Shown here: positions 1-64,000 of the stretch, in pieces
Layout of the letters: the number at the start of each line of letters is the position of its first letter
Numbering within the stretch: position 1 is the first letter of the stretch
Virus record (IMG/VR): IMGVR_UViG_3300035670_000108
Span: 25,048 to 89,047 of that record
Direction: 5' to 3' (one strand)
Source: a virus
DNA length: 64,000 bases
Made by a program: the position numbers and the translations under genes
The notes under the pieces: generated by a model
What the model was told of the DNA's origin: nothing
The model's database searches: none
What the model saw: the letters and a program-made list of their open reading frames with translations, nothing else

Positions 1-45
1 GGGGTTAATCAGGTATTCCAACAGGAGCTAGGAATATAGCAGGGT

Positions 46-255
46 TTATGGGTTTTGTTGCACGTCTTTTTTGGCAAGTGCCCGGTCTTCTCGGCGCAGG
101 ATAGACAACGCATTCTCCTGCGCGCGGCGGTCGCCCGAGTTGCCGCTGATGGTCACCGGAGCGCAGCCCTTCTTGGTCAGCACCAGGTTGCCCTTGCGGG
201 TCCGTCTGCCGACCTTCCAGCCGTGGGCTTCGACGTACTCGGAGACCTTCTGCAT
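46..255 (-). CDS. HicA-like small basic protein (dsRBD-fold candidate)
   Basis: Start trimmed to MQKVSEYVEAHGWKVGRRTRKGNLVLTKKGCAPVTISGNSGDRRA; resembles phage HicA-like proteins but has N where the HicA catalytic His is expected. Confidence 0.45.
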   Translation of the reverse strand: MQKVSEYVEAHGWKVGRRTRKGNLVLTKKGCAPVTISGNSGDRRAQENALSILRREDRALAKKDVQQNP

Positions 256-266
256 GGACTTGCCGA

Positions 267-920
267 TCAAGGGGTGGTCTCCACCTTCAGGGTGAAGAAC
301 GGCGTGCCGTCTTCGCGGGCGCCAGGCTGCACGATCAGCTCGCAGCCCTTCGGCAGCTTTTCCCGCAGCTCGCCGAACACCGTGGCCAGGTGCTGGTTGA
401 TCACGGCCTGGGCCTTCACCAGCTGGAAGATGGTCACTTCGTCGCCAAGCCTCAGGCTGCCGCGGATCGCTGCGTCGGCCTCGGCCTTCACCTCGGCGGC
501 GGTAGCCGAATAGACCTCGTCCATGAAGGCGTATTCCTTCTGCAGCTGGTCGCGGCAGAAGGCGTCGATCATCTCCTTCAGCGCGGTTCCCCACTCGACG
601 TCCGACAGGCCATCCTTGCGGAACCAGAGCATCATCGAGAAGTTCAGCCAGTCGATCGGGTCACCCTTGGGCAGGTGAGCCAGAAGCTGGCCCAGCAGCT
701 CCAGCACGTTGGTGCGCTCAGGGTCGTTCCAGCCTTTTCGCCCCTTCGCCTGGGACAGGGCCAGCTTCTGCATCATCCCGCCTGCGGCCTGCAGGACCCC
801 GTCGATGTCAACAGAGCGCTGCAGCGCTTCTTCGCCTTCGTATCCGACCATCTGCGCCTGGCGGCGCAGCTCGGCCAGACTTTCGGCGAGGTGAGGTAGC
901 ACTTTCTTCACAGTCATCAT
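267..920 (-). CDS. hypothetical phage protein
   Basis: 217-aa ORF with AGGAG RBS; contains KL..S.AKGRKGW.DP...HLPKGDPID..NF.MMLW, a block I recognise from phage accessory proteins. Confidence 0.75.
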   Translation of the reverse strand: MMTVKKVLPHLAESLAELRRQAQMVGYEGEEALQRSVDIDGVLQAAGGMMQKLALSQAKGRKGWNDPERTNVLELLGQLLAHLPKGDPIDWLNFSMMLWFRKDGLSDVEWGTALKEMIDAFCRDQLQKEYAFMDEVYSATAAEVKAEADAAIRGSLRLGDEVTIFQLVKAQAVINQHLATVFGELREKLPKGCELIVQPGAREDGTPFFTLKVETTP

Positions 921-933
921 CGTCTCCTGGCGG

Positions 934-1143
934 TCAGGCGACCGCCTCCAGTTCAGCTTCCAAAGCCCACAGCGGCACGTTGGCCTTGACGAATGCCTCA
1001 GCCATGCCTGGCGGTACCGAGTTGCCCACCATGCGCACCTGGTCGCCGCCGGCCGTGCGAGAGCCGGGGCAGGTGGTCAGGGCTTCCAGGGACCAGGATC
1101 GTATGCCGTCGAGCTTGCTGGTGGTGCTGATGCGGATTGTCAT
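934..1143 (-). pseudogene. chimeric remnant: Gp88-like N-terminus fused to a C5 DNA methyltransferase C-terminus
   Basis: N-terminal IRISTTSKLDGIRSWSLEALTTCPGS and C-terminal QVRMVGNSVPPGMAEAFVKAN (resembles MTase motif X) in a 69-aa ORF. Confidence 0.6.
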
Positions 1144-1301
1144 TGTTCTGGCCCGTACTTGCGCTCACCGCAGGCGCAGCGATAGACGCCCCGGCGGGTG
1201 ATCGAGATCGAGCGGAGGGTCTGGGTTTTGGTGGTCACGTTCTTCACGAACACCCATTTGTGGCGCTTGCCCTTGGTGCAGGGCTGGACTTTAAGGGACA
1301 T
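1140..1301 (-). CDS. small basic Cys/His protein (53 aa, not in ORF track)
   Basis: MSLKVQPCTKGKRHKW...YRCACGERKYGPEQ fills the gap; GGAG RBS; ATGA overlap with the next gene. Confidence 0.6.
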   Translation of the reverse strand: MSLKVQPCTKGKRHKWVFVKNVTTKTQTLRSISITRRGVYRCACGERKYGPEQ

Positions 1302-1304
1302 CGG

Positions 1305-1643
1305 TCACTCCTTGGCTTTGTCGATTTCGGTTTGCAGCAGGGTCTGCACGGCTATGCGGGTGGTCCCCTCGCGTAGCTCCGGGTTCAGCTGCTGGGCGAA
1401 CTTCACCAGCAGCTCCTCCACCTCGGTGACGTGGAACAGGCCGACGTTGCGCTTCAGCATCTTGGCCAGGTCGTAGTCGACCGTCTTGGCGGGGACGGTG
1501 CCGATCACCATGGAGATGAACTCCTGGCCCTTCGGCGGCTTGAAGCTCACCTGCAGGTAGTTGCCGTTGTCGCCGCGGCTGAGCTTGTTGAAGGTGGTCG
1601 AATAGGTGCAGTCGCCCAGCGACAGAGTTTGCGGGGTGCTCAT
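1305..1643 (-). CDS. hypothetical protein
   Basis: 112-aa ORF tiling the operon. Confidence 0.7.
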   Translation of the reverse strand: MSTPQTLSLGDCTYSTTFNKLSRGDNGNYLQVSFKPPKGQEFISMVIGTVPAKTVDYDLAKMLKRNVGLFHVTEVEELLVKFAQQLNPELREGTTRIAVQTLLQTEIDKAKE

Positions 1644-1645
1644 GA

Positions 1646-1864
1646 CTATGCCCTCGGGTGGTGGAGGTGGTTGAACAGGCGCCGCCAGAAATAGCTGCGC
1701 ACGATGCTGATGGCGGTGAACAGGGCCACGATCTGCATGTTGTCGTTGAGACTGGCGTGCAGACCGTAGAGCGGGAAGATGACCAGCTGGGCAATCACCG
1801 AGATGATGTAGCCGGTCAGGGTGTTGAGGAACGTCTCCAGGATCGACTGCCAGCGGGTCTGCAT
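1646..1864 (-). CDS. small two-TM membrane protein
   Basis: MQT..QS..E...N...G......Q..IFP..G.......N......FT..S..RSY..RR.FN pattern typical of a phage family; GGGGAG RBS. Confidence 0.75.
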   Translation of the reverse strand: MQTRWQSILETFLNTLTGYIISVIAQLVIFPLYGLHASLNDNMQIVALFTAISIVRSYFWRRLFNHLHHPRA

Positions 1865-1866
1865 GG

Positions 1867-2307
1867 CTACTCCCCCGTGAAGGCTCGGCGCTGCAGCTCC
1901 TTCATCTTCGCCTTCTTCACCTTCTTGGCGCTGGCCTTCATCCACGGGTTGCGGCCGATGGTGCGCTCCGCCTCGATCTTCACCTGGCGACGCTCGGCCG
2001 CGGCGAAGTCCTCGATGCCCTCCTTGCCGATGACGTGGGTGGCATCCTCTGCCTTGTCCACGACCTCGTAGCCCTTGTCGGTCAGCGCGGTGGCGACGCG
2101 GCGGACAAGGGCGGGGTCCATCCCGTCCCCGATGACGGCGATCTTGACCTTGTCGGGTTGAGCTTCTTGCATGGCTATCTCCTGCTGCTGGAACATGTTT
2201 CGCAGCGCCGGTATCAGTGCTGCGGTTAGGGTGGTCTTGCCGTGGTCGATATGGCCGATGGTGCCGACGTTGACTCGTGGACGGCGGGGTTTGATGGCGT
2301 CAAGCAT
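1867..2307 (-). CDS. 146-aa protein with an EF-Tu-like N-terminal peptide
   Basis: [19 protein letters not shown] at residues 12-30; TGATG coupling to the upstream gene; no other GTPase motifs. Confidence 0.75.
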
Positions 2308-2930
2308 CAGCCCTTTCCCCCGTACAGGTAGTGGTCGAATGGGGTGACGATGTCGGTTCCGGGCTCCTGCTCGGCGATCTGCTGCTGGATCTCGAGCCAC
2401 TCCTTGCGCCAGGCCAGGATGTCGCCGCGTAGCACCTGCACCGTGTCGGTGGGCGGCTTGGGCCAGCCCTCGCGGCGGTTACTCAGTATGCGGTGGAGGT
2501 GGGGCGCCAGGTGGTTCCAGGCCTGCTCCACCAGGGGCAGAGTGTCGCGCGGGCGGTCGCCCTGGCTGAAGGCTTTCACCACCTGGTGCACGGCGTCACC
2601 CAGGCGGTCAGGTTGCTTGGCCAGATAGGCAACAAGGACGGGGTCATTCATCACCAGAGGTTGCGGCTCCTCACCCTTGCCGACCACCCGCAGGATCACG
2701 TCGCCGTGGCACGGCTTCGGCCAGCAGCAGCACACGATGTCCTTGTGCGCCAGCTCGCGGCGCATCATGGTCACCAGGTTTGGGTTGAGGAACAGCCAGT
2801 GCTCGTAGAGCTTGATGCAGCCCTCGCGGCCAAAGGTGCGCTCGTCGAAGGGGTTGCCCCAGGGACCCGGGCGCATGATGTTCACCGCGTCGGCCGGGAT
2901 CTCGCGGTGGCGGACGTTAAACAGTTCCAT
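2307..2930 (-). CDS. DUF4326-domain protein
   Basis: [10 protein letters not shown]...GRE..I..Y..WL...[15 protein letters not shown] signature. Confidence 0.8.
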
Positions 2931-3282
2931 CGTAGGCCACCGGCGATTGCTGGATCAGGCCGATCAGCTTGGTGATCTCCTGGCGGGCGAAGTAGTGAGG
3001 GTCCGGGAAACCGGCCGGGCAGATCTGCTTGATCAGCGCCTCGGCCGCCACGCGGAGGTCGTGGGCATGCAGCTGAGCCTTGAGGTCGGCCATGCTCACC
3101 TGCTTGTTCAGCCAGGCCGCGTCGGTGTTTCGCAGGTGCTGCAGCGGGCCGCTGATTTCCGCGCTGACCAGGCCATAACGGCCCGTCGCCCAGGCACTGC
3201 GCAGATCGGCCTTCCAGAATCGACCGTGGTTCTTCTCCCACGCCACCAGGGCTCGAACAATCTCAATAGGTAGTCGTTTCAT
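2917..3282 (-). CDS. hypothetical phage protein
   Basis: 121-aa ORF behind a palindrome plus GGAGGAG RBS; HGR.WK..L..AW.TG motif. Confidence 0.75.
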   Translation of the reverse strand: MKRLPIEIVRALVAWEKNHGRFWKADLRSAWATGRYGLVSAEISGPLQHLRNTDAAWLNKQVSMADLKAQLHAHDLRVAAEALIKQICPAGFPDPHYFARQEITKLIGLIQQSPVAYDGTV

Positions 3283-3301
3283 TTGCTCCTCCAGGAAGCA
3301 A

Positions 3302-3330
3302 CAGACCCTGCAAAGACTTTGCAGGGTCTG
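3302..3330. repeat. 17-bp palindrome copy extended to a 29-bp inverted repeat
   Basis: cagaccctgcaaag-a-ctttgcagggtctg. Confidence 0.95.
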
Positions 3331-3351
3331 AAGGTTAGACGAATTGGCGGA

Positions 3352-3657
3352 TCAGCGGAAGTCGTACAGTTGCTTGCGCAGTTGCGCTCGCTCCACGTCC
3401 CAGTCCTGGCCGGTGCAATAGGTCATCACCTGGCCCCTCACGTAGAGGCGCTCGATAGCCCAGCGGCCAGGCCACTCCTTCAGGGGGCGGGCGATGTTCT
3501 CGGCGATGACCTGCTTCTTGTCCTGGCGGCAGCGTTTGGTGACCATGTCCAGCAAGGATCGCTGCTGTTTGTCCGTCAACACCTGCTGCGCGTTGGGGTT
3601 TTCTCGTGCGTCTCGCATCATCATCTTCAGCGAGATCTCCTCGTGGGCTGTGCTCAC
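3352..3657 (-). CDS. hypothetical protein
   Basis: 101-aa ORF, 4-bp overlap with upstream gene; YCTGQDW motif. Confidence 0.7.
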   Translation of the reverse strand: MSTAHEEISLKMMMRDARENPNAQQVLTDKQQRSLLDMVTKRCRQDKKQVIAENIARPLKEWPGRWAIERLYVRGQVMTYCTGQDWDVERAQLRKQLYDFR

Positions 3658-3938
3658 AGTGCGTACTCCCGTTTGATGGCCAGATAGCGGGTGGTGTCGA
3701 CCTTCTGCACCACCCAGTCAGTGGCCTCGGCCTCGTTGTCGCCGCCGGCCGGGTAGACCCCAACGACGGTGGGGATCGAGAAGCTCTGCCCCTTGGCGGT
3801 GACGATGCGGTCGCCGGGCTCGACCTTCATGTCCTCGGGCGCCAGGTAGAAGTAGGAGCGGTTGCCACCGCCACTGAAGATCACGCCGACAACGACGTAG
3901 GGGGTCTTGGGTTTCGGGTCGAGCAAGGGGTGGCTCAT
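3654..3938 (-). CDS. hypothetical protein
   Basis: 94-aa ORF with ATGA overlap; V.F...SY.Y...VEPGD...WVVQKVD pattern common in phages. Confidence 0.7.
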   Translation of the reverse strand: MSHPLLDPKPKTPYVVVGVIFSGGGNRSYFYLAPEDMKVEPGDRIVTAKGQSFSIPTVVGVYPAGGDNEAEATDWVVQKVDTTRYLAIKREYAL

Positions 3939-4438
3939 GGCAGTTGTTCCTCGGGCATTTCCAGGCGGTAGAAGCCCAGCACCTGGGTGCCGTTGACCTC
4001 CTGGACGGTGAAGGTGATCTCGGGGCCGGCGACGTTGTCCAGCTGCTCCATCAGCGAGCTGACGAAGGCGTCGACCTGCGGCGGCTGCAGCTCGTGGTAG
4101 CGGTCGAACAGGCCGTTGTAGCTGGCCGGCGCCACCTGGGCGATCAGGTCGAGCAGGAACTCTGCCGTCTCCTCGTCGGTGTAGCTGGCCGGGCTGACAA
4201 GGTGGGGGCCGCCATCGGCTACCGTCTCGGCCGGCGCGCTGTGCACCTCGAAGACCACCAGGCAGTTGTCACCCTTGAGGCTCGCCAGCGGGTTGCTCTT
4301 GAGGGTGGCTATCGCCTCGTCGACGTCGCGGTTGGTCGGCGCCAGCAGTCGCCGGGCCTCTTCCTCGCTGATGCCGACGTGCTGGGGGCCGACGCGGCGG
4401 GAGAAGTGGCCGGGAATGGTGCGGCGTTGGTAACTCAT
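3935..4438 (-). CDS. hypothetical protein
   Basis: Start trimmed to MSYQRR (AAGGAG RBS, ATGA overlap). Confidence 0.7.
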   Translation of the reverse strand: MSYQRRTIPGHFSRRVGPQHVGISEEEARRLLAPTNRDVDEAIATLKSNPLASLKGDNCLVVFEVHSAPAETVADGGPHLVSPASYTDEETAEFLLDLIAQVAPASYNGLFDRYHELQPPQVDAFVSSLMEQLDNVAGPEITFTVQEVNGTQVLGFYRLEMPEEQLP

Positions 4439-4689
4439 GGGGTGGCTCCTTTGCGTGGTTGACAGTCGGTGTGGTAGGTCGGCTCGGTCTTCCACACCTT
4501 AGAACGAGCGATCAGCTCGTCGAGAATCTGGCGTCGGGTTTTGGCGTTTCCAGCGGCGTCAGTGTTGAACGGGTTGAGGGTCTGCGACTCGGTGAAAGTG
4601 CGCGAGGCCTTCTTGTTGCAGACGGGGCAGATTCCCGACTTCTTGATCGGGTACTTGACCACCTCGAAGTTCACGCGGGTTGTACGCAT
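4435..4689 (-). CDS. small Zn-binding protein
   Basis: CPVC...HTDC and QTLNPFN motifs. Confidence 0.7.
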   Translation of the reverse strand: MRTTRVNFEVVKYPIKKSGICPVCNKKASRTFTESQTLNPFNTDAAGNAKTRRQILDELIARSKVWKTEPTYHTDCQPRKGATP

Positions 4690-5117
4690 GGCTCACCCTC
4701 CATGCCGCCGGCATAGATCTTCACGTCGTCGCCTAAGTACAGGTCAATCGGTAGGAAGTCGGTGTCGTAGCCGCAGGCCTTAGTCAGGCGCAGCCCGACA
4801 TCGCCCAGGCCACGATCCCAGAACCCGCAGCCGTGACCGTTACGGGTCAGCCAGAGGTCATGACCGGCGTAATCGTAGGCCGTACCCTGGCTAGGGTCAT
4901 AGCTGATCTGGTCGGTGTACAGCTCCAGGTCATCGCGGTAGCGCTCGAAGAACTTGGTGGCCTCGGCCTTCAGGCGCTCTTCCTGGTGCTCCCCCCACTC
5001 GAAGTTGTCCGAGTCGAGGTCAACGTCTTGGCCGGTCTGCGGGTGGGTGCTGGTGCTGCTCCACAGGGCGGCCACCAGGTAGCCGCGCAGGAACTCTTCA
5101 AGGAGTGGGTTACTCAT
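4671..5117 (-). CDS. conserved hypothetical phage protein
   Basis: Y..AALWSS...AGHDLWLTRNGHGCGFWDRG block. Confidence 0.8.
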   Translation of the reverse strand: MSNPLLEEFLRGYLVAALWSSTSTHPQTGQDVDLDSDNFEWGEHQEERLKAEATKFFERYRDDLELYTDQISYDPSQGTAYDYAGHDLWLTRNGHGCGFWDRGLGDVGLRLTKACGYDTDFLPIDLYLGDDVKIYAGGMEGEPCVQPA

Positions 5118-5367
5118 GGGGGAATACCTCGTCGATAATGTGGCGGCAGCGGCGGCACTCTCGCGCGCCAGCCGCCTCGGCGGTGCGGAAGGAGCCGCCG
5201 GTGGAGTACGGCTTGCTGCCGCACATGGCCCCGCCGTCGTGGATAGCGTGGGCGACGCCGGTCTGGTCGTGCCAGCGGTTCAGCGAGGGCGCCCACCACA
5301 CGCCGGTGGCGTCGACAGCCCGGCGGATCTCGGCGAGCCGCCCCTTGCCTGGCTCACAGAGGTTCAT
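5110..5367 (-). CDS. hypothetical Cys/His protein
   Basis: 85-aa ORF; H...CG...CRRC. Confidence 0.65.
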   Translation of the reverse strand: MNLCEPGKGRLAEIRRAVDATGVWWAPSLNRWHDQTGVAHAIHDGGAMCGSKPYSTGGSFRTAEAAGARECRRCRHIIDEVFPHE

Positions 5368-5974
5368 CGCCTTCCGCCTCCTCGACGAAGGGCACGATGT
5401 CCACGGTGATGTCGAAGGTCTCGTCGATCTGGCCGTCCAGCGGGCCGCCGAACTGATCCAGCTTGAAGCGGCCGGCGTTCAGCACCAGGCACTTGCGCTT
5501 CGGCTCGATGCCGCGATCCCACAGATCGAGCATGTCCTTCACCGCGTTGTGCACCTGCTCGGACAGCTGGCCCATCGGGTCGTCACCGATGTCCGCGTCG
5601 TCCAGCAGGGCACCGGGTTCCAGCATGGCCAGGTTCAACTCTTCGTCAACCTCCAGGGCCGATCCCTCGATGGCGAAACACATGGCGCCGTTGAAGGTGC
5701 AGCCTGGGAAGGCGTTGATCTCTATGCGGATCTGGTTGAGCACCTTCGGCGCCGGCAGCTCGATGCCGTCGTCGTCCCAGGCGGCCGGATGGATGTCCCC
5801 CGGTACCACGCCGATGACCTTGATCTCGGTCTCGCGCATCGACCAGTCAGCGGCGGCCTGGGCACGGCCCTCGACGCCGGCAAGGGTGGCATCCTCCTGC
5901 TCAACCTCGACGGTGCAGATGTGGGTGGTGCCGGCGTCATTGGTTTGGCGGCAGAAAGTGGTGAACTTGAACAT
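5354..5974 (-). CDS. acidic hypothetical protein
   Basis: Start trimmed to MFKFTT after GAGGAGG. Confidence 0.7.
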   Translation of the reverse strand: MFKFTTFCRQTNDAGTTHICTVEVEQEDATLAGVEGRAQAAADWSMRETEIKVIGVVPGDIHPAAWDDDGIELPAPKVLNQIRIEINAFPGCTFNGAMCFAIEGSALEVDEELNLAMLEPGALLDDADIGDDPMGQLSEQVHNAVKDMLDLWDRGIEPKRKCLVLNAGRFKLDQFGGPLDGQIDETFDITVDIVPFVEEAEGDEPL

Positions 5975-6104
5975 GGCGACCTCCTCGGTCAAAACCAGAT
6001 ATAGCGGTAGAAGGTGTAGGTGCCGAGCAGGCCTCCCGGTTTGAAGACCTGATACCCAACGTGCACCCCTTGTCGGATGATCATTCGCAGACGGTAGCGT
6101 TGCT

Positions 6105-6362
6105 TCACAGGGAACCTCCCATTGCCTTGATCACCATCGGGGTGATGTCCTTGCGCGAGCCTTCCCAGAAGCGGAACGCCGGAGACCGGCCCACCTCGAA
6201 GTCGACGCGCATCATCAGCCGGCCGCGGCGGTTGGTCACGTAGGCCTGGCCATGCGGTTGCAGCAGATCCGGCTGGAATGTGGCGGCGTTGCGGATTGCC
6301 TCGCGCGCCGCCACCCGCACCTTGGCCAGGAAGGCCTCATTGAGGCTCGTTGGCGTGATCAT
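6105..6362 (-). CDS. hypothetical protein
   Basis: ORF overlapping the end of the upstream gene; start uncertain. Confidence 0.6.
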   Translation of the reverse strand: MITPTSLNEAFLAKVRVAAREAIRNAATFQPDLLQPHGQAYVTNRRGRLMMRVDFEVGRSPAFRFWEGSRKDITPMVIKAMGGSL

Positions 6363-6687
6363 GGGAGGTACCCTCGTAGCCAATGGCCAACAGGTTCTGG
6401 ATGGCGGCGTCGATCGCCGTGGCCTTGGCCTGCGCCTCGCCCATGATCTCGTCGCGGGCCTTCTCCATGGCCTTGACTTCCAGGCTGATCATGTCGATCT
6501 CGCCCTCGGGCAGCGGCACTTCCACTTCGTGCTCGCAGATGAAGATCTCGCCGGAGGTGTTGGCCTTCAGCTGCCGGGGGTCCCAGCTTTGCATCGAGAA
6601 GGTGTAAGGCAGTTGCCCTGGTTCGACATAACACCGGCGGCGAGCGACGACATAGAGCTTCTGTTTCAGAGCGGAGGGGAGTTTCAT
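6337..6687 (-). CDS. hypothetical protein
   Basis: 116-aa ORF; its RBS (AGGTGA) overlaps the end of the palindrome at 6696. Confidence 0.7.
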   Translation of the reverse strand: MKLPSALKQKLYVVARRRCYVEPGQLPYTFSMQSWDPRQLKANTSGEIFICEHEVEVPLPEGEIDMISLEVKAMEKARDEIMGEAQAKATAIDAAIQNLLAIGYEGTSHDHANEPQ

Positions 6688-6739
6688 GGAGTCACCTACA
6701 AAGGCTTTGCAGCCTGGCTATTGATGGCGATGGAAAAGA

Positions 6740-6763
6740 TGCGGGAGGCCTAAGCCTCCCGCA
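6740..6763 (-). terminator. rho-independent terminator after the SGNH gene
   Basis: tgcgggaggc-ctaa-gcctcccgca hairpin followed by TCTTTT on the minus strand. Confidence 0.75.
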
Positions 6764-6780
6764 AATGGTGTTGCTGTCGA

Positions 6781-8112
6781 TCAGGTTGGGATCTGGCCGG
6801 GCACCGGCCTGATCTCCAACCCGGTGATGCGGAAAGTCCCGGTGGGCGGCCCCAGCGTCGACAGATAGCACGCTGCCCTGAGCCGCAGGTCGGTCGCGTC
6901 GGCCGGCATGACGAATCGAGGGGAGCGCGCTATACCCGCATCGGCCACCTGCGGCAGCAGGCTGACGTTGGTGTACTTGTCACCGTCCCAGAGGGAAGTG
7001 GTTCCGCCCGGGGTAATCAGCTGGAAGCCGAACTGCAGCGAAGCGATGTTGTTCACGTCGGCGTCGTGCTCGTACTGGGCCACGACTTCGTAGACTAGGC
7101 CTGGCGTCACCTTGTTTTGCAGGCCGATCTGGCGCATCAGGTCGATCGCCGCCGTCTGCGTCGCGGCCACGCCGCCGACCACGATTTGCTGCCAGGTCTT
7201 GCCATCCTTGGTGACCTTGGAATAGGTTCGGGTCACGCCAGTGGTGCCGGTCGAGTTGCTGCCGCTGTAGCCGGTGGCTAGCTGGCCGGAGCCGCCGCTG
7301 CCGACGGTGCCTGTGGTGCCTGCCGTCAGCGCGTTGCTGCTGGCCGACCCCTGCGGGTTGGTAGTCGCGTTCCACGGATTCTCCACCGTTGCGATGACCG
7401 GGATGGCGGTGAACAGGTTCGCTACCACCTCAGCGGCGGTGATGCCCCAGTAATAGGCGCCAAGGGTCAGCGGGTGCAGGCCGTCGCTGGTGTACCCGTC
7501 CTTGATGTCGTTGACCGTCCCATCCTTGAGCAGGTGGGTGTGGTTGTCCACGACGTAGCAACCGACCCCCGGCAGTTCGGCGAGCATCCGGCTGCGGATG
7601 GTCTGGGCGGTTACCAAATTGGCGCCGGCCAGTCGGGTAGCTGGGTAGATGTCGTTGCCGCGTGGCGCCGGGACGATGAAAATCAGCACCATGCGCGCGG
7701 TCTTCGCCGCGTCCCGCATGCGCTTCATCGACTCCAGCGTCTGGTCGGCAGTCACCCCGGCGTTCGGGTCGTTGGTCCCCACGGCGATGATGCCAAGGCC
7801 GGCGCCGGTGGCTATCATGGCCGTCATCCTCGCCTCGGCCATAAGCGTCGTATCGCCGCCCACGCCGAAGTTCCTATTCGGCGAGAAGTACAGCCGCTGC
7901 CCAGTTCGGCGGTTCATCGAGGTGATGAAGCCGTTGTTCTGGAAGCCGCCCACCGTGGACGAGTTCTGCAGCACTATGCTGTCGCCCAGGATCGCCAGCA
8001 GGTTGTTGCGCGGAGCGCCGTCCCAGGCTGGCGCTCCGCGGGGCGGTGGAGCGTCTTGCAGGTTGCTCGATAGGCTCTGGAACACAGCCCTTGCCAGCTT
8101 GTTCGCCAGCAT
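6781..8112 (-). CDS. SGNH/GDSL esterase with a C-terminal beta-rich domain
   Basis: Blocks ILGDSI, GVGGDT, GTND and DGLHP; Gly/Thr-rich linker. Confidence 0.85.
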   Translation of the reverse strand: MLANKLARAVFQSLSSNLQDAPPPRGAPAWDGAPRNNLLAILGDSIVLQNSSTVGGFQNNGFITSMNRRTGQRLYFSPNRNFGVGGDTTLMAEARMTAMIATGAGLGIIAVGTNDPNAGVTADQTLESMKRMRDAAKTARMVLIFIVPAPRGNDIYPATRLAGANLVTAQTIRSRMLAELPGVGCYVVDNHTHLLKDGTVNDIKDGYTSDGLHPLTLGAYYWGITAAEVVANLFTAIPVIATVENPWNATTNPQGSASSNALTAGTTGTVGSGGSGQLATGYSGSNSTGTTGVTRTYSKVTKDGKTWQQIVVGGVAATQTAAIDLMRQIGLQNKVTPGLVYEVVAQYEHDADVNNIASLQFGFQLITPGGTTSLWDGDKYTNVSLLPQVADAGIARSPRFVMPADATDLRLRAACYLSTLGPPTGTFRITGLEIRPVPGQIPT

Positions 8113-8115
8113 GGC

Positions 8116-8403
8116 TCAGGTCTCCGAAAATACGCCGATGGCCGCGCCGCCGGGCCGGGCCGCTGACCGCATCACACGGTAGGTGCCAGGCCCGAAGATC
8201 TGAACCTGGCGCTGCGCGTCGTTCAGCAGCGCCACGAAGTTATCGGCGCCGGGGGTGTCAATGACCACCTTGATCTGCTGGCTGACCTGGACGTTGGCGC
8301 TGGCGGCGAAGATCCCTACTACGGCTGAGGCCCCCGCGGCGAGCACGACGTCAGTGGACGTCGCAGCCGCCGTTCCTTCGGCCAGAATGGTTGACTGAGG
8401 CAT
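8116..8403 (-). CDS. small beta-rich protein co-inserted with the SGNH gene
   Basis: 95-aa ORF with GGGAG RBS; GPGTYRV motif. Confidence 0.75.
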   Translation of the reverse strand: MPQSTILAEGTAAATSTDVVLAAGASAVVGIFAASANVQVSQQIKVVIDTPGADNFVALLNDAQRQVQIFGPGTYRVMRSAARPGGAAIGVFSET

Positions 8404-8466
8404 GGTTAGCTCCCTGCTGGATGAGGCGTGGAAAGTGGCATCAAGACTACACCTGGTCGAAGTGAC

Positions 8467-9084
8467 CTACAAAGGCTTTGCAGCCTGGAAGAAGTCGTTA
8501 ACGAACTGGCGCGGCACGATGGCGACGTAGCGATGGCCGAGGATCTGCTGGTACTTGACCTGGATCAGGGCGTGGTCGTCGCGCCAGCTGATGTCGAGGT
8601 AGTAATGGTTGGACGGGTTGACCCCTGGCTGGGCGCTGTAAATCATCGTGGCCATCACGTCGATCAGCGCCTGGCTGGGGCGGACGTGGTTGTACAGGTC
8701 GAAGCCGCAGCCTACCGGCAGGCTCACCCACAACATGCCCGGAGGTGTCTCGCCCGCCGCCTTGCCCGTAGAGCGCTCGGTGAACAGCTCAGCCAGGCTC
8801 TCGCGGATCTGAATCGGCATCTTGCGGCGCACCGGTACCCAGGCCAGGGCCACCTGGTTGTCCGGCCAATCCGGGTCGAGATCCTCGAGCATGGCGCAGT
8901 TCGAGCAGATGAACTCGGCAGCGTCAGGTGCCGCCAGGTTCGGGGCGTAGTCGCGGTACCAGCCTACTGCCTGGCCCGCCTCGACGCGCACCTTGGCGTC
9001 GCAGACCAGGCAACACAGGGCCTGGCCCAGGTACTGGCCCCGCATGATGGGGCGCAGCAGTCTAGTGGAGATGGGCTTTAGCAT
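8467..9084 (-). CDS. Zn-finger hypothetical protein
   Basis: CLVC...CSNC; its TAG stop is supplied by the palindrome variant. Confidence 0.7.
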   Translation of the reverse strand: MLKPISTRLLRPIMRGQYLGQALCCLVCDAKVRVEAGQAVGWYRDYAPNLAAPDAAEFICSNCAMLEDLDPDWPDNQVALAWVPVRRKMPIQIRESLAELFTERSTGKAAGETPPGMLWVSLPVGCGFDLYNHVRPSQALIDVMATMIYSAQPGVNPSNHYYLDISWRDDHALIQVKYQQILGHRYVAIVPRQFVNDFFQAAKPL

Positions 9085-9505
9085 CTTCGTTCACCTCGGT
9101 GTAATGGGCTTCTGGCTGCGGGTCGATGTTGATGGCCATGTGCAGGCCGGTGGGGCGCTGGTAGAACGGCTGGCCATTGCGCGGGTCGAGGACCGTCACC
9201 TGGTCTTGCGACACGTCCATGCGCACCAGCGCGGCGGTGTCCTCGGCAGTCCACACGCGGGCCTTGCCCTCGACGGTCAAGGAGAGGCTGTTGACGCCGT
9301 AGATGATCGGCGTGCACTGCACGGTGCGCCTCTCCAGGGTGGCGCCGGCCGCCAGCTGCAGCTCGTCGGCGGCAGCGCGCAGGATCGCCACGGGGTCGGT
9401 ATGGTTGCCGCTGACGTGGTCATTGAGCGCCACCCGCGCCTTGCTGCGCAGGCCGTCGGCCATCTCCAGCAGGATGTTCTGCAGCTCACGTTCTCGCTTG
9501 CTCAT
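9062..9505 (-). CDS. hypothetical protein
   Basis: 147-aa ORF tiling the operon. Confidence 0.7.
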   Translation of the reverse strand: MSKRERELQNILLEMADGLRSKARVALNDHVSGNHTDPVAILRAAADELQLAAGATLERRTVQCTPIIYGVNSLSLTVEGKARVWTAEDTAALVRMDVSQDQVTVLDPRNGQPFYQRPTGLHMAINIDPQPEAHYTEVNEDAKAHLH

Positions 9506-9517
9506 GGTCTGCCTCGG

Positions 9518-9943
9518 TCACTTCTTGAAGCGTGAATGGGGGTCGAGATTCTCTTGCCAGTCGTCATCGAGATCGGCACCGCGTAGGCGCATCACGACGC
9601 CGGACAGCGTAGGGAAGTCTCCCGTGGCGCCTCCCACCCCTGTATTGACCAAGTGGCAGTTGTGCAGCTGGCACTCCCCGCCACCGCTGCTCATTTCGAT
9701 GATCAGACTGTCGATCTTGGCTTCCTCGACGATCGGCCGGTTCAGGTAGCGCAAGGCGAGCCGCACCTGCTGGCGCCGCTGCTTGCTGTTGCCGCGCAGG
9801 CAGAGGCTGGTCACCCGCTTTCCCGCGGCATCGAGGATGTAGGTAGTCCAGCGCGAGTGCTGGACGGTGAACGGCTGTTTCCCAACCGAACGCAGGCCGT
9901 CCCAGTAGCGCCGGTAGTGGGGGCCTGGCTGATAGCGCTTCAT
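9518..9943 (-). CDS. hypothetical protein
   Basis: 141-aa ORF with ATGA overlap. Confidence 0.65.
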   Translation of the reverse strand: MKRYQPGPHYRRYWDGLRSVGKQPFTVQHSRWTTYILDAAGKRVTSLCLRGNSKQRRQQVRLALRYLNRPIVEEAKIDSLIIEMSSGGGECQLHNCHLVNTGVGGATGDFPTLSGVVMRLRGADLDDDWQENLDPHSRFKK

Positions 9944-10119
9944 GGCTGCACTACCTCGTGATACTCGATCACACGGATATGCTCGTGGGTGTCGTACAGC
10001 TTCAAGCGGGCTGCCTCGAAGTCGACCGCGTCCACCTCCTTGGTGAACTGGATGCAGATGCCAATGGCATTATTTTCTCGACCGTAGAAGGTGATCGAGA
10101 AGGTCTTCTCGGTGCTCAT
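9940..10119 (-). CDS. small hypothetical protein
   Basis: Start trimmed to MSTEKTF, GGAGAG RBS directly after the palindrome; F.GR...AIG motif. Confidence 0.7.
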   Translation of the reverse strand: MSTEKTFSITFYGRENNAIGICIQFTKEVDAVDFEAARLKLYDTHEHIRVIEYHEVVQP

Positions 10120-10149
10120 GATTCTCTCCAGCTGCAAAGACTTTGCAGA

Positions 10150-10449
10150 TCAGAATGGGTAGTCGCCGGGCACGCCCGGCAGGTCTTCCACGGGCGGCAG
10201 CGGCCCCAGGCACTTCACCCCCTTGCTGGTGCTGCCCATGCGATGGGTGTCCAGGCCGCTAGGCCAGACCCACGCGCCGCAGTTGCACAGCTTGTCGTTC
10301 CAGGGCTTCTTCGCAGCCCAGCGGTCGGGCTTGGCCGTCTTCCCGCAGAACGGACAAGGGTGGTCGTTCAGGGGCACTGCCTTGAACCGGCGGCGGCAGC
10401 CGTCGCTGGTGCAGCGCATGTGCACCTTGGTGTACCGCCGCCGGGCCAT
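10150..10449 (-). CDS. Cys-rich Zn-finger protein
   Basis: C....C...CPFCG...CNC...HR.G....C. Confidence 0.7.
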   Translation of the reverse strand: MARRRYTKVHMRCTSDGCRRRFKAVPLNDHPCPFCGKTAKPDRWAAKKPWNDKLCNCGAWVWPSGLDTHRMGSTSKGVKCLGPLPPVEDLPGVPGDYPF

Positions 10450-10889
10450 TACCAGACTCTCTCTGGCGGTGTTTTCACCGCCTTGGTCTCGACCAGGTCG
10501 CCCCAGCAGCCAACCGTCATGCGGCGGCCGGTGAAGATCAGGGTGGTGGCGTAGGTGTCACCGGCGTTCAGGTAGCGCACCGAGCGACCGCTGCGCCGGT
10601 GCTCCCCCAGGTACTCGACGCCGTGGAAGCCGGCGAGGTTGTTCAGCAGCTGGCGCTTGACCTGCAGCAGGTACGGATCTCGCCCGGCGCGACAGGTCGG
10701 CGCCACCTGATCGTAGGCCGTCTGGTAGGCCTCCGGGTGGCCGGCGCGGTCCAGGATGTGCTTGAGGGTGTCCTCGTCCTTCGCGCGCCAGATGTCACGA
10801 ACCAACTGCGGTTCGATGTCCAGACGGATGTTGCGGTGGGCGAGGGTTTCGACGGAAGGGGCGGACCAGGCCGCAGGATCACGCGCCAT
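10449..10889 (-). CDS. conserved hypothetical phage protein
   Basis: HGVEYL...YLNAGDTYATTL...WGD.VE block. Confidence 0.75.
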   Translation of the reverse strand: MARDPAAWSAPSVETLAHRNIRLDIEPQLVRDIWRAKDEDTLKHILDRAGHPEAYQTAYDQVAPTCRAGRDPYLLQVKRQLLNNLAGFHGVEYLGEHRRSGRSVRYLNAGDTYATTLIFTGRRMTVGCWGDLVETKAVKTPPERVW

Positions 10890-11427
10890 CGGTCATCTCC
10901 TTCGGGAAGGTCTCGGGGGTGATGCCGATCAGGCGGCAGGCCATGGTGTAGTGGCCGTGCTCGGTGCGCCAGCGCTCCAGCTCGTCTTCCTCGGCGGTAA
11001 TGTCCTGCTGGATGTCGGCGCCCCAGTCTTCCAGCTTGTCGGCCACCAGCACCAGGCAGGCCTTCATGGCCTCCAGTTCCTGCAGGTTGGCGTACAGCTC
11101 CTTCAGCGGGCTTTCGCGTACCGCCTCCAGCTCGGCAAACTCGGCGTCCAGCTCCTCGCGTACCCATTCAGTCAGACGCTGCTCGACCGCGGTGGACTCG
11201 TCATCGTCGCGGTCGATCTTCTCCTTCAGCCAGGCGAGGCGGTCTTCCAGAGGGACTTCGATGGTGCTGCACTCGCCGCCACAGCGGTTGCAGTAGGCCG
11301 CGTCCATGACGCCGGCCAGTTCGTAGGCCTGCAGCGCTGGGTTCCAGGCGGCGTTGGCGTCATGGGTCACATCAGCACTGCGGCAGGTGCTGCAGATCAC
11401 CACAGTGCGGGGTTTTGGCGTAGACAT
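10879..11427 (-). CDS. Zn-ribbon plus acidic coiled-coil protein
   Basis: CSTC.S.DV..DA.A.WN...CNRC followed by an acidic helical region. Confidence 0.75.
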   Translation of the reverse strand: MSTPKPRTVVICSTCRSADVTHDANAAWNPALQAYELAGVMDAAYCNRCGGECSTIEVPLEDRLAWLKEKIDRDDDESTAVEQRLTEWVREELDAEFAELEAVRESPLKELYANLQELEAMKACLVLVADKLEDWGADIQQDITAEEDELERWRTEHGHYTMACRLIGITPETFPKEMTDGA

Positions 11428-11436
11428 AGGGCCTCC

Positions 11437-11829
11437 TCAAAGGCATAGGTGGTACTGCTCCGGTTCGTCCGGATGGGCGAATAACTCGAGGTTTTCGTAG
11501 GGGTGGCCAGGCCACCACCGGTTGCTCTTGCTCAGGTTGGGGCCGGCGCCGATCACCCGCAGGTTCCACGGCACATGCAGGCCGCAGACCAGATCCGAAC
11601 GGATCGGGACAATGTGATCGACGTGGACGTCCTCCCCCGCTGCCCTGCGGCGCTTCTGCTCGGCGTACACCTTGGCGAAGCCGGGGTGCTCACGGCACCA
11701 CCAGGGCCACGCCTTGTACAGCTGCCGGTAGTAGCGGATCGAGCGCTTGTAGTTCGGGTTGACCTCCGGATCGTCGGGGTCTTGCCGCGCCAGCCAGATC
11801 GGTTTGCCGTAGGACAAGGGGGTGGCCAT
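11437..11829 (-). CDS. HNH endonuclease-family protein
   Basis: HVDHIVP....VCGLHVPWNL......N..KSN. Confidence 0.85.
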   Translation of the reverse strand: MATPLSYGKPIWLARQDPDDPEVNPNYKRSIRYYRQLYKAWPWWCREHPGFAKVYAEQKRRRAAGEDVHVDHIVPIRSDLVCGLHVPWNLRVIGAGPNLSKSNRWWPGHPYENLELFAHPDEPEQYHLCL

Positions 11830-12218
11830 TACTTGCTGCACTCGGCTATCAGGTAGTCGAGGAGGCGCAGGCGGGCGGCGCCGTACTTCCCCGCCCAGCG
11901 AGGGTCGAACCCGCCCTCTTCCTTGTCGAGGTCAAAGGCTGCCTCTGCTGACAGCGTCTGGTGGGGGACCGGGTAGCTGGGATTGCCGGAGTATTCCGGC
12001 CAGTTCTGCGCCAGGCACTCCACCAGGTCGTAGGCGTCGATGCTGATCCCGACCAGCTCGTCGACGTCGGTCAAGGCGAAGAGGGCGCCGCAGATCCCTA
12101 CACCCTCCAAGACATTTTGCTCGTCCTCCCCTGTGGCCAGGTACTGCTCGGCCAACTGCTTCAGCTGCTGCAGCCCCGGGACAAACTTGCGCAGGATCTT
12201 CTTCCTCGGGCGGTTCAC
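11829..12218 (-). CDS. hypothetical protein
   Basis: GIC...WPEYSG...YPVP...W.G.YG..R.RLL motif. Confidence 0.75.
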   Translation of the reverse strand: MNRPRKKILRKFVPGLQQLKQLAEQYLATGEDEQNVLEGVGICGALFALTDVDELVGISIDAYDLVECLAQNWPEYSGNPSYPVPHQTLSAEAAFDLDKEEGGFDPRWAGKYGAARLRLLDYLIAECSK

Positions 12219-12412
12219 TTCACACCTCCCTGCTGGCGCAGGTTGCGCTGGCGGCGACGCTCGCGCTTGTCCTTGGCCGCCTGGATCTTCTCGTCGTCAG
12301 CCGCGGTGCGAGCACGGCGGGCTTCGGTCTGGTGCTTGGTGCGGATCGGCGGAACCCCGTGGCCCGTCGCTATGGCCAGAGCCAGAGCGATGGCTGAGGA
12401 CAACTTGAACAT
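12215..12412 (-). CDS. small basic protein with a hydrophobic N-terminus
   Basis: 65-aa ORF behind a palindrome and RBS hairpin. Confidence 0.7.
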   Translation of the reverse strand: MFKLSSAIALALAIATGHGVPPIRTKHQTEARRARTAADDEKIQAAKDKRERRRQRNLRQQGGVK

Positions 12413-12484
12413 GATTTGCCTCCTATAATGGCAATGGAACCTGCAAAGTCTTTGCAGATCAAAGAGAGTAGCCTATTGGCTAGA

Positions 12485-13798
12485 TTACTCTATTTCACCC
12501 GGAGAGGTAGCCAGCCAGGCGTCAAACACCTGGCGGAATTGTTTCGCCCGGGCCAGCAAACCGGGGCGCGGAGTCTCCTCCTTGATCTCCTCCAGCAGCC
12601 GTTCAGCCAGCAAGCGGATGGCCAGCTGGGGCAGGTCGATATTCTCGTCGTCCTCGTCAAGGAAGACGCGGCACAGCGAGCTGAACTCGTCTACCAGGCC
12701 CTGGCGGGTGGCCACCGTCCACTTCTCGCTGGTGGTGTAGGGGAAGGCATTGTCCTTGCCGCATAGCAGCAGCTCGCTGGCCGGCAGCCAGATCTCGCGG
12801 ATCGCCTGCCAGTCCTCCTGATACACGTGGATGCTGCTGTCCACCTCGCACTCCCAGTACGGGAACACATGGATCGGGCTGCTGCCGTCGTGATGGCTCA
12901 GTACGCAGTACAGACTGGCGTAGCCGTTGGCCTCGACGGTGTAGGCGCCGCGGCTGATGTTGAACTCGCCGTTCACGCGCAGCTTGTCGGCCAGCTCCTT
13001 GGCGTCGTACTTGCACTCGGCGTAGGCGTCCTGGCGGCGCCAGCCGAACTTGCTTACCTCTACCCGCAGGCCGTCCGGCGCCGGCAGGCCCTGCTTGGCC
13101 AGCTCCTGCTTCATCTCGTCGAGCAGGTACTCCAGCTGCTCCTGATACTGCTCCCATTCGTCGTTGTCGCCGGCGTAGCCGTAGGCCTTGGCCGGCGTGT
13201 CAACGGCCTCCTCCCAGATGGGGCGCACGACCCGGTCGCACTGCTCGCAGCGGCAGTACGGCCCGCTCAAGTGGCTGAACTGCTCGGCAGCCTCGATTGC
13301 CTCCTCAGCCGTCTGCTCGCGGATCTCTTCGGTCGCGCCGCACTCCGGGCACTCTAACGTGCTCCACATTTCCAGCTCGCCGCCCAGGTCATCCGGGTCG
13401 TAGCTGAAGCCGCCGCGCTTCACCGCGACGACCTTGCCCTCTTGCATGTAGAACTGCTGGGCCAGGCGCTGGCGATCCAGCACGCCGTCCAGTGCCTGCA
13501 CATCGTAGCCGGAGGCTTTCACCATCTGCCGGGCCCAGAGCGGCGTGCCTCGCTGTCCGCCATGGTGGTGGTAGAGGCGGCGCAGGCGCGCCTTCATCTC
13601 GATCTGCTTGTGCTCACGACTACCGATGATCTGCTTGGCCAGACCCATCAGGGCGGTGTGCAGCAGAAGGGGCTTGGTGACCAGCGCGAAGTCGGTGAGC
13701 TGTTTCAGTTCGCAGTGGTGGAAGTTGAGCAGGGCCGGCAGGTAGTAGTGCTGGGATTCCGGGTCGAAGGAATACAGCGGAGCGTGGAGTTTGGACAT
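12485..13798 (-). CDS. hypothetical protein with a Zn ribbon (437 aa)
   Basis: Start trimmed to MSKLHAP (AGGAGG RBS); CPEC...CEQC. Confidence 0.75.
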   Translation of the reverse strand: MSKLHAPLYSFDPESQHYYLPALLNFHHCELKQLTDFALVTKPLLLHTALMGLAKQIIGSREHKQIEMKARLRRLYHHHGGQRGTPLWARQMVKASGYDVQALDGVLDRQRLAQQFYMQEGKVVAVKRGGFSYDPDDLGGELEMWSTLECPECGATEEIREQTAEEAIEAAEQFSHLSGPYCRCEQCDRVVRPIWEEAVDTPAKAYGYAGDNDEWEQYQEQLEYLLDEMKQELAKQGLPAPDGLRVEVSKFGWRRQDAYAECKYDAKELADKLRVNGEFNISRGAYTVEANGYASLYCVLSHHDGSSPIHVFPYWECEVDSSIHVYQEDWQAIREIWLPASELLLCGKDNAFPYTTSEKWTVATRQGLVDEFSSLCRVFLDEDDENIDLPQLAIRLLAERLLEEIKEETPRPGLLARAKQFRQVFDAWLATSPGEIE

Positions 13799-13842
13799 AG
13801 CGGGCCTCCTTGAAGGCGTTTCACTTGCGGGGCAAGGGGTGG

Positions 13843-14151
13843 TCAGTAGCTCAGTTGGGCGATGTCGCGGACGTTGCCGGCGGTCGGGGTGGAGCCCTTG
13901 AGCATGGCGTGAAGGAACGAGTGGGCCTTCGGCGTGAAGCGGATCAAGCCCAGCTGCAGCTGCATGACGTCGTCCTCGCTCATGAAGGCGCAACCGCGGC
14001 AGCGACCGTCGCGGACATACTCCACGAACATGGGGCGGGAGGGGTTCGGTGCGTTGACATGCGGCAGCGCGCTGACGTAGCCGTCGTAGGCCAGGTGGAC
14101 GGTGCAGTGGCGCTTGCCGGGCAGGCCGCGCCGTACCAGGGCTTTTTTCAC
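13843..14151 (-). CDS. hypothetical protein
   Basis: GTG start after AGGAGG. Confidence 0.6.
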   Translation of the reverse strand: MKKALVRRGLPGKRHCTVHLAYDGYVSALPHVNAPNPSRPMFVEYVRDGRCRGCAFMSEDDVMQLQLGLIRFTPKAHSFLHAMLKGSTPTAGNVRDIAQLSY

Positions 14152-14212
14152 GAGAAGTCCTCCTGCTCGCGGAAGTTGATCATTGCCTATTCCTCTTCTT
14201 CATCCGGGCCAG

Positions 14213-14878
14213 CTAGATCGGTGATGCGTAGAGCTTGGTGCCGGGCGGTAGCGGCTGCGTCAGTTCGACGTGCAGCAGGCTGATTCCGCCGCCAGTCTTT
14301 AGCTGAACCTCACCCACCGCCTCCTGCCCCTTCACCGCGGCCAGCTCGGCGCGCAGGGCGTCGCGTTGTTTCTGCAGGTCAATGGCGTTCTGCCCGTAAG
14401 CGTCGCGCGCCGACTTCGCATCGGCCAGCTCGGCGCGCAGCTTGCCGTTGAGCTGCGCCAGTCCGGCGTTTGCCTGCTCAAGCATTAAGGCGTTGGAGCA
14501 CCACCTCTCCACCTCTGCCGCCATAGCTGCGGTGATGCGCTGTACGTCGGCTAGCTCGGCGCGCTCTTCCAGGGTGGGGCGAGCGCCGAACTTGCAAAGT
14601 TCTTTGCAGCCTCCCTGGTGGATGATCTCGCCCTGGAACTGCCACTTGGGGATGACCAGGACGTTCTTGCCTTCGTGGTAGAAGCCTTCCTGACCAACGA
14701 TGGCCTGGTACTCGTAGCCCTCACGCTCGCGCACCTGATGGCCGTCGAAGATGCCCGCCCCGAAGTTGATGATGATGGTGTCCCCGAGCAGGAAGATGTC
14801 GGCACGCTGGGCGTAGCCGTAGTCCAGCACCAGCACTCGGGCGCCGGTCTTGACGCAGTTTCCGGATTTAACAGGCAT
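14213..14878 (-). CDS. probably chimeric hypothetical protein
   Basis: Globular N-half; coiled-coil C-half ending QEAVG...LPPGTKLYA; degenerate palindrome at the junction. Confidence 0.65.
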   Translation of the reverse strand: MPVKSGNCVKTGARVLVLDYGYAQRADIFLLGDTIIINFGAGIFDGHQVREREGYEYQAIVGQEGFYHEGKNVLVIPKWQFQGEIIHQGGCKELCKFGARPTLEERAELADVQRITAAMAAEVERWCSNALMLEQANAGLAQLNGKLRAELADAKSARDAYGQNAIDLQKQRDALRAELAAVKGQEAVGEVQLKTGGGISLLHVELTQPLPPGTKLYASPI

Positions 14879-14880
14879 GG

Positions 14881-15099
14881 CTATTCGTCCACATTGGTGT
14901 TGGTAGGCTCCTCCACCAGCACGTAGCCGGTGAGGGTGTACTGGTCGTTCCAGCTGGCGCCGCAGTCGGAACAGGTGATCTCCTGCCAGGCGATGGCGGA
15001 TTCTGCCGTGAAAGGACCGCCGCTGATTTCGTTGCTATTGCAGCAGGGGCAGAGCTGCCCGGCGCAGGCCACATAGGCCTCGTTCGTTGAATGGGCCAT
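14881..15099 (-). CDS. Zn-ribbon protein
   Basis: CPCC.S..I.G...C.DCGA.W...Y. Confidence 0.75.
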   Translation of the reverse strand: MAHSTNEAYVACAGQLCPCCNSNEISGGPFTAESAIAWQEITCSDCGASWNDQYTLTGYVLVEEPTNTNVDE

Positions 15100-15100
15100 C

Positions 15101-15631
15101 TCAGTCTCCCAGCGGCTCGATGTCGATCACCGCCATCCAGTTCATGTCGATGCCGAACTCGTTGTCTTGGCGCCCCTGTTCAAGGGTGGCCAGCATGCGG
15201 TCGGCGAGGGCGTCGAGGTTGACCCGGTCCAGCTTGTCGGCGATGGAGTTGGGGATGGCCAGCTCGACGTGGAGGGCGTAGCGGGTCTCGGTGGGGTTGT
15301 GCAGCGGCTCCATCCGTTCGTCCAGCTCGCCGACGGTGGCCAGGGCCAGGATCTCGCCGTCCATGCCCTGCAGCTGGTAGATCGTCCCGGTGTGCACGCC
15401 GAACTTGTACCCCTCCGGCTGCACGCCGTGCTTAACGGCGCCGACCAGCATCAGCGTGCCGACACCGGGGATGAAGCGCTGCAGGATGTAGACGGCGCGG
15501 GCCATGTCGTGAAAGGCGGTGAAGCCGTAGACCTGCGGATCTGCCAGGTTCCAGCTGGCACCGCAGTCACGCCATGGGCGTTCGATCTCGAATCCGTCGT
15601 GGACGAACTTCAGTAGATTGGCGTTGTGCAT
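15101..15631 (-). CDS. hypothetical protein
   Basis: 176-aa ORF behind a palindrome and RBS hairpin. Confidence 0.75.
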   Translation of the reverse strand: MHNANLLKFVHDGFEIERPWRDCGASWNLADPQVYGFTAFHDMARAVYILQRFIPGVGTLMLVGAVKHGVQPEGYKFGVHTGTIYQLQGMDGEILALATVGELDERMEPLHNPTETRYALHVELAIPNSIADKLDRVNLDALADRMLATLEQGRQDNEFGIDMNWMAVIDIEPLGD

Positions 15632-15658
15632 ATTGCCTCCTATGCAGGCAATCGACAG

Positions 15659-16069
15659 CTACAAAGACTTTGCAGCTGAGGCGTACCAGTGGGCTCCACC
15701 GTTGAACTGATTCATGGTGGCGTGAATGTGCGCGGTCATCTCCTGCACCAGGCGACTCCCGTTGGCGAAGGTGATCTGCATGTCGGAGTTGCGCTCGGTC
15801 GGCCCCCAGCGGTTCTTCTGGGGGTCGTAGCCGAAGATGCTGGTGAGCTTGATGTCGCTCATGGTGCCGCGGATCTCGTTGCCCTTATGGGTCGAGCGAT
15901 GCAGCAGCTGGAGCACCAGGCGCTCCCCCTTGGCACGGTCGTCGAAGAACAGCCATAGCTGCTCAACACGCCGGCCGGCACGGATCTCCGGCCGGTAGAT
16001 ATGGCCGATATGGCACTGGCTGAGGTCTAGCGTGCGACTGCCGCCGTCGATGATCAGTAGCTGGGCCAT
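15659..16069 (-). CDS. hypothetical protein
   Basis: Start trimmed to MAQLLII (GAGGAG RBS); stop lies inside the palindrome. Confidence 0.7.
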   Translation of the reverse strand: MAQLLIIDGGSRTLDLSQCHIGHIYRPEIRAGRRVEQLWLFFDDRAKGERLVLQLLHRSTHKGNEIRGTMSDIKLTSIFGYDPQKNRWGPTERNSDMQITFANGSRLVQEMTAHIHATMNQFNGGAHWYASAAKSL

Positions 16070-16070
16070 G

Positions 16071-16247
16071 TCAGGGCTCCTCTTGTTCGATCTGGTCGGC
16101 GACCCATTGCCAGTATCCCGACTGGATATTTCCTTCGGCGGCTTCCTGCCCCCACTCTCCACGGCTATATACCGGGTGCTCTCCCCAACTTGTCGCCGTG
16201 CCGTATTTGTCAGCTAGCTGCTCCGGTGTGAGGTCACGGTCGCTCAT
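16071..16247 (-). CDS. small hypothetical protein
   Basis: MSDRDLT...WGEHP.Y...W......GYW.WV motif; GGAGG RBS. Confidence 0.7.
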   Translation of the reverse strand: MSDRDLTPEQLADKYGTATSWGEHPVYSRGEWGQEAAEGNIQSGYWQWVADQIEQEEP

Positions 16248-16248
16248 G

Positions 16249-16854
16249 TCAGGCCTCCATGAACCAGCGCAGGCCGAAAGCATCCGGCGCCGGCTGGGCA
16301 TCGCGGTCGAACTTCACGGCCTGCACACCCATGCCAAAGGCCGCGCTCAGCACGGCGTAGAGATCCGCGTCGACAAGGGTGGCCATGGCCGTCAACTCGT
16401 CTGGCTGCGGAACACGGATCGCCACGCCTGCTTCATCGCCGACCACGTCGACCATCAGGCTGTAGCCGTCGTGCAGCTGCAGAACCCCATTGATCTCGCC
16501 CTTGAACAGCGACCCGTAGACGCTCTCCGGCAGGTGGTAGGCAGACAGCACCCAGATCCGCTCGATCTCGGCCACCGGCCGTCCAAAGGCCTGGGCGGCC
16601 TTGCGCAGGGCGTCCTCCATCGGGCCGGGGATGATCATTTCCCGGACGTAGTTGCAATTCAGGTACTCGCGGTGCACCGCCGCGTCTTGATCCGCCACCC
16701 ACTGGGGGATACGGACGATATTGCTGACGTTGCGGTCGCCGTCGTAGAAGGCCACCAGGGTGTGGTTGTTGCCCACCTCCCGGGCGATTTCCATGTAGGC
16801 AATGCGCTGCCCTTCGGCGCTGTATTGAGCACCGGTGTTGAATACCTTGATCAT
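16249..16854 (-). CDS. hypothetical protein
   Basis: FNTG..YS.EGQRI N-terminal motif; palindrome and RBS hairpin upstream. Confidence 0.75.
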   Translation of the reverse strand: MIKVFNTGAQYSAEGQRIAYMEIAREVGNNHTLVAFYDGDRNVSNIVRIPQWVADQDAAVHREYLNCNYVREMIIPGPMEDALRKAAQAFGRPVAEIERIWVLSAYHLPESVYGSLFKGEINGVLQLHDGYSLMVDVVGDEAGVAIRVPQPDELTAMATLVDADLYAVLSAAFGMGVQAVKFDRDAQPAPDAFGLRWFMEA

Positions 16855-16900
16855 GATTTGCCTCCTGTGAGGGCAGTGGGATGCTGCAAAGACTTTGCAG

Positions 16901-17497
16901 CTATTGGACGAGGTCGAGCAGGGTGTAAGTGATCGGCGCCTCAGCGCCTGGCATGATCACCGTGAACCCTGCCTTTGTGCGCTCGGCTCCGCTCATGCTG
17001 AGCAGATCCACCACGTCTTTGTGATACACGAGCTTCTTCTTGACGTCCTCGGCCGTGGCGTTGCCTGGCATCAGCCAGGTGACGCTCAGGTTGATGCGCA
17101 CCATCTGGCTACGCAGGCCTTCTACCTTGGCCTCGTGCTTGCGCAGCGTCGTCATGATCAACATGCCCAGTTGCTGGGTCTGGCCCAGCGCCCCAGCTGG
17201 CAGATTCTGCAGCGCCTCCTCATACTCGAGTGCGAGCTGATCCTGCACGGTGATCCAGGTCATGCCGAGGTTGTCGAACAGCGTCGAACCGCAGCCAGCG
17301 TCGTCACCGATAGAGCGCTCCAACGTCACCACCAGGAAGCGGCCGAGCAGCTCCAGGTGGAAGTGGCCGGCGATGCTGCCGCCTTCGTAGAGGGCCTGCA
17401 AAGACTTTGCAAGCTCCGCTTCGTTATTGACGTCCTCGGGCAGCAGAACAGCCAGGCGGACGGTGTAGCTCTGGTTGAAGGTTGGGGTCAGCATCAC
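16901..17497 (-). CDS. hypothetical protein
   Basis: 198-aa ORF containing an internal palindrome copy (LAKSLQA). Confidence 0.7.
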   Translation of the reverse strand: MMLTPTFNQSYTVRLAVLLPEDVNNEAELAKSLQALYEGGSIAGHFHLELLGRFLVVTLERSIGDDAGCGSTLFDNLGMTWITVQDQLALEYEEALQNLPAGALGQTQQLGMLIMTTLRKHEAKVEGLRSQMVRINLSVTWLMPGNATAEDVKKKLVYHKDVVDLLSMSGAERTKAGFTVIMPGAEAPITYTLLDLVQ

Positions 17498-17940
17498 TGC
17501 GGCTCTCCTATGACGTGAATGTCGGCCATCACCTTGTGGTTGATGGCCCAGTGGAATTGATCGGCGATGTACTCCTTGATCCCATTGCGGTCGCGGCCAG
17601 TCACCCGGAGCACAGGCCCCAGGAAAGTCGGGGTGACGATCACCTTGTGCTCAGTCCAGCCGGAATAGCCGCCGTGTTCGTCCATGTGGTGGAAGGCTGT
17701 GTCGAACACCAGCATGTGCGGGCAGGCATTGAGGTCGCCGGCCCTCTCGCACATGTCGAAGTTGAGGGTGGTGCCGCGGTCGAAGCCGCTGCCGCTGGGC
17801 AGGTGCTCCTTCACCAGGCGGTCGATCTCGTCTTCCACCGCATCCAGCATGGCTTTCTGCAGGGTGTCGCGGCGGGCCAGGTTCTTGCGGCGCTCCAGCA
17901 GCGTGGCCAGGGCGATGTATAGCGGGATTAGAGAACGCAT
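17494..17940 (-). CDS. conserved hypothetical phage protein
   Basis: LPSGSGFD...FHHMDEHGGY.GWTEH...VTP block. Confidence 0.8.
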   Translation of the reverse strand: MRSLIPLYIALATLLERRKNLARRDTLQKAMLDAVEDEIDRLVKEHLPSGSGFDRGTTLNFDMCERAGDLNACPHMLVFDTAFHHMDEHGGYSGWTEHKVIVTPTFLGPVLRVTGRDRNGIKEYIADQFHWAINHKVMADIHVIGEPQ

Positions 17941-17967
17941 GTTGCCTCCTATCTAGGCAATTGAAAG

Positions 17968-18273
17968 CTACAAAGTCTTTGCAGCCTTGGCGGTTAGAGC
18001 TAGCAGGGCCAGTCGATCTTGCCCTGCCGGTGTGTTGAGGTAGCAGCGGGGCAGGTGCATGACGCCGTCCCACTGGCGGGGCAGCAGATCCGGCCCCACC
18101 GAGGCCACACCCATCGCCCAGAGCAGCAGGTCGGCGCGCTTGTCACGGCGCAGCTGCTCGTCGAGCTTGGTCAGCACCGCGCAGCGCACCGCGGCGTCAT
18201 TGGTCAGCAGCTGCTCGGTCGTGTAGCAGAGCACCTGGCTGCCGTCGACAAGGGTGACCAGGAACTTATTCAT
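17968..18273 (-). CDS. hypothetical protein
   Basis: Start trimmed to MNKFLV; stop lies inside the palindrome. Confidence 0.6.
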   Translation of the reverse strand: MNKFLVTLVDGSQVLCYTTEQLLTNDAAVRCAVLTKLDEQLRRDKRADLLLWAMGVASVGPDLLPRQWDGVMHLPRCYLNTPAGQDRLALLALTAKAAKTL

Positions 18274-18751
18274 CGCCGGCAACCATGAAGACGGCCGGGT
18301 AGCCGTCCACCGCATCGGCGCCCTCCTGCAGGATGTCGCAGTCGATGGCGTCAGGGAACGGGCCTGGGGCGGTGCCGATCTTCGAGTACATCCAGCGCCC
18401 CTCCAGGTCATAGACCACGGTGTCCACCTCGGGGAAGAACGTGCGGACGTGCTCCATCGCCTTGGTCACCGCCTCGGGAGCCTCCGGAACCAGCTGGATA
18501 GACGGCGCCCCCTGTTGGCTTGGCACCAGCTCCACGGCTAGCCAGCGTTCGACCAGATTGCGGCCCCGCATGGTCAGAATGTGCTGGCCGTCGACCAGGG
18601 CCAGGAAGCCTTTGTCGCGCCAGAAGAAGTGGCACTCGGCCGAGGCCGGCGAGCTGGGGTTTACCTCGTTCCACTGATCGGCCGAGTAGTAGTAGTGCAA
18701 CAGCACGCGCAGCTGCGCCGGGGATACCTGGCGGTTGGGATTGTTAGGCAT
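18266..18751 (-). CDS. hypothetical protein
   Basis: 161-aa ORF behind a palindrome and RBS hairpin. Confidence 0.75.
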   Translation of the reverse strand: MPNNPNRQVSPAQLRVLLHYYYSADQWNEVNPSSPASAECHFFWRDKGFLALVDGQHILTMRGRNLVERWLAVELVPSQQGAPSIQLVPEAPEAVTKAMEHVRTFFPEVDTVVYDLEGRWMYSKIGTAPGPFPDAIDCDILQEGADAVDGYPAVFMVAGDE

Positions 18752-18797
18752 GATTTGCCCTCCTATTCAGGCAATGAAAGCTGCAAAGTCTTTGTAG

Positions 18798-19070
18798 CTA
18801 GCGACCGCAACAACTGCAATTTCGCGCGTCGTGGCCGTACATCTCGGTGTGCTTCGCGCTCAGCTGGCCATCCGAAAGGATCTCGGCGTCGGTATAGCTG
18901 CTGGCGTAGCACCAGGTGATCTCTACCTCTTTGCGCACATGGATGGTCGAGGTGAAGATGACGTGCTTGTTCAGCTCTCCGTCGTTGCCCGTCGGGCGGT
19001 CCTCGATGACCACGGTGTGCCAGTGGCGCAGCTGGCGCCCGCCCAGGTGGTTGTAGACGCGGCGGCTCAT
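18798..19070 (-). CDS. hypothetical protein
   Basis: MSRRVYN..., ATGA overlap; ends in C.CCG immediately before the palindrome. Confidence 0.7.
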   Translation of the reverse strand: MSRRVYNHLGGRQLRHWHTVVIEDRPTGNDGELNKHVIFTSTIHVRKEVEITWCYASSYTDAEILSDGQLSAKHTEMYGHDARNCSCCGR

Positions 19071-19402
19071 GGCGTGACTCCGCGGTTCCACTGGTACCAG
19101 TCGACGGTCATGCTGTCCGGATTCTCCAGCTCCAGCATCACCTCCACCTTGAACGCCATGCTGACCTTCACCTCTTCGGTGCCGTCCTCGTCCCAGGTCA
19201 CGGCCATTGCCGAGGCGTAACCATTGACCAGCTCCACCTCCTGATCAGCGAAGTGGTAGTCGGTGTCGTCGACGGACAAACGGGCCAGCATGACCTGCTG
19301 ATCCGGCATGTAGTTGTCGCAGAAGCCAATGGTGTCGATCACCAGGTCATCTACCACGATGGTGTCAGCCCGGTTAATCAGGTCGAAAAGTTTAGCCAGC
19401 AT
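19067..19402 (-). CDS. acidic hypothetical protein ending in VDWYQWNR
   Basis: 111-aa ORF behind a palindrome and RBS hairpin. Confidence 0.75.
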   Translation of the reverse strand: MLAKLFDLINRADTIVVDDLVIDTIGFCDNYMPDQQVMLARLSVDDTDYHFADQEVELVNGYASAMAVTWDEDGTEEVKVSMAFKVEVMLELENPDSMTVDWYQWNRGVTP

Positions 19403-19748
19403 GATTTGCCCTCCTATTCAGGCAATCGAAAGCTGCAAAGTCTTTGCAGCTGGGGTGTAATCGGGGGAATGACTGTCGTGCGAACTTCTGCACTTCCTCG
19501 GGCAGGTCGTCCCACTTCACTCGACGGCCCAGGTGCCTGCCCGGCGTCGCCGAGACGTGCATGCCGAATCCCTGCGGGTGGAAGGGGCGCTCGCTGGCGC
19601 CGATAGCCGACCAGGTGCCGTCGCGCTCGCGCTCCTCCTTGGCCCAGCGCGGCGGGATGATGGTGTAGCGGTCGAAGGTGCGACCGCCGTTGTCGTAGCA
19701 GCGCAGCGTCGTGCCGTAGCGCTGCAGGATGCCCATGCCCATGCTCAT
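19392..19748 (-). CDS. conserved hypothetical phage protein
   Basis: YDNGG.T.DRYT...PFHPQGFG.H......HLG.R....DLP..V block; ORF reads through the palindrome. Confidence 0.8.
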   Translation of the reverse strand: MSMGMGILQRYGTTLRCYDNGGRTFDRYTIIPPRWAKEERERDGTWSAIGASERPFHPQGFGMHVSATPGRHLGRRVKWDDLPEEVQKFARQSFPRLHPSCKDFAAFDCLNRRANHAG

Positions 19749-20038
19749 GGCTGGCTCCCCGCCTCCTGCCGGTTCCACTGGTACCAGTCGACGCTCATGC
19801 TGGTCTCCTTCACGTCGTGCAGGCTGGCCTTCATGCTCCCGTTGCGCTCGAAGGCCGGGAGCATGAAGGTGTACCCGCTGGAGTACCCGCTGCGCCGCTC
19901 CAGTTCGGCCATGTAGGGGGCCTGCAAACGCAGGTACAGGTCGAGCAGGCCGACCCGTTCCAGGGTGTCGTGGCTGAGGCTGCAGCGGAGCACCGCCGTC
20001 AAGGCGAAGTGCTCCTCCTTGGTGAGTTCAATTTGCAT
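19745..20038 (-). CDS. hypothetical protein ending in VDWYQWNR
   Basis: Start trimmed to MQIELT (GAGGAGG RBS in hairpin). Confidence 0.7.
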   Translation of the reverse strand: MQIELTKEEHFALTAVLRCSLSHDTLERVGLLDLYLRLQAPYMAELERRSGYSSGYTFMLPAFERNGSMKASLHDVKETSMSVDWYQWNRQEAGSQP

Positions 20039-20097
20039 AGCTGTTGCCTCCTCTATTGGGCAATCGAAAGCTGCAAAGACTTTGCAGCTATTGAATT

Positions 20098-20532
20098 TCA
20101 CAGGGTGAAAACCGGCTCCGGCCGAGCAAGGGTGGCCGTGCCCTCGACGTCGTCAGCCGCCGGCCTCACCCACATCTGGGTCTGGTCGTCCCAGATGAAG
20201 CCGGGGATCTCCATGCCGTCGGTCAACGGCTGATCCATGGGGTCGTCGTAGATGGGCGATTCCGCGTCCCCGCCTTTCCACTCGGGCGGCAGCAGAGGCT
20301 CCACGCCCTCCTCCGCCGGGCCGGGGCAGACCGGATAGCCCAGGGCGTCGAGGCGTGGCGTGATCGAGGAGCCGGCGACCAGGTACTCGCAGCCGGTGCC
20401 CTTGTCGACGAACAGGTTGACGGCCGTCGAGGCGGAGGGATGCCGGTCGAAGCCGGCACCTACCTGCGCCACGAAAATGGCGCCAAGACCGATCATCAGG
20501 ATCAAATCGCTCAGCTTGAGGGACGTCGTCAT
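20098..20532 (-). CDS. membrane-anchored DUF6440-like protein
   Basis: N-terminal TM; VD..TGC.YL....ITPRLDA.G.P motif. Confidence 0.65.
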   Translation of the reverse strand: MTTSLKLSDLILMIGLGAIFVAQVGAGFDRHPSASTAVNLFVDKGTGCEYLVAGSSITPRLDALGYPVCPGPAEEGVEPLLPPEWKGGDAESPIYDDPMDQPLTDGMEIPGFIWDDQTQMWVRPAADDVEGTATLARPEPVFTL

Positions 20533-20549
20533 TCTTCTGTGCTCCTAGT

Positions 20550-21520
20550 GCTGCGTGGGTGAGAGAAAATTTTGTCCTGGCTTGCACCGACAAGGGTGGC
20601 GAACCACCCGTCCAAGCTATTGATTTCAAAGGCGGTGTAAAAATTTGGTGTAAAAAGAGGTCACCAGAATGCCAACCGATATAGCTATAGCTCGGTGGGA
20701 ATTATGCTGATCTCTTCGCCGGTGCAACCTGGCTCCAGATTCTCATTTGAGAACTGGCCCCATTAACCTGCCCATTTTCTAGCCCCGATACACTCCTTGG
20801 CACTTCACCAGTCGAAACCACCCCATTCACCTGACTTGCACCTACCTGGCCGTATACCTACAAACACACCAGAAAGCGGGAAATTTTACACAGCCCGTTG
20901 ATCCATTAAGGTTTGAACCTGCAAAGTCTTTGCACCTTCCGCCCTGCAAAAACTAGGCGTTCACTGGGCCTTTTTTACTGCATAAATCAAACAGTGGTTT
21001 TTTCCCGACGAACGGCCCGTTCTCCGTAAATCTTCAGTGAAGATACATAACTGTGGAGAGTTTTGAGTCTAATCACCAGTTACTACCTCCGCTTGCAAAA
21101 AATGGAAGCGCAGTTGCACCGCCTTTTCGGAATGGCCTATACCGCTTGCACCTCGACCGTGAGCGATTTTGTCCGTGCAAGCCCGTGGAACATTTTGAGG
21201 GCCGTCGAACGGGTGTTTTAGCGCCGAAACGGGCGCAATGGTCGATGACTATCTGGGGGAATAGTGTGAATTTTGCTGCGAGGGAGGTGCAGAAAATTAC
21301 ACCAGTCGAGAGGACGGGGTGGGTGGTCGAGCAGATCGTTAGCTTGCTCTGTAGTTCCGCCAAAACACCCCCCTATAAAATAAAATAAAACATGAAATTT
21401 TTCTCTCTATATAAGGAAAAACGGGGCTTGCGGCTAGCCACAGAAGAAAAGGGCCGTATAGGAAAGATTGGCCAACAGTGGGTTATGGAACATTCAAAAA
21501 TCGAGGGTAAAACTCGACGG
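20550..21520. other. about 1-kb AT-richer non-coding region, candidate replication origin or control region
   Basis: No convincing ORF; IHF-consensus match at 20613-20625; GTGTAA repeats in both orientations; A/T tract at 21375-21421. Confidence 0.45.
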
Positions 21521-21562
21521 CCGTCTTACAGTGAGTTCGCCAGCCGTCGAGACCATTGCTCC

Positions 21563-21644
21563 CGCCACCCTTGTGCCCAGCACAGGGCGGTCGGAACAGG
21601 GCGCCGGGGATCCAGGCTCACGCCACCCTTGTGCCCTGCACAGG
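21563..21644. repeat. 24-bp direct repeat
   Basis: cgccacccttgtgccc(a/t)gcacagg at 21563-21586 and 21621-21644. Confidence 0.85.
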
Positions 21645-21995
21645 CCGGGCTCGATCCGAACGGACGACGTCGCCCAATGCCGAGGCCCAGTTCAACATGG
21701 CTTGGCGCCGGCCTTGTGCGAGGACGTCGTCGCGCTCCAGACCAGGGAGGTACTGCCCGGCCTTGCTCATGGCGACCGCACGGGCCATGACGATGGGCAT
21801 TACGCCGCATCCGGCGGGCAGGATGACGAGGCGGGGCGTACCCTGTACGGGGGTAGCGGCACAGAGGCGCAGGGCGTCTTCCAGGGCCTTCCTGACGGCA
21901 TAGCGGGGCTGCCCCTCGCTGAGTGCGGCCCCTTTTACGACGTGGTTGCGGTCGAGCAGCACGACGGCAAGGCGCAGGTGCAGGGTGTTTTGCAT
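21618..21995 (-). CDS. hypothetical protein
   Basis: Start trimmed to MQNTLH (AGGAGG in hairpin after the palindrome). Confidence 0.65.
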   Translation of the reverse strand: MQNTLHLRLAVVLLDRNHVVKGAALSEGQPRYAVRKALEDALRLCAATPVQGTPRLVILPAGCGVMPIVMARAVAMSKAGQYLPGLERDDVLAQGRRQAMLNWASALGDVVRSDRARPVQGTRVA

Positions 21996-22043
21996 GGTGT
22001 TGCCTCCTATTGCGGGCAGTGCAAGCTGCAAAGACTTTGCAGG

Positions 22044-22367
22044 TCAGGCGCTGAATTTGGTGATTTTGTGGACTTGGCTGACGGTGTACATGGGCAGGAG
22101 CTGGGTGCGGTCGGTATCGAACCGCACCTGGTCAATCGCCAGGAACCCGTGGCGCTGGTCAGTAGGCTGGACGGTGAACTCGACGTCGAAGCGCTGGCCA
22201 CGGCGCAGGCCCCACAGGGTGCGGGCGTCGTGCTCAGTCAGCAGCACTTCCACGGTGCGAGGGCGAACGGTGCCGCTGCGCACGTTGAGGGAGACCATGA
22301 AATATTCGCGCTGGGCAGCTGGCAGCGGGGTGGCTGCCAGGTCGATACGGTCGGCTTGCAGTTGCAT
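22044..22367 (-). CDS. hypothetical protein
   Basis: MQLQAD..., AGGAG RBS; bounded on both sides by palindromes. Confidence 0.7.
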   Translation of the reverse strand: MQLQADRIDLAATPLPAAQREYFMVSLNVRSGTVRPRTVEVLLTEHDARTLWGLRRGQRFDVEFTVQPTDQRHGFLAIDQVRFDTDRTQLLPMYTVSQVHKITKFSA

Positions 22368-22407
22368 GGCGTGGCTCCTGTGGACCTGCAAAGACTTTGC
22401 AGGTCGG

Positions 22408-22659
22408 TTAGCGGACGGTGCGGACGTAGACGGGCACGGCCCAGCGCGTGGCGCCGATCTGCTGGAAGACGGTCTGGGTCTGGAGCCACGGGCGGGCGCA
22501 GAGCTGGGGGCGCTGGCGGCGGGCGGAATCCGGGCGATCGATCACGCGGGGAATGTAGGGGGCGGATTCGACTTGGTGCTCTGCTGCCAGATGGTTGCAA
22601 CGGTCGGCGCCATGACCACGGCGGCCAATGTGGGCGAACAGGCGATTGAGTGCGTGCAT
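22408..22659 (-). CDS. hypothetical protein
   Basis: AAGGAG RBS; bounded on both sides by palindromes. Confidence 0.65.
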   Translation of the reverse strand: MHALNRLFAHIGRRGHGADRCNHLAAEHQVESAPYIPRVIDRPDSARRQRPQLCARPWLQTQTVFQQIGATRWAVPVYVRTVR

Positions 22660-22681
22660 GGTGAATCTCCTTTGCTGGATT

Positions 22682-22733
22682 GGGCTGCAAAGACTTTGCA
22701 GCTAGGGGGGCTGCAAAGACTTTGCAGCTAGGG
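22682..22733. repeat. tandem duplication of a 26-bp unit containing the palindrome
   Basis: gggctgcaaagactttgcagctaggg twice (22682-22707, 22708-22733). Confidence 0.9.
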
Positions 22734-22775
22734 GAAGCGCTTTGCCGTGCGGCCTGAAAAACAAGCGCGCACGGC

Positions 22776-22800
22776 AAAGCGCCCCACTAGGGGGCGCTTT
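22776..22800. terminator. GC-rich hairpin, possibly a bidirectional terminator
   Basis: aaagcgcccc-actag-ggggcgcttt just after the stop of 22814..23566. Confidence 0.6.
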
Positions 22801-22813
22801 TCTGGCGTGGGGT

Positions 22814-23566
22814 TTAGGCCGTTGCTTTTGCCAGTTCGGCCGCTTTCGCTTGCGATTCGCCCCGGCTTTTCGCATTGGGCTTGCCGGCGGCCGTGTTGCC
22901 GCGGCCTCTTTTCTCTGCCTTTTCCAGTGCAGCAGCAGTGCGCCGGTCAATTTCGGCCGCGATACGCTTATTTAATTCGTGCAGGTCTGCCGAACTGAAG
23001 GCTGCGAGTTGTTCCATAATGGCGCCGATAGAATCCACGCGCGGCGCGTTTTTATCCGATACCGATACGGCAGGGCCTTTGCCAGTGGCGGCCGGTTTAG
23101 AGGCGGCCGGTTTAGCAGGGAAAAGGCGCGCATTGACTGCATTAAGCGCCTTTTGATCGTGGCCTAGCGCGGCCTTTACTTCGCCTTTCGTCGGCTTTTC
23201 CAGAATGATGACGTTTGCTTTACAGGCGCCACGATCAAGCGCGATATAGCAGACGGCCGGCCGGGACTCTTCTGCAATGGCGCCCCAAATTTGGCGAACA
23301 TGCGTGGCGATACTGTTAGCAATGCGTGCCCAGCTCTCGGCGTCAATTTGTTCTTTTTTGGTCAATTGTTCGGCCAACTGGACAAAAACGCTTTCCAGCG
23401 TAGTCCCGATGACCGGCACGGGCGAAGCGAAGAGGGCGCGCACCTGGTCGGCTAGTTTGCCGCGTGCTTTATCGGCTTGCGTGGCGGCCTGCACAATGGC
23501 GGCGGCACTGCCGTTTACTTTTTGAACAGCGGCGGCAACGGCTTTATTTTGGCTGGTGGTTTGCAT
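22814..23566 (-). CDS. Ala/Lys-rich first gene of the leftward operon
   Basis: 250-aa ORF with GGAG RBS; visibly more AT-rich codons than neighbours. Confidence 0.75.
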   Translation of the reverse strand: MQTTSQNKAVAAAVQKVNGSAAAIVQAATQADKARGKLADQVRALFASPVPVIGTTLESVFVQLAEQLTKKEQIDAESWARIANSIATHVRQIWGAIAEESRPAVCYIALDRGACKANVIILEKPTKGEVKAALGHDQKALNAVNARLFPAKPAASKPAATGKGPAVSVSDKNAPRVDSIGAIMEQLAAFSSADLHELNKRIAAEIDRRTAAALEKAEKRGRGNTAAGKPNAKSRGESQAKAAELAKATA

Positions 23567-23754
23567 GGTATGGACTCCGGTATTAGATAAGGCGAAGAGC
23601 GCGAGCGATGAAATAGGCGGCCGGTATGCAAAGCGCGACGATTACTAGTTCCATGCTGCGGCCCTTCTGTTAGGTTTGCCGGTCTGCAAAGTGTTTGCAG
23701 CTTCCGGTCTGGCTTGTGACCGGCTCATAAATGCACCCGGCACGCCCTACACAT

Positions 23755-23770
23755 AGCAGAAGGCGTGCCA
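23755..23770 (-). promoter_or_regulatory. sigma54 (RpoN) -24/-12 promoter candidate
   Basis: Minus strand TGGCACGCCTTCTGCT versus consensus TGGCACG-N4-TTGCW. Confidence 0.65.
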
Positions 23771-23789
23771 ACTACGAAAATCCCTTATA

Positions 23790-23802
23790 AATCAATGACT
23801 TA
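23790..23802 (+). promoter_or_regulatory. IHF-binding site
   Basis: AATCAATGACTTA matches WATCAANNNNTTR. Confidence 0.65.
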
Positions 23803-23826
23803 GCAGTTGGCACAGTTTTTGAGAAG

Positions 23827-23864
23827 TGACGTAAATGGTCACAAAGTGCTGACAATTTGCGTCA
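23827..23864. promoter_or_regulatory. pair of TGAC-N7-GTCA dyad boxes (candidate enhancer)
   Basis: TGACGTAAATGGTCA (23827-23841) and TGACAATTTGCGTCA (23850-23864); 13/15 identical when one is reverse-complemented. Confidence 0.55.
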
Positions 23865-23938
23865 CATGACCCACCCCCCACTTTTTGTGCCAACTTTCCC
23901 TGGTGCGGCCTACTCCCCTCCTCGCGGTTCCCAGAATT

Positions 23939-23967
23939 TTGCCAATCCCAACTGTACGGAGTACACT
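23939..23967 (+). promoter_or_regulatory. sigma70-like rightward promoter
   Basis: TTGCCA-N17-TACACT upstream of the gene at 24028. Confidence 0.6.
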
Positions 23968-24027
23968 GCCACAGGCCCCGCCATTGCCCTCATACACAGG
24001 CAATGACCCTTCCCCAGGAGATCGACC

Positions 24028-24510
24028 ATGACCGAGACCACCACCCCCGCCCCAACCCAGATTGGCGTGCAGCTGCGCTACCGCCTCCCCGGCGCCTCCG
24101 CCGACATTGACCTGCTGTTCGTCTCGACCGCTGACAAGGCTGAGCATGTCCGTGCCCTGCTGGCAGGCGAGCTGGAGCAGGAGCCGGTAGTCGATGCCGC
24201 GCCCCTGGCCCCCGCCGCCATGGCCCTGATCAATGCCCTCCACCGCATCCAGGCCCAGCTCGACGAGGACGAGGCCCGCATGGAGGACGGCGGCATCCAC
24301 AACCCGATCGCCGGTACCAACATCGCCAGCTCGTGCTTCATCGCCGACCTCCGCGCCCTGGGCAGCTCGCCCAAGCAGGTGGCCCTGCTGCTGGCCTGCA
24401 ACACCGGCTTCTACAACACCGACAACAACCCGGAGATCTTCTTCAGCCGTCGGCGCTTCGCCCCGGCGCCGAACTTCTACGACCTGGCACTCGAGGGGGT
24501 CAGTGCATGA
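24028..24510 (+). CDS. hypothetical protein
   Basis: 160-aa ORF with AGGAG RBS. Confidence 0.75.
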   Translation: MTETTTPAPTQIGVQLRYRLPGASADIDLLFVSTADKAEHVRALLAGELEQEPVVDAAPLAPAAMALINALHRIQAQLDEDEARMEDGGIHNPIAGTNIASSCFIADLRALGSSPKQVALLLACNTGFYNTDNNPEIFFSRRRFAPAPNFYDLALEGVSA

Positions 24511-25544
24511 GCACCAACCTATGGCTGCGCAAGGCCCTCCCCTACCGCCTCACCAACGACGTACCGCTGTTCATGGCCCGCGGTCTGCTGGGCGAGTCCA
24601 GTTGGGAGGTTCACCAGGAGCTGAACAAGGCGCTCAACCAGCGGCCGGCGCGGGCGCCCGCGAGCAACGAGCTGAGCACCTATGGCTTCGTCGACCCTTT
24701 CCCGCCTCGCGCCATCACCCTGGCTGAGGTCAACGAGGAGCCGACCCTGGAAGAGACCATCGACGCGCCACCCCTTGCCCAGCTGGTGCGCCCCATCAAC
24801 AACGGCGAGTTCCTGGTGGTCTGCGCCGAGTACCAGTACCGCGACCTGAAGACCCAGGTGATCAAGCGCGAGCTGAAGCTCAAGACCGACAAGATCGAGT
24901 TCGAGCAGCAGCGCAAGGTGTACAAGAAAGAGCGCGACCAGCTGAAGGACGAGATCGTGCAGCAGCTGTTGCCACGGGCCTTTGTGCTGGCGCGGCGCAC
25001 CCCGGCGATCATCGACACCCAGCGCGGGGTGATCTGGGTCGGCTCTGGCACGGCCAAGGCGGCGGAGGATCTGCTCAGCACGCTCAGGGAGTGCCTGGGC
25101 AGCCTGCCGATCCGCCCGTACCAGGTGAAGATCGCGCCGTCGGCCTCGTTCACTGACTGGGTCCGCGAGGGGAAATGCCCGCAGGACTTCCACCTGCTCG
25201 ACCTGGCGCTGTTCGAGGACACCAGCGAGGACGGTGGCAAGGTCGGAATGATCCGCCAGGACCTCACCGGCGAGGCGACCCAGATGGTGGTGGCCGAGGG
25301 CAAGATCGCCACGAAGATCGCCATCGCCTACCAGGACAAGGTCAGCTTCGTGGTCAACGACAAGCTGCAGTTCACCTCCATCCGCTTCGAGGATCTGCTG
25401 GCGGATCAGGCCGCCCAGGAGGGTGGCGATGATGCCCACGGCCAGCTGGAGGCGTCGGCGCTGATCACCGGCAGGACGCTGCGGGATATGCTCGAAGAAC
25501 TGTCGCTGAACCTCGGCGGCGAAGAAATTCCACAGGGGATCTGA
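24507..25544 (+). CDS. rdgC: recombination-associated protein RdgC
   Basis: LW.....YRL N-terminus, ...QRKVYKKERDQLKDEI...LLPRAF..., AEDLLSTLRECLGSLP; ATGA overlap. Confidence 0.9.
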   Translation: MSTNLWLRKALPYRLTNDVPLFMARGLLGESSWEVHQELNKALNQRPARAPASNELSTYGFVDPFPPRAITLAEVNEEPTLEETIDAPPLAQLVRPINNGEFLVVCAEYQYRDLKTQVIKRELKLKTDKIEFEQQRKVYKKERDQLKDEIVQQLLPRAFVLARRTPAIIDTQRGVIWVGSGTAKAAEDLLSTLRECLGSLPIRPYQVKIAPSASFTDWVREGKCPQDFHLLDLALFEDTSEDGGKVGMIRQDLTGEATQMVVAEGKIATKIAIAYQDKVSFVVNDKLQFTSIRFEDLLADQAAQEGGDDAHGQLEASALITGRTLRDMLEELSLNLGGEEIPQGI

Positions 25545-25545
25545 G

Positions 25546-26016
25546 ATGAACGGATATGAGCTGACGCTGGGAATCCTGGGGATTATCGTGATCGGCGTGG
25601 TGCTGGGGCTGTTCTGGTGGGGCGTGAATCGCTGGGCAGCTGGAGGGGAGGAAGCGCGCGAGCGTGAGGATCGCCAGGAGGGGGTCAAGCGCGCTGCCCA
25701 GGCAGAGATGGCACGCTCGCGTGGGCCGAAGGTGGTGGAGGGCAAGGTCAGGCGGGAGCTGTCGCCTATGTACAGGGGCGAGGCACCGGGGAGGTCTGGG
25801 TTGTCGGTAGGGGAGGGGGTTCCCCTCCGCCCGGAAAGGGGCCAGGTCTACGACCCACTGCACCCCTTGAACCCGATCAGCCCGATTTCACCGTTCAACG
25901 TGGGCGATCGCGGGTCTGCAGATTGCGCTCCGAAGCACGACGGCGGGGAGGGTTACGGCAGTAGCTCGCCGTCCTGCAGCGATAGCAGCAGCTCGTCTCC
26001 GAGCAGTAGCGACTGA
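25546..26016 (+). CDS. membrane protein with a Ser-rich tail
   Basis: N-terminal TM; PLHPLNPISP and SSSPSCSDSSSS. Confidence 0.7.
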   Translation: MNGYELTLGILGIIVIGVVLGLFWWGVNRWAAGGEEAREREDRQEGVKRAAQAEMARSRGPKVVEGKVRRELSPMYRGEAPGRSGLSVGEGVPLRPERGQVYDPLHPLNPISPISPFNVGDRGSADCAPKHDGGEGYGSSSPSCSDSSSSSPSSSD

Positions 26017-26195
26017 CCGATAGGGGTCTTTTCAGGCCCCTATTCGCTGTTTTAGACCGAAATAGGTCATTTTTCATGCAAAAGACAAGCAAAATCGGTG
26101 AAATTGCCTCAAAAACAGGGCAAATCGCCTCGTTTTCGTGCGATTTTACTGCGTTTTGCTCGATATTTTCTTCGCTCACGGAGGGCTTCTGAGCC

Positions 26196-26885
26196 ATGTC
26201 AAACCTTAACTTCGAGCAGAAACAAGCGTGCCGGACCAACCCGCTGGCCGCCTACCTCGCCAAACGCATCAACTGGATGATCCTGCTGGTCACCGTGCTC
26301 AACCTGTGCACGATCGGCCTCGCAGCGCTGGCGGCGGTATACGGGGCCGGTGGCACCTCGTCTGAAATCGTCCACGCTCTGCACCTGTGGGCCTTCGGCC
26401 TGCTGGCGATCAACCTTCTCAGCGGCCTGGTGCTGATGGCCGAGCTGTTCTGGATGCGCCAGCATCAGATCTCGCCTGAGAGCTTCTGCAGTCTGGGAGA
26501 GCATCAGCCTCCCGCTGAGGCGGTGGAGGAGTCCACAGACGGATCGTTCCTGGCCAAGGGTATCAACCACGACTGGCGCGAGTTCGTGCAGGGCGCCCGC
26601 CGCTTCGCCAGCTACGCCGGCCGCAACCATGGCGCCGGCCGCACAGCGATGGAGAAGGAATACAACCGCTCGATGGAGATCCAGGCCAAGGCCCTGGCAG
26701 ACCTGGTCGAAGCCCTCTCCTTGTCCATCGAGGAGAAACAGCAACTGGGCTTCCACGGCAGCCAGGTGGGGTTCCGCCAGAAGGAGATGACCACCCGCAC
26801 GCTGCAGCGGGTCACCCGCACCGCCCAGGAGGCTATCCGGGCTCTGCACGGAAAAGGCCGGCGCAAGCCCCTTGCCAAATCCTAA
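26196..26885 (+). CDS. two-TM membrane protein
   Basis: 229-aa ORF with two hydrophobic helices. Confidence 0.7.
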   Translation: MSNLNFEQKQACRTNPLAAYLAKRINWMILLVTVLNLCTIGLAALAAVYGAGGTSSEIVHALHLWAFGLLAINLLSGLVLMAELFWMRQHQISPESFCSLGEHQPPAEAVEESTDGSFLAKGINHDWREFVQGARRFASYAGRNHGAGRTAMEKEYNRSMEIQAKALADLVEALSLSIEEKQQLGFHGSQVGFRQKEMTTRTLQRVTRTAQEAIRALHGKGRRKPLAKS

Positions 26886-26899
26886 TTGCCCGCTATGAT
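26872..26899 (+). promoter_or_regulatory. sigma70-like promoter for the candidate sRNA
   Basis: TTGCCA-N16-TATGAT. Confidence 0.55.
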
Positions 26900-26905
26900 G
26901 GCAAC

Positions 26906-27008
26906 TGACCCCGCCAAGGAAGGCGACGATTTGGCGAGATCGAAGGGTCATGGAGGGAGCGGAGGCGCCAGGATGGCAGAACGGGGTGGCTAAGCCACCC
27001 CGTTTTTT
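26906..27008 (+). ncRNA. candidate RsmY/RsmZ-like (CsrA/RsmA-binding) small RNA
   Basis: About 100 nt between a promoter and a terminator; five GGA motifs, two in hairpin loops (cgcc-aaggaa-ggcg, gcc-aggat-ggc). Confidence 0.55.
26980..27008 (+). terminator. rho-independent terminator
   Basis: aacggggtggc-taa-gccaccccgtt followed by a T tract. Confidence 0.9.
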
Positions 27009-27069
27009 ATGGACAACTGGTTGCCCAATTGCCATGATAAGTGGGCAATTACCCACATACGAGGCAACC

Positions 27070-27369
27070 ATGTCCGAGAAACGTAAGCCAGACCTCACCC
27101 TGGTGATGCAGCCTGCCAACGGTACGAAGGTCCGCTACGAGATCTTCGACGGCTCGCAATTCATCGACCGCATGCAGAAGGTGCCCTTCTTCCACGCGGA
27201 GAACCCCAACGTCCAGCTGTCCCCGGTCGACCTGGAGAATCACCACTTCGTGCGCGTGCGCGTGGACGGCGTATGGCTGCCGAAGGGTACCCGGGCGATG
27301 TTCCCCATGTGGCGGGTGGCCACACTGTCGGCCCAGCACATGCAGTCCATGCTCGGGGGTGACGCATGA
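27070..27369 (+). CDS. hypothetical protein
   Basis: Start trimmed to MSEKRK (GAGG RBS); RVRVDGVW motif. Confidence 0.7.
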   Translation: MSEKRKPDLTLVMQPANGTKVRYEIFDGSQFIDRMQKVPFFHAENPNVQLSPVDLENHHFVRVRVDGVWLPKGTRAMFPMWRVATLSAQHMQSMLGGDA

Positions 27370-27728
27370 AAGCCCTGCTCGCCTGGTTCGTCATCGGCCT
27401 GACCTTCAACACCCGTATGGTCTACATGATGATGTCGGAGATCTCCAAGCGCCGGGCCTTCAACGGCACCAACCCACTTCTGGTCATGTTCGACGGTTTC
27501 CTCCTGACCCTGGCCGGCGTGCTACTGTTCGCCCTGCCGGTGGTGGCGATCGTGTTCTTCCCCGTTACCAGCCTCTGGCTGGTGGTGATGAACCGCCGCG
27601 AGTGGCACCAGATTCGCAACCTGACACGCGAAGGGCGGGTTCAATGGGCATCTGGGACAATCGCGGAGCCTGCCACCGCCGGCCCCGAACCTGAGCCTAC
27701 CGTGGAGGAACCGCAGCATGGGCAGTAA
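27366..27728 (+). CDS. membrane protein
   Basis: Several hydrophobic segments; ATGA overlap. Confidence 0.7.
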   Translation: MKALLAWFVIGLTFNTRMVYMMMSEISKRRAFNGTNPLLVMFDGFLLTLAGVLLFALPVVAIVFFPVTSLWLVVMNRREWHQIRNLTREGRVQWASGTIAEPATAGPEPEPTVEEPQHGQ

Positions 27729-28335
27729 GGGTGGTTTCTCCCTGGAAGAGCGTCTGCTGCAGAACGCCGTAGACACCGTGGTGAAGAACCGGGACGAGTA
27801 CGAAGTTCCTGTCCTGATCCACCTGGTGCAGGCGGTGGTAGAGCGCAAGGATCTGGCCCCAGGCCTGTACCGCATCCTCGCCGCCGCGCTGACCACCGAC
27901 CAGCTCAAGGAAATGGGGCTGCACGTCGGCGGCATGGCCGGTACCGGCGACGACGTCATGAACTACCTGACCATGCCGAAGCTGCACCGCACCTTGTTGC
28001 GTGGCATCCAGCAGATGCAGGAAAAGCTCATGCCGGGCGGTTTCCTGATGACCAGCAAGGACGTCGACCACACCGACGCCACCCGCATGCTCCGCGACTG
28101 CACCACCCAGCTGGAGAAGGTCTTGCGCCTGACCAAGTCGGCCCGCGCCAACGCCGAGGTGCTCCGCCTGAAGGAAGCCCTGGGTGACGGTCTGAAGGCG
28201 ATCGCCGCCGAGATGGGCAAGGAGCATAGCGCGCGGGCCTACGAGATCATGACCGCCGCGATCAACGCCAGCCTGACCAAGACCCAAGTGGCGCTGGACA
28301 TCGAGATGAAGGACGCCGAGGAGCTGACGGGTTGA
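27718..28335 (+). CDS. putative terminase small subunit
   Basis: Helical 205-aa ORF overlapping the TerL start; call is positional only. Confidence 0.45.
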   Translation: MGSKGGFSLEERLLQNAVDTVVKNRDEYEVPVLIHLVQAVVERKDLAPGLYRILAAALTTDQLKEMGLHVGGMAGTGDDVMNYLTMPKLHRTLLRGIQQMQEKLMPGGFLMTSKDVDHTDATRMLRDCTTQLEKVLRLTKSARANAEVLRLKEALGDGLKAIAAEMGKEHSARAYEIMTAAINASLTKTQVALDIEMKDAEELTG

Positions 28336-30185
28336 GCAACAACAAGCTCCTCGAGGATTTCAAGGGTGGCGCCGTCGGCGCCAACCTGATGGCACAGCTG
28401 CACTCCTCGGTGTACGGCGCCACCGACTTCAGCCAGCTCTCCACATGGCTGGAGCAGAACACCCGCCACCCCTTGCGCCCCAAGCAGAACTGGACGTTTG
28501 CCGAGCACGAGTACCAGATCGACATCCTCAACTCGACCTGGCACGAGGAGTTCTACCAGAAGTGCTCCCAGGTAGGCGCCTCCGAGCTGTTCGTGCGCAT
28601 GAAGCTGGCGATGCTGGGTATCAGCGAGGCCATCACGATCATCTACGTGCTGCCGACCCGCACCTTCGCCCTGCGCTTCGCCAAGGGCCGGGTTGACCCG
28701 GTCATCGAGAGCAGTGACGCGCTCAAGGCCATGCTCAACAAGGACGTCAACTCGTCCGAGATGAAGCAGTTCGGCCACAGCTTCCTGTACATCACCGGCT
28801 CCTTCGGCCAGTCGTCCGCGATCTCGATCCCGGCGCAGGCGCTGTTCTGGGACGAGGTCGACTTCTGCGACCAGCAGAACCTGACCACCTTCCGCAGCCG
28901 GATGGGCCACTCCAAGGAAGACGACCTCTGGTTCGTCCGCGGCTTCAGCACCCCCACGGTCTTCGACTACGGCATCAACGCCTACTACAAGAAGGGCTCC
29001 CAGGCCTTCTACGGCGTGTGGTGCAACCAATGCCGCGACTTCGTCGAGGTGCAGTTCATGCGAGACGTGGTCGTGCCGGGCTTCGACCGCGACATGAAGG
29101 AGTGGGGCAAGGATTGCCTGGACGACCCGGCCCTGGACATCGACGCCACCTTCTTCCGCTGCAACTGCTGCCAGCAGCAGATCCCCTGGAAGAACTTCCT
29201 GGACCCGGCCAAACGCCGCTGGGTGCATACCTTCCCCGAGCGCAAGATCCGCTCGCGCCAGATCAGCCCCTTCGACGTGCCGGAGATCAACAACCCGGCG
29301 CGGACCCTGCGGCACGTCGCCGACTACGAGGTCACGGCCGACTGGGTGAACTTCAAGGTAGGCCTGCCCTTCGAGGACGCCAGCTCCAGCTTCCTGGTGG
29401 AGACGGCAGAGTGGGGCAAGGGATTCCAGATCTCGCCACCCTTGTCCCACCGGGAGCTGGATCAGCTGGTGAAGGAGAAGGGCATGCAGGACAACCTGCC
29501 GGCCTTCCTGGAGTGGCTCTTCGAGCAGCCTCAGATCGCCAGCTCCTGCACCATCGGCATGGACGTGGGCAAGCTCTCCTGGATCACGGTCCAGGCCGTC
29601 GGAGGGGTCGCCCGCCACCTGGTCTTCGCCGAACGCGCCCAGGCTGCCAGCGGTAACCTGCTGTTCCGCTACCTGTATATCTTCCACACCTTCGGCTGCG
29701 TGTTAGGGGTGGTCGACGCTGGCCCAGACTTCACGCTGAGTCAGAGCCTGGTCCGTGCCCTGCCGGGCCGTATCTACGCCTGCTACTACGCTACGGCCAA
29801 GGACAACCAGCTGCAGCGTTTGAAACTCGACCAGGAGCAGGGGATTGTCACTGCATTGCGGACCCGCACCCTGGATATGCTGGTGCGCGCGTTCAATAGC
29901 GGTAAGATTGCGCTGGCCAAGCTGGCCGAAGAGGCGGCGATCAAGTCACACCTGAAGGCCCTGAAGCGTGTCACCGAGATGGAAGACGAGGGCGAAAAGG
30001 GCAACATGGAGAAGGCTAAGTGGGTGTCCACCGGTGACGACCACTTCGGCCACTCCCTGGTTTACTCGAGTATCGCCGCCGACCTGGTGCACAGCATGGA
30101 CGGCCTGGAGGCGCTCGACCGCGCCGGTGGGGCCCACAAGCTCGGTGTGCTGCCGAATGTTGGCAGGTTGAAGATCCACCGCTAG
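28332..30185 (+). CDS. terL: terminase large subunit (lambda GpA-like)
   Basis: KCSQVGASE (Walker A), LFWDEVD (Walker B), STPT, CxxC pairs, nuclease GMDVG...DDHFGH. Confidence 0.9.
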   Translation: MSNNKLLEDFKGGAVGANLMAQLHSSVYGATDFSQLSTWLEQNTRHPLRPKQNWTFAEHEYQIDILNSTWHEEFYQKCSQVGASELFVRMKLAMLGISEAITIIYVLPTRTFALRFAKGRVDPVIESSDALKAMLNKDVNSSEMKQFGHSFLYITGSFGQSSAISIPAQALFWDEVDFCDQQNLTTFRSRMGHSKEDDLWFVRGFSTPTVFDYGINAYYKKGSQAFYGVWCNQCRDFVEVQFMRDVVVPGFDRDMKEWGKDCLDDPALDIDATFFRCNCCQQQIPWKNFLDPAKRRWVHTFPERKIRSRQISPFDVPEINNPARTLRHVADYEVTADWVNFKVGLPFEDASSSFLVETAEWGKGFQISPPLSHRELDQLVKEKGMQDNLPAFLEWLFEQPQIASSCTIGMDVGKLSWITVQAVGGVARHLVFAERAQAASGNLLFRYLYIFHTFGCVLGVVDAGPDFTLSQSLVRALPGRIYACYYATAKDNQLQRLKLDQEQGIVTALRTRTLDMLVRAFNSGKIALAKLAEEAAIKSHLKALKRVTEMEDEGEKGNMEKAKWVSTGDDHFGHSLVYSSIAADLVHSMDGLEALDRAGGAHKLGVLPNVGRLKIHR

Positions 30186-30215
30186 AATCCGCTGCATCCA
30201 TAGGGAGATGGTCAA

Positions 30216-31694
30216 TTGGCCGCACAGAACGGAAAGAGGGGTAGCTCAGGCGCCAGCAGCAAGCTGGCACCGCAGCCTATTCTCCCTCGCAAGCTGGCCA
30301 ACAAGGCTAAATCGGTAGGCGCTGCCAGCGGTACCGACAAAGGCCAGGACATCTCCAACAACCGCACGGTCTACATCAACCAGTCGGTCAAGGCGCTCCG
30401 CGACCAGAACCGGCCGGTGGCCGCCCTCCGGGAGCTGGCCCGGGTAGACGGTACGGTTGGCAGCGCGATCTTCAACTTCGTGGAGATCGCCCACACCTCG
30501 TTCAAGGTCTGGGCCTTCGACGCTGCCACGCACCAGCCGCTGCCAGAGGCCACCATGGTGGCCCGCACCATCCTCTCGCGCTTCGACACCGTCTACGACT
30601 ACACCCTGGGCTTCGCCGACAAACCGACCATCCGCATGGCGCTGGAGCAGATGCTCCTGGAAACCGTGCTGGGTAACGGCTTCGGCTGCGAGCTGGTGCT
30701 GGACAAGTCGCTGTTGCCTGACCGCCTGCAGGTCAGCAACTACGACAGCCTGACCTGGGTCAGCCAGGGCGACGGCCTGCGCTACCCGAAGCAGCAGGGC
30801 AACGACGGCGAGGTGGAGCTGAACATCCCCAACTTCTTCGTGGGTGAGCTGCACCTGTCGCCGGCCTTCGCCTACGCGACGCCCATGCTGGAGCCGGCGA
30901 TCAACGACTCGTTCTTCTTCCGCGAGTTCATCGAGGACATGCGCCGCACGGTTCGCCGCGCCGCCAACCCCCGCCTTGCCGCCAAGCTGATCACCGAGAA
31001 GATCATCGAAGCCTGCCCGCTCGACGTGAAGATGAACCCCACCAAGATGCGTGACTGGCTCGACGCTCGCCGCGCCGAGGTGGAAGCGGTGCTGTCCGAC
31101 CTGGAGCCGGAAGATGCCCTGACCTTCTGGGACTCGGTGGAGATCGACGCGATCAAGATGGCCGGCGAGAAGCAGGACTTCGTGCCGCTGCTCAACGCCA
31201 TCAGCGGCCTGCAGGCGACCAACCTGAAGGCCCCGCCCAGTATCCTGGGCCTGCGCCTGGAGGGCAGCCAGTCGCTGTCCAACACAGAATCCATGGTCTT
31301 CCTGAAGGTCGCGGCCTCCATCCGCAAGCCGGTGGAAGACGTCATGAGCCGCGCCTTGACCCTCGGCGTGCGCCTGTACGGCCAGAACGCCTACGTGGTC
31401 TTCGAGTTCGATCCCATCGACCTCCGCCCCGAGAACGAGGTGGAGGCTTTCCGCGTGATGCGCCAGAGCCGTATACTGGAGCAACTGTCCCTGGGTTTGA
31501 TCAGCGACGACGAGGCATTCATCCAATTGGGCCTCGAGTATTCCCCGGCTGGCTATAAACCGTTATCCGGTACTATGTTTTACAAGGCCGATGCCTCCGC
31601 CGAGCAGGCGAGCAAGGCATCACCCAACAGCGACCCGCAAGGGAAGGCGCTCCAGTCTGACCAGCCGAAGAAGGCTGGCGGGGCGAGCCAGTGA
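30216..31694 (+). CDS. portal protein
   Basis: 492 aa directly after TerL; GNGF.ELV, P..ILG and F.F..IDL patterns; TTG start. Confidence 0.8.
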   Translation: MAAQNGKRGSSGASSKLAPQPILPRKLANKAKSVGAASGTDKGQDISNNRTVYINQSVKALRDQNRPVAALRELARVDGTVGSAIFNFVEIAHTSFKVWAFDAATHQPLPEATMVARTILSRFDTVYDYTLGFADKPTIRMALEQMLLETVLGNGFGCELVLDKSLLPDRLQVSNYDSLTWVSQGDGLRYPKQQGNDGEVELNIPNFFVGELHLSPAFAYATPMLEPAINDSFFFREFIEDMRRTVRRAANPRLAAKLITEKIIEACPLDVKMNPTKMRDWLDARRAEVEAVLSDLEPEDALTFWDSVEIDAIKMAGEKQDFVPLLNAISGLQATNLKAPPSILGLRLEGSQSLSNTESMVFLKVAASIRKPVEDVMSRALTLGVRLYGQNAYVVFEFDPIDLRPENEVEAFRVMRQSRILEQLSLGLISDDEAFIQLGLEYSPAGYKPLSGTMFYKADASAEQASKASPNSDPQGKALQSDQPKKAGGASQ

Positions 31695-31704
31695 AGGAGC
31701 ACAC

Positions 31705-33261
31705 ATGAGCCGCCAGAGCCATAGCCAAGGGTCTACCCCGCTGTACTGGTACAGCGCGAACGTCCAGTCGTTCAACGACTGGATGGAGTCGCGCAAGCAC
31801 ATTATGGCGATGAACCCTCTGCAGCTGGCCGCTGAGAAGGCCAAGCTGCTGTCCGGTAACCAGGTGCAGATCCGCGGCTCTATCGAAGGCGACTACAAGC
31901 CGGCCTTCGGCGACGGCAGCCAAGACTACATGATGACCCGCTACAAGAACCTGGCGCTGATCAACATCAGCGGCACCCTTGTGGCGTCCGACAACTGGTA
32001 CAACCGCTACTACGGCATGATCTCCTACGCCGAGATCCGCCGCAGCATCCTGATGGCCCTGGAAGACAAGGCTGTCACCGGCATCCTGGCGACCATGAAC
32101 ACCCCCGGCGGTAACGCCAGCGGCGCCGACGCGATGGCCACCTTCTTCAAGAAGACCGACCAGTCCAAGCCGTTCTACGTTTTCGCCGAGACCGAGATGT
32201 GCTCGGGCGGCTACTACCTGGGTGCCCCTGCGCGCGAGGTGTACGCCCAGCGCGCCTCCTTGATCGGCTCCATCGGCGTGATCATGGTGCACATGGACAT
32301 CCTCAACATGTACGAGGAGATGGGCATCAAGCCCACCGTCTTCCGTGCTGGCGAGTTCAAGGCCCTGGGTAGCCCGTATGAGCACCTGGACAAGAAGGCG
32401 CAGGGCGTCATCCAGTCCACCCTGGGCAACTACTTCGACATGTTCAACGACCACGTCGTGGACTGCCGGAGCTACAGCAACGTGGCTGATTTCCGCGCTA
32501 CTGCGGGCGAAGGCCGCGTGTTTATGGCTGAAGAAGCCAAGGAAGTCGGCCTGGTTGACCAGGTCGCTGAGATGGAGGAGGCCCTGGACGAGGTGTCCCA
32601 GAAGTCCAACCGGATCTCCGGGAAGTCCAGTCAATTCGCCGTTACATCGAACCTGAAAGGGACCAAGCTCATGTCTTATGCACAGCTCCTGGCGTTGGCC
32701 GCCTCTGGCGTCCAGCTGACCGCTGAACAGCAAGCCATCCTCGACGCCGGTGATCCGGATGCCCCTGCGGTGGAAGCCGAGGCGGGTGACAACGTGGTCG
32801 AAGATCCGACCAAGCCGGCAGTGGAAGCCACCGCCGAGCCGGTCGTTGAAGAACCAGCGCCTGCAGCCCCGGCTGTAGTCGCCTCCGCTGACCTGAACAA
32901 GGTCATCGAACTGTCTACCGAGCTGGGCCAGGCCAAGGCCACCGTCACCAAGCTGGAAGGTGACCTGTCCAAGCTCCAGACCGAACTCGATGCCTCCAAG
33001 GCGACCATGTCGTCCTTGCAAGCCATCGTGTGCCAGGCCATCTCTCACCGTCAGGTGGCGCTGGGTTACCAGCCGTCCCCTGCCGAGGATATGACGGCCA
33101 GTCAGCAGGTCGAGCTGTTCAACAAGCTCGACGCTGTCTTCAAAGAGCGGATCAAGGCGGGGCAAGTCTCGAAGCCGACGTCAGCACAGCCTAGCGCTTC
33201 TGCTACTCTGTCGCCGACTCCGGTAATGGAAGCTGCCCGCAACCTGACCGGCAAACTCTGA
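31705..33261 (+). CDS. S49 (SppA-type) prohead protease fused to scaffold
   Basis: NTPGG, CSGGYYL, GSIGV and AGEFKA motifs; acidic/coiled-coil C-terminus. Confidence 0.9.
   Translation: MSRQSHSQGSTPLYWYSANVQSFNDWMESRKHIMAMNPLQLAAEKAKLLSGNQVQIRGSIEGDYKPAFGDGSQDYMMTRYKNLALINISGTLVASDNWYNRYYGMISYAEIRRSILMALEDKAVTGILATMNTPGGNASGADAMATFFKKTDQSKPFYVFAETEMCSGGYYLGAPAREVYAQRASLIGSIGVIMVHMDILNMYEEMGIKPTVFRAGEFKALGSPYEHLDKKAQGVIQSTLGNYFDMFNDHVVDCRSYSNVADFRATAGEGRVFMAEEAKEVGLVDQVAEMEEALDEVSQKSNRISGKSSQFAVTSNLKGTKLMSYAQLLALAASGVQLTAEQQAILDAGDPDAPAVEAEAGDNVVEDPTKPAVEATAEPVVEEPAPAAPAVVASADLNKVIELSTELGQAKATVTKLEGDLSKLQTELDASKATMSSLQAIVCQAISHRQVALGYQPSPAEDMTASQQVELFNKLDAVFKERIKAGQVSKPTSAQPSASATLSPTPVMEAARNLTGKL
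32671..33261 (+). CDS. nested in-frame scaffolding protein
   Basis: Internal ATG (MSYAQLL) preceded by AAAGGGA; same layout as lambda C/Nu3. Confidence 0.55.
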   Translation: MSYAQLLALAASGVQLTAEQQAILDAGDPDAPAVEAEAGDNVVEDPTKPAVEATAEPVVEEPAPAAPAVVASADLNKVIELSTELGQAKATVTKLEGDLSKLQTELDASKATMSSLQAIVCQAISHRQVALGYQPSPAEDMTASQQVELFNKLDAVFKERIKAGQVSKPTSAQPSASATLSPTPVMEAARNLTGKL

Positions 33262-33278
33262 TAGGGAGATAGAGACTC

Positions 33279-33770
33279 ATGCCCGCCTACAAACGTGGTT
33301 TGAAAATCGGTTCCGCCTGGAACTACCGTGAAGCTGCCCTCGGCTCCTCTGGCAACAAGGGTACCTTCACCGACAAGGACAAAGGCAAGCCGCTGAAACT
33401 GGCTGCGGACTCCACCTATGATGTCTGCGCCGCCGGTGACGAGATCGAGGAGATCTTCGAGGCCCTGGCCGCCCAACAGTCCACCGTGAACAACGGCTAC
33501 CAGATCGGCACCATCCGCGATGACGGCCAGTTCCTCGGCATCATCGACGACATCACCGAGGCCCCGGCCATCGGCAAGTATGTCGTATCCGGTACCCAGG
33601 CTGCCCTTGGCACCCTGAACGGCCCGGCCGGTAAGGAAACCACCGGTTATGCCAAGGTTCGCTGCATTGCCAACGCCAACCGCGCGGCTGCACTGAACAA
33701 ATGGCGTATCGTGTCGATCCTGTCCGGTAGCGGCGTCGGCGCAGTCGTCCTCTGTGAGCGTGTGCGCTAA
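33279..33770 (+). CDS. head decoration/cement protein
   Basis: 163 aa between protease and MCP; D.GK..KL.......C..GDEI pattern. Confidence 0.65.
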   Translation: MPAYKRGLKIGSAWNYREAALGSSGNKGTFTDKDKGKPLKLAADSTYDVCAAGDEIEEIFEALAAQQSTVNNGYQIGTIRDDGQFLGIIDDITEAPAIGKYVVSGTQAALGTLNGPAGKETTGYAKVRCIANANRAAALNKWRIVSILSGSGVGAVVLCERVR

Positions 33771-33813
33771 GGCGCACTCCCTCACTCACCGGAAACTCTA
33801 GGAGTAGAGAGCA

Positions 33814-35013
33814 ATGGATCTGAACCAAGCCAAAGTAAAAATCCGCGATCAGGCCGGCGCGCTGATGGAGGTCGATCTCGACCTCATGATGTACGACGCT
33901 GCCGCTACCCGCGGCCTGTCCATGAGTCAGCACCTGACCCACCTGTACGGTTCGCAAACCGACGAGGCCAAGTTCGGCAGCGTGATCTCTCAGATCATGC
34001 AGAACAACGGCATTCTGATGGGCTACGACCACGGTACCGGTCTGCGTGCGCCGACCATGTCCGAGGTGCTGAACCATGGCGTGTCCATGGGTGCCATCAC
34101 CAACACCGACGGTAACGATCGTTCCGCCGCCGGCCGCATCCTGTTCCCGGAGATCATCCTGCGGACCATCGAGGCGGAGCTGCGCGAGTCGAAGGACGAC
34201 TACTTCCGCAACTACGAGAACATGGTGGCGATGACCCAGGTCATCAACGGCCCGCGCTTCGAGCAGCCGTCCATCAACGTCAAGTACCCGGAAGAGTCGG
34301 CCAGCAACCGCATCAGCGAACTGGCTGAACCGGACGCGATGGTCAGCATCACCACCAGCTCCGTGACCCGTAAGGTGCCGACCAAGTCCATCGGTCTGAT
34401 GATCTCGGACGAGGCGCTGGCCACCACCACCCTTGACCTGGTGAACATCATCATGACGGCTCAGGCCCGTGGTGAGCGTTACCGCATGGTGCAAGAGCAG
34501 CTGGGCGCCATCCTGAACGGCGATCCGGACTGGGGCGAAGCTGGCCTGAGCGGCTACACTGCCCAGTCCCTGGACTCGGCGATCACCACCGCCGGCACCA
34601 TCACCCACAAGGCCTGGATCAAGTTCCTGCGCAAGGACTTCCGTCGCAAGTCGCTGAACTACGCGATCACCGACCTGGATACCGCCCTCGCGCTGGAAAC
34701 CCGTTCGGGCAAACCGACCCGTGACACCGTCTACTTCGGCGAAGGCTCGAACTTCGCCGTCGACATGACCGTGGACAACCTGAACGCCAAGCAAGTGCCG
34801 GTGTTCCTGGTCGACACCGTGGTCAGCGGCGCCAACACCGTGGTCGCCCTGGATACCCGCTACGGCATCCGCCGCGTGATCAACGTGAGCGCGAACTACA
34901 GCGCGGTCCAGGAGTTCGTCCTGCGTAAGGCCAAGGCCTTCCGTATCGACTACGCCGAGATGGCCCATTCGCTGTACCCGACCGCCTTTGAGAAGATGGC
35001 ACTGACCGTCTAA
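33814..35013 (+). CDS. major capsid protein
   Basis: 399 aa, strong AGGAG RBS, highly biased codons, followed by a terminator. Confidence 0.85.
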   Translation: MDLNQAKVKIRDQAGALMEVDLDLMMYDAAATRGLSMSQHLTHLYGSQTDEAKFGSVISQIMQNNGILMGYDHGTGLRAPTMSEVLNHGVSMGAITNTDGNDRSAAGRILFPEIILRTIEAELRESKDDYFRNYENMVAMTQVINGPRFEQPSINVKYPEESASNRISELAEPDAMVSITTSSVTRKVPTKSIGLMISDEALATTTLDLVNIIMTAQARGERYRMVQEQLGAILNGDPDWGEAGLSGYTAQSLDSAITTAGTITHKAWIKFLRKDFRRKSLNYAITDLDTALALETRSGKPTRDTVYFGEGSNFAVDMTVDNLNAKQVPVFLVDTVVSGANTVVALDTRYGIRRVINVSANYSAVQEFVLRKAKAFRIDYAEMAHSLYPTAFEKMALTV

Positions 35014-35023
35014 CTCACAGGTC

Positions 35024-35054
35024 AACAGGGAGGGCTTCGGCCCTCCTTGTTTCT
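35024..35054 (+). terminator. rho-independent terminator
   Basis: aacagggagggc-ttcg-gccctccttgtt, UUCG tetraloop. Confidence 0.85.
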
Positions 35055-35081
35055 CCAGATCAGGTAAAGAGGAATTGGATC

Positions 35082-35672
35082 ATGGCTAAGACCCAGAACC
35101 AGAATCAACAAACCCAGCCGGCTGCTGCCCCGACTCTCGACGAGCTGCGCGAGGCTTCCCGCCTGGCGGCTGAGAAGGCTGCTGCTTCCAAGCTGGAAGC
35201 GGAAAAGCCGGATGCTACCGACGAGGTCAAGGCTCAGGCCAAGACCGACGATGAAGCTGCTGCTGCTGCCTCGGCTGCGCTGACCGAAGCTGAAGCCGCC
35301 GAGGCCGCCGCCAAGGATCAGCAGCAGAACACCGCCCAGGCCAATGCTCAAGCTCAGCTTGACGAGGCTGCTGCCACCGCTGGCCAGGCCCAGAGCCCGA
35401 CCGAAGCTGAAGCCGCTGCCCGCGCCCAGGCCGAGGAAGACGCGCAGTTCGTGCCCATCTTCGTCGACGAGGACGGTGAGAAGATCCCGCGTAAGACCAT
35501 CCTGCGCCTGGTGAGCACCACTGGTCAGAACCTGCGCTCGCTGGACGGTGCGCTGATCACCCCCGAGCCGACCTGCGAGCTGAACGGCTTCGACGTTCGC
35601 CGCGGTGACTGGTACACCGTGCAGTTCGCCGCCGGCCTGATCAAGGTCGACAGCACCAAGAAAGCCAAGTAA
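35082..35672 (+). CDS. Ala/Glu-rich head-associated hypothetical protein
   Basis: 196-aa ORF with GAGGA RBS. Confidence 0.7.
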   Translation: MAKTQNQNQQTQPAAAPTLDELREASRLAAEKAAASKLEAEKPDATDEVKAQAKTDDEAAAAASAALTEAEAAEAAAKDQQQNTAQANAQAQLDEAAATAGQAQSPTEAEAAARAQAEEDAQFVPIFVDEDGEKIPRKTILRLVSTTGQNLRSLDGALITPEPTCELNGFDVRRGDWYTVQFAAGLIKVDSTKKAK

Positions 35673-35682
35673 GGAGCCGTCC

Positions 35683-36180
35683 ATGGCCCAGATCGGTACC
35701 AACCCGCAGTTCACCACCACGGAAGCCGTTCGCGGCGCTCTGGGGGTGGACTCCACCGACATCGGCGATCAGGCGATGCTCGACGCGGATCTGGCTACCG
35801 AGTTGGGCCTGGACCTGGCCACCTGGTTGCCGTCCTGGGCTGACAAGCTCAGCCCGAGCGGCACGCCAACCCCCGAACAATTGACACTGCAGAAGGCCAT
35901 CCAGACCTACTGCAAATGGTGGTGCGCCGCCGAGTACGCCCGCAAGGTTCTGGCCTTTGCGCAGCTGTACAGCGACGGTAAAGCCGAGCAGCGGCGCTTC
36001 ACCAACTTCGACTGGGAAGCCTTGGCGGCCAACTGCCAGGCCAAGGCTGAATACTACCGCTCCATGGTCGCGGATCTCGACCCTGACATAGACCCGGCCG
36101 CGACCGCTGACGCCTTCACCTTGATCAGCCTCGCCACGCCGACCACTGACCCGGTCACCAACGAAGGCTTCGACACGTAA
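35683..36180 (+). CDS. putative head-tail adaptor
   Basis: Position; T..VR.ALG helical N-terminus. Confidence 0.55.
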   Translation: MAQIGTNPQFTTTEAVRGALGVDSTDIGDQAMLDADLATELGLDLATWLPSWADKLSPSGTPTPEQLTLQKAIQTYCKWWCAAEYARKVLAFAQLYSDGKAEQRRFTNFDWEALAANCQAKAEYYRSMVADLDPDIDPAATADAFTLISLATPTTDPVTNEGFDT

Positions 36181-36788
36181 TGGACCTGCGCAAGTCCTAT
36201 TCCAAGTTCGCTTCGCACGAGCTGCAGAAGTGGAATTGGGCTACCAGCGCATTCGAGCCTACGGGTGTAAAGGGCTCGCTGCAGGTCTACGATCGCTTTA
36301 TCAGCGACCGCGACTTCGGGCAGAAGAAGCGGATATTTCTCTGCCCAGGCGAGTTCGACCTCGACCGCAATCTGGCCGTGCTGCAGATCCCGGGCGTGGA
36401 AGGTGTCTGGCTGATCGAAGGCGAGAACGCTGACGCCGACGCCAGCGGGGTGTACGGTACGCCGGTGGTGCTGCGCGAGGCGCGGTACACGGTCAAGCTC
36501 TACAAGAAGGGAGGCTCCAAGAAGCGCGCCAGCGGTGTCGGTTACACCGACCAAGCAGACGTGCTCATGGGTACCACCTGGGGGGACTTCAGCCGGTACT
36601 CGAGTACCGAATCGCGGGAGCTGCCGGCCGTTGACTACACCATTGGCAGCTGGTATCTGCCGCGCGGGACCGAGGTGGATCTCGACACCATCATCGAAGA
36701 CCAGTACGGTCAGCGCTTCATCGTCCGGGAGGTCAGCTCGTTCCTGGATCTGCTGATGGTACGTGCACAGGAGCGCGAGCAAGCATGA
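36180..36788 (+). CDS. putative head closure/neck protein
   Basis: Position; beta-rich. Confidence 0.5.
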   Translation: MDLRKSYSKFASHELQKWNWATSAFEPTGVKGSLQVYDRFISDRDFGQKKRIFLCPGEFDLDRNLAVLQIPGVEGVWLIEGENADADASGVYGTPVVLREARYTVKLYKKGGSKKRASGVGYTDQADVLMGTTWGDFSRYSSTESRELPAVDYTIGSWYLPRGTEVDLDTIIEDQYGQRFIVREVSSFLDLLMVRAQEREQA

Positions 36789-37264
36789 GCCGCCGCCAGG
36801 TCGAGATGGCCTTCAAGAGCACCCTGGACAAGCTGGTCAACGACCTGGCTGCCGAGCTGTCTGCCGCCGCTCCGAGCGCTAACCCTGTGCGCGCCTTCGA
36901 CCTGGACGACGCCACCAACGAGCGCCAGTGGCAGGCTGGCACCGAGCACGCCCTGGCCTACCAGTACACCCTGCTCAGCGAGGCCCCGCGCCACCCCTTG
37001 TACGACGTCACGTTCCTGGTCGGAGCCAAGACCACAGACGACGCCGGAAACTATGCCATGACCGACCTGATCACTGATCTGGGGGACCTGTTCAAGTCCG
37101 GCGACAGCTTCGAGCTGTTCGACTACAGCGAAGTGGAGGAAGGCCAGGACCCGGGTGAACAGATCGGTGTCCTGGTCATCGGCAGCGTAGATACCGGCCC
37201 GCAGATGTTCGAGAAGCAGAGCGGAATCCGGCTGCTGCAGATCGAAGGCAAGGTCATAGCGTGA
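36785..37264 (+). CDS. putative tail terminator/completion protein
   Basis: Position; acidic 159 aa. Confidence 0.5.
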   Translation: MSRRQVEMAFKSTLDKLVNDLAAELSAAAPSANPVRAFDLDDATNERQWQAGTEHALAYQYTLLSEAPRHPLYDVTFLVGAKTTDDAGNYAMTDLITDLGDLFKSGDSFELFDYSEVEEGQDPGEQIGVLVIGSVDTGPQMFEKQSGIRLLQIEGKVIA

Positions 37265-37267
37265 CGT

Positions 37268-37969
37268 ATGGCTACCACCAAGGTCACCACCCGTAAGGTC
37301 ACCCTCGGCACCGAGGCCATCAAGCGCGCCGCCGCGCGTGACCCGCGGGTGCTCAAGCAGCTGGAGAACCAGTTCCGGCGTTTCACCGGCCGCGAGATGG
37401 CCAACGTGGTCACCGACCACTTCCAGGAAGCTATCGGCCACGCCGCCCGCCTTGTCGATGATGGTGTGCCCGGGGCCGAGAGTGGAGCAGCACCTACCGT
37501 CAGCACGCGCTTCGGAGCGGTGGTCATCAGCTACTGGAGCGCCCTGACCAGCAGGTACAGGGCCTCGAAGAAACGGAATTTTGCAGGAACCGAGGGCCTC
37601 TTTTGGAAGCGCTCGGGAGCCACCGGCAAGTATCTGCTAAAGGTGTCTACCGGCGTGAAGTCGGCTAGGCTATCGAAGGTCAAGGCTGAGCCTAGCTCCG
37701 CCACGGCCCGTGCGCAGGTTCGGGTCAGCTCGACGATCACCACCCCGTTTACGGGTGACCCAGTGATCGACGGCCTGATGCGAAACAGCTTCGTACAAGG
37801 GGAACCAACCTTTGTTCGAGGTTCGGCAGGGAAAAACCTCACGCCCGCTGGTATAGTGGCCGTGATGGAGGCAGGCAAGGGTGGGCAACCTCCGCGCCCG
37901 CTGATCAGCCAGCTTGCAGCGGCCCTGGGAATCAGGGCGCAGCAGGCGTTAAGGAAAATCAAGCAATAG
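37268..37969 (+). CDS. putative neck/tail completion protein (basic)
   Basis: Position; basic composition. Confidence 0.5.
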   Translation: MATTKVTTRKVTLGTEAIKRAAARDPRVLKQLENQFRRFTGREMANVVTDHFQEAIGHAARLVDDGVPGAESGAAPTVSTRFGAVVISYWSALTSRYRASKKRNFAGTEGLFWKRSGATGKYLLKVSTGVKSARLSKVKAEPSSATARAQVRVSSTITTPFTGDPVIDGLMRNSFVQGEPTFVRGSAGKNLTPAGIVAVMEAGKGGQPPRPLISQLAAALGIRAQQALRKIKQ

Positions 37970-37982
37970 GGAGTGCTGAGCT

Positions 37983-38798
37983 ATGTCTCTTGGCCAAGCA
38001 AAAACCAAGGCGTTCAACCTGGGCACTGCGGAACTCCGCATCATGCCGCTGTCCGCCTCTGGCAAAGCGATGCCCGCTCACTCGGTAGGTCTCGTCGATA
38101 CCGTCACTGTCGAGGTAGCCCAGGAAGCCGTCCGTTTGGAAGGTGGTTTCCCGCGCAAACTCATTGACACTGCAATCGCCAGCCAGACCTCCTCGGTGAC
38201 CGGCGTACTGCGCGAAGTCAGCCGCCGCAACATGCAGGTGCTGCTGGGTCAGGGCGTCGCCGCCTCCAACCCGGCGGATGTCGCAACTACCCTGAGCACC
38301 GCTGCCCTGGTAGGCGCTACCAGCCTGGTAGTGGATTCTGCTGCCGGCATCGTGGCTGGCGACACCCTCGTTGTCTACCCGAAAGGCAAGCCGGAAGAGC
38401 TGTCGGTGGTGATCGTGGATAGCGTCGCTACCAACACCCTCACCCTGAACGCCCAGACCCCGACCCTGCACGCCTACGACCCCGCAGTCAACGTGGTCGA
38501 GGTGTTCAACGCTCAGCCTATCCCGCTCGGCGCTGTGGACTCGGTGAAATACTTCGGTGTGCAGGTGCTGCAGCGCAACTACGCCAACGGTCGCCCGCGC
38601 GTGTTCGACCTGTGGAAGGCTGCCATCTCCTCGGGTATGTCCTACGAGACCAACAACCAGGACTACGGCTCCCAGAACCTCACCATCGAGATCCTGGAAC
38701 CGACTGCCGACGACTACGCCGTTGGCGGCCCCCTGGCACACCTCGCGGGCATCATCCCGAACCACCCGGCTGGCCGGATCTCGTTCGGCGCTCCGTAA
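37983..38798 (+). CDS. major tail (tube) protein
   Basis: 271 aa with biased codons, followed by a terminator, upstream of chaperone and TMP. Confidence 0.75.
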   Translation: MSLGQAKTKAFNLGTAELRIMPLSASGKAMPAHSVGLVDTVTVEVAQEAVRLEGGFPRKLIDTAIASQTSSVTGVLREVSRRNMQVLLGQGVAASNPADVATTLSTAALVGATSLVVDSAAGIVAGDTLVVYPKGKPEELSVVIVDSVATNTLTLNAQTPTLHAYDPAVNVVEVFNAQPIPLGAVDSVKYFGVQVLQRNYANGRPRVFDLWKAAISSGMSYETNNQDYGSQNLTIEILEPTADDYAVGGPLAHLAGIIPNHPAGRISFGAP

Positions 38799-38813
38799 GG
38801 GCGGTAGCAACAC

Positions 38814-38843
38814 AGAAGGCCCGATTCGTCGGGCCTTCTTTTT
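38814..38843 (+). terminator. rho-independent terminator
   Basis: agaaggcccga-ttcg-tcgggccttct followed by TTTT. Confidence 0.9.
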
Positions 38844-38852
38844 GGAGGCGGC

Positions 38853-39428
38853 ATGAGCAGTCTGTTCTTCCAGCTCCACCAGATCGACGCAGAGGGGTCG
38901 CGGTTCACCGCCATGGAGCGGGAGATGCTGCGCCTGACCCTGGAAGCCAACCCTGGGGTGACCCTCGGCGCGGCGGTACAGGACGTTTTCGACTACCTCA
39001 AGATCAAGATCAAGAAGGCCCGCCTGGAGGCCATCTGCGCCAGGCTGATCGCGGAAAACCGCGAGCGCCACCCAGAGAGCGAGGAGCCCGCACAGGCCCC
39101 GCGCAAGAAGCAATCTGCGGCCTTCGGCAAAGAGATGATCGAGTGGATCGAGGGCATGCACGCGGCTGAGCGCCTGCTGGCGGCGGTAGGGTTCAACGCC
39201 ACCCTTGCCCGGCAGATCTACTGCGAGCAGGACTACCTGGTGACCGACAACATCAGCCAGCTGTTCCTGCAGGAGCGCTGGAACAAGAGCCTGATCCAGC
39301 TGCAGGCGGCATCGGCCCCGTGGATGGGTGGCGGCAAAGGTGGTGACACCGAGCTGATCGACCTGAGCCAGGCCTCCGATGACGATCCGGCATGGGCTGA
39401 GCTGGAGAAACTCTTCGGCCCGCGCTGA
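38853..39428 (+). CDS. putative tail assembly chaperone
   Basis: Located between the tube and tape measure genes. Confidence 0.55.
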   Translation: MSSLFFQLHQIDAEGSRFTAMEREMLRLTLEANPGVTLGAAVQDVFDYLKIKIKKARLEAICARLIAENRERHPESEEPAQAPRKKQSAAFGKEMIEWIEGMHAAERLLAAVGFNATLARQIYCEQDYLVTDNISQLFLQERWNKSLIQLQAASAPWMGGGKGGDTELIDLSQASDDDPAWAELEKLFGPR

Positions 39429-39475
39429 TATATACTCCGGCGAGCGCCGCACCCACCCGTCAGGATGACCACCAC

Positions 39476-42400
39476 ATGGCCAAGAAGCCCGAGATCCAGG
39501 CAGACGCCCTACTCAACCTCGTACTGGACGAAGCCACCCTCAAGCAGCAGCTCGCCAAGGCGCTCGGCACCACCATCAAGGAAGCGGCTGGCAACGCCAA
39601 CCTGGGCGATGCCTTGGTCTCTCCGCAGGCCATGTCGAAGATCCGCCGCGAACTGGCCAAAACCTTCAAGGAAGCCGGCAAGGAGCTGGGTCAGGCTCTG
39701 TCGGTAGCTCAGTCCGACGGCCTGGGCGACCTGCTCGATAAAACCCGCCGCGACACCATCAAGAAATTCGACCGCGACATCCAGGACCTGCTTTCGGGAA
39801 AAGGACGCTCGGCCACCCGCTCTTTGCCTGCCTTGCCGCAACTCGGCGAGAAAATGCAGGACGAGCTGCGCACCGCCCTGCGCGTATTCGGCAGGGAATC
39901 GGTGCGCAGCGGCAGTTACAAGCAGCGCGAGCCGCAAATTTCCCAGGCCAACCGGAATGTGGCCGAACTGAACAAGGTTCTGCAGGAGCTGGCCGGGCTG
40001 CCCAGCGTAGCCGCCCGCGACCTGCAGAAGATCCGCTCCCTGGTCAACGACAAGGACACCGGCCGCTACCTGCGCCTGCAGAAGGAAGAGCGTGCCAGCC
40101 TGGTGAAGTCGGGCCAGGCTCTGGGCCTGCAGATCCAGAACCTCAACCGCCTCGCCGGCACCCTGAGCAAGATGGGCTTCGGCGACGCCGCGGCCGAGAT
40201 CAAGGCCGCCAACCAGGCGCGTAAGGCCCTGGTCACCGAGTTCAACCGTCTCTCCTCGCCTGCGCAGGTGGAAGCTCGCGGTCGCATCGAGGAAAAAGCT
40301 GCTGCGCGCCAGCAAAAGCAGTTAGAACAAGCTCAGCGTAAAGCCCTGAAGGCCGAGGCCCGCAGACGCGAGGCAGAGCAAAAGGCTGAGCCCTATCGGA
40401 CGATTTTCGGCATGCGTGGTGGGGCAGGTCTTCGCCCAGGTATAGCCGCAACGATGGACGCATCCGCTCGGGTTAGGGGCGGGTACGGTGACCGTGCCAC
40501 ATTACGCGCCGGTTCCATGCGGAGCCTGCGCCTTTCCCCGGAGGAACGCCGCTACCAGGCCTGGTTCGCCAACGCCGAGACCCGCAGCAGAACCACCCTT
40601 GACCCCCTGGAGCAGGTCCGCCAGGGGATCGCTCGTGGGAGGGCTATTGCCGCCTCCAGGTCACCGCGTGAAACCGCTGAAGACCGCCGCTACCAAGCCT
40701 GGTTCGCCAACGCCGAGACCCGTAGCCGGACCACCCTCGACCCGCTGGAGCAGGTCCGCCAGGGCATCGCTCGCGGCGCGGCGATCAACGCGGAAAAGAC
40801 CAGAGCGGCCAACGAGAAAGCGCTCACCGTGCTGAACGAAGGTATCCGTAAGAACGGCGAGCAGATGCTGCTGATGCAGCAGAAGTTCCTGAAGAGCCAA
40901 AGCGAACTGCAGCAGGCCAGCCTTGACGACCAGAAGAAGGCCTACGAGGCCCAGCAGAAAGCTCGGGCTACGTTCGCTCGGCAGACCGCCAGCTATGCCG
41001 ACGCTCAACGCATCATCGGCGGGGTTGGCGGCATCGGTAACCTCAGCAACGCCATGGACATCGGGATCGTCCGTGGCGGCTTGGGCAGCGCTTACCGCCA
41101 AGGCCAGCAAAGGCTCAACCTGGCAGCCGCCTACGGTACCGACTCTGCGCAGTACCGCGAGGCCCTGGCCAACCTGAACCAGATCCGCGCGCAGCGTGAC
41201 GCTCTGGCTGACCGTATCCGGACAGTGCGCGCTGGCGCTGGCGGTGGCGCTGGCGGTGGTGCTGGCGGCTCTGGCGGCGGCCGTGGCGGCCGTGGCGATG
41301 GCGAGTACAGCGCCGCCGGCAACCTGCTGGGTACCTTCAGCCGGTACGCCATCGGCTACGGCGGTCTGTACCAGGTGCTCAACCTGGTTACCCAGCTGAA
41401 GACCGAGATCATCGAGCTGGACCGTGCCTTCTACTCGATCAAGGCGGTCACCCAGGCCACTGACATCGAGATGAAGGCCATCTCGCGGAGCATCCGCGAG
41501 GTCGCGCTCAACACCAACTTCTCGACCCGCGAGATCGCGGCGGCGGCCGAGATCCTCGGCCAGGCCGGCGTTGCTCCAGCGGAGATGGATTCGGTTCTGT
41601 CCTCTACCGCCCGGTTCGCCTCGGCCACCAACTCCTCCTTGCAGGTCGCCGCCGACCTGTTGACCACCGTCCGCACGGTGTACAAGGAGCTGGAAGACGC
41701 CACCATCGCCGATCAGCTGACCAAGGCGATCAACCTGTCCAAGCTGACGGCCGAGGATCTCAAGACGATCCTGTCTCTGACCAGCCAGACGGCGGCCAGC
41801 TACAACATCGACCTCGAACAGATGCTGGCGGCGGTGACGACCCTGCGGAACGCCGGTGTGAAACCGTCCACCGTGGCTACCGGCCTGCGCCAGGCCATGC
41901 TGGAAGTGTTCAACCCCGACACCGCCACCCTCAAGGCCCTGGGCAGGCGCTACAAGGAGATGGGCGAGAATCTGGGCGCCGATCAGATCCAGCAGCGCTT
42001 CTTCGGCTTCACCAACGCTCAGAACCCGCTGCTGGCGGCGCTGGGCGAGCTGCAGCGCCTGGGCTTCAACGACGAGGGTCAGAAGACCCTGCAGCGCGGC
42101 GTGGACATCCGTGCCTTCAACGCCATCCAGGGCCTGCTCTCCAACTTCAAGGAGCTGGAGGAGGCTGAGAGCAAGATTACCTTCGGCCAGGCCGCGGCCG
42201 AGGGCGCCGAGATCCAGATGCAGTCGTTGGCCGCCTCCCTTGAAAACCTGGGCGCGTCCATCGTGGTGCTGGCCGAGCAGATGTCGAACGGGCTGGTGCG
42301 CCAGCTCGCCGCAGGTGCTCAAGGTGCCACTGACCTGATCGAGAAGCTGGGCGAGCTGGATCTACAGCTGCGGGCCACCGGCGAGGGCAGCCTCAACCAG

Positions 42401-45400
42401 GTGTTCGGTGGCGCCCTGGCTGGCGGTGTGGCTGGTGCGATTTCCGGCAAAGGCTTCCGCGGCAAGGCCATCGGCGCTCTGCTCGGCGGCACGGCCGGCG
42501 GCTACCTGTCTGGCGGCTACCAGTTCGATGACTCCGGCGAGTTCGGCGTGGGCGATGCGGCCGGTATTGCGGCCACCCTGCTGCTGGTGGGCCGCGCCAT
42601 GAAGTGGATCGCGGGTATCAGCAAGGCGGTAGCGCCGGCTGTGGAAGGAGCCAAGGCCCTGGGCATTGGCGGCGGCGCTGCGGCCGGCGTCGGCGGTGCC
42701 ACCGTGGCCAAGACCATCGGCAGCAGATTCATCCCGTTCATTGGCTGGGCGCTGACCGCGATCTCGGTGATAGAGGCCATCACGGACCTGATCCCGGAGG
42801 ACGAGGTCTCGAAGATGAAGTCCCAGGCCGAAGCCGCCAGCGGCCAGGCTGCCAAGATCCGTGACCGCCTGCAGCGCAACACCGAGCTGGTCAACGCCTT
42901 CTCTCCTGACTCCGCCAACCCGGAGCCCGGTACCGCCAGCGCCGGCTTCGCCAAGTACCAGGAGACCCTGGAGAACTACCGGCTTGGCCTCAATGACGTC
43001 TTCGGCGAGCTGACCGAGGAGCAGGCCAAGCAGATCTCCGAGCAGCTGACCCAGTACGCCTCGATGACCTTCACCGAGCGCACCAACTCCGACATTCGCT
43101 CGCAGATCGAGGGAGTGATCGGCGGCCAGCTGGGCGAGGGCGTGACTGACCAGGTGCTGTTCAACTTGGGCAAGCAGCGCGAGCAGGTAGAAGCCACGGT
43201 GGAAGCCTACGTGGACAACACCCGCCAGATGATCACGTCGGTCACCGAGCGCATCCGTGCCGCCAGGGAATCGGGCGACGAGATCAGCGAGAAGGATGCG
43301 GCCATGTCGCAGGCCTTCAGCGAGAACTCTGACGAGCTGCAGAAGATCCTCGACGGCACCAGCGACCTGGACCCGGAGGCGGTGCAGGAACGCCTGAAGG
43401 AGTTCTACGCCCGCTTCGTAGAGCTGGTGGACAAACGCCCAGCGCTGGAGGCCGAGGAGCGCAGCAAGAACATCGAGGCCCTGGCCGCCCAGCTGCAGGC
43501 CGCCCTTGCCTCCTCGGACAACTCGGCGGAGATCGCCCAGGCTGTCAGCCAGATCGGCAACAGCCTGGAGTTCATCAGCCTGACCACGCAAGATCGGTTG
43601 GCCGGCATTCTGGCGGGCCTGGGCGGTTCCCTGGAGTCGGTCGATGCGCAGATCGCTGCGCACCAGGCCGAGCGCCCAGACATCCTGCACCGGGGGACCA
43701 ATGCCCTGTGGCGTGCGCTGGGCTCCCCTAACGAGGTCGGCGAGGCAGCTGAGGCCGAGTGGCAGCGGAAGAACGCCGCGCTTCAGGCCCGCCGCCAGCT
43801 GCTGATAGAGCAGCAGGAGAAGGCGGTCAAGTCCAACTACGACCAGGAGATGAAGCAGCTTCAGGACAACCGCAAGGCCCGTGACAAGGCCGAGGTCGAT
43901 GCCAAGGCCCTGCTCGGCGGCCTGAACGCGCCCGACATCAAGGCGGCCCTGGGCAATGCTCAGACCCTGCGCGACATAGGCCTGAGCCCGGCGCAGATCA
44001 AGCAGCTGCAGGACAATGCCGCTGGCATCTCTAGCAACGACCCAGCGCTGCTGTCCCGCCTTAGCGCGACCACCACCGACGCCAAGGGCAACGTGGTGCC
44101 TTCCAGCGAGTACCAGTCCCTCGACAAGTCGTTCGGCCTGATCGCTGCCAACCTGGCCCGGGTGACCGAGGCCGAGCAGCGCCGCCAGCGCGACGAGAAG
44201 AACCTGGTCGGCATCGACCTGCTCAGCAGCAAGACCGCTGCCGAAACGGCGATCAAGAAGGCCGACTACGGCAACAACTTCGCCCTCCTTGCCAGCAATT
44301 CGCCGAGCAACCCCGTGGTGCAGCTGTTCGACGCCCAACGCCAGATCCTGGAGAAGGAACTGGCCCAGGCCAAGGCCGCGGCTGAGGACGCTGCCGAGGA
44401 TGGCTCGAAGACCTCGGTCAGCAAGCAGCAAGCCGTACTGGAGGCCCAGGCCAAGCTCGACACTCTGGACATGGAGAAGGAGCAGGAGCTGGCCAAATAC
44501 TCGGCCAAGCTGCGCACGGCCGGCGAGAAAGCCCAGCGTGCCGCCGACCAGGAGGCGAAGAAGCAGGCCAAGGTGGCGGTCACCCAGACCGGCATCGAGC
44601 AGCGTAAGGTCAAGCAGGACTTCGACGAGGCTGTCCGCACGGGCGACATCGCCAAGTTCGAGGAGCTGTCGGCCAAGTACACGGCTGTCCAGGAGAAACT
44701 GCGCACCCAGCTGGAAGAGGAGCTGAAGGCCCGTGGCTACACCACCAGCCAGATCATCGACGAGATCAAGCTGCGTGAGGAGCTGAACAAGCCTCTGGCT
44801 GAGCAGGTGGAGAACATCCGCAAGCTGGCGGACCAGCGCCGCCAGCAGCGTGATCTGGAGTACCGCGATATTGGCTCAGGGCCGAAGTTGGGCGACAAGT
44901 TCAACACTGCCTACCTGGGTGCAGACGGCTTCACCACCGAGGAGCAGATCTCGGCGGCCACCCGTGACATCCTCGCGCTGCAGCAGAAGCGGGCTCTGGT
45001 GCAGGCGGATGCCAACAACTCCCTGTTCAAGGGCGACGCCGAGACGGTGCTCAAGCTGAACCAGGAGCTGGACGACCTCGACACCCAGCTCGGGGAGACC
45101 CAGGCCGCCCTTGATAAGATGACCCGCCACCCGGCGGACACCATCTACGCAGCCTTCTCCCCGCGCAACCTGATCATCGAGTTGGAGAACAGCACGCGCA
45201 CCTTCGAGCACCTGGGTGACAACCTGCGGGGCTCCCTGGTGTCGGCGCTCGACGAAGTAGGTGATGGCCTGGCCCGAGCGATCAACGAGGGCGAGGACTT
45301 CGGCGAAGTCCTGCAGAACATCATCAACCAGACCGCCACCAGCATGCTGGGCGACATCTTCTCGACCAACCTGCGCGAGGGGGCGATCGGCCTGATCAAA

Positions 45401-46372
45401 GGCGCCACTGGCCAGGATGGCGGTGGCGGCGGGTTCGGCGGTGTGCTGGGCTCGATCTGGGGCGGCATCAACAACATGTTCGGCTTCGGCGGCCAGGGCA
45501 AGACTGCCGCCGGCACAGAAGGTGGCGGGCAGGGCGGCGGTGGATTCCTGAGTGGAATCCTCGGCATGCTGGGTGGAGGTGGTGGCGCGGGTAACTCCGT
45601 GGCCGGCGGCTCCACCTCGGTCGGCACGATGATGGTACAGGCCGGGTCGGTCACGGTAACCGGTGGCATCCCTGGTTCATCAATGCCTGGCGTTGGCGGC
45701 ATCCCTGGTGCCACCAACGGTGCGCCGGCCGGCGTCCTGGGCGGGGCCACTACCCAGCAAGGTGGCTGGGCTGGCGGCTGGGGCGGTGCTCTGGGTGGTG
45801 CCGGTATTGGCGCTGCGCTTGGCGGAGCCGTCGGCGGCAAGAAGGGTGCTGGTTGGGGTGCGCTGCTGGGCACCCTGGTGGGCGCATATTTCGGCATGCC
45901 TCAGCTGGGCGCGATGGCCGGCAGCAGTTTCGGCATGGCGGGCGGTGGCCACATCACCAAATCCGGCCTTGTCCGCGGCTCCGGCCCGAAAGGCGTGGAC
46001 AGTGTCCCGGTCAAGGTGAGTGGCTCCGGCCGCCTTGGCATGCTGGCGCCTGGCGAAGGCGTGTTGAACACCAAGGCCATGGACGCTCTGGGCACCAACT
46101 GGTTGAATGCCGCAAATAGCGGCAAGTTGTTTGCTCGGGCCGTTGGCGGGGTGGTGGACGAAAGCTACAATGCCACGCAACGGGCGCAGGCGTCGGCGGC
46201 CAACAGCGTCGCCAAATCCGGCGGCCAGGGCAATAGTCCCGTGACAGTGAACCTGAAGAACGTCAACATCACCGACAAATCGCAGGTCTACGCCGCCATG
46301 CAGACGCGCGAGGGCGAGGATCTGATGATCAACCGTCTGAAGGCTCGGGGCGCTCTGGGCAACAGCAACTAA
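39476..46372 (+). CDS. tail tape measure protein
   Basis: 2298 aa, Ala/Gln-rich helical; TP901-type core (T.FS..EIA.A...LGQAG...ATGLR); Gly-rich TM region. Confidence 0.95.
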   Translation: MAKKPEIQADALLNLVLDEATLKQQLAKALGTTIKEAAGNANLGDALVSPQAMSKIRRELAKTFKEAGKELGQALSVAQSDGLGDLLDKTRRDTIKKFDRDIQDLLSGKGRSATRSLPALPQLGEKMQDELRTALRVFGRESVRSGSYKQREPQISQANRNVAELNKVLQELAGLPSVAARDLQKIRSLVNDKDTGRYLRLQKEERASLVKSGQALGLQIQNLNRLAGTLSKMGFGDAAAEIKAANQARKALVTEFNRLSSPAQVEARGRIEEKAAARQQKQLEQAQRKALKAEARRREAEQKAEPYRTIFGMRGGAGLRPGIAATMDASARVRGGYGDRATLRAGSMRSLRLSPEERRYQAWFANAETRSRTTLDPLEQVRQGIARGRAIAASRSPRETAEDRRYQAWFANAETRSRTTLDPLEQVRQGIARGAAINAEKTRAANEKALTVLNEGIRKNGEQMLLMQQKFLKSQSELQQASLDDQKKAYEAQQKARATFARQTASYADAQRIIGGVGGIGNLSNAMDIGIVRGGLGSAYRQGQQRLNLAAAYGTDSAQYREALANLNQIRAQRDALADRIRTVRAGAGGGAGGGAGGSGGGRGGRGDGEYSAAGNLLGTFSRYAIGYGGLYQVLNLVTQLKTEIIELDRAFYSIKAVTQATDIEMKAISRSIREVALNTNFSTREIAAAAEILGQAGVAPAEMDSVLSSTARFASATNSSLQVAADLLTTVRTVYKELEDATIADQLTKAINLSKLTAEDLKTILSLTSQTAASYNIDLEQMLAAVTTLRNAGVKPSTVATGLRQAMLEVFNPDTATLKALGRRYKEMGENLGADQIQQRFFGFTNAQNPLLAALGELQRLGFNDEGQKTLQRGVDIRAFNAIQGLLSNFKELEEAESKITFGQAAAEGAEIQMQSLAASLENLGASIVVLAEQMSNGLVRQLAAGAQGATDLIEKLGELDLQLRATGEGSLNQVFGGALAGGVAGAISGKGFRGKAIGALLGGTAGGYLSGGYQFDDSGEFGVGDAAGIAATLLLVGRAMKWIAGISKAVAPAVEGAKALGIGGGAAAGVGGATVAKTIGSRFIPFIGWALTAISVIEAITDLIPEDEVSKMKSQAEAASGQAAKIRDRLQRNTELVNAFSPDSANPEPGTASAGFAKYQETLENYRLGLNDVFGELTEEQAKQISEQLTQYASMTFTERTNSDIRSQIEGVIGGQLGEGVTDQVLFNLGKQREQVEATVEAYVDNTRQMITSVTERIRAARESGDEISEKDAAMSQAFSENSDELQKILDGTSDLDPEAVQERLKEFYARFVELVDKRPALEAEERSKNIEALAAQLQAALASSDNSAEIAQAVSQIGNSLEFISLTTQDRLAGILAGLGGSLESVDAQIAAHQAERPDILHRGTNALWRALGSPNEVGEAAEAEWQRKNAALQARRQLLIEQQEKAVKSNYDQEMKQLQDNRKARDKAEVDAKALLGGLNAPDIKAALGNAQTLRDIGLSPAQIKQLQDNAAGISSNDPALLSRLSATTTDAKGNVVPSSEYQSLDKSFGLIAANLARVTEAEQRRQRDEKNLVGIDLLSSKTAAETAIKKADYGNNFALLASNSPSNPVVQLFDAQRQILEKELAQAKAAAEDAAEDGSKTSVSKQQAVLEAQAKLDTLDMEKEQELAKYSAKLRTAGEKAQRAADQEAKKQAKVAVTQTGIEQRKVKQDFDEAVRTGDIAKFEELSAKYTAVQEKLRTQLEEELKARGYTTSQIIDEIKLREELNKPLAEQVENIRKLADQRRQQRDLEYRDIGSGPKLGDKFNTAYLGADGFTTEEQISAATRDILALQQKRALVQADANNSLFKGDAETVLKLNQELDDLDTQLGETQAALDKMTRHPADTIYAAFSPRNLIIELENSTRTFEHLGDNLRGSLVSALDEVGDGLARAINEGEDFGEVLQNIINQTATSMLGDIFSTNLREGAIGLIKGATGQDGGGGGFGGVLGSIWGGINNMFGFGGQGKTAAGTEGGGQGGGGFLSGILGMLGGGGGAGNSVAGGSTSVGTMMVQAGSVTVTGGIPGSSMPGVGGIPGATNGAPAGVLGGATTQQGGWAGGWGGALGGAGIGAALGGAVGGKKGAGWGALLGTLVGAYFGMPQLGAMAGSSFGMAGGGHITKSGLVRGSGPKGVDSVPVKVSGSGRLGMLAPGEGVLNTKAMDALGTNWLNAANSGKLFARAVGGVVDESYNATQRAQASAANSVAKSGGQGNSPVTVNLKNVNITDKSQVYAAMQTREGEDLMINRLKARGALGNSN
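40547..40777 (+). repeat. 93-bp internal repeat in the TMP
   Basis: RRYQAWFANAETRSRTTLDPLEQVRQGIARG encoded at 40547-40639 and 40685-40777. Confidence 0.95.
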
Positions 46373-46382
46373 GGGGAAGGGA

Positions 46383-47918
46383 ATGCCTTTCATCGTCGGC
46401 CGCGCGGCCAGGGAATACGACCTCTACCAACGGGTGAAGAACTTCGTCACCGGCGTCGGGAGTGTCGGTCGGGCCTACTACACCGGCTCCGGCAATGGGA
46501 AGCTCCTGGACATCCAGCTGCCGGCCGGCGGCCTGACTGGCGAGAGCTACACCATCACCTGCGAAGCCGCCGCCTCTCGCGGCGGGGGCTTCGGGGTGGT
46601 GTCCTCCCTGCGCGGGGTGCTGGCCGACGCCACCGTCAACCAGGTGTACCTGGACTCGCAGGTGCAGTTCTACCTGGACTTCGGCACCACCGACTATGCG
46701 CCGGGCGATGAATACCAGCTGAAGATCGTGGACTACAGCGCCCCGGCCAAGCCTAAGCTGACCGCCGTAGCGGGCAAGGTGAACACCCAGACCGAGACCA
46801 TCACCCTGACCTGTACCACAGCAGGCCAGGCCCTGATCCCGAGCGTGCAGCCGGAGATCCCGGCGGTCTTCTCCGTGGTCGGCAGCGTCTCCGGCGCCCA
46901 TGGTGACTACACCCAGGGCACCGTGCTCGACATCCCAGTGCTGAGCCTCACCCTTGCCCGCGGCGACACGTCCAACGCCGGCCAGCAGTTCGCCCTGGGC
47001 GACACCGTGGTGGTACACACCACCCGCAACCCGCTGCGGGCGCTCAACCAGCACTGGGTCACCAAGCGCGACCCGAAGATGGCCGCCAGCAACCAGTTCG
47101 GCACGCCGATCCCGGAGAGCGACAGCGAGTGGATCTTCCAAGGCCCAGGCCTGGCCGGCACCGACGAGATTATGTGTGGCATCCGCCGCAGCTGGAACAA
47201 CGGCGCCTCGACCGCTGCCTGGGAGCTGGCGGGTATGCGCGGCTATGCCGCCGGCCTGACCTACGACGAGCAGCCGAACATTCTGGTGGCGAACAAGCGC
47301 CCCTACCTGCTGCTGTGGTCGGGTGAGATCTCCTACTGGCTGTCCGTCACCGGCCGCAAGATCACCCTCAAGGTGCGGAACAACAACTACTACATGGACA
47401 TGTTCCTCGGCCTCGGCGCGCCGTGGGGCTCGCCCAAGTACCAGCCCTACTTCCTCCTGTGCGGCGGATCTGCCGGCAACTCGGAGACCAACTGGTCGAG
47501 CCTGTCGGTGGCCAACTCCAACTTCTGGGCGGCCCGCGCAGGCGACCCCGAGCGCTCCCCGATGATGGCGCTCAACCGTGACGGCTACTGGCAGGGCCAC
47601 GTCGTGCGCACGAACAACTCACGCCAGGATTCCTGGAACGGTGGCGGCTGGATGAACAGCAACCTCAACTCAATCTGGCCGTACCGCGGTAACGGCATGC
47701 AGCGCGTGCGGGAGAACCTCGACGGCAGTACCCCGCTGCTGCCTGTCACCTTGACCCCCGACCTGGGTGAGGTGGACGGCTACCTGGCTTTCTCCGGTTA
47801 CGGTAACGTGCAGCCCGAGGACATCATCATTCACACCGATACGGGCAAGCGCTATGTTGCGGGGACCAACGTCTACCGCAGCTCGCCCGAGGACTTCGCC
47901 GGCATGGAGCTGCTCTGA
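46383..47918 (+). CDS. virion structural (tail) protein
   Basis: Post-TMP; G.GNG.L, F.V.GSVSG and P.YQPY.L..GG patterns seen in Pseudomonas siphovirus tail genes. Confidence 0.7.
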   Translation: MPFIVGRAAREYDLYQRVKNFVTGVGSVGRAYYTGSGNGKLLDIQLPAGGLTGESYTITCEAAASRGGGFGVVSSLRGVLADATVNQVYLDSQVQFYLDFGTTDYAPGDEYQLKIVDYSAPAKPKLTAVAGKVNTQTETITLTCTTAGQALIPSVQPEIPAVFSVVGSVSGAHGDYTQGTVLDIPVLSLTLARGDTSNAGQQFALGDTVVVHTTRNPLRALNQHWVTKRDPKMAASNQFGTPIPESDSEWIFQGPGLAGTDEIMCGIRRSWNNGASTAAWELAGMRGYAAGLTYDEQPNILVANKRPYLLLWSGEISYWLSVTGRKITLKVRNNNYYMDMFLGLGAPWGSPKYQPYFLLCGGSAGNSETNWSSLSVANSNFWAARAGDPERSPMMALNRDGYWQGHVVRTNNSRQDSWNGGGWMNSNLNSIWPYRGNGMQRVRENLDGSTPLLPVTLTPDLGEVDGYLAFSGYGNVQPEDIIIHTDTGKRYVAGTNVYRSSPEDFAGMELL

Positions 47919-49051
47919 TGGCGCACTACGAGGAAGGCTCCGCCCCGGACGTCAACAACATGCTGGGCAAGCTGCGCACGGCGATGGCGGCCCAGGGCTG
48001 GACAGTCAACTACAACGATAACGAGGGTAGCTCTGGCGGCGTGCGCTGCCACATGAGCAAGGGTGGCCTGACCGTCAACCTGCGCACCGGCTTCAACAAC
48101 GAAGTGCCAGTCGCCCTTGCCGCTGAGCGCTCCGCGCGCCAGGGTACCTGGAACTGGAACTATACCTACGGCAACCCCACGCAGACCTGGCGTCCAAATT
48201 GGATCGCCATGAACTGCGGCACCGGCGTGAACATGTCCCGTTCCTGGCACAACCAACCAGGTGCGCCAGGCTCAACCGAGCTGAAGGGTCTCGCCTCGAT
48301 GATCACCGCGCCCGGCGCCATCTCGCGCTACTGGCTGTTCATCCTGGACGACCCGACGGCGGTTTTCCTGATCATGGAGACCTCGGCCAACAAGTTCCAG
48401 TGGCTGGCCTTCGGCAACCTGGAAATGTGCCAGGAGGTGCAGGCTGGCGGCCAGTTCTTCTTCGGTAGCCGCTCGTTCAACAAGAGCTACGGGGAGCCAC
48501 AGGAGGCGCTGTTCGGCACCATCCCGATCCCGAACGCCTCGTACATCAGCAACGACTGCGCTACCTGCTTTGTGCGTCTGGTGGACACCCGCTGGACCGC
48601 CAGCGACCAGCTCGACGGCTGGAACCACACGATGATGACTCCTGGCGCGGTGAACAGCTACGGCAACGGCAACTACTGGGCCAACCTGGGCCTGCCGGTG
48701 CCAGACTCCACCTATGGCAACCCGGCGGTGAGTGGTTTCCTCAACTTGACCAACGTCTCGTACCTGGAGCAGGAGGGCCGCACGGTGCTGTGGCCCATCG
48801 GCGCCTACAAGGCGATGGGTGAGGGCGCCGGCTACGAGCTGATCGGTTTCATCCCGCATGTCGGCAGGCTCAGCCTGAAGGCCTATGCTGCTGGTGACCA
48901 GGTGGCCGGGGTGGGCGATACCTACCAGGCCTTCCCCTCGCACCACCGGATCTCGCCGTTCAACATCTACAACTACGGCACGCTGGCGAACAACCCGGCT
49001 GACGAGAGCTTCAACTACTACGGTACAGGTGTCGCGGTAAGGAGACAGTAA
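47918..49051 (+). CDS. virion structural (tail) protein
   Basis: MA.Y..G......L..L......GWT N-terminus; position. Confidence 0.7.
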   Translation: MAHYEEGSAPDVNNMLGKLRTAMAAQGWTVNYNDNEGSSGGVRCHMSKGGLTVNLRTGFNNEVPVALAAERSARQGTWNWNYTYGNPTQTWRPNWIAMNCGTGVNMSRSWHNQPGAPGSTELKGLASMITAPGAISRYWLFILDDPTAVFLIMETSANKFQWLAFGNLEMCQEVQAGGQFFFGSRSFNKSYGEPQEALFGTIPIPNASYISNDCATCFVRLVDTRWTASDQLDGWNHTMMTPGAVNSYGNGNYWANLGLPVPDSTYGNPAVSGFLNLTNVSYLEQEGRTVLWPIGAYKAMGEGAGYELIGFIPHVGRLSLKAYAAGDQVAGVGDTYQAFPSHHRISPFNIYNYGTLANNPADESFNYYGTGVAVRRQ

Positions 49052-50808
49052 TGGCGGTCAAGGAGACCTCGGCGCACATCCTGCCGCCGCGCAGCGCGTA
49101 CACCGACCCTATCCGCCCCGATGTCGACTGGGTCGACATCATGGACACCAACCGGTACGACCGGAACACCTGGTTTTACCCGTGGCAAGGGTTCGGCCTG
49201 TACCGCGTAGCCACGTTCAACAACGGCCCCGGCTACGACCTCCGCAGGATCAACACCCGGCGCACCTTGCAGGGCGTGCCGAAGGTAGTGGTGTGCCCGC
49301 GCCGGCGGGGTATGACCTTCACGGACCTGCTCTACGGCAAGCTGCAACTCAACCCCAGCCTGCTGAACATGGGCAACGTCCTGAACAGCCAGACCCGCCA
49401 GGTAGAGCTGTGGAACTCCAGCTTCACGGCGGTGACCGTGCAGCAGATCACCCGCACCAACGACGACGGCGTGGATCTCAACGTGCCGGCCACGCCGTTC
49501 GTGCTGCAGCCGCTGCAGGCCCTGACCATCGACGTGAGCGTGGCCACCACCGGACCCACCAACATCGACGCGCGCTTCCTGTTCGACGCCGTGGGCGTGA
49601 AGGACGTGTCCCTGCAGGTCACCGGCATTCGCTCGGTGGTGTTCAGCCTGATGCCGGACACCTCGAAGAGCTACATCGAGAAGCTGTCCTGGGTGTCCGA
49701 CATCATCACCTCGAAGGATGGCACCGAACAGCGCATGGCCCTCAACGAGTGGCCTGACACCACGCTGTCGATGACCGTGCAGCAGCACTCGGACAAGCTG
49801 CACAATCTGTCCAGCCTGCTGTGGGGCTGGCAGCACCGCATCTACCAGCTCCCCTTGTGGCACCGTCACGACAACCTGACAGAGCCGGCCTACCCGGGTC
49901 TCAACACGGTCATGTGCCAAACGGCCTATGCCGGCTTCCGCGTGGGCGGGATGGCTGTGCTCTGGGCCGGGTTCGACTACTTCGAGACCGTGGAGGTGGA
50001 GCAGATCCTCGCCGACCGGATCATCACCAAGCGCCCGCTCATGCAGGGCTGGGGCAAGGGCACGCTGGTCGCTGCCTGCCGGGCCGCCCGCCTGCCGCAG
50101 GAAACCAGCAGCACCTGGACCCATGCCGACCTGGCCGAGGTGAAGCTGGACTTCGTGCTGACCGACGTAGAGGTGGAGACCCCGTTCGAGTTCCCTGGCA
50201 CCTACCGTGGATCGCCCTTGCTGCTGATCGCGCCGAACTGGGTGAGCGCCCTGGACGAGCGGAACATCCGCAACCTGGACATCTTCGAGACCGAGCTGAA
50301 GTCGCGCTTCACCGTGCTGAACAACGACGTCCCGAACATCGTCCGCACGCACGCCTGGTTCCTGAACAGCAAGCAGCGCATCCACCAGTTCCGGTGCTGG
50401 CTGTACAGCCGGCGCGGGCGCGTGGTGCCGTTCTGGTCGCCGAGCTGGAAGAACGATTTCACCTTGGTGGCCAAGGTGGAGGTGGGCAACACCTCCATCG
50501 AAGTGAAGAACATCGGGTACCGCAACTTCTACCAGACCCGCTACGGGCGCCAGGATCTGATCATGTTCCTGCGTGACGGCAGCCGCATCATGCGCCGGAT
50601 CACAACGGCTGCAGCAGGCCCCACCAGTGCGACCGAGATCCTGGGGCTCGACCAGGAAATTTCACGGGTGATCGAGCCGCGGGACGTGGAGATGGTATCG
50701 TTCCTGGGGGAGCATCGCCTGGATGCGGATGACATCGAACTGGACTGGCGCAGCGACAAGCTGGTGCTGGCCAACCAGAATATGAGGCTGCTGACGGATG
50801 GCGTTTGA
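49051..50808 (+). CDS. tail protein (distal-tail-like)
   Basis: E.L.W.SD......G.EQR and LY.RRGR..PFW.PSW motifs. Confidence 0.7.
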   Translation: MAVKETSAHILPPRSAYTDPIRPDVDWVDIMDTNRYDRNTWFYPWQGFGLYRVATFNNGPGYDLRRINTRRTLQGVPKVVVCPRRRGMTFTDLLYGKLQLNPSLLNMGNVLNSQTRQVELWNSSFTAVTVQQITRTNDDGVDLNVPATPFVLQPLQALTIDVSVATTGPTNIDARFLFDAVGVKDVSLQVTGIRSVVFSLMPDTSKSYIEKLSWVSDIITSKDGTEQRMALNEWPDTTLSMTVQQHSDKLHNLSSLLWGWQHRIYQLPLWHRHDNLTEPAYPGLNTVMCQTAYAGFRVGGMAVLWAGFDYFETVEVEQILADRIITKRPLMQGWGKGTLVAACRAARLPQETSSTWTHADLAEVKLDFVLTDVEVETPFEFPGTYRGSPLLLIAPNWVSALDERNIRNLDIFETELKSRFTVLNNDVPNIVRTHAWFLNSKQRIHQFRCWLYSRRGRVVPFWSPSWKNDFTLVAKVEVGNTSIEVKNIGYRNFYQTRYGRQDLIMFLRDGSRIMRRITTAAAGPTSATEILGLDQEISRVIEPRDVEMVSFLGEHRLDADDIELDWRSDKLVLANQNMRLLTDGV

Positions 50809-51601
50809 TGACAAGGAGCGGAGCGCCTGGAGAGGCCGCCCCGAGGAGTTCTACCAGTTCCACATCGTGGGCGGGGAAACCTACCGCTATACCCCCATGC
50901 GCCTCCCCTTGACCTACCAGGGTTTCGAGTACACCCCCAAGGTCATGGAGCGCGGTGACTTCACCTTCAAGAAGGACTTCTCCGGCGAGGACACCCTGGA
51001 GATCGGGGTGCAGGCCGACCTGGACATCCTCTCGAACTTCAAGATCATCGTCCCGCGCCGCTCGATGCTGATCACTGTATTCCGCCGGCACCGGGGAGAT
51101 AGCGACCTCGATGTCTACCCGGTGTTCTTCGGCCGGGTGCGCGGATGCTCCTGGGAGGGAGCCAAGGCGGTTCTCTCCTGCGACAGCATGTATGCCATGA
51201 CCAAGCGCGGCGGGCTGAACGTCTGGTACCAGGTGCAGTGCAACCACTTCGTCTACGATGCCGGCTGCACGCTGCAGAAGACCGACTGGCGGGTTACTGG
51301 CACCCTGCAGGCTATCAACGGCACCAATATCTCCTCCGGAGCATTCGGCACCAAGCCCAACGGCTATTTCAAGTATGGCTTCATAGAGGTAGGCAACGCG
51401 GCCTACTTCGTGATCGACCACGTCGGGGACACGGTGACCCTGATGCACGGCATGGAAGGGGTGGCACTGGGTAGCATGGTCTCCGCCTACGCTGGCTGCG
51501 ATCGCACCTTGAACACCTGCTGGGATAAGTTCGGCAACGGCCTGAACCACCTCGGGTTCACCTGGTCGCCGGCTGACAACGTCTTCGTGGATGGGATCTG
51601 A
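50798..51601 (+). CDS. baseplate hub / BR0599 (DUF2163)-like tail protein
   Basis: C...YD.GC...AGCDRT..TC..KF.N..N..GF Cys cluster, lambda gpL-like. Confidence 0.85.
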   Translation: MAFDDKERSAWRGRPEEFYQFHIVGGETYRYTPMRLPLTYQGFEYTPKVMERGDFTFKKDFSGEDTLEIGVQADLDILSNFKIIVPRRSMLITVFRRHRGDSDLDVYPVFFGRVRGCSWEGAKAVLSCDSMYAMTKRGGLNVWYQVQCNHFVYDAGCTLQKTDWRVTGTLQAINGTNISSGAFGTKPNGYFKYGFIEVGNAAYFVIDHVGDTVTLMHGMEGVALGSMVSAYAGCDRTLNTCWDKFGNGLNHLGFTWSPADNVFVDGI

Positions 51602-51604
51602 CCT

Positions 51605-54121
51605 ATGCAATACATCATCATCCTGATCCTGATGATCATCATGGAGGTGACCCGGCCGGTGCCGAAGCCTCCGAAGAAGCCAGGCCTGGGCGACTTCAAC
51701 GTCCCGACTGCTGAGCAGGATCGGCCTGTGCCTGTATTCTGGGGCAAACCATGGCTTGATGGTCCCAACCTGGTTTGGTACGGCGATCTGAAAATTTCCA
51801 AGATCAAGAAGAAGATCAAGGGCATGTTCGTCTCGAAGACGCAGGTGATCGGCTACAAGTATTCCCTCGGCTTCCACCTGGTCTTCGGCTACGGCGACGA
51901 CAACACCATCCTCAAGAAGATCGCCGTCGCTGGCTCCAACGGCTCGGCCGAGATCGTCTGGTCCGGCTCCCTTGCAGGCGGCAACGGCTCGATCAGCAGG
52001 GGTGATCTGTGGGGCGGGGAGGAAGAAGGCGGCGGCATGGTCGGCACCTTCACCTTCATGAGCGGTGCTCGCGCGCAGGGCCAGAACAGCTACCTGCGCA
52101 GCAAGCTCGGCTCCCGCATGCCGGCCTATCGCGGCGTCTGCGGCGTCTCCTGGAACCGGGGCTACCACGGCACCCAGACCGTCCTGCAGAACTGGATCGC
52201 CCAGATCGAGCGCCTGCCTCGCGGCCTGTCCACCGTCTACTACAACATCAACGGCGAGGCCAACGCCGCCGAGATCCAGTACGAGCTGCTGACCAACAGC
52301 GCCTTCGGCATGGGCCTTACCGCTGACGAGATCGACGTGGCCAGCTTCCGCAGCTGCGCCGAGAAGATACACGGCGAGGGCCTGGGCATCTCGATGGTGT
52401 GGGACAACACCAAATCCCTCGAGGATATGCTCAAGGAGATCGACCGCCATGTGGAGTCGATCACCTTCATCAACCCCACCAACGGCAAATGGACGATGCG
52501 GCTGATCCGGGCCGACTACGACATCGACACCCTGCCGCGCGTCAACAAGAAGAATGCCCAGCTGATCAAGTTCACCCGGCCGACGGCCGACGAGCTGGTC
52601 AACGAGATGATCGTCACCTACTCCTCGGAGGAGTACCAGGGCAAGAACCTGCCGGTGCGCGTGCAGGACACCGCTGCCTTCCAGAACCGCGACAACCAGC
52701 GGGTAACCGTCACGGCCGCCTACCCTGGTTTCACCCAGCCCCACCTGGCGAAGACCGTCTGCACCAGGGACATGCGCTCGCTCAGCTACCCTTACGCCCG
52801 CGTGCAGCTGGAGCTGGACCGCAGCTTCTACGATCTGGCGCCGGTGGATCGGCTGGTATTCGACTGGGAGTTCCCGGACGGCAACATCGAGAACATGCCG
52901 ATGATCGTCATGGAGCGGAGCATTGGCTCGTTCAAAGACGGTAAGATCGTGGTCACCTGCGCCCAGGACGTGTTCGGCCTGGGCGAAGCGCTGTACACCG
53001 AGGGTGGTGGCAGCGGCTGGACGCCGATCAACAAGACCGCGCTGCCGCCCACTGCCTACCGCATGGAGTTCAGCCCGTACTGGATCTTGAAGCAGGACCC
53101 TGACGTGCCGGGCCCTCTGGCGGCAGTACCGATGCTGATGGTGGAGGAGCCCAACGCGGCCCACCTGTCCTACGACGTGCAGTACACCGACCCCTCCCTT
53201 GGCGGCCAATACCTGCCTGCTCCGGACAGCCAGCCTTTCACCCCGACCGGAAAGCTGCTCTATGACTACCTGGAGAGCGCCGGCCAGGACGCCAGCGGCA
53301 GCCTGATCCTGACCGACCTGACGGGCCTCACCGAAGTGCCGGTGGGCACGGCCAACGACCTGCGCTACCTGGGCGCCGGCATGGTGGTCGTCGACAACGA
53401 GATCATGGGGTTCACCGCAGCGGTGCAGCGGCTGGATGGCACCTGGGCCATCACCGGCGTAAAGCGGGCTCTGCTCGACACAACCGCCGAGCGCCACCTG
53501 GCCGGCGCCAGGGTCTGGTTCATGGCCGATGCCCTGGGTCGCACGCCGACCCAGCTGCTGCCGTTCGCCAGCGGCACCTACAAGGCCAAGCTGATCACCC
53601 GGGCCATGGCCGGCACCCTGGACCCGCTCAGCGCCCCGGTCGTGACCCTGACCACCAACGGCAGCACCACGAACGCCCGCCCCTTGTACGCCTACCCGGT
53701 GCGCAACCTGAAGGTCAACGGCAGCACAGTGCCCGGCAAGGTGCCGGCCAACGAGATCGCGGTCACCTGGAACCACTCCAACAAGGAGCAGGAGGATTAC
53801 ATCTACTTCCAGGACGACACGCCGCTGGCCAAGCCTGGCGATACCACCTACCGTGTCTATCTTTACGATGACACCGGTGCCCAGAAGGCGGTGTCCGGAA
53901 CCATCGTCGGCAACTCCTACACCTTCGCCGTGGGCGACGTGGTCGGCGGGCTGCCGACCTCTGGATACGTGCAGGTTGTGACCCTGAATGCCACAGGGCA
54001 GAGCAATAGGGCTACTCTGTGGTTCGGCCGGCAGGTAGACTACGCCAGCACGCAGGACGCTGGCCCGCAGCGCCTGCTGGACGAGGCGGTACCATGGAGC
54101 TTCATAAGGATGGCTGACTGA
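51605..54121 (+). CDS. tail tip / central fibre protein
   Basis: PTA...RP.PV..G...GPN..WYGD N-terminus; PAYRG; LIR.DY; EI.........R...DT....H.AG..VWF. Confidence 0.85.
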   Translation: MQYIIILILMIIMEVTRPVPKPPKKPGLGDFNVPTAEQDRPVPVFWGKPWLDGPNLVWYGDLKISKIKKKIKGMFVSKTQVIGYKYSLGFHLVFGYGDDNTILKKIAVAGSNGSAEIVWSGSLAGGNGSISRGDLWGGEEEGGGMVGTFTFMSGARAQGQNSYLRSKLGSRMPAYRGVCGVSWNRGYHGTQTVLQNWIAQIERLPRGLSTVYYNINGEANAAEIQYELLTNSAFGMGLTADEIDVASFRSCAEKIHGEGLGISMVWDNTKSLEDMLKEIDRHVESITFINPTNGKWTMRLIRADYDIDTLPRVNKKNAQLIKFTRPTADELVNEMIVTYSSEEYQGKNLPVRVQDTAAFQNRDNQRVTVTAAYPGFTQPHLAKTVCTRDMRSLSYPYARVQLELDRSFYDLAPVDRLVFDWEFPDGNIENMPMIVMERSIGSFKDGKIVVTCAQDVFGLGEALYTEGGGSGWTPINKTALPPTAYRMEFSPYWILKQDPDVPGPLAAVPMLMVEEPNAAHLSYDVQYTDPSLGGQYLPAPDSQPFTPTGKLLYDYLESAGQDASGSLILTDLTGLTEVPVGTANDLRYLGAGMVVVDNEIMGFTAAVQRLDGTWAITGVKRALLDTTAERHLAGARVWFMADALGRTPTQLLPFASGTYKAKLITRAMAGTLDPLSAPVVTLTTNGSTTNARPLYAYPVRNLKVNGSTVPGKVPANEIAVTWNHSNKEQEDYIYFQDDTPLAKPGDTTYRVYLYDDTGAQKAVSGTIVGNSYTFAVGDVVGGLPTSGYVQVVTLNATGQSNRATLWFGRQVDYASTQDAGPQRLLDEAVPWSFIRMAD

Positions 54122-57100
54122 TGCCTGCGCGCGTCGCACTCTCTTCTGTAGGCCAGAACGGCCAATACGTCGGCACCACCAGGGTGCCGACGCCGACGGC
54201 CTCACCCGGCTCCGCCACCTGCCGCAACTTCAACGGTACCTCCGACCGCCTGGTGCTCGGCCAGGGTACCAGCCTGGGCGCCAACTTCCTCGCGCTGATG
54301 ACCTTCTGGCGTGCGGACGGTTCGGTGCTCGCCGACAACTCCACGGCGGCCCGCCTGTTCACCCAGTATTGCGTCGGCGGCACCCGGGTGGCCGCCGGCC
54401 TCAACCGCAGCTTCCTGTCCCTGACCTACACCGACTCCAGCGGCAACACCGTGACCGTGGAGACGAAGGTGCGCGTGCTCGACACCGCCCGCCACTTCCT
54501 GGCGCTGGAAGTCACAGCCACTGCCATCCGCCTGTTTCTTGATGGGCGCCTGGCGGCCAAGGTGACGGCCACCCTTGCCGCCCCAGACTTGGCCCGCGTG
54601 TGCATCGCTGCCGATGCCAACTCCCGCTTCTTCCGTGGCCAGATTGACGACCTGGCGATCTTCCAGACCTACCCCGGCAAGACCCAGAACTGGCTGCGGT
54701 ACTACCGCGAGCTGGTGCGTGGCAACTTCAGCTGCGACTACCAGGCGACGGCGTTTGGCGCCGGCTACAACGCGGTGACGCTCACCGAGGACGGCTACAG
54801 CGCCAGCGGCTTCACCGTGGCGCCAAGCTCGCGCGTGCCGCTGGCCCATCCGCTGCGTACCGAGGCCGAGCTGGCCCAGCAATTCCTCGAGTTCCGCTTC
54901 AGCGTCGGCGGCAGCGGGACCATGCGCCTGGGGGTGTTCAATACCTCCCACGATCTGGCCGCCGACGACATCGGCGACTCGCCGAACAGCTACGCCTTCA
55001 CCGCTGATGGTATGGTGCTGCACGACAGCGATTCGATCTACGGGTCGGTGCCGGTATGGGGCGAGAACAACATCGTGGCGCTCGGCTGGACGCCGGCCAC
55101 CCGCAAGCTGGCCCTGTGGATCGACGGCGTGCACCAGTGGGAGATCACCCTGCCGGCCGGAACCTGGACGCCGGCTATCTCGCTGGGCGCCCACACCGTG
55201 TTCCTGAACAGCGGGCAGAGCGTCCCCCTCTCCTTGCCCACGGATACGCCGGGCTTGCCGAGCAAGGTGTGGTCGAAGCTGACCACCGAGTTCCGTCAGA
55301 TGAAGCTGGCCGAGGTGAATGCCCCGCTGGACGACGCCGACGAGATCGTGCGCGACGCCTACAGCGACGCCGCCGTCGGCCTGTACACCGCGCCGCTGCC
55401 GCTGGAGCCGGGCTTCACCGTCGATAGCTTCGACTTCTCCCGCCGCGTGGGCGGCGGTATCAGGATCAACTTCGGGCCGTACTCGGCGGCCGACGACGAC
55501 TTCTTCTTCGCCATCGCCTTCTCGCCGGAGGCGGCGGATCTCACCGGCGAGGTGGTGCTGCTGGAGTCGCCCACTAAGTGGGGCTTGCGGATCATCGACG
55601 GGCGCCTCAATGCTTGGGTTGGCGACGTGCAGGTGGGCTCCGTCAACGAGCCGTTCACGCCTGGTGAGCGCTACATCCTCGGCATCACCCGCAGCGGCAC
55701 CGGCAAGCTGCTGGTCTGGACGTACATCGGCTACGTGCTGCAGAGCGGCGACAACACCGTGGCCCAGACCGCCACCGACGTGTGGGTTGGCTCGGCCGCC
55801 GACGGCAGCAAGGCCTTTGCCGGCCGCCTGTCTCACCTGGTGCTCAGCAGCAAGCTGCCGGCCGCCTGGAAGATGAACCGGCTGAAGTCGGTCTACACCT
55901 GGGACCTGCCCGACATCGCCGGCATGATCCCGAACCCGGCCGACGTGCGCCAGGTGTTCGAGCTGTCCTGGCGCGACGTCATCGCCCTGGGTATATCGGC
56001 CACGCCGACCGCCACCCACTGCTATGTCGGCACCGTGGGCAAGCAGCCGGATGCGATCGCCATTGAATACCGACCGGTGGACCGGGAGAACGCCGGCTCC
56101 TTCACCGGCACCGAGATCTCCAGCTGGGCGCCGGTGGGCACCCTGCTGCAATACACCGACAAGGTGACCGACCAGTTCCTGCTGGCCTCGGCCGCGGATC
56201 TCGACACGGTCACGGTAGGCACCGCCCTCCTTGTCGGCGAAGAGATCTGCAAGGTGACGGCCATCAACCTGACCCTGCTGATCGTGACGGTAGAGCGCGC
56301 GTGCGCGGACACCTCGCCGGCCGTGCATGGCGCCGGCAGCCTGGTCTGGTTCTACGATGGCCACCTGGGCTCGGCCCGCAACAACTACGAGGTGCTGGAC
56401 AGCGTCGACGTGAAGATGCTCAGCCGCAGCTCGCTGGCGGAGATGGGTGAGGAGTTCGCGCCGACCGATACCGTCGCCATGCGCGGCCGACTGGCCCGCC
56501 CCTACCCGCCGGCCAACGTCCGGATCAACGAGCAGTATTCTCCCGAGGCTCTCACCGGCACCGTCTACATCCAGTGGAACCACCGTAACAAGGTCGTCCA
56601 AGGCTCGACGCTCACTGGGTGGTATGTGCCTGGGGCCTTCACCGCGCCGGCCGGCGTCACCTACCTGGTGCGCGCGTATAACGCCGACACCGGCGAGCTG
56701 GTGCATGAGTCCTCGGCGATCCCCGGCACCGACACCGACTACAACCTCTACATCCAGAACTACCTCGGCAACCTGCGGGTCGACCTGGTGTCGGTCAGCG
56801 GCGGCGTGGAGTGTCTGTTCATCCCGTCGCTGGAGTTCGCCTACGACGCCGAGGTGACCACGCTGATCACCACCGAGGAAGAGGAGCCGCTCAGCACCGA
56901 AGACGGTGAGGGCGCTATCGAAGCCGAGCGCATGACTCGCCTGCTGGCCAACAGCTTCAGCGGCGAGCTGCCGGACGACTGGGAGGGCTTCGAGGAGGAG
57001 GAAGAGGAGGAAGAGGGTCAGTTCCTGGGCATCCCAATCTCGGAGTTCCCGCCGCTCCCCTTGACCCCCACCGGCGACGAGATTATCCCGGTGGTCATCA

Positions 57101-57603
57101 ACGGCACCAACTACAGCATCACCTTCACCCGCTACCTGGAGTGGCTGCTGGGCAACATCCCCGCCGCGGCCGACGGGAAGGACGCCTACGAGCTGTGGCT
57201 GGAAGAAGGAAATGTCGGCAGTCTGGAGGACTTCTTCGAGGCCTACCGCGGCTACCGCGGCTTGAACTCAAACCAGGCGCGCCGTATCCAGACCATCTCC
57301 TCGGCCAGCGGCGCCATCATCTGCAACTGGGAAAACTACGACGAGATCCGCCTGCGCCTCACCGGCGACGTGATCCTCACCTTCCAGGGGCCGAAGGACG
57401 GGCAGGGCTGCCTGCTGAAGATCACCCAGGACTCTGTGGGCAGCCATGGCGTCACCCTGCCCGCCAGCGTGCGGTACAACAACCTGGTGCAGGGCTACAC
57501 GCCCACACCCACCCCTGGCCTGTCCGATAAGGTCGGTTTCATCTACGATAGTGGCGATGCGACCTACGATTTCGTGACCTTCGTGCCCGGGTTCAGCAGC
57601 TAA
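54121..57603 (+). CDS. multidomain tail fibre/tip protein (LamG/SPRY-like domains plus a tip-like domain)
   Basis: F.G.IDDLAIF LamG-like ends; second EEI...RA..DT.P..H.AG..VWF...RPYPPAN domain; GKDAYELW motif. Confidence 0.75.
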   Translation: MPARVALSSVGQNGQYVGTTRVPTPTASPGSATCRNFNGTSDRLVLGQGTSLGANFLALMTFWRADGSVLADNSTAARLFTQYCVGGTRVAAGLNRSFLSLTYTDSSGNTVTVETKVRVLDTARHFLALEVTATAIRLFLDGRLAAKVTATLAAPDLARVCIAADANSRFFRGQIDDLAIFQTYPGKTQNWLRYYRELVRGNFSCDYQATAFGAGYNAVTLTEDGYSASGFTVAPSSRVPLAHPLRTEAELAQQFLEFRFSVGGSGTMRLGVFNTSHDLAADDIGDSPNSYAFTADGMVLHDSDSIYGSVPVWGENNIVALGWTPATRKLALWIDGVHQWEITLPAGTWTPAISLGAHTVFLNSGQSVPLSLPTDTPGLPSKVWSKLTTEFRQMKLAEVNAPLDDADEIVRDAYSDAAVGLYTAPLPLEPGFTVDSFDFSRRVGGGIRINFGPYSAADDDFFFAIAFSPEAADLTGEVVLLESPTKWGLRIIDGRLNAWVGDVQVGSVNEPFTPGERYILGITRSGTGKLLVWTYIGYVLQSGDNTVAQTATDVWVGSAADGSKAFAGRLSHLVLSSKLPAAWKMNRLKSVYTWDLPDIAGMIPNPADVRQVFELSWRDVIALGISATPTATHCYVGTVGKQPDAIAIEYRPVDRENAGSFTGTEISSWAPVGTLLQYTDKVTDQFLLASAADLDTVTVGTALLVGEEICKVTAINLTLLIVTVERACADTSPAVHGAGSLVWFYDGHLGSARNNYEVLDSVDVKMLSRSSLAEMGEEFAPTDTVAMRGRLARPYPPANVRINEQYSPEALTGTVYIQWNHRNKVVQGSTLTGWYVPGAFTAPAGVTYLVRAYNADTGELVHESSAIPGTDTDYNLYIQNYLGNLRVDLVSVSGGVECLFIPSLEFAYDAEVTTLITTEEEEPLSTEDGEGAIEAERMTRLLANSFSGELPDDWEGFEEEEEEEEGQFLGIPISEFPPLPLTPTGDEIIPVVINGTNYSITFTRYLEWLLGNIPAAADGKDAYELWLEEGNVGSLEDFFEAYRGYRGLNSNQARRIQTISSASGAIICNWENYDEIRLRLTGDVILTFQGPKDGQGCLLKITQDSVGSHGVTLPASVRYNNLVQGYTPTPTPGLSDKVGFIYDSGDATYDFVTFVPGFSS

Positions 57604-57615
57604 AGGGAGAGACAG

Positions 57616-58020
57616 ATGGCAAGCAGCCTGTATGACAAGGGGCGCGAGAAGTTCGCCAAGGCCCAGATCAACTGGGAGACCGACACCGTCAAGGCGGTCC
57701 TGGTCGACACCGGCGCCTATACCTTCAGCCAGACCCACGAGTTCCTGTCCGACGTGGCCGGCGCCGCGCGGATCTCCACCCTGGTGGCGCTGGCCGGCAA
57801 GACGGCAACTGGCGGCGCGTGCGACGCGAACGACCTGACTTTCCCGGCGGTCAGCGGCACGAGCATCGAGGCGATCATCATCTACAAGGAGGGGGCCAGC
57901 GACGCCGCCAGCCCCCTCCTTGCCTTCATCGACACGGCCACCGGCCTGCCGATCACGCCGAACACTGGTGACATCATCGTCAACTGGGACAACGGCGCCA
58001 ACAAGATCTTCAAGCTCTGA
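57616..58020 (+). CDS. small virion/tail protein
   Basis: LY..GREKF....I.W..D..KA.LVD...GLPITPN.GDI...WD.G..KIF family. Confidence 0.7.
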   Translation: MASSLYDKGREKFAKAQINWETDTVKAVLVDTGAYTFSQTHEFLSDVAGAARISTLVALAGKTATGGACDANDLTFPAVSGTSIEAIIIYKEGASDAASPLLAFIDTATGLPITPNTGDIIVNWDNGANKIFKL

Positions 58021-58029
58021 GGCCAGGAC

Positions 58030-59040
58030 ATGCCGAAGACGACGTTCAGCTACGCTCCTGCCTACTACGGCAACCCCTCTAGCGGGGCCGTCGCTCTACC
58101 TGCCCAAAAGGCGGCTATGACCGCCATCCACAACGGGCTGTTGGCGATTGGTTTGACTCAGCTTAGCGACACCGGTCAGCTCGACATCGACGCCATGCCG
58201 GCCATGACTACTTCAGGCTTGACGGAAAACGTGGCCGGGTTCCGACTGTACGAGATGGTTGACGATCTTACGCCAACTCTGCGGGTAATCATCAAGGTAG
58301 AGTTCTGCCGCCCGCCGCTGGGTCACCTCCCACAGCACGCGGAGGTGATGCTGAACATTTCCGTCGGCCACAACACCGACGGTGCCGGGGCTTTCGTGGG
58401 CGGATCGGTGGTCGTCAGCAAGCAGGTGCTGTCAACTTCCAGCTCCATGCAGGCGCGTGCTCCCAGTGTGCAGTCTTTCATGTGTGTTAAAGATCACACC
58501 ATCCTGTTAGCTGTAGGCCTCTCGATAGCGACGGTCAGCACAGTACCCCCAACTCCCATTATCGCCGGTTTTGCCGTGATTGGCCGCACCAGAGATGCAG
58601 ACGGTTTGGCGGACGGCAGAGGGGTGGTAGGGTTTGGTTCGGCGGATGATGCGGCTATAACCATTCTCGACCACAGAATGGTGATGTCACTGTCAGTTCC
58701 CTCTGCCAGCATAGCCGTGAAGAACATCAAAGATTCACCTGGATTGATGGGCGCTTATTTAGCAATGGCTTCAGTAAGTGGTGCTCCACAAGTTCAGTTC
58801 CCTATGGCTGCGGTTCCTCGCATGTATCCGTTTACCCAATTGGGCATGACCCAGGTAGGCGGGGCTCTGTCGGTGGGAGATATAATCGAGTTGAATGTAG
58901 ACGGAGCAGTTAGGCAATACGTTGCTCTTAGCCCATTTAATATTTGGCCAAATGTTATAGGGCGGACAATCAGCATTAATGGACGCCCAGCCGACGACAT
59001 GTTCTTCGACTGCGGTTTCTCCATGCTTTATGAGACCTGA
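58030..59040 (+). CDS. tail fibre / receptor-binding module A1
   Basis: 336 aa, paralogous to 59412..60422; AT-richer 3' half. Confidence 0.65.
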   Translation: MPKTTFSYAPAYYGNPSSGAVALPAQKAAMTAIHNGLLAIGLTQLSDTGQLDIDAMPAMTTSGLTENVAGFRLYEMVDDLTPTLRVIIKVEFCRPPLGHLPQHAEVMLNISVGHNTDGAGAFVGGSVVVSKQVLSTSSSMQARAPSVQSFMCVKDHTILLAVGLSIATVSTVPPTPIIAGFAVIGRTRDADGLADGRGVVGFGSADDAAITILDHRMVMSLSVPSASIAVKNIKDSPGLMGAYLAMASVSGAPQVQFPMAAVPRMYPFTQLGMTQVGGALSVGDIIELNVDGAVRQYVALSPFNIWPNVIGRTISINGRPADDMFFDCGFSMLYET

Positions 59041-59042
59041 CC

Positions 59043-59402
59043 ATGGCCACAGTAACCGGTGTCTGCAGCAGCGAGCCTAGAGCGGCTCTTTGCCCCAAGG
59101 CACAGAACATCCTGTTGCGGAAGGCCTACGTGAAGCCCCCGCGCGGCAACGGCTACATCGCCGGCACCTTCCCGTCCGGTCTGACCCAGGTGGACGGGGT
59201 TCCGACAGCGGCCACGGTGCGCGTCCTGCACCGCCCCTTGTCGGGCGGGTTCGCCGATGGCGTGGTGGTTGCGGAGGTTGAGTCGGCGCCAGACGGCACC
59301 TACCTGGTGGAGGGCCTGGACCCGACGCTGAAGTTCGACGTGGTAGGCCGCAAGGATGGCTACGCTGACGTGATAGTGTCCAACGTGACACCCAAGGTTT
59401 AA
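59043..59402 (+). CDS. tail fibre-associated module B1
   Basis: G.GYIAG...G.T.V.GVP..A.VR...S..DGT; paralogous to the N-terminus of 60422..61675. Confidence 0.65.
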   Translation: MATVTGVCSSEPRAALCPKAQNILLRKAYVKPPRGNGYIAGTFPSGLTQVDGVPTAATVRVLHRPLSGGFADGVVVAEVESAPDGTYLVEGLDPTLKFDVVGRKDGYADVIVSNVTPKV

Positions 59403-59411
59403 GGAGAAGGT

Positions 59412-60422
59412 ATGGCAGCGGTAGCGTGGCAGGAAACTTGTGGGGCGGCCCAGGCCAGCTATCGCCTAATGGCTCAGGCTCTGTTGACCAATATGTTGGC
59501 TGCTGGGTTTGTGCAGACCTCTGACGCCGGTCAGGTAAACCCTTCCACTATTGTCGTGGCCACCGCGAGCGGTTCTGGAGGAACTTTCGGTGACGACTAC
59601 GGTTACCTTATGTTCCGCATGAACGACAGCCTGGCGGCTACCCTGCCGGTATACATAAAGTTCATTTTCGGTTCTTACTTCGTATCTTCTAACACCGTCC
59701 GCCGTTGCGCTGTGCGTATCATCTTCGGATTCGCTACAGACGGCGCTGGCAACTTTACCGGGCCAACTAAGGAAGTTGTATCATCCGGGGTTGCCGGTAC
59801 TTATAGCAACATTGAGTTGGCCGGCCCTCACTCCTCCTGGTGCCACCACAAGGAGGGTCTGGCCGCGTTGTTCGCCTACCGCGCGTACTATCAGACCTCC
59901 AACTCCCCCAACGTCACGATGGTCAACCCGATGGCGTGGTTCGTCGTTGAGCGGACACGCGACAGCTCTGGAAATCCAACAGCCGATGGCATCTACATAT
60001 TCCACCGTGGTATCGCCACTGCGGCTTCCCGGATGGGTGACCAGACCATCGCCTCGCTTAACTATGCAAACGCTTACACTCCTCAGCCGCACACTACTTT
60101 CATGTCTCCGAGCGTTACCGCTGTCTCTAAGTTTGGAGCACTGTGGCTGGGCGAGAATTACACCAACTCTAAAGCAGGGGCGGTACAACTTCAGGACATC
60201 TGGGCTCCGCACAGCGGCGGCACCCCATTCAAGTCGGTGAAACTGTATAAGAACTCTATGGCGGCGGTAGGCGACACTACCAACTTCACTCAGGACGGCG
60301 TAACTAAGCCGTTCATCATGCTGGGCAGTTGGGCGATCGCCAGTGATCTGTATCTCGCGGATGCCTCCGATGGCGTTACGGCGTACCAGACGATCGGCAT
60401 CGCTCTGGAGTGGGCCGCCTGA
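59412..60422 (+). CDS. tail fibre / receptor-binding module A2
   Basis: 336 aa, paralogous to 58030..59040. Confidence 0.65.
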   Translation: MAAVAWQETCGAAQASYRLMAQALLTNMLAAGFVQTSDAGQVNPSTIVVATASGSGGTFGDDYGYLMFRMNDSLAATLPVYIKFIFGSYFVSSNTVRRCAVRIIFGFATDGAGNFTGPTKEVVSSGVAGTYSNIELAGPHSSWCHHKEGLAALFAYRAYYQTSNSPNVTMVNPMAWFVVERTRDSSGNPTADGIYIFHRGIATAASRMGDQTIASLNYANAYTPQPHTTFMSPSVTAVSKFGALWLGENYTNSKAGAVQLQDIWAPHSGGTPFKSVKLYKNSMAAVGDTTNFTQDGVTKPFIMLGSWAIASDLYLADASDGVTAYQTIGIALEWAA

Positions 60423-61675
60423 TGGCCGCCATCACCACAGCCCATCGTCCACTAGGCCGGGTCGACTCTGGCACCCAGGCTCAGCACATGAGCCGGGAAG
60501 GCCCCATATGCCCGCTTGGCCACGGATACCTGGCAGGGGCTGGCGAGGGTGGCGTTACTAAGATCGAGGGCGTACCCGCCAGCGCTGAGGTGAGAATCAT
60601 CGACCGCGCCACCGGGCGCCTGGTAGATAGCTTTGACTCCGAGGCGGACGGCACCTGGCGCCGTGAGCGCCTGGAAATAGGCCGTCAGTTCGACGTTGTG
60701 GTCCGCTCCCCGGGCTACAACGACGGCATCGTCTCTCAGCTGGTCGCGGCCGACGCCCCGCGCCTGACGATCTCAGGCACCTTCCTGCTGTCGGCCGACG
60801 CCTCCCAACTGACCGGCACGCTGACCGTTTCCGGCGGCACTGGCCCCTACTCCGTGGACGTTGTCGAAGGCCTGGCGCCAGTCGGCATCGGTTTCAGCAT
60901 GTCCGGCTCCACCTTGTCCGCCAACGGGCGCGTGCAGCGGGATGGCAGCTACAGCTGGACGCTGAAGGTCACCGACGTGACCAGCGGCCGGTACCAGACC
61001 CGCCAGGTGACCATGACCAACATGGTTTCGCCGGATCTAGCCTGGCCCAGCAACACGAACATCATCCTGCCGAATGCTGCCGACTTCAACGACCAGGTCC
61101 AAGCAGCGCCTTGGTCGGAGTATGAGGGCTACGCGCTGCCGACCATCGACAGTTCGATCAGCGCCATGGGCCGCAGCCTGCGCTTCGTGAGCGCTTCCTC
61201 CCAGTGCCTCGGGTCGCCGAACACCGACCTGACCTTCAGCGCCGCAGCCAACGCCGAGATGACGGTCGAGTTCTGGTTCTACGCCACGGCCAACCTGGGT
61301 GTAACCACCAACATGGTGTCTTTCTACAACACCACCGTTCGCTGGGCCTTCTACTGGTTCAGCGGCAACAAGGTGGCCGCCTACAACCAGACCAACAGCC
61401 GTTACCTAGAAGGCACCACCACCCTTGCGCTCAATACCAGGTACCATTACGCCTGGGTGCGTGACGCCAACGGCGACCGTCTCTATCTGAACGGTAAGTT
61501 GGAAGCGAGCAGCGGGCAGAGGGTTGCCTGCCCGGCCTCTAGGATTATCCTCGGCGGCAGTGGGGTGACCTCCGGCATGCAGTCCTTCGACGGCCTCATT
61601 CAGGGCTTGCGGATCTCTCGCGTGGCCCGCTACCGGAACAACTTCGTCCCGCCGCAGAGCTTGAAGGCGGCGTAA
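60422..61675 (+). CDS. tail fibre module B2 with Ig-like and LamG domains
   Basis: SGGTGPY Ig-like segment; TVEFW...H.A.VR...LYLNG...F.G.I..LRISR.ARY..NF.PP. Confidence 0.75.
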   Translation: MAAITTAHRPLGRVDSGTQAQHMSREGPICPLGHGYLAGAGEGGVTKIEGVPASAEVRIIDRATGRLVDSFDSEADGTWRRERLEIGRQFDVVVRSPGYNDGIVSQLVAADAPRLTISGTFLLSADASQLTGTLTVSGGTGPYSVDVVEGLAPVGIGFSMSGSTLSANGRVQRDGSYSWTLKVTDVTSGRYQTRQVTMTNMVSPDLAWPSNTNIILPNAADFNDQVQAAPWSEYEGYALPTIDSSISAMGRSLRFVSASSQCLGSPNTDLTFSAAANAEMTVEFWFYATANLGVTTNMVSFYNTTVRWAFYWFSGNKVAAYNQTNSRYLEGTTTLALNTRYHYAWVRDANGDRLYLNGKLEASSGQRVACPASRIILGGSGVTSGMQSFDGLIQGLRISRVARYRNNFVPPQSLKAA

Positions 61676-61699
61676 CCAGCGCAAGGAGGGCGCCAGGCC

Positions 61700-62575
61700 A
61701 TGCCGTACACACCGCCGGCCGGCTCCTCGGCAGGGTTCAACTTCCGCCTTGTCTACACCCCGCCCAGCGGCAGCTCGGCCGGCTACGACTTCCGCGAGAA
61801 CCCGGGCTACCAGCCACCCGCTGGCGACGAAGTCGCGCTGATCTTCCGCCCACCGGTGGGCGGTGGCGTCTACGTGCCGCCCGATGGCGACCAGGTGCAG
61901 CTGGAGTTTGCGCCGAGCATCCTACCGCCGGCCGACGCGCAGTACATCTTCCCGGCGGGGATCTCGGCTCCCGATCTGGGCACGCCCAGCGTCTTCCAGC
62001 CGCTGCAGTACATCGCCCCGGTGGGCGTCTACTCCGGCTTCATCGGCGTTCCCACGCTCTACAACTACAGCCGCTACCTGTCGCCGCCGGGGATCTCCCC
62101 GCCGAGCATCCCGGTACCGAGGATCTCCAACTTCATCCGCAACCTGCAGCCGGCCGGCATCGCTCCGCCGGCTATGGGCGTGCCGACCGTGGTGCTGTTC
62201 AACCGGTTCATTTATCCGGTCGGTATCAACGGCGGCGGCATCGGCACGCCTACCGTTCAGCTGAAAAATCGCACCATCGCACCTGGTGGTATTGCCCCGC
62301 CGGGCATGGGCACGCCGACGGTGCAGAACGCCGCCCAGTCCTTCCGCCCGACCGGAATTGCCCCGCCACCCCTTGGCTTCCCGACGATTGGCATGGGCCG
62401 CCGCTTCCTCGCTCCAGTGGGCATCGCGCCACCTGCCATGGGGCTTCCGTGGGTTTCGCTGAAGACCCGCTACCTGCAGGTGCCCGGCTTTGTGGCCACC
62501 GAATACGGCAAGCCTTGGGTCAAATGGGAGGATGACGCTAAACTCACCAACTACGCGCTCTTACTGACTATGTAA
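61700..62575 (+). CDS. Pro-rich repetitive virion protein
   Basis: Y.PP.G repeats followed by about 22-aa P.GI.PP..G.P.V repeats. Confidence 0.7.
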   Translation: MPYTPPAGSSAGFNFRLVYTPPSGSSAGYDFRENPGYQPPAGDEVALIFRPPVGGGVYVPPDGDQVQLEFAPSILPPADAQYIFPAGISAPDLGTPSVFQPLQYIAPVGVYSGFIGVPTLYNYSRYLSPPGISPPSIPVPRISNFIRNLQPAGIAPPAMGVPTVVLFNRFIYPVGINGGGIGTPTVQLKNRTIAPGGIAPPGMGTPTVQNAAQSFRPTGIAPPPLGFPTIGMGRRFLAPVGIAPPAMGLPWVSLKTRYLQVPGFVATEYGKPWVKWEDDAKLTNYALLLTM

Positions 62576-62725
62576 ACGACGGGCTCAGTTCCTACTCAAT
62601 AACTGCCCCTCACCGCGGTCACTTTCCTTCAAGGGATCGAGAGGGCTGATACAATGTTGGCAAAACAACAGCACCACGCTACGAACATCGTTAACTTTCG
62701 GTCGGCAAGGGAAAGGAGAGTTCTT

Positions 62726-63142
62726 ATGCACGGAGCGCCCGTTGCAACCACGGAAGATCAGGAGGCCCCCGTGCCGGCAGCTACCAACCCCGAAGATCGC
62801 GTCAGTCACTGGATCAACAAAGGCTTCCTGGCCTTGGTCGCAACGGGCGCCACACTGCTCCTTGCCTTCGGCGGCTGGATCATCTCCAGTCTCAACGAGA
62901 TCAACACTTCCACCCGCGTCGTCGCTGTCGAGTTCGCCGCCACCAAGCAGGACATAGGCGAGCTGAAAAGCTCAGTCGACAGCCTCCGGCTCAGAGGCGA
63001 AAGCTGGGCCACCAAGGACTCCTTGAACGCCTCGAAAGAGGTCATCCTCGACCAGATCTCCAAGCTGAAAGACCAGGTCAACGTACTCGAGTTGCGGGTC
63101 CAGCGGCTGGAGCCTCTCCCTCCCTCACCGCGCACCCGTTAA
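62726..63142 (+). CDS. single-TM coiled-coil protein (holin/antiholin-like)
   Basis: AAGGAG RBS; one TM; lies upstream of the lysin. Confidence 0.5.
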   Translation: MHGAPVATTEDQEAPVPAATNPEDRVSHWINKGFLALVATGATLLLAFGGWIISSLNEINTSTRVVAVEFAATKQDIGELKSSVDSLRLRGESWATKDSLNASKEVILDQISKLKDQVNVLELRVQRLEPLPPSPRTR

Positions 63143-63154
63143 GGAGATCGCACC

Positions 63155-63862
63155 ATGGCAAAGGAACCGCCAATCGGCGTCCGGCTGAACAACCCTGGCA
63201 ACCTGCTCTGGGGCTCGCCCTGGGAAGGGTTGGTACCGCGCGAGCAGTCGCGGTACTACAAGTCCGGCACAGCGCAACAGCAGCGCTTCTGCCAATTCAA
63301 GGACGCAGCCAGCGGCATTCGCGCCATCGCCCGCACCTTGATCACCTACGCCGATAAGCGTGTGGCCGCCGACGGCTCTGCCATCGACACGGTGCGCGAA
63401 GTGATCCATCGCTGGGCGCCTCCCAACGAGAACGACACCGGGGCTTACGCCCGCGCCGTGGCTCGCCATCTCGGCCTGGAGCCGGGCGAAGTGATCGACG
63501 TGAAGGACTACGACACCATGAAGGGCCTGGTCGTAGGCATAATCGCGCACGAAAACGCCGGCTACGCCTACCCTGACGCGGTGATCGAGGAGGGCCTGCG
63601 CCGCGCGGGCATGGTCCGCAAGGTGAAGACGGCGCCGGTACCGGCGAACGCCTCCACCATCGCAGGCGCAGCTGCACCAGCCGCCAGCGGCATCGCCCTC
63701 CTTGCACCTCTGGCCCAGCCTCTGGCTGAGACCCTGCGCGACCAGCAGGAGAACCTCACCAGCGGCCAGTGGCTGCGCGTGAGCATCGCCGTGGTGCTGG
63801 TGGTGAGCGCCCTGGTGGTGGTCTACAGCCAGATCCGGAAACGGCAGGCTGGTGCCGCGTGA
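63155..63862 (+). CDS. putative endolysin (NNPGN lysozyme-like family) with a C-terminal TM
   Basis: GVRLNNPGNL...F.....GIRA...RWAPP.ENDT.AY...I..HEN. Confidence 0.7.
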   Translation: MAKEPPIGVRLNNPGNLLWGSPWEGLVPREQSRYYKSGTAQQQRFCQFKDAASGIRAIARTLITYADKRVAADGSAIDTVREVIHRWAPPNENDTGAYARAVARHLGLEPGEVIDVKDYDTMKGLVVGIIAHENAGYAYPDAVIEEGLRRAGMVRKVKTAPVPANASTIAGAAAPAASGIALLAPLAQPLAETLRDQQENLTSGQWLRVSIAVVLVVSALVVVYSQIRKRQAGAA

Positions 63863-64000
63863 TGGCGCGCATTTGGGCGGGGCTCGCTGCGGCGGGCCTC
63901 TTCCTTTTGGCCGTCCTGGGTATCTACAGCAAGGGGCGCAGTGATGCACGCGCCTCGGCTGACAAGGAGCGCCTGGAAGACCGGGTCGATCAGCAGGCCG
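63862..64000 (+). CDS. putative i-spanin (partial, runs off the window)
   Basis: MARIWAGLAAAGLFLLAVLGIYSKGRSD...: N-terminal TM after the lysin, TGATG overlap. Confidence 0.5.
   Translation, partial: MARIWAGLAAAGLFLLAVLGIYSKGRSDARASADKERLEDRVDQQA

Follow-up and report, generated by a model that had tools for sequence, protein, structure and literature searches.

Arrays of early-gene palindromes like the one analyzed here are already known from other phages, and the closest described systems are the promoter-early stem-loops (PeSLs) of T4-type phages, the inverted repeats of phiC31, the 17-bp repeats of Cluster O mycobacteriophages and the ESAS/SAS elements. The conserved inverted repeats of the Streptomyces phage phiC31 are reportedly operators of its repressor c, as Ingham et al. 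in 1994 and Wilson et al. in 1995 are said to have described. A de novo scan of the phiC31 record (AJ006589) recovered TACTCAC/GTGAGTA 15 times, and 14 of these sites are intergenic in the annotation. The original prediction for this locus had named PeSLs, SAS and stoperators, the first two of which do stand among the closest systems, and had missed the nearest analogues in anatomy, i.e. the phiC31 inverted repeats, the Cluster O dyads and ESAS. PeSLs are treated in the portions available to us of Arbiol et al. 2010 (PMC2839356) and Comeau et al. 2014 (PMC4122927). According to the accessible part of the Cluster O report, the 17-bp repeats occur in tens of copies per genome, and its authors predict a dimeric DNA-binding protein for them (PMC4351075). 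ESAS is described as poorly conserved in EF phages in the sections at hand of the relevant papers (PMC3203893, PMC7302621, PMC12699233).

In the window, i.e. the whole 64,000-nucleotide stretch of this uncultured phage, the dyad CTGCAAAG-N-CTTTGCAG is present in 10 exact and 8 one-mismatch copies (18 with at most one mismatch), at coordinates between 3308 and 23684, and an additional form with a 2-nt spacer (TGCAAAG-TT-CTTTGCA) lies at 14593-14608. The nineteen copies originally claimed are thus recovered in number and position, and the one at 14592, then called degenerate, is really an exact 16-bp palindrome. Exact matches to CTGCAAAGNCTTTGCAG number 10 in the window and 0 in 100 shuffles; with up to 3 mismatches the window holds 19 matches against 0.25 expected, the nineteenth of which, a 3-mismatch match at 55806, is at chance level. 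All 19 dyads fall within 3308-23700, and the whole 89,047-bp record, including the 25 kb beyond the window, contains no 17-bp dyad outside the array, in agreement with the claimed absence of copies in the 40 kb to the right; a reversed control pattern gives 0 matches over the same record. The dyad is a perfect 8+1+8 palindrome with an A/T-rich core in a genome of about 63% GC, and its free central base flips between orthologues, appearing on the plus strand as A in 10 copies, T in 6 and G in 2, so that both orientations do occur, as predicted. An AG/CT extension of the flanks is common, and the predicted flank complementarity is seen at 3302, 22383, 19431 and 20069; it is not general, several copies having non-complementary flanks.

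The genes of the array arm lie on the minus strand, as indicated by GC3 frame analysis and by minus-strand Pfam hits. Each dyad is therefore upstream of the gene at lower coordinates, which corrects the frame of the original prediction. Read leftward, the features are as follows.

23755..23802, minus strand: start of the arm, with an IHF-type site (23783-23802) and a sigma-54-type TGGCAC-N5-CTGC (23755-23770), both kept in a more distant relative (G006).
23684..23700: dyad copy 1, one mismatch, CTGCAAAGTGTTTGCAG on the plus strand; leader copy, some 55 nt past the sigma-54-type -12 element; ATG of the first small ORF (23 aa) 29 nt on.
22814..23566, minus strand: first sizeable early gene (250 aa), of a conserved family of 37 proteins; candidate binder.
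22711..22727: exact dyad, after the hairpins trailing the 250-aa gene; the more upstream of two tandem copies whose centres are 26 bp apart.
22685..22701: exact dyad, other tandem member; ATG 22659 25 nt on.
22386..22402: exact dyad; upstream stop 5 nt before, ATG 22367 (107-aa gene) 18 nt on.
22026..22042: exact dyad; stop 1 nt before, ATG 21995 30 nt on.
20919..20935: dyad, one mismatch; amid a 1.07-kb non-coding low-GC stretch, with no start codon nearby.
20071..20087: exact dyad; stop 10 nt before, ATG 20038 32 nt on.
19433..19449: exact dyad, within the final codons of ORF 19392..19748; ATG 19402 30 nt on.
18781..18797: dyad, one mismatch; adjoins stop TAG, ATG 18751 29 nt on.
17968..17984: dyad, one mismatch; its last three minus-strand bases, TAG, are the upstream stop; ATG 17940 27 nt on.
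17396..17412: dyad, one mismatch; intragenic, in gene 16901..17497.
16884..16900: exact dyad; adjoins stop TAG, ATG 16854 29 nt on.
15659..15675: dyad, one mismatch; its TAG is the upstream stop, ATG 15631 27 nt on.
14593..14608: exact 16-bp palindrome with 2-nt spacer; intragenic, of the type of G006, kept in a close relative (G001) at 3978.
12441..12457: exact dyad; stop 27 nt before, ATG 12412 28 nt on.
10132..10148: exact dyad; ATG 10119 12 nt on.
8467..8483: dyad, one mismatch, central G on the plus strand; its TAG ends the upstream gene; forms the left member of a 24-nt exact repeat.
6696..6712: dyad, one mismatch, central G on the plus strand; 27 nt past an intrinsic terminator (6740-6763), ATG 6687 8 nt on; right member of the 24-nt repeat.
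3308..3324: exact dyad, last of the arm, with 6 extra complementary bases per side; ATG 3282 25 nt on.
12416-12434, 15633-15651, 17942-17960, 18755-18774, 19406-19425 and 20044-20063, minus strand: six TTGCC-N9/10-GGCAA dyads around the Shine-Dalgarno AGGAGG, forming the second half of the module.

Between 3282 and 23700, a dyad is present at 14 of the 18 junctions with a gap of at least 25 nt (one of them with the tandem pair) and at 1 of the 24 tight or overlapping ones (19433, which lies within the 3'-terminal part of the ORF before it); one further copy is in the leader (23684) and two are intragenic (17396 and 14593). Most copies do then sit between a stop codon and the next ribosome-binding site, as first proposed, and their place there is nearly fixed. 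Three dyads lie in translated sequence (19433, 17396 and 14593), and the last bases of three more (8467, 15659 and 17968) form the stop codon. The resulting module runs from stop codon to dyad, about 6 nt, Shine-Dalgarno hairpin and ATG, with the dyad as its upstream half; each TTGCC..GGCAA dyad follows a 17-bp dyad at a centre-to-centre distance of 24-25.5 bp. Nearly all gene blocks without translational coupling are headed by such a module. The array occupies the promoter-proximal 20 kb of the leftward early arm, which host RNA polymerase is predicted to transcribe from the sigma-54/IHF-type promoter.

The 17-bp dyad is genuine; it is restricted to this phage lineage, and its sequence is under constraint. 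At 17396, the intragenic dyad is identical at 17/17 positions between this phage (G000) and G001, the rest of the gene being 59% identical (chance about 0.59^17 = 1e-4), and the codons that spell it end in A/T, in a gene whose GC3 is 0.83. All 8 of 8 orthologous 17-bp copies are kept in G001, as is the 2-nt-spacer copy, and the central base of dyad 16884 differs in G001 and in run X13. The more distant G006 retains the half-sites with a 2-nt spacer, as opposed to 1 nt here, and both forms coexist in G000 and G001. Outside the lineage the family is absent from phage Lana, whose genome has the same architecture, and across 185,579 species genomes the extended 21-bp palindrome turns up only as 3 chance singletons, which argues for a phage-encoded reader. 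Confinement to one lineage would also suit a selfish or neutral REP- or MITE-like palindrome, kept uniform by gene conversion and functionless for the phage, as would the sub-families with common flanks (6696/8467 and 16884/20071/22685/22711). Such an origin is nonetheless highly improbable: copy 17396 has its own variant base, T at position 1, in G000 and G001 alike despite 41% divergence of the surrounding gene, which argues for selection over conversion from other copies, the dyads are strictly placed with respect to stops and ribosome-binding sites, G006 keeps the half-sites though the spacer has changed, and there is no transposase.

The regulon of multiple operators or RNA elements that had been put forward is plausible and still the best reading, in view of the nucleotide-level constraint and the near-fixed position before ribosome-binding sites. 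In its preferred form, to which we assign a probability of roughly 40%, the dyads are candidate operators for a dimeric phage protein and also act as homology patches for cassette exchange. Each dyad would be a double-stranded DNA operator of a putative phage-encoded dimeric DNA-binding protein, and this protein would act at many sites to control the early arm as a whole, for instance by shut-off or by roadblock throttling of the arm as it accumulates. The copies may double as patches for homologous exchange, a role borne out in part by the exchanges described below: many junctions offer 17-24 identical bases, and early accessory genes have in some cases been acquired, dropped or swapped just behind a dyad, as is described for T4-type PeSLs. 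Translated or stop-forming dyads are tolerable for a duplex site and less so for an RNA hairpin, which favours the operator reading. The variation in half-site spacing (1 nt versus 2 nt), on the other hand, counts against it, since a hairpin accommodates it more easily than a rigid dimer. Also against it, no binder is found by Pfam among 80 ORFs, the long private complementary flanks at 3308 (z -5.1) and at G006 17225 look like the tips of terminator hairpins, and the dyad is always predicted to fold as a 7-13-bp RNA hairpin beside the Shine-Dalgarno hairpin.

These last features would be expected of an element acting at the RNA level, i.e. a hairpin preceding the Shine-Dalgarno hairpin in a long early transcript. 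It might punctuate processing or stability by protecting the 3' end of the upstream block, with a cut in the U-rich linker; alternatively it could act as an attenuator, or as one of many sites at which a sequence-specific antitermination or translational factor loads onto the hairpin. We consider this rather unlikely. The two-hairpin fold is predicted in 10 of 10 modules folded, the element keeps a fixed place between stop and ribosome-binding site, its arms are kept while the spacer varies by lineage (1 nt or 2 nt), the private stem extension at G006 17225 is followed by a T run, and copy 1 is part of the 5' leader of the sigma-54 transcript, ahead of the internal terminators. Fold z-scores, however, are unremarkable (-0.02 to -3.0) in 8 of the 10 modules, the stem is rich in A/U, translation runs through several copies, and no Rfam family matches. 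Moreover, the 28 copies in G000 and G006 contain 0 compensatory double changes. The recurrent change is TGCAAAG to TACAAAG in one half only, either half being affected (11 of 15 variant copies); in 7 of these 11 the transcript would still form a G-U pair, but in 4 the pair would be broken, leaving A-C mismatches, a 7:4 split no different from chance, and 3 of the 7 are explained by use of TAG as a stop codon.

The Pfam scan of 80 ORFs returned no HTH, repressor, ParB/KorB, sigma or RNA polymerase domain, and no integrase or other site-specific recombinase, resolvase, HUH or transposase. The claim that the window encodes no identifiable recombinase or repressor needs qualifying in that just two proteins emerged as possible DNA binders, an HU-family protein, whose gene ends at window base 8, and an RdgC homologue encoded next to the arm (24333-25544). 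HU-family proteins usually lack sequence specificity. The 250-aa early protein has no family or structure match, and its candidacy as a relative of repressor c was rejected (hhalign probability 0.1%). Likewise, a 981-aa ORF considered as an RNA polymerase proved to be a primase.

It is quite unlikely that the dyad is, or overlaps, a core promoter repeated at each cassette, at which host RNA polymerase with a phage-specified factor would start at the foot of the Shine-Dalgarno hairpin. Some copies follow terminators (6740-6763 and behind the 250-aa gene), where restart would be needed, the distance from dyad to ATG is 25-32 nt in 11 of the 17 junction or leader copies of G000, the dyad arms recall a -24/-12 layout (CTGCAA-N5-TTGCAG), and the rightward arm has a TTGCC..GGCAA hairpin, like that of the modules, directly after a sigma-70-like promoter. 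Yet no dyad has a sigma-70-type hexamer pair, the dyads lack the GG that is invariant in sigma-54 promoters, a 2-nt spacer alters the geometry, and a directional promoter is not expected to be a perfect palindrome. In G006 the dyad adjoins the Shine-Dalgarno, as little as 10-18 nt from the ATG, leaving no room for a start site and leader, and neither a sigma factor nor a phage RNA polymerase was found (Pfam was negative, and the D-x-DGD motif was not found).

Comparison with G001 places 4 of 21 mosaic boundaries at a module (16900, 15628, 10132 and 3279; P=0.004 under a uniform null) and 17 away from modules. The divergent allele of the gene upstream of dyad 16884 ends exactly at the dyad, the gene behind dyad 15659 is missing from G001, the 624 nt behind dyad 10132 are swapped for 275 other nt, from the exact edge of the dyad, in G001 and in a run X9 contig, and G001 carries an extra 298 nt directly behind the module at 3308. 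Nevertheless, 4 of the 13 boundaries at gene junctions are at module junctions, which make up 9 of the 38 junctions (P=0.37). Mosaic boundaries thus coincide with modules no more than with other gene junctions, which also weighs against the preferred reading. Every public run in which the phage occurs is stored as contigs. In contigs of wastewater relatives, 5 of the 26 displayed joints connect two dyad positions, and two of these place the 107-aa gene behind other dyads; no pair of modules shares at least 31 exact bases, so collapse of repeats at k=31 in this genome does not explain the joints, but they are suggestive only, since the dyad piece of an alignment can be assigned to any copy and some may reflect such arbitrary assignment. 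The SGNH-hydrolase gene, a 95-aa gene and a terminator are bracketed by the exact 24-nt repeat (dyads 8467/6696). The originally proposed cassette shuffling therefore keeps four exchanges that start at modules, but is weakly supported, with no junction enrichment and no recombinase in the 80 ORFs.

That the dyad is a dedicated site for integron-like or hairpin-directed insertion, excision and reordering, with regulation secondary or absent, appears very unlikely. The exact starts of replacements, the bracketed SGNH cassette, the wastewater joints and the neighbouring RdgC homologue would all suit it. Besides the absent recombinase domains and boundary enrichment, however, the downstream ends of variable segments have no dyad, none of the three structures of the SGNH locus (G000, G001 and X5/X9) breaks at the 24-nt repeats, the G001 deletion there having used a 12-nt microhomology inside genes, and the constrained intragenic copies are left unexplained.

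Set beside the described systems, the array resembles phiC31 in having a near-perfect palindrome of about 17 bp in many highly conserved copies, nearly all of them in short gaps just past stop codons. The phiC31 sequence is unrelated, its repeats occupy late as well as early operons, whereas here they are confined to the promoter-proximal early arm, and phiC31 is a temperate phage whose integrase and 683-aa repressor have no counterpart here. ESAS and SAS, in Cluster K mycobacteriophages and Cluster EF Microbacterium phages, likewise form a two-part leader confined to the non-structural half of the genome, as far as the sections at hand describe them (PMC3203893, PMC7302621, PMC12699233). As in the module, an inverted-repeat element lies directly upstream of a ribosome-binding-site element that is over-conserved and has small flanking complementarity (SAS GGGATAGGAGCCC; here TTGCC..ATAGGAGGCAA). 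In the same sections, ESAS is a pair of imperfect 17-bp repeats 4-13 bp apart instead of a single perfect 17-bp palindrome, those phages infect Actinomycetota and, in Cluster K, are temperate, and the sequences show no similarity.

PeSLs, in the portions of text available, share with the module the order of stop codon, conserved stem-loop motif, Shine-Dalgarno and start codon (PMC2839356, PMC4122927), the concentration in a variable region of small ORFan early genes, and indels or replacements between close relatives that sometimes begin at the unit. They combine a sigma-70 consensus promoter with a G/C-rich terminator stem, as opposed to an A/T-rich 17-bp palindrome with no sigma-70 pair; their promoter and terminator activity and mini-circles were demonstrated experimentally, and breakpoint enrichment at the unit is not significant here (P=0.37). 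The Cluster O repeats of the Corndog group, in the accessible part of their report (PMC4351075), are built as 7+3+7 (TGTTCGG-NNN-CCGAACA) instead of 8+1+8, are spread genome-wide with about one third in genes, as opposed to 20 kb and 2 of 19 intragenic here, are unlinked to translation starts, whereas these are tied to start sites, and are in 'few, if any' indels, whereas some copies here are at mosaic boundaries. Nonetheless, they too are 17-bp repeats with invariant inverted arms and a variable centre, carried by phages that, like this one, have no integrase and are not obviously temperate.

The palindrome array is real and non-random: exact matches to CTGCAAAG-N-CTTTGCAG number ten in the window and zero in 100 dinucleotide-preserving shuffles, and all 18 copies with at most one mismatch lie within 3308-23700. 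A nineteenth match, at 55806 and with three mismatches, is no more than chance would give (0.25 expected). The copy at 14592, originally classed as degenerate, does belong to the array but is not degenerate: at 14593-14608 it reads TGCAAAG-TT-CTTTGCA, a 16-bp palindrome whose arms match exactly around a 2-nt spacer. The source record is an 89,047-bp IMG/VR virus with direct terminal repeats, of which the window covers bases 25048-89047, and the whole-genome motif scan that the original prediction had proposed leaves the family confined to the early arm, with zero copies of the dyad in the remaining 25 kb of the record and zero of a reversed control pattern. An unbiased scan of the whole genome for palindrome families recovered this family only. 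The dyad is symmetric throughout, its central base is found in either orientation, and its arms are A/T-rich in a genome of about 63% GC.

The original prediction described the array well except for its strand frame, since GC3 frame analysis assigns to the minus strand every gene between the left genome end and window position ~23650, and to the plus strand every gene from 24028 onward. The plus arm holds terminase, portal-region and tail genes, and the far minus arm encodes a family A DNA polymerase, ligase, helicases, an SbcCD-type nuclease pair, thymidylate synthase and primase. Given this minus-strand layout, the dyads occupy the 20 kb nearest the promoter in a leftward arm of 48 kb. Of the 41 ORFs scanned in the dyad stretch, just 3 score above a curated Pfam cut-off (DUF6440, DUF7300 and an SGNH/GDSL hydrolase), as is usual for early accessory genes. 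A divergent region of 330 bp forms the start of the arm and carries a TGGCAC-N5-CTGC element (23770-23755) with an IHF-type site ahead of it, as well as a rightward TTGCCA-17-TACACT pair; all three are conserved in a more distant relative, G006, whose terminase is only 71% identical. The element at 23770 is the sole good sigma-54-type -24/-12 site on the minus strand of the genome. A host sigma-54-dependent early arm would be unusual in a lytic-looking phage. The features of the arm start and of the dyad stretch are as follows.

23755-23802, minus strand: sigma-54-type -24/-12 element TGGCACGCCTTCTGCT with an IHF-type site ~15 nt upstream, conserved in G006
23783-23802: IHF-type site, a 20-mer that recurs without mismatch in more than 120 unrelated IMG/VR contigs (loci L168-L287), where chance predicts fewer than one
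23583-23654, minus strand: 23-codon hydrophobic ORF between the first dyad and the 250-aa gene
22814-23566, minus strand: first sizeable early gene (250 aa), with 37 homologues at 34-100% identity
20545-21617: non-coding low-GC stretch of 1.07 kb in which TTTTTACACC is directly repeated and one dyad lies mid-way
6694-8488: 95-aa gene, 443-aa SGNH/GDSL hydrolase gene and intrinsic terminator, lying between two identical 24-nt repeats that include the dyad
1867-2400, minus strand: small ORF with a partial EF-Tu match (PF00009, E 2e-8)

The contigs sharing the IHF-type 20-mer range in GC from 0.28 to 0.64 and have unrelated flanks, and the 20-mer often lies between iteron-like arrays, beside tRNA 3' fragments or ahead of sigma-70-like promoters; as a query for relatives it was of no use. 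The 23-codon ORF may be a leader peptide. The non-coding stretch is conserved in wastewater contigs and returns no Rfam or tRNA match. The 44-residue match in the ORF at 1867-2400 is to the N-terminal GTP-binding region of EF-Tu and to no other part of the factor.

Within the arm, the dyad forms part of a composite leader. Read on the transcribed strand, this module consists of the upstream stop codon, the dyad, ~6 nt, a TTGCC-N9/10-GGCAA hairpin around AGGAGG, 4-7 nt and the ATG, the stop codon often abutting the dyad or being supplied by the variant CTTTGTAG. Among the 42 gene junctions in 3282-23700, a dyad is present at 14 of the 18 with a gap of at least 25 nt and at just one of the 24 that are tight or overlapping (19433, within the upstream ORF), a placement by which the dyads bound blocks of one to nine translationally coupled genes. 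The distance from dyad to ATG is 25-32 nt in 11 of the 17 junction or leader copies; elsewhere, copy 23684 sits in a 5' leader, 20919 in the non-coding stretch, and 17396 and 14593 are intragenic. The hairpin of the module belongs to a second dyad family, whose distribution extends beyond the array.

12416-27048: second dyad family, TTGCC-N9/10-GGCAA, 10 sites

Six of these sites enclose the Shine-Dalgarno sequence in early modules, and the other four (23984, 26104, 26886, 27029) lie at the start of the rightward arm without covering a ribosome-binding site.

We regard it as unlikely that the dyads are promoters. A sigma-70 scan of 6000-25000 gives three sites, all of them on the plus strand and outside the dyads, against 3.3 in shuffles, and no -35/-10 hexamer pair is seen on inspection of the modules. 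A sigma-54 promoter at each dyad would lack the GG, and the spacer variant alters its geometry. As for recognition by a phage RNA polymerase, the D-x-DGD search and the Pfam scans found no such enzyme.

The close relative G001, a 63-kb IMG/VR contig, ~95% identical, ends at window position 18883 and retains all eight orthologous 17-bp copies together with the 2-nt-spacer copy. Gene 16901..17497 is only 59% identical between the two phages, as against 97% and 91% for its neighbours, and the intragenic dyad 17396 within it, written in A/T-ending codons, is identical at 17 of 17 positions, including a private T at position 1. The divergent allele of this gene stops exactly at dyad 16884, which differs in its central base only, a change also present in one wastewater run. 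G006, a 24-kb fragment, carries nine copies of TGCAAAG-NN-CTTTGCA in its early arm, the first of them just downstream of the conserved sigma-54-type promoter; here the dyad lies 10-34 nt from the ATG, the Shine-Dalgarno sequence can abut it, and one copy caps a long hairpin with a T run behind it. The two genomes (ours and G006) together have 28 copies, none with a compensatory double change, and 11 of 15 variant copies are altered at one and the same half-site base, each in a single half. Of these 11 recurrent variants, seven have the orientation that leaves a G-U pair in the transcript and four do not, the upstream stop codon accounting for three of the seven. This pattern fits the reading of two equivalent half-sites rather than the mere upkeep of a stem.

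On these grounds we favour a role for the dyad as a site on duplex DNA that a dimer would read. The case is built on the perfect symmetry of the dyad around a free centre, variation of the half-site type, constraint within coding regions, the lack of compensatory evolution, A/T-rich arms in a ~63% GC genome, and the absence of a counterpart from host genomes; the extended 21-bp palindrome, the form queried, has three singleton matches in 185,579 prokaryote species genomes. The same scan speaks against a host operator. The most economical function would be that of a phage protein controlling the early arm at multiple points through the dyads, with homologous exchange at the repeated patches arising as a by-product, as has been argued for PeSLs. 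A role as an RNA hairpin, serving punctuation, attenuation or factor loading, is nonetheless kept alive by the spacer variant between lineages, by private stem extensions in a few copies and by a constant two-hairpin fold. Hairpins are predicted in all ten modules folded, of which only 3308 (z of -5.1 against shuffles) and the tandem pair (-6.2) stand out, and a terminator scan of the minus strand found no U tract. Against such a role, the 64-kb window gives zero matches to Rfam 15 at gathering threshold. It also has zero tRNA or tmRNA genes.

Beyond these relatives, the family appears to be private. Two further fragments, G007 and G008, are without the dyad only because their contigs stop short of the early arm, and Pseudomonas phage Lana, which shares the architecture with a terminase 32% identical, has no palindrome family. 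When the arm was compared by megablast with 50,697 phage records, zero matches to cultured relatives emerged, and the 65-nt module as query gave only three, at chance level. The motif scan of IMG/VR returned 19 stretches, with several copies only in G001, the scan for the 2-nt-spacer pattern gave singletons among the matches listed, and the dyad-plus-hairpin pattern in metagenome contigs gave eight unrelated singletons, none with a BLAST match to this phage. Protein-guided locus searches (with the 437-aa, 107-aa and 250-aa-family queries, and with family member P0035 in genome contigs) led to G001 or to nothing; P0035 has zero matches in cultured phages, and the conserved promoter word finds G006 only.

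The original prediction also saw in the array a possible cassette-shuffling system, and comparison with G001 lends some substance to a link between dyads and exchange, but little to a system dedicated to it. Of the 21 mosaic boundaries between the two phages in 670-18883, four fall at modules (16900, 15628, 10132, 3279), where a uniform null expects 0.7 (P=0.004); measured against other gene junctions, the number is no higher than expected: 4 of 13 junction boundaries are at module junctions, which make up 9 of the 38 junctions (P=0.37). The proposed coincidence of gain and loss breakpoints with dyads holds over the first null and not over the second, in a comparison with one relative. Where a module is involved in a boundary it forms the upstream edge, the downstream edge being an ordinary gene start: behind dyad 10132, G001 has a different gene with its own Shine-Dalgarno hairpin, and behind module 3308 it has one extra gene. 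The block carrying the SGNH hydrolase is missing from G001 and from the wastewater form through breakpoints other than the 24-nt repeat that brackets it, G001 lacking 8653-6500 by way of a 12-nt microhomology inside genes, which joins two unrelated genes, and the wastewater contigs skipping 6364-8815. Protein A (8467..9084) is not a paralogue of protein B (6337..6687).

The wastewater comparison used contigs of four runs from four studies, taking stretches with long contigs only and leaving out runs X17-X20 (small shares). Five of the 26 joints displayed link two dyad positions, and in two of the five the 107-aa gene sits behind other dyads. Since no two modules share 31 exact bases, simple k-mer collapse is an unlikely source of these joints; they are suggestive only, because a dyad piece fits every identical copy equally well in the alignment and the side lengths of these joints are not shown. 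We conclude that sequence data point to a modest link between dyads and cassette exchange. A dedicated recombination system at the dyads is poorly supported: some boundaries do start at modules, but the Pfam scan of 80 ORFs found no integrase, and the boundaries are no commoner at modules than the gene-junction null predicts.

It is also conceivable, albeit improbable in our estimation, that the dyads are sites of recombinase-independent exchange, guided by hairpins or homology, at which a population of related wastewater and subsurface phages trade early genes, possibly anti-defence ones, and that the protein reading the dyad both silences the arm and promotes the exchange. Such a dual role could be filled by the 250-aa first early protein, by an HU-like protein, or by RdgC acting with the phage SbcCD-type nuclease. 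If true, this would amount to a phage counterpart of the integron that dispenses with the integrase.

The search for the protein that would read the dyads as duplex sites has produced weak candidates. The Pfam scan of the 80 ORFs found no phage RNA polymerase, sigma factor, integrase, resolvase, HTH repressor or ParB-type protein, the D-x-DGD motif search being likewise negative, and neither Pfam nor a PDB sequence search detects ParB/KorB in the first early protein. An ESM-Atlas lead identifying this 250-aa protein as 'phiC31 repressor c' (score 0.79) was rejected on an hhalign probability of 0.1%. A PDB profile search and per-member Pfam scans of its family gave nothing, with no known domain detected, and an Atlas search with the 107-aa protein gave nothing usable. 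Members of the 250-aa family share the invariant motifs WxxIANS and YI.L together with a tail rich in Lys and Ala, and some of these homologues lie on contigs of 45-89 kb. The HU-family and RdgC loci are listed next.

Genome 24762-25055 (ends at window base 8), minus strand: HU-family DNA-binding protein (PF00216, E 2e-25)
Genome 21946-22446, minus strand: weak second HU-family ORF (166 aa), scoring just under threshold
24333-25544, plus strand: RdgC homologue with an N-terminal extension of ~100 aa, second gene of the rightward arm

The HU-family protein, encoded just past the last dyad, has bacterial HU proteins as its best PDB matches. It stands with RdgC and the conserved 250-aa protein as a weak candidate for the reader of the dyads.

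Several properties make this array useful among those of its kind. It offers direct evidence of nucleotide-level constraint within a coding region, a natural 1-nt versus 2-nt spacer variant between lineages, which could reveal the cognate protein by co-variation, and a composite leader, made up of the dyad and a Shine-Dalgarno hairpin, in an arm that a sigma-54/IHF-type promoter drives. The host lineage of these uncultured 89-kb siphophages is probably Gram-negative. A binder, if found, would give a handle on the timing or throttling of a whole block of accessory genes and would help to explain the mosaicism of such blocks.

The known systems closest to the array each differ from it in some defining respect. 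Integron attC sites are imperfect palindromes, 55-141 bp long, that have paired core sites as well as extrahelical bases, and integrons bring with them an adjacent IntI tyrosine recombinase, attI and a cassette promoter. The dyad, in contrast, is a perfect 17-bp palindrome with no second core pair conserved in its flanks, there is no Phage_integrase-type match in 80 ORFs, and the arm starts at a sigma-54-type promoter. The conserved inverted repeats of Streptomyces phage phiC31, which are reportedly operators of repressor c, resemble the array in being many near-identical palindromes of ~17 bp in intergenic gaps, and were re-found de novo at 15 sites of the phiC31 record; here, however, there is no Phage_Repressor_c Pfam match, no integrase in the 80 ORFs and no genome-wide spread. 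The PeSLs of T4-type phages (PMC2839356) lie between an upstream stop and a downstream Shine-Dalgarno sequence and start, and contain a sigma-70 consensus promoter. They share with the modules the stop-dyad-SD-ATG layout, seen here with a dyad at 14 of 18 open junctions, but their defining early promoter (-35/-10) is absent at the dyads. The stoperators of Cluster A mycobacteriophages are asymmetric 13-14-bp sites oriented with transcription (PMC4351075), whereas the dyad is symmetric with its centre in both orientations. ESAS/SAS phages (PMC3203893, PMC7302621, PMC12699233) have a 13-bp SAS at the ribosome-binding site and, upstream, two imperfect inverted repeats of 17 bp with 4-13 bp between them. 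The two-part leader design is common to both, although the upstream element is here one perfect 8+1+8 palindrome and the sequences differ. The Cluster O repeats (PMC4351075), TGTTCGG-NNN-CCGAACA, are dispersed in the genome without a link to starts, and differ from the dyads, which are confined to 3308-23700 and tied to start sites, in sequence and spacing as well; these 17-bp dyad repeats are the nearest precedent of unknown function in a non-temperate phage. Private palindrome arrays between small early genes have already been described in phiC31, Cluster O, ESAS/SAS phages and the T4-type PeSLs, most of them still without a known reader protein or purpose, and the dyad array is a further case of this known type of phage element and not a new category.

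Follow-up and report, generated by a model that had tools for sequence, protein, structure and literature searches.

The unit described here lies in the genome of an uncultured tailed phage of 89 kb, of which the window, i.e. the whole stretch of DNA that was analysed, comprises 64 kb. It is flanked by two genes on the + strand. The upstream gene (26196..26885) encodes a 229-aa protein with two predicted N-terminal hydrophobic segments, which belongs to no family, matches no PHROG and has no Pfam match above the cut-off, and whose homologues (30-35% identity) are found upstream of the unit in the related contigs L006, L003 and L004. The downstream gene (27070..27369) encodes a 99-aa protein, also without a family, with a conserved MSEKR start and with other homologues in 24 protein clusters, mostly from Logan and ENA contigs, and opens the packaging and late block, in which it is followed by genes at 27366-27728 and 27718-28335, the large terminase (28332-30185) and the portal (30216-31694).

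In the cultured-phage collection, positions 26000-27500 have no match at the DNA level and the 99-aa product has none at the protein level, and the large terminase does not exceed 33% identity with those of the Pseudomonas phages Lana, UAntarctica and PMBT3 and of Vibrio phages. Neither the 99-aa family nor a 443-aa hydrolase has a relative in the species genomes searched for a host, and for an RdgC-like neighbour the protein atlas gives Pseudomonadota and nothing finer. There is no tRNA in the window, and a search for a phage-encoded CsrA (PF02599) gave no match at E ≤ 1. Parts of the stretch are present in 20 of 24 listed sequencing runs from subsurface, soil and wastewater (11 studies). Four of the runs are labelled as RNA, and their contigs, of depth below 10 and without starts or ends, possibly represent DNA carry-over, and the parts of the stretch that they leave uncovered carry no evidential weight. 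One of these contigs (26933-27456) crosses the terminator described below and may likewise be DNA.

Tandem promoters and a short predicted RNA

A candidate promoter, P1 (26872..26899, + strand), overlaps the last codons of the 229-aa gene with its -35 box and matches the consensus at 10 of 12 positions. Its hexamers, TTGCCA (26872-26877) and TATGAT (26894-26899), are separated by a 16-nt spacer, exactly as the original prediction had it. Promoter-like sites are sparse in this part of the genome, with four, including P1, between 22000 and 32000 (1.6 ± 1.2 in shuffles), and the loci of relatives are similar, with four in 11.8 kb of L003 and the P1 equivalent as the sole one in 3 kb of L007; that P1 is among so few sites per locus counts for a small-RNA gene. 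The strong terminator that had been claimed at 26980-27008 is confirmed by folding and by an inverted-repeat search, although it is absent from the list of the scanning tool. It occupies 26978..27008 (+ strand), with a G+C-rich stem of 11-13 bp, a 3-nt loop and six T residues (27003-08), the inverted-repeat search giving perfectly complementary 12-nt arms at 26980-91 and 26993-27004. Two nucleotides past the T-run begins a second candidate promoter, P2 (27010..27038, + strand), of the form TGGACA-N17-CATGAT, whose -10 box is preceded by a TG and which matches 9 of 12 consensus positions.

Both -10 boxes are enclosed by the same dyad. The inverted-repeat search and a motif count place TTGCC-N9-GGCAA at 26886..26904, spanning from between the -35 and -10 boxes of P1 to just past the latter, and TTGCC-N10-GGCAA surrounds the -10 box of P2 at 27029..27048, where it is kept in four lineages, its right arm being AGCAA in the L003 group. 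The window contains 10 copies of the dyad, with 0.15 expected, and the relatives' records contain it too. The dyad is also found at the ribosome-binding sites of many early genes, in leaders of the form TTGCC-AGGAG-GGCAA, the presence of which was confirmed. Its position at the -10 boxes of P1 and P2 points to a DNA operator at least as much as to an RNA site.

A transcript from P1 would start near 26906, judging by the position of the -10 box, and the minimum-free-energy fold was taken over 26906-27009. The predicted 5′ domain (26906..26950, + strand) is closed by a stem between UGACCC (26906-11) and GGGUCA (26945-50) and contains two hairpins, of which hairpin 1 (CGCC-AAGGAA-GGCG, 26912-25) presents an ANGGAX hexaloop and hairpin 2 carries no GGA. 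A G-rich linker (26951..26966, + strand) with three mostly unpaired GGA motifs follows, and then hairpin 3 (26967..26977, + strand), GCC-AGGAU-GGC, drawn in the fold as GCCA-GGA-UGGC, directly ahead of the terminator. The fold thus reproduces the closing stem and the two GGA stem-loops of the original prediction, and the five GGA motifs are all where they had been counted (starting at 26918, 26952, 26956, 26961 and 26971), each mostly unpaired.

The unit stands out from chance only in part. Of the 75-nt segments of the genome's + strand, 0.68% contain at least five GGA, as do 2.2% of the 103-nt segments when both strands of the window are counted. The body consists of 43% G and 11% T, and its GGA count is explained by this G-rich composition (p 0.19 and 0.43 against mononucleotide and dinucleotide shuffles of the body, respectively). 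The whole unit folds with a z of -4.2, most of which is due to the terminator, because the body without it reaches only -1.95, a value at which 7 of 200 shuffles fold as well. That the unit is intergenic and non-coding is supported. A small protein starting at the ATG at 26950 was considered and rejected, as only in the window does this ATG share the reading frame of the 99-aa gene, and relatives do not keep it.

The cassette in related phages

The succession of P1, short RNA, terminator and P2 is kept in all five contigs whose 99-aa protein is 47-52% identical to that of the window, which supports the predicted promoter-to-terminator unit of about 100 nt. These contigs (L006, L003, L004, L008 and L007) represent three lineages besides the window, L003, L004 and L008 forming one group; six further records (L012-L014 and L016-L018) duplicate the contigs L006, L004 and L003 and were excluded, as was L005, where no more than 236 nt precede the terminase and the place of the unit is hence missing. 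At five more distant loci (L009, L010, L011, L015 and L019; 24-38% identity), inspection by eye of about 370 nt upstream revealed no promoter-terminator cassette. L009 has a promoter-like site and a perfect 18-bp hairpin that lacks a T-run.

The sites corresponding to P1 match 10 of 12 consensus positions in L003 and 9 of 12 in L007; that of L006 matches 8 of 12 by eye and was not flagged in the promoter scan. Within the L003 group, all three changes in P1 fall in the spacer and leave both hexamers intact, and variable positions number 2 of 42 in the RNA body, compared with 54 of 530 in the upstream gene, a pattern that counts for a small-RNA gene. Compared by eye, the window and L006 share the -35 letters TTGC(C/A)A even though the upstream genes read through them in different frames, which favours a DNA signal over a constraint on the protein. 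Terminators lie at the equivalent place in L003, L007 and L006. In each of the four lineages P2 comes next, with 9 of 12 positions in L003 and, by eye, a kept position with 8 of 12 in L006 and L007, where the scan did not flag it; the late genes would accordingly need no read-through.

The RNA bodies, of 73-110 nt and G-rich, are too diverged to align across the lineages. The expectation that their GGA motifs would be conserved held in part. It was borne out in L006, which shares an identical GCC-AGGAY-GGC hairpin before the terminator with the window, and in the L003, L004 and L008 group, with three GGA outside the terminator, and failed in L007, which has no GGA in 75 nt. Exposed motifs number 5 of 5 in the window, 4 of 6 in L006, 1 of 4 in L003, 2 of 4 in L004 and 1 of 4 in L008, and in three of the four lineages A(N)GGA is placed in small hairpin loops and an open linker. 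Without their terminators, the bodies fold like shuffled sequences (z -0.44 in L006, +0.24 in L003 and -0.84 in L007), that of the window folding only marginally better than they do. The two-sequence alignment of the window and L006 backs only hairpin 3, all three pairs of which are identical and which is the best-conserved piece, and the terminator. The 5′ closing stems of the two look analogous in separate folds and do not lie at aligned columns, and we therefore claim no compensatory change. A G-quadruplex was rejected as a common feature, since four G3 runs occur in L006 only.

Readings of the unit

The reading that we prefer, with a probability of about 0.4, is that the unit is a self-contained small-RNA gene, co-regulated with the late promoter. 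Transcription from a sigma-70-type P1, which overlaps the tail of the 229-aa gene, would begin near 26906 and be stopped at 27008 by the strong intrinsic terminator, giving an RNA of about 100 nt; that such an RNA is made and stops there is probable. P2, two bases on, would drive the packaging and late operon, the RNA being a product in its own right and not a leader that the late genes require, and from the dyad common to both promoters we infer that one phage regulator would switch the RNA and the late operon together. Acting in trans, which is put forward tentatively, the RNA would, in the mechanism that we favour, be a decoy that occupies a protein with affinity for GGA or Shine-Dalgarno-like loops, either the host's CsrA/RsmA or a phage factor that recognizes the TTGCC-AGGAG-GGCAA leaders. 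A decoy role towards a GGA-binding protein is possible and unproven, and CsrA/RsmA as the partner is improbable. Equally doubtful is the most elaborate form of the proposal, in which a virulent phage makes a decoy for a regulator of GGA or Shine-Dalgarno loops, co-switched with the late operon through the shared operator, and the sponge times the early and late phases or rewires the host's post-transcriptional control; the regulator aimed at might be CsrA/RsmA of the host or a translational repressor of the phage that recognizes the TTGCC-AGGAG-GGCAA hairpins on early genes.

In favour of a small-RNA gene with a decoy function, the ANGGAX hexaloop, the identical GCC-AGGAY-GGC hairpin and the unpaired GGA motifs were counted, together with the conserved cassette, the dyad common to P1 and P2 and the non-coding character of the unit. 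Against it stand the lineage without GGA, the composition-level GGA count, the ordinary folding of the bodies, the weak P1 of L006, the weak P2 of L006 and L007, the lack of Rfam membership and the RNA-run contig across the terminator. Two abstracts further report that an active Gac/Rsm pathway, in which RsmA is titrated away, raises anti-phage defence in Pseudomonas, so an RsmA sponge could hurt the phage.

A serious rival, somewhat less likely than the preferred reading, is a cis-acting control of the late operon in which P1 is a loading site, the short RNA a leader and a phage factor lets the polymerase pass the terminator. The late region of lambda is built in this way, with the promoter PR′, the 6S RNA, the terminator tR′ and then the late genes. 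Such a factor could act at the promoter dyad, like lambda Q, or on the hairpin before the terminator, like lambda N on boxB, and the free short RNA would be a by-product, like the 6S RNA from PR′-tR′. The arrangement itself, a promoter, an approximately 100-nt transcript and a strong terminator directly upstream of the packaging genes, speaks for this control, as do the dyad that extends from between the P1 boxes to just past the -10 box, the fast-evolving bodies of varying length and no special folding between a kept promoter and terminator, the lineage without GGA and the RNA-run contig, possibly DNA, that crosses the terminator. However, each of the four lineages has P2, with a dyad of its own, immediately behind the terminator, and read-through would therefore be unnecessary. 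Moreover, in a read-through RNA, base pairing between 27018-25 and the ribosome-binding region (27063-70) is conceivable and would not aid translation of the first late gene; the 229-aa gene just upstream belongs to no antiterminator family; neither a pause element nor boxA was identified; and the Q families PF06530, PF03589 and PF06323 gave no match at E ≤ 1 in the 89-kb genome, which is weak evidence given the diversity of such proteins, and an unrelated antiterminator may be encoded.

Two further readings were also weighed. The terminator might only end the mRNA of the 229-aa gene and shield P2, with P1 weak or silent and the GGA stretch belonging to an untranslated, G-rich 3′ region of that mRNA. 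Conservation is indeed highest in the terminator and P2, the GGA count does not exceed composition, the body fold is unremarkable, and in L006 the upstream reading frame continues into the unit and P1 is poor and unflagged. This account, which we regard as rather unlikely, does not explain why near-consensus and correctly spaced P1 hexamers occur in the window, the L003 group and L007 in spite of unalignable surroundings, why the changes in the L003 group spare them or why the -35 letters persist in different frames. The unit might, alternatively, be a captured true homologue of host rsmZ, rsmY, rsmX or csrB, a possibility that is largely refuted. The original prediction had likened the RNA to RsmY and RsmZ, and a search of the window against Rfam gives no match at the gathering score, to RsmX, RsmY, RsmZ and CsrB or to any other family. 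The sole match of the Csr/Rsm clan (CL00106) in the 64 kb does fall exactly on the unit and spans the full model length (PrrB/RsmZ, RF00166; model 1-133). Its score of 17.8 bits, however, is far below the cut-off of 44 (E 0.065 in a 501-nt slice, 8.2 over the window), its alignment begins at 26840, upstream of P1 and within the coding region, and it is carried by the very features, GGA hairpin and terminator, from which the idea arose, and is hence not independent evidence. No member of the clan was matched at E ≤ 10 in slices of L006, L003 and L007, and loose thresholds applied to the relatives' loci and 500-nt slices returned only chance matches driven by the terminators, mostly to microRNA families. 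The GacA box TGTAAG-N6-CTTACA, as quoted in the accessible text of PMC4950607, has four matches with up to three mismatches in the 64 kb, with 8.3 expected, and none upstream of P1; a phage copy need not retain it. On sequence comparison, the unit appears to resemble the RsmA/CsrA sponge RNAs loosely and not to be a member of the Rsm/Csr families.

Significance and comparison with known systems

Should titration of CsrA/RsmA by this RNA prove true, a phage would for the first time be acting on that network at the level of RNA, which would be puzzling, as active Gac/Rsm is reported, in the abstracts mentioned above, to raise anti-phage defence in Pseudomonas. Among the papers listed in the literature searches, none was on a phage-borne Csr/Rsm sponge RNA; genes for csrA-like proteins are described in 30 of 2517 phage genomes in the available part of PMC7366521. 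Even without a sponge role, tandem promoters split by a terminator and both lying within the same dyad constitute a compact and testable model, and the region could show how a group of uncultured phages organizes its switch to late expression.

The Rsm/Csr sponges (RsmZ/PrrB, RsmY, RsmX and CsrB) share with the unit a length of about 100-130 nt, a promoter of their own, an intrinsic terminator, several unpaired GGA motifs, an ANGGAX hexaloop on a stem and a GGA hairpin before the terminator. Discrete RNAs of 100-350 nt with a Rho-independent terminator characterize these families, and the RNA predicted here has this form. Hairpin 1 corresponds to the hexaloop placed directly on a stem that the text available for PMC4005645 describes as the high-affinity form for RsmE/CsrA. 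Unlike the sponges, the unit scores below the family cut-off, has unmatched relatives and no GacA box, carries GGA motifs that do not exceed composition and are absent in one lineage, and is borne by a phage, beside a late promoter, its binding of a protein being putative. RsmW of Pseudomonas aeruginosa offers a closer parallel in position, as it also sits where an upstream gene ends; according to the accessible text of PMC4950607, it is transcribed together with that gene and released from the mRNA by processing, binds RsmA in gel shifts and has seven GGA, only three of them in outer loops, and a modest number of exposed motifs can thus suffice for binding. The unit differs from RsmW in having a separate promoter and a binding of RsmA that is only putative.

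With the PR′-6S-tR′/Q and nut/boxB/N systems of lambda, the unit has in common a strong promoter and a short terminated RNA followed by late genes, a possible factor site in P1 and a small, conserved hairpin that precedes the terminator, and it differs from them in being followed by a second conserved promoter and in that no Q-family protein was found. Phages also encode stand-alone small RNAs, among them OOP of lambda and Sar of P22, each of which is antisense to an adjacent gene of the phage. The unit, by contrast, overlaps no opposite-strand gene with homologues, and a short-word BLAST search for antisense targets in the phage genome found no complementarity longer than 11 nt (E 1.6 or worse), the terminator palindrome aside, which also fails to favour a base-pairing role. 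An intergenic ncRNA of about 100 nt is described for phage phiKZ in the available part of PMC8545117, and with this RNA, as with OOP and Sar, the predicted RNA shares the character of a short phage RNA from an intergenic unit.

A conserved cassette ahead of the packaging genes

The source record is 89,047 bp long with direct terminal repeats, and the window, its bases 25048-89047, has a G+C content of about 63%. A leftward gene block extends to about 23.5 kb and is followed by rightward genes, including a recombination-associated RdgC-like gene (24333-25544), the large terminase (28332-30185) and the portal (30216-31694). Cultured phages are distant, the large terminase sharing at most 33% identity with those of Pseudomonas phages Lana, UAntarctica and PMBT3 and of Vibrio phages. 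A 229-aa gene (26196-26885) and the conserved first gene of the packaging block, encoding 99 aa (27070-27369), are separated by a gap of 184 nt, in which the candidate small-RNA unit (26872-27008) is located. The 229-aa gene stands alone between two terminators, since one (26019-26044) precedes it; the region before it (26019-26195) also holds an A+T-rich stretch with a dyad (26104-26123). Farther downstream, the end of the large terminase gene carries a third near-consensus promoter, TTGGCA-N17-TAGAAT (10/12, 30160-30188), immediately ahead of the portal gene.

The architecture first described for the unit is borne out. Its promoter, P1, consists of TTGCCA (26872-26877), 16 nt and TATGAT (26894-26899), matching 10 of 12 consensus positions, and the five GGA motifs start at 26918, 26952, 26956, 26961 and 26971. 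The predicted fold of 26906-27009 (-48.3 kcal/mol, z -4.2) contains the UGACCC/GGGUCA 5′ domain, both GGA hairpins and the strong terminator. The 5′ domain encloses hairpin 1 (CGCC-AAGGAA-GGCG) and a second hairpin, and is followed by an open G-rich linker, hairpin 3 (GCC-AGGAU-GGC) and the terminator, whose perfectly complementary 12-nt arms precede T6. The reading frame of the 99-aa gene could be extended back to an ATG at 26950; relatives lack such an extension, which marks the unit as non-coding on comparative grounds. Sequencing runs from subsurface, soil and wastewater contain near-identical DNA. Four RNA-labelled runs yielded only short contigs of low depth that lack ends. One contig bridges the terminator, and in another of these runs two contigs break at the tip of the terminator's inverted repeat, as expected of assemblers.

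Relatives were collected by a terminase search in IMG/VR (four contigs, 69-71% identity) and a search with the 99-aa gene (five metagenome loci); the latter search gave no further close contigs in IMG/VR and no match in species genomes. Five contigs carrying a 99-aa homologue (47-52% identity) with upstream sequence were compared: L006, L003, L004, L008 and L007. As L003, L004 and L008 are close mutual variants, they represent three lineages besides the window. All five share the same order: a sigma-70-like promoter located at, or overlapping, the end of the upstream homologue, a short G-rich stretch (RNA length 73-110 nt), a strong terminator, another promoter-like site, and a conserved ribosome-binding site with an MSEKR start. 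The promoter scan found P1 in L003 (TTGACA-16-TATCCT, 10/12) and in L007 (TTGCAA-16-GATAAT, 9/12), where no other site was flagged in 3 kb; that of L006 (TTGCAA-16-CATACT) scores 8/12 by manual count and was not flagged. Promoter hexamers and spacing are kept even though no alignment of the RNA bodies is possible between lineages. Within the L003 group, all three P1 changes fall in the spacer. The upstream gene differs at 54 of 530 positions and the downstream gene at 8 of 299, compared with 2 of 42 in the body; these counts, though small, are consistent with constraint. The feature is real and conserved. The 99-aa protein family comprises 24 clusters in a large protein collection, and five distant loci (24-38% identity), read by eye, showed no such cassette. 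One of them, L009, has a perfect 18-bp inverted repeat with GGGGCAA and TTGCCCC (175-240) directly before the start of the 99-aa homologue, preceded by TTGACT-N17-GATAAT and without a T-run.

Several features of the relatives were recorded in addition. The promoter at the terminase end has the same hexamers and position in L003 and L006 (6823-6851). The L006 record has a dyad similar to 26104-26123 upstream of its 229-aa homologue, which lacks a stop at the usual place and runs 18 extra codons across P1 into the RNA (2498-3382). Four G3 runs in the L006 RNA linker (GGG-CGA-GGG-AC-GGG-AC-GGG, 3382-3402) fit a G-quadruplex motif, which was rejected as a common feature because it occurs in this lineage alone.

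A second promoter-like site and a common dyad

P2, the predicted promoter of the packaging and late genes (TGGACA-N17-CATGAT, 27010-27038, 9/12, with TG before the -10 box), begins 2 nt beyond the T-run. The promoter scan found the same site in L003; the corresponding places in L006 (TGGACA-N17-CAATAT) and L007 (TTGCCT-N17-CATACT) each score 8/12 by manual count and were not flagged. Nowhere else in the gap is conservation as strong as across the P2 stretch. Each of the four lineages has a dyad, TTGCC-N10-GGCAA, around the P2 -10 box, with AGCAA in place of GGCAA in the L003 group. The P1 -10 box is enclosed by TTGCC-N9-GGCAA in the window, and L006 has ATGCC-N10-GGCAT there. In the window, the P1 and P2 dyads are inverted copies of one another.

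Ten copies of TTGCC-N9/10-GGCAA lie between 12416 and 27048, against 0.15 expected, a number reached in none of 100 shuffles. On the rightward side they occupy the leader after a promoter at 23939, position 26104 ahead of the 229-aa gene, and the surroundings of the P1 and P2 -10 boxes; in the early genes that run leftward, a 17-bp palindrome precedes the dyad, and an AGGAGG ribosome-binding site lies between the dyad arms. Two records of relatives, G001 (24 kb) and G002 (28.6 kb), hold two dyad sites each and none of a control pattern. The left dyad arm at both P1 and P2 is upstream of the predicted start, so these dyads must act on DNA or on transcripts arriving from upstream. We infer that one regulator would control P1 and P2 together.

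The 17-bp palindrome, CTGCAAAG-N-CTTTGCAG, stands 6-7 nt before the dyad in nine early-gene leaders that were inspected (3283-22060, minus strand), and its 1-nt centre suggests a protein-binding site in DNA more than an RNA hairpin. Separately, TGGTTGCC (27018-27025) is perfectly complementary to GGCAACCA (27063-27070), which spans the 99-aa gene's ribosome-binding region and start; this pairing is possible only in transcripts from upstream of P2, and the same motif pair is present in L003.

GGA motifs and the Rsm/Csr comparison

With five GGA motifs, the unit ranks within the highest 0.7% of plus-strand windows of 75 nt and the highest 2.2% of 103-nt windows. G makes up 43% of the RNA body and T 11%, and shuffles of the body reach the observed number in 19% (mononucleotide) or 43% (dinucleotide) of trials; the number in L006 is likewise not unusual against shuffles. 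Without the terminator, the body folds with z -1.95 in the window and no better than shuffles in L006, L003 and L007 (z -0.44, +0.24 and -0.84). Because composition accounts for the count and the bodies fold near their shuffles, the basic property of this RNA is G-richness with a few small hairpins, and the number of GGA motifs is no independent evidence. GGA density peaks elsewhere in the genome, at window 56935-57056 (plus strand, 8 per 75 nt, inside a 1160-aa reading frame) and genome 1241-1327 (minus strand, 7 per 75 nt).

Conservation of the GGA motifs holds in part. L006 has six in a 110-nt RNA, four mostly unpaired, with a AAUGGAUG loop and a GCC-AGGAC-GGC hairpin identical in place and stem to hairpin 3. 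L003, L004 and L008 have four each in RNAs of 74-80 nt (one, two and one mostly unpaired, respectively), one of the four being inside the terminator stem, and a weak CC-AGGGAA-GG hairpin. The 75-nt RNA of L007, still 37% G, has none.

The original prediction of an RsmY/RsmZ-like sponge fared less well, as no Rfam family reached its gathering score. In a 501-nt slice, PrrB/RsmZ scored 17.8 bits against a cut-off of 44 (E 0.065), second by bits to a terminator-driven sraA match on the other strand; over the whole window its E-value was 8.2, among eight chance-level matches. The alignment starts at 26840, upstream of P1, and rests on the very GGA hairpin and terminator from which the prediction arose. 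The L006, L003 and L007 slices had no Csr/Rsm match at E<=10, and no GacA box was found upstream of P1. Given the sub-cut-off score, the match-free relatives and the lack of a GacA box, membership of the Rsm/Csr families is not supported, and ‘Rsm-like’ denotes a loose resemblance.

Mode of action and known systems

The unit probably represents a new small-RNA gene of the phage, linked to the late-promoter control region, and we put the probability that a discrete RNA is made from it at about 0.75. A stand-alone gene, regulated with the late promoter, is favoured because P1 appears to be kept by selection with the short RNA as its sole certain product, and because P2 would free the late operon from read-through. 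The unit might instead be a cis-acting leader, with an antitermination factor loaded at the P1 dyad or a conserved hairpin, as for lambda Q or N; its place before the late genes and the fast evolution of the body suit this possible, if less probable, reading, against which stand the presence of P2 and a genome search that found no Q-family protein. A terminator alone, with P1 idle, is an unlikely reading. Capture of a host rsm gene is highly improbable, the family comparison pointing to resemblance alone.

For the small-RNA gene, action in trans is a tentative reading at somewhat below even odds; a search of the phage genome for a base-pairing target found none. Within it, a decoy for a protein binding GGA or Shine-Dalgarno loops would be the most concrete mechanism, although a minority hypothesis. 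That the partner is specifically CsrA/RsmA seems quite unlikely, given the GGA-free L007, the composition result, and reports in two abstracts that Pseudomonas phage defence rises when the Gac/Rsm pathway is active. Full-text literature searches turned up no paper on a phage-encoded Csr/Rsm sponge RNA among the matches listed; phage-carried csrA protein genes are described in PMC7366521, and phage non-coding RNAs of ~100 nt are reported for phiKZ (PMC8545117). What makes the decoy concrete is the conservation of hairpin 3 between the window and L006, the precedent of RsmW, reported to bind RsmA with just three of seven GGA motifs in loops (PMC4950607), and the form of hairpin 1, an ANGGAX hexaloop on a stem, which PMC4005645 describes as the high-affinity form for RsmE/CsrA.
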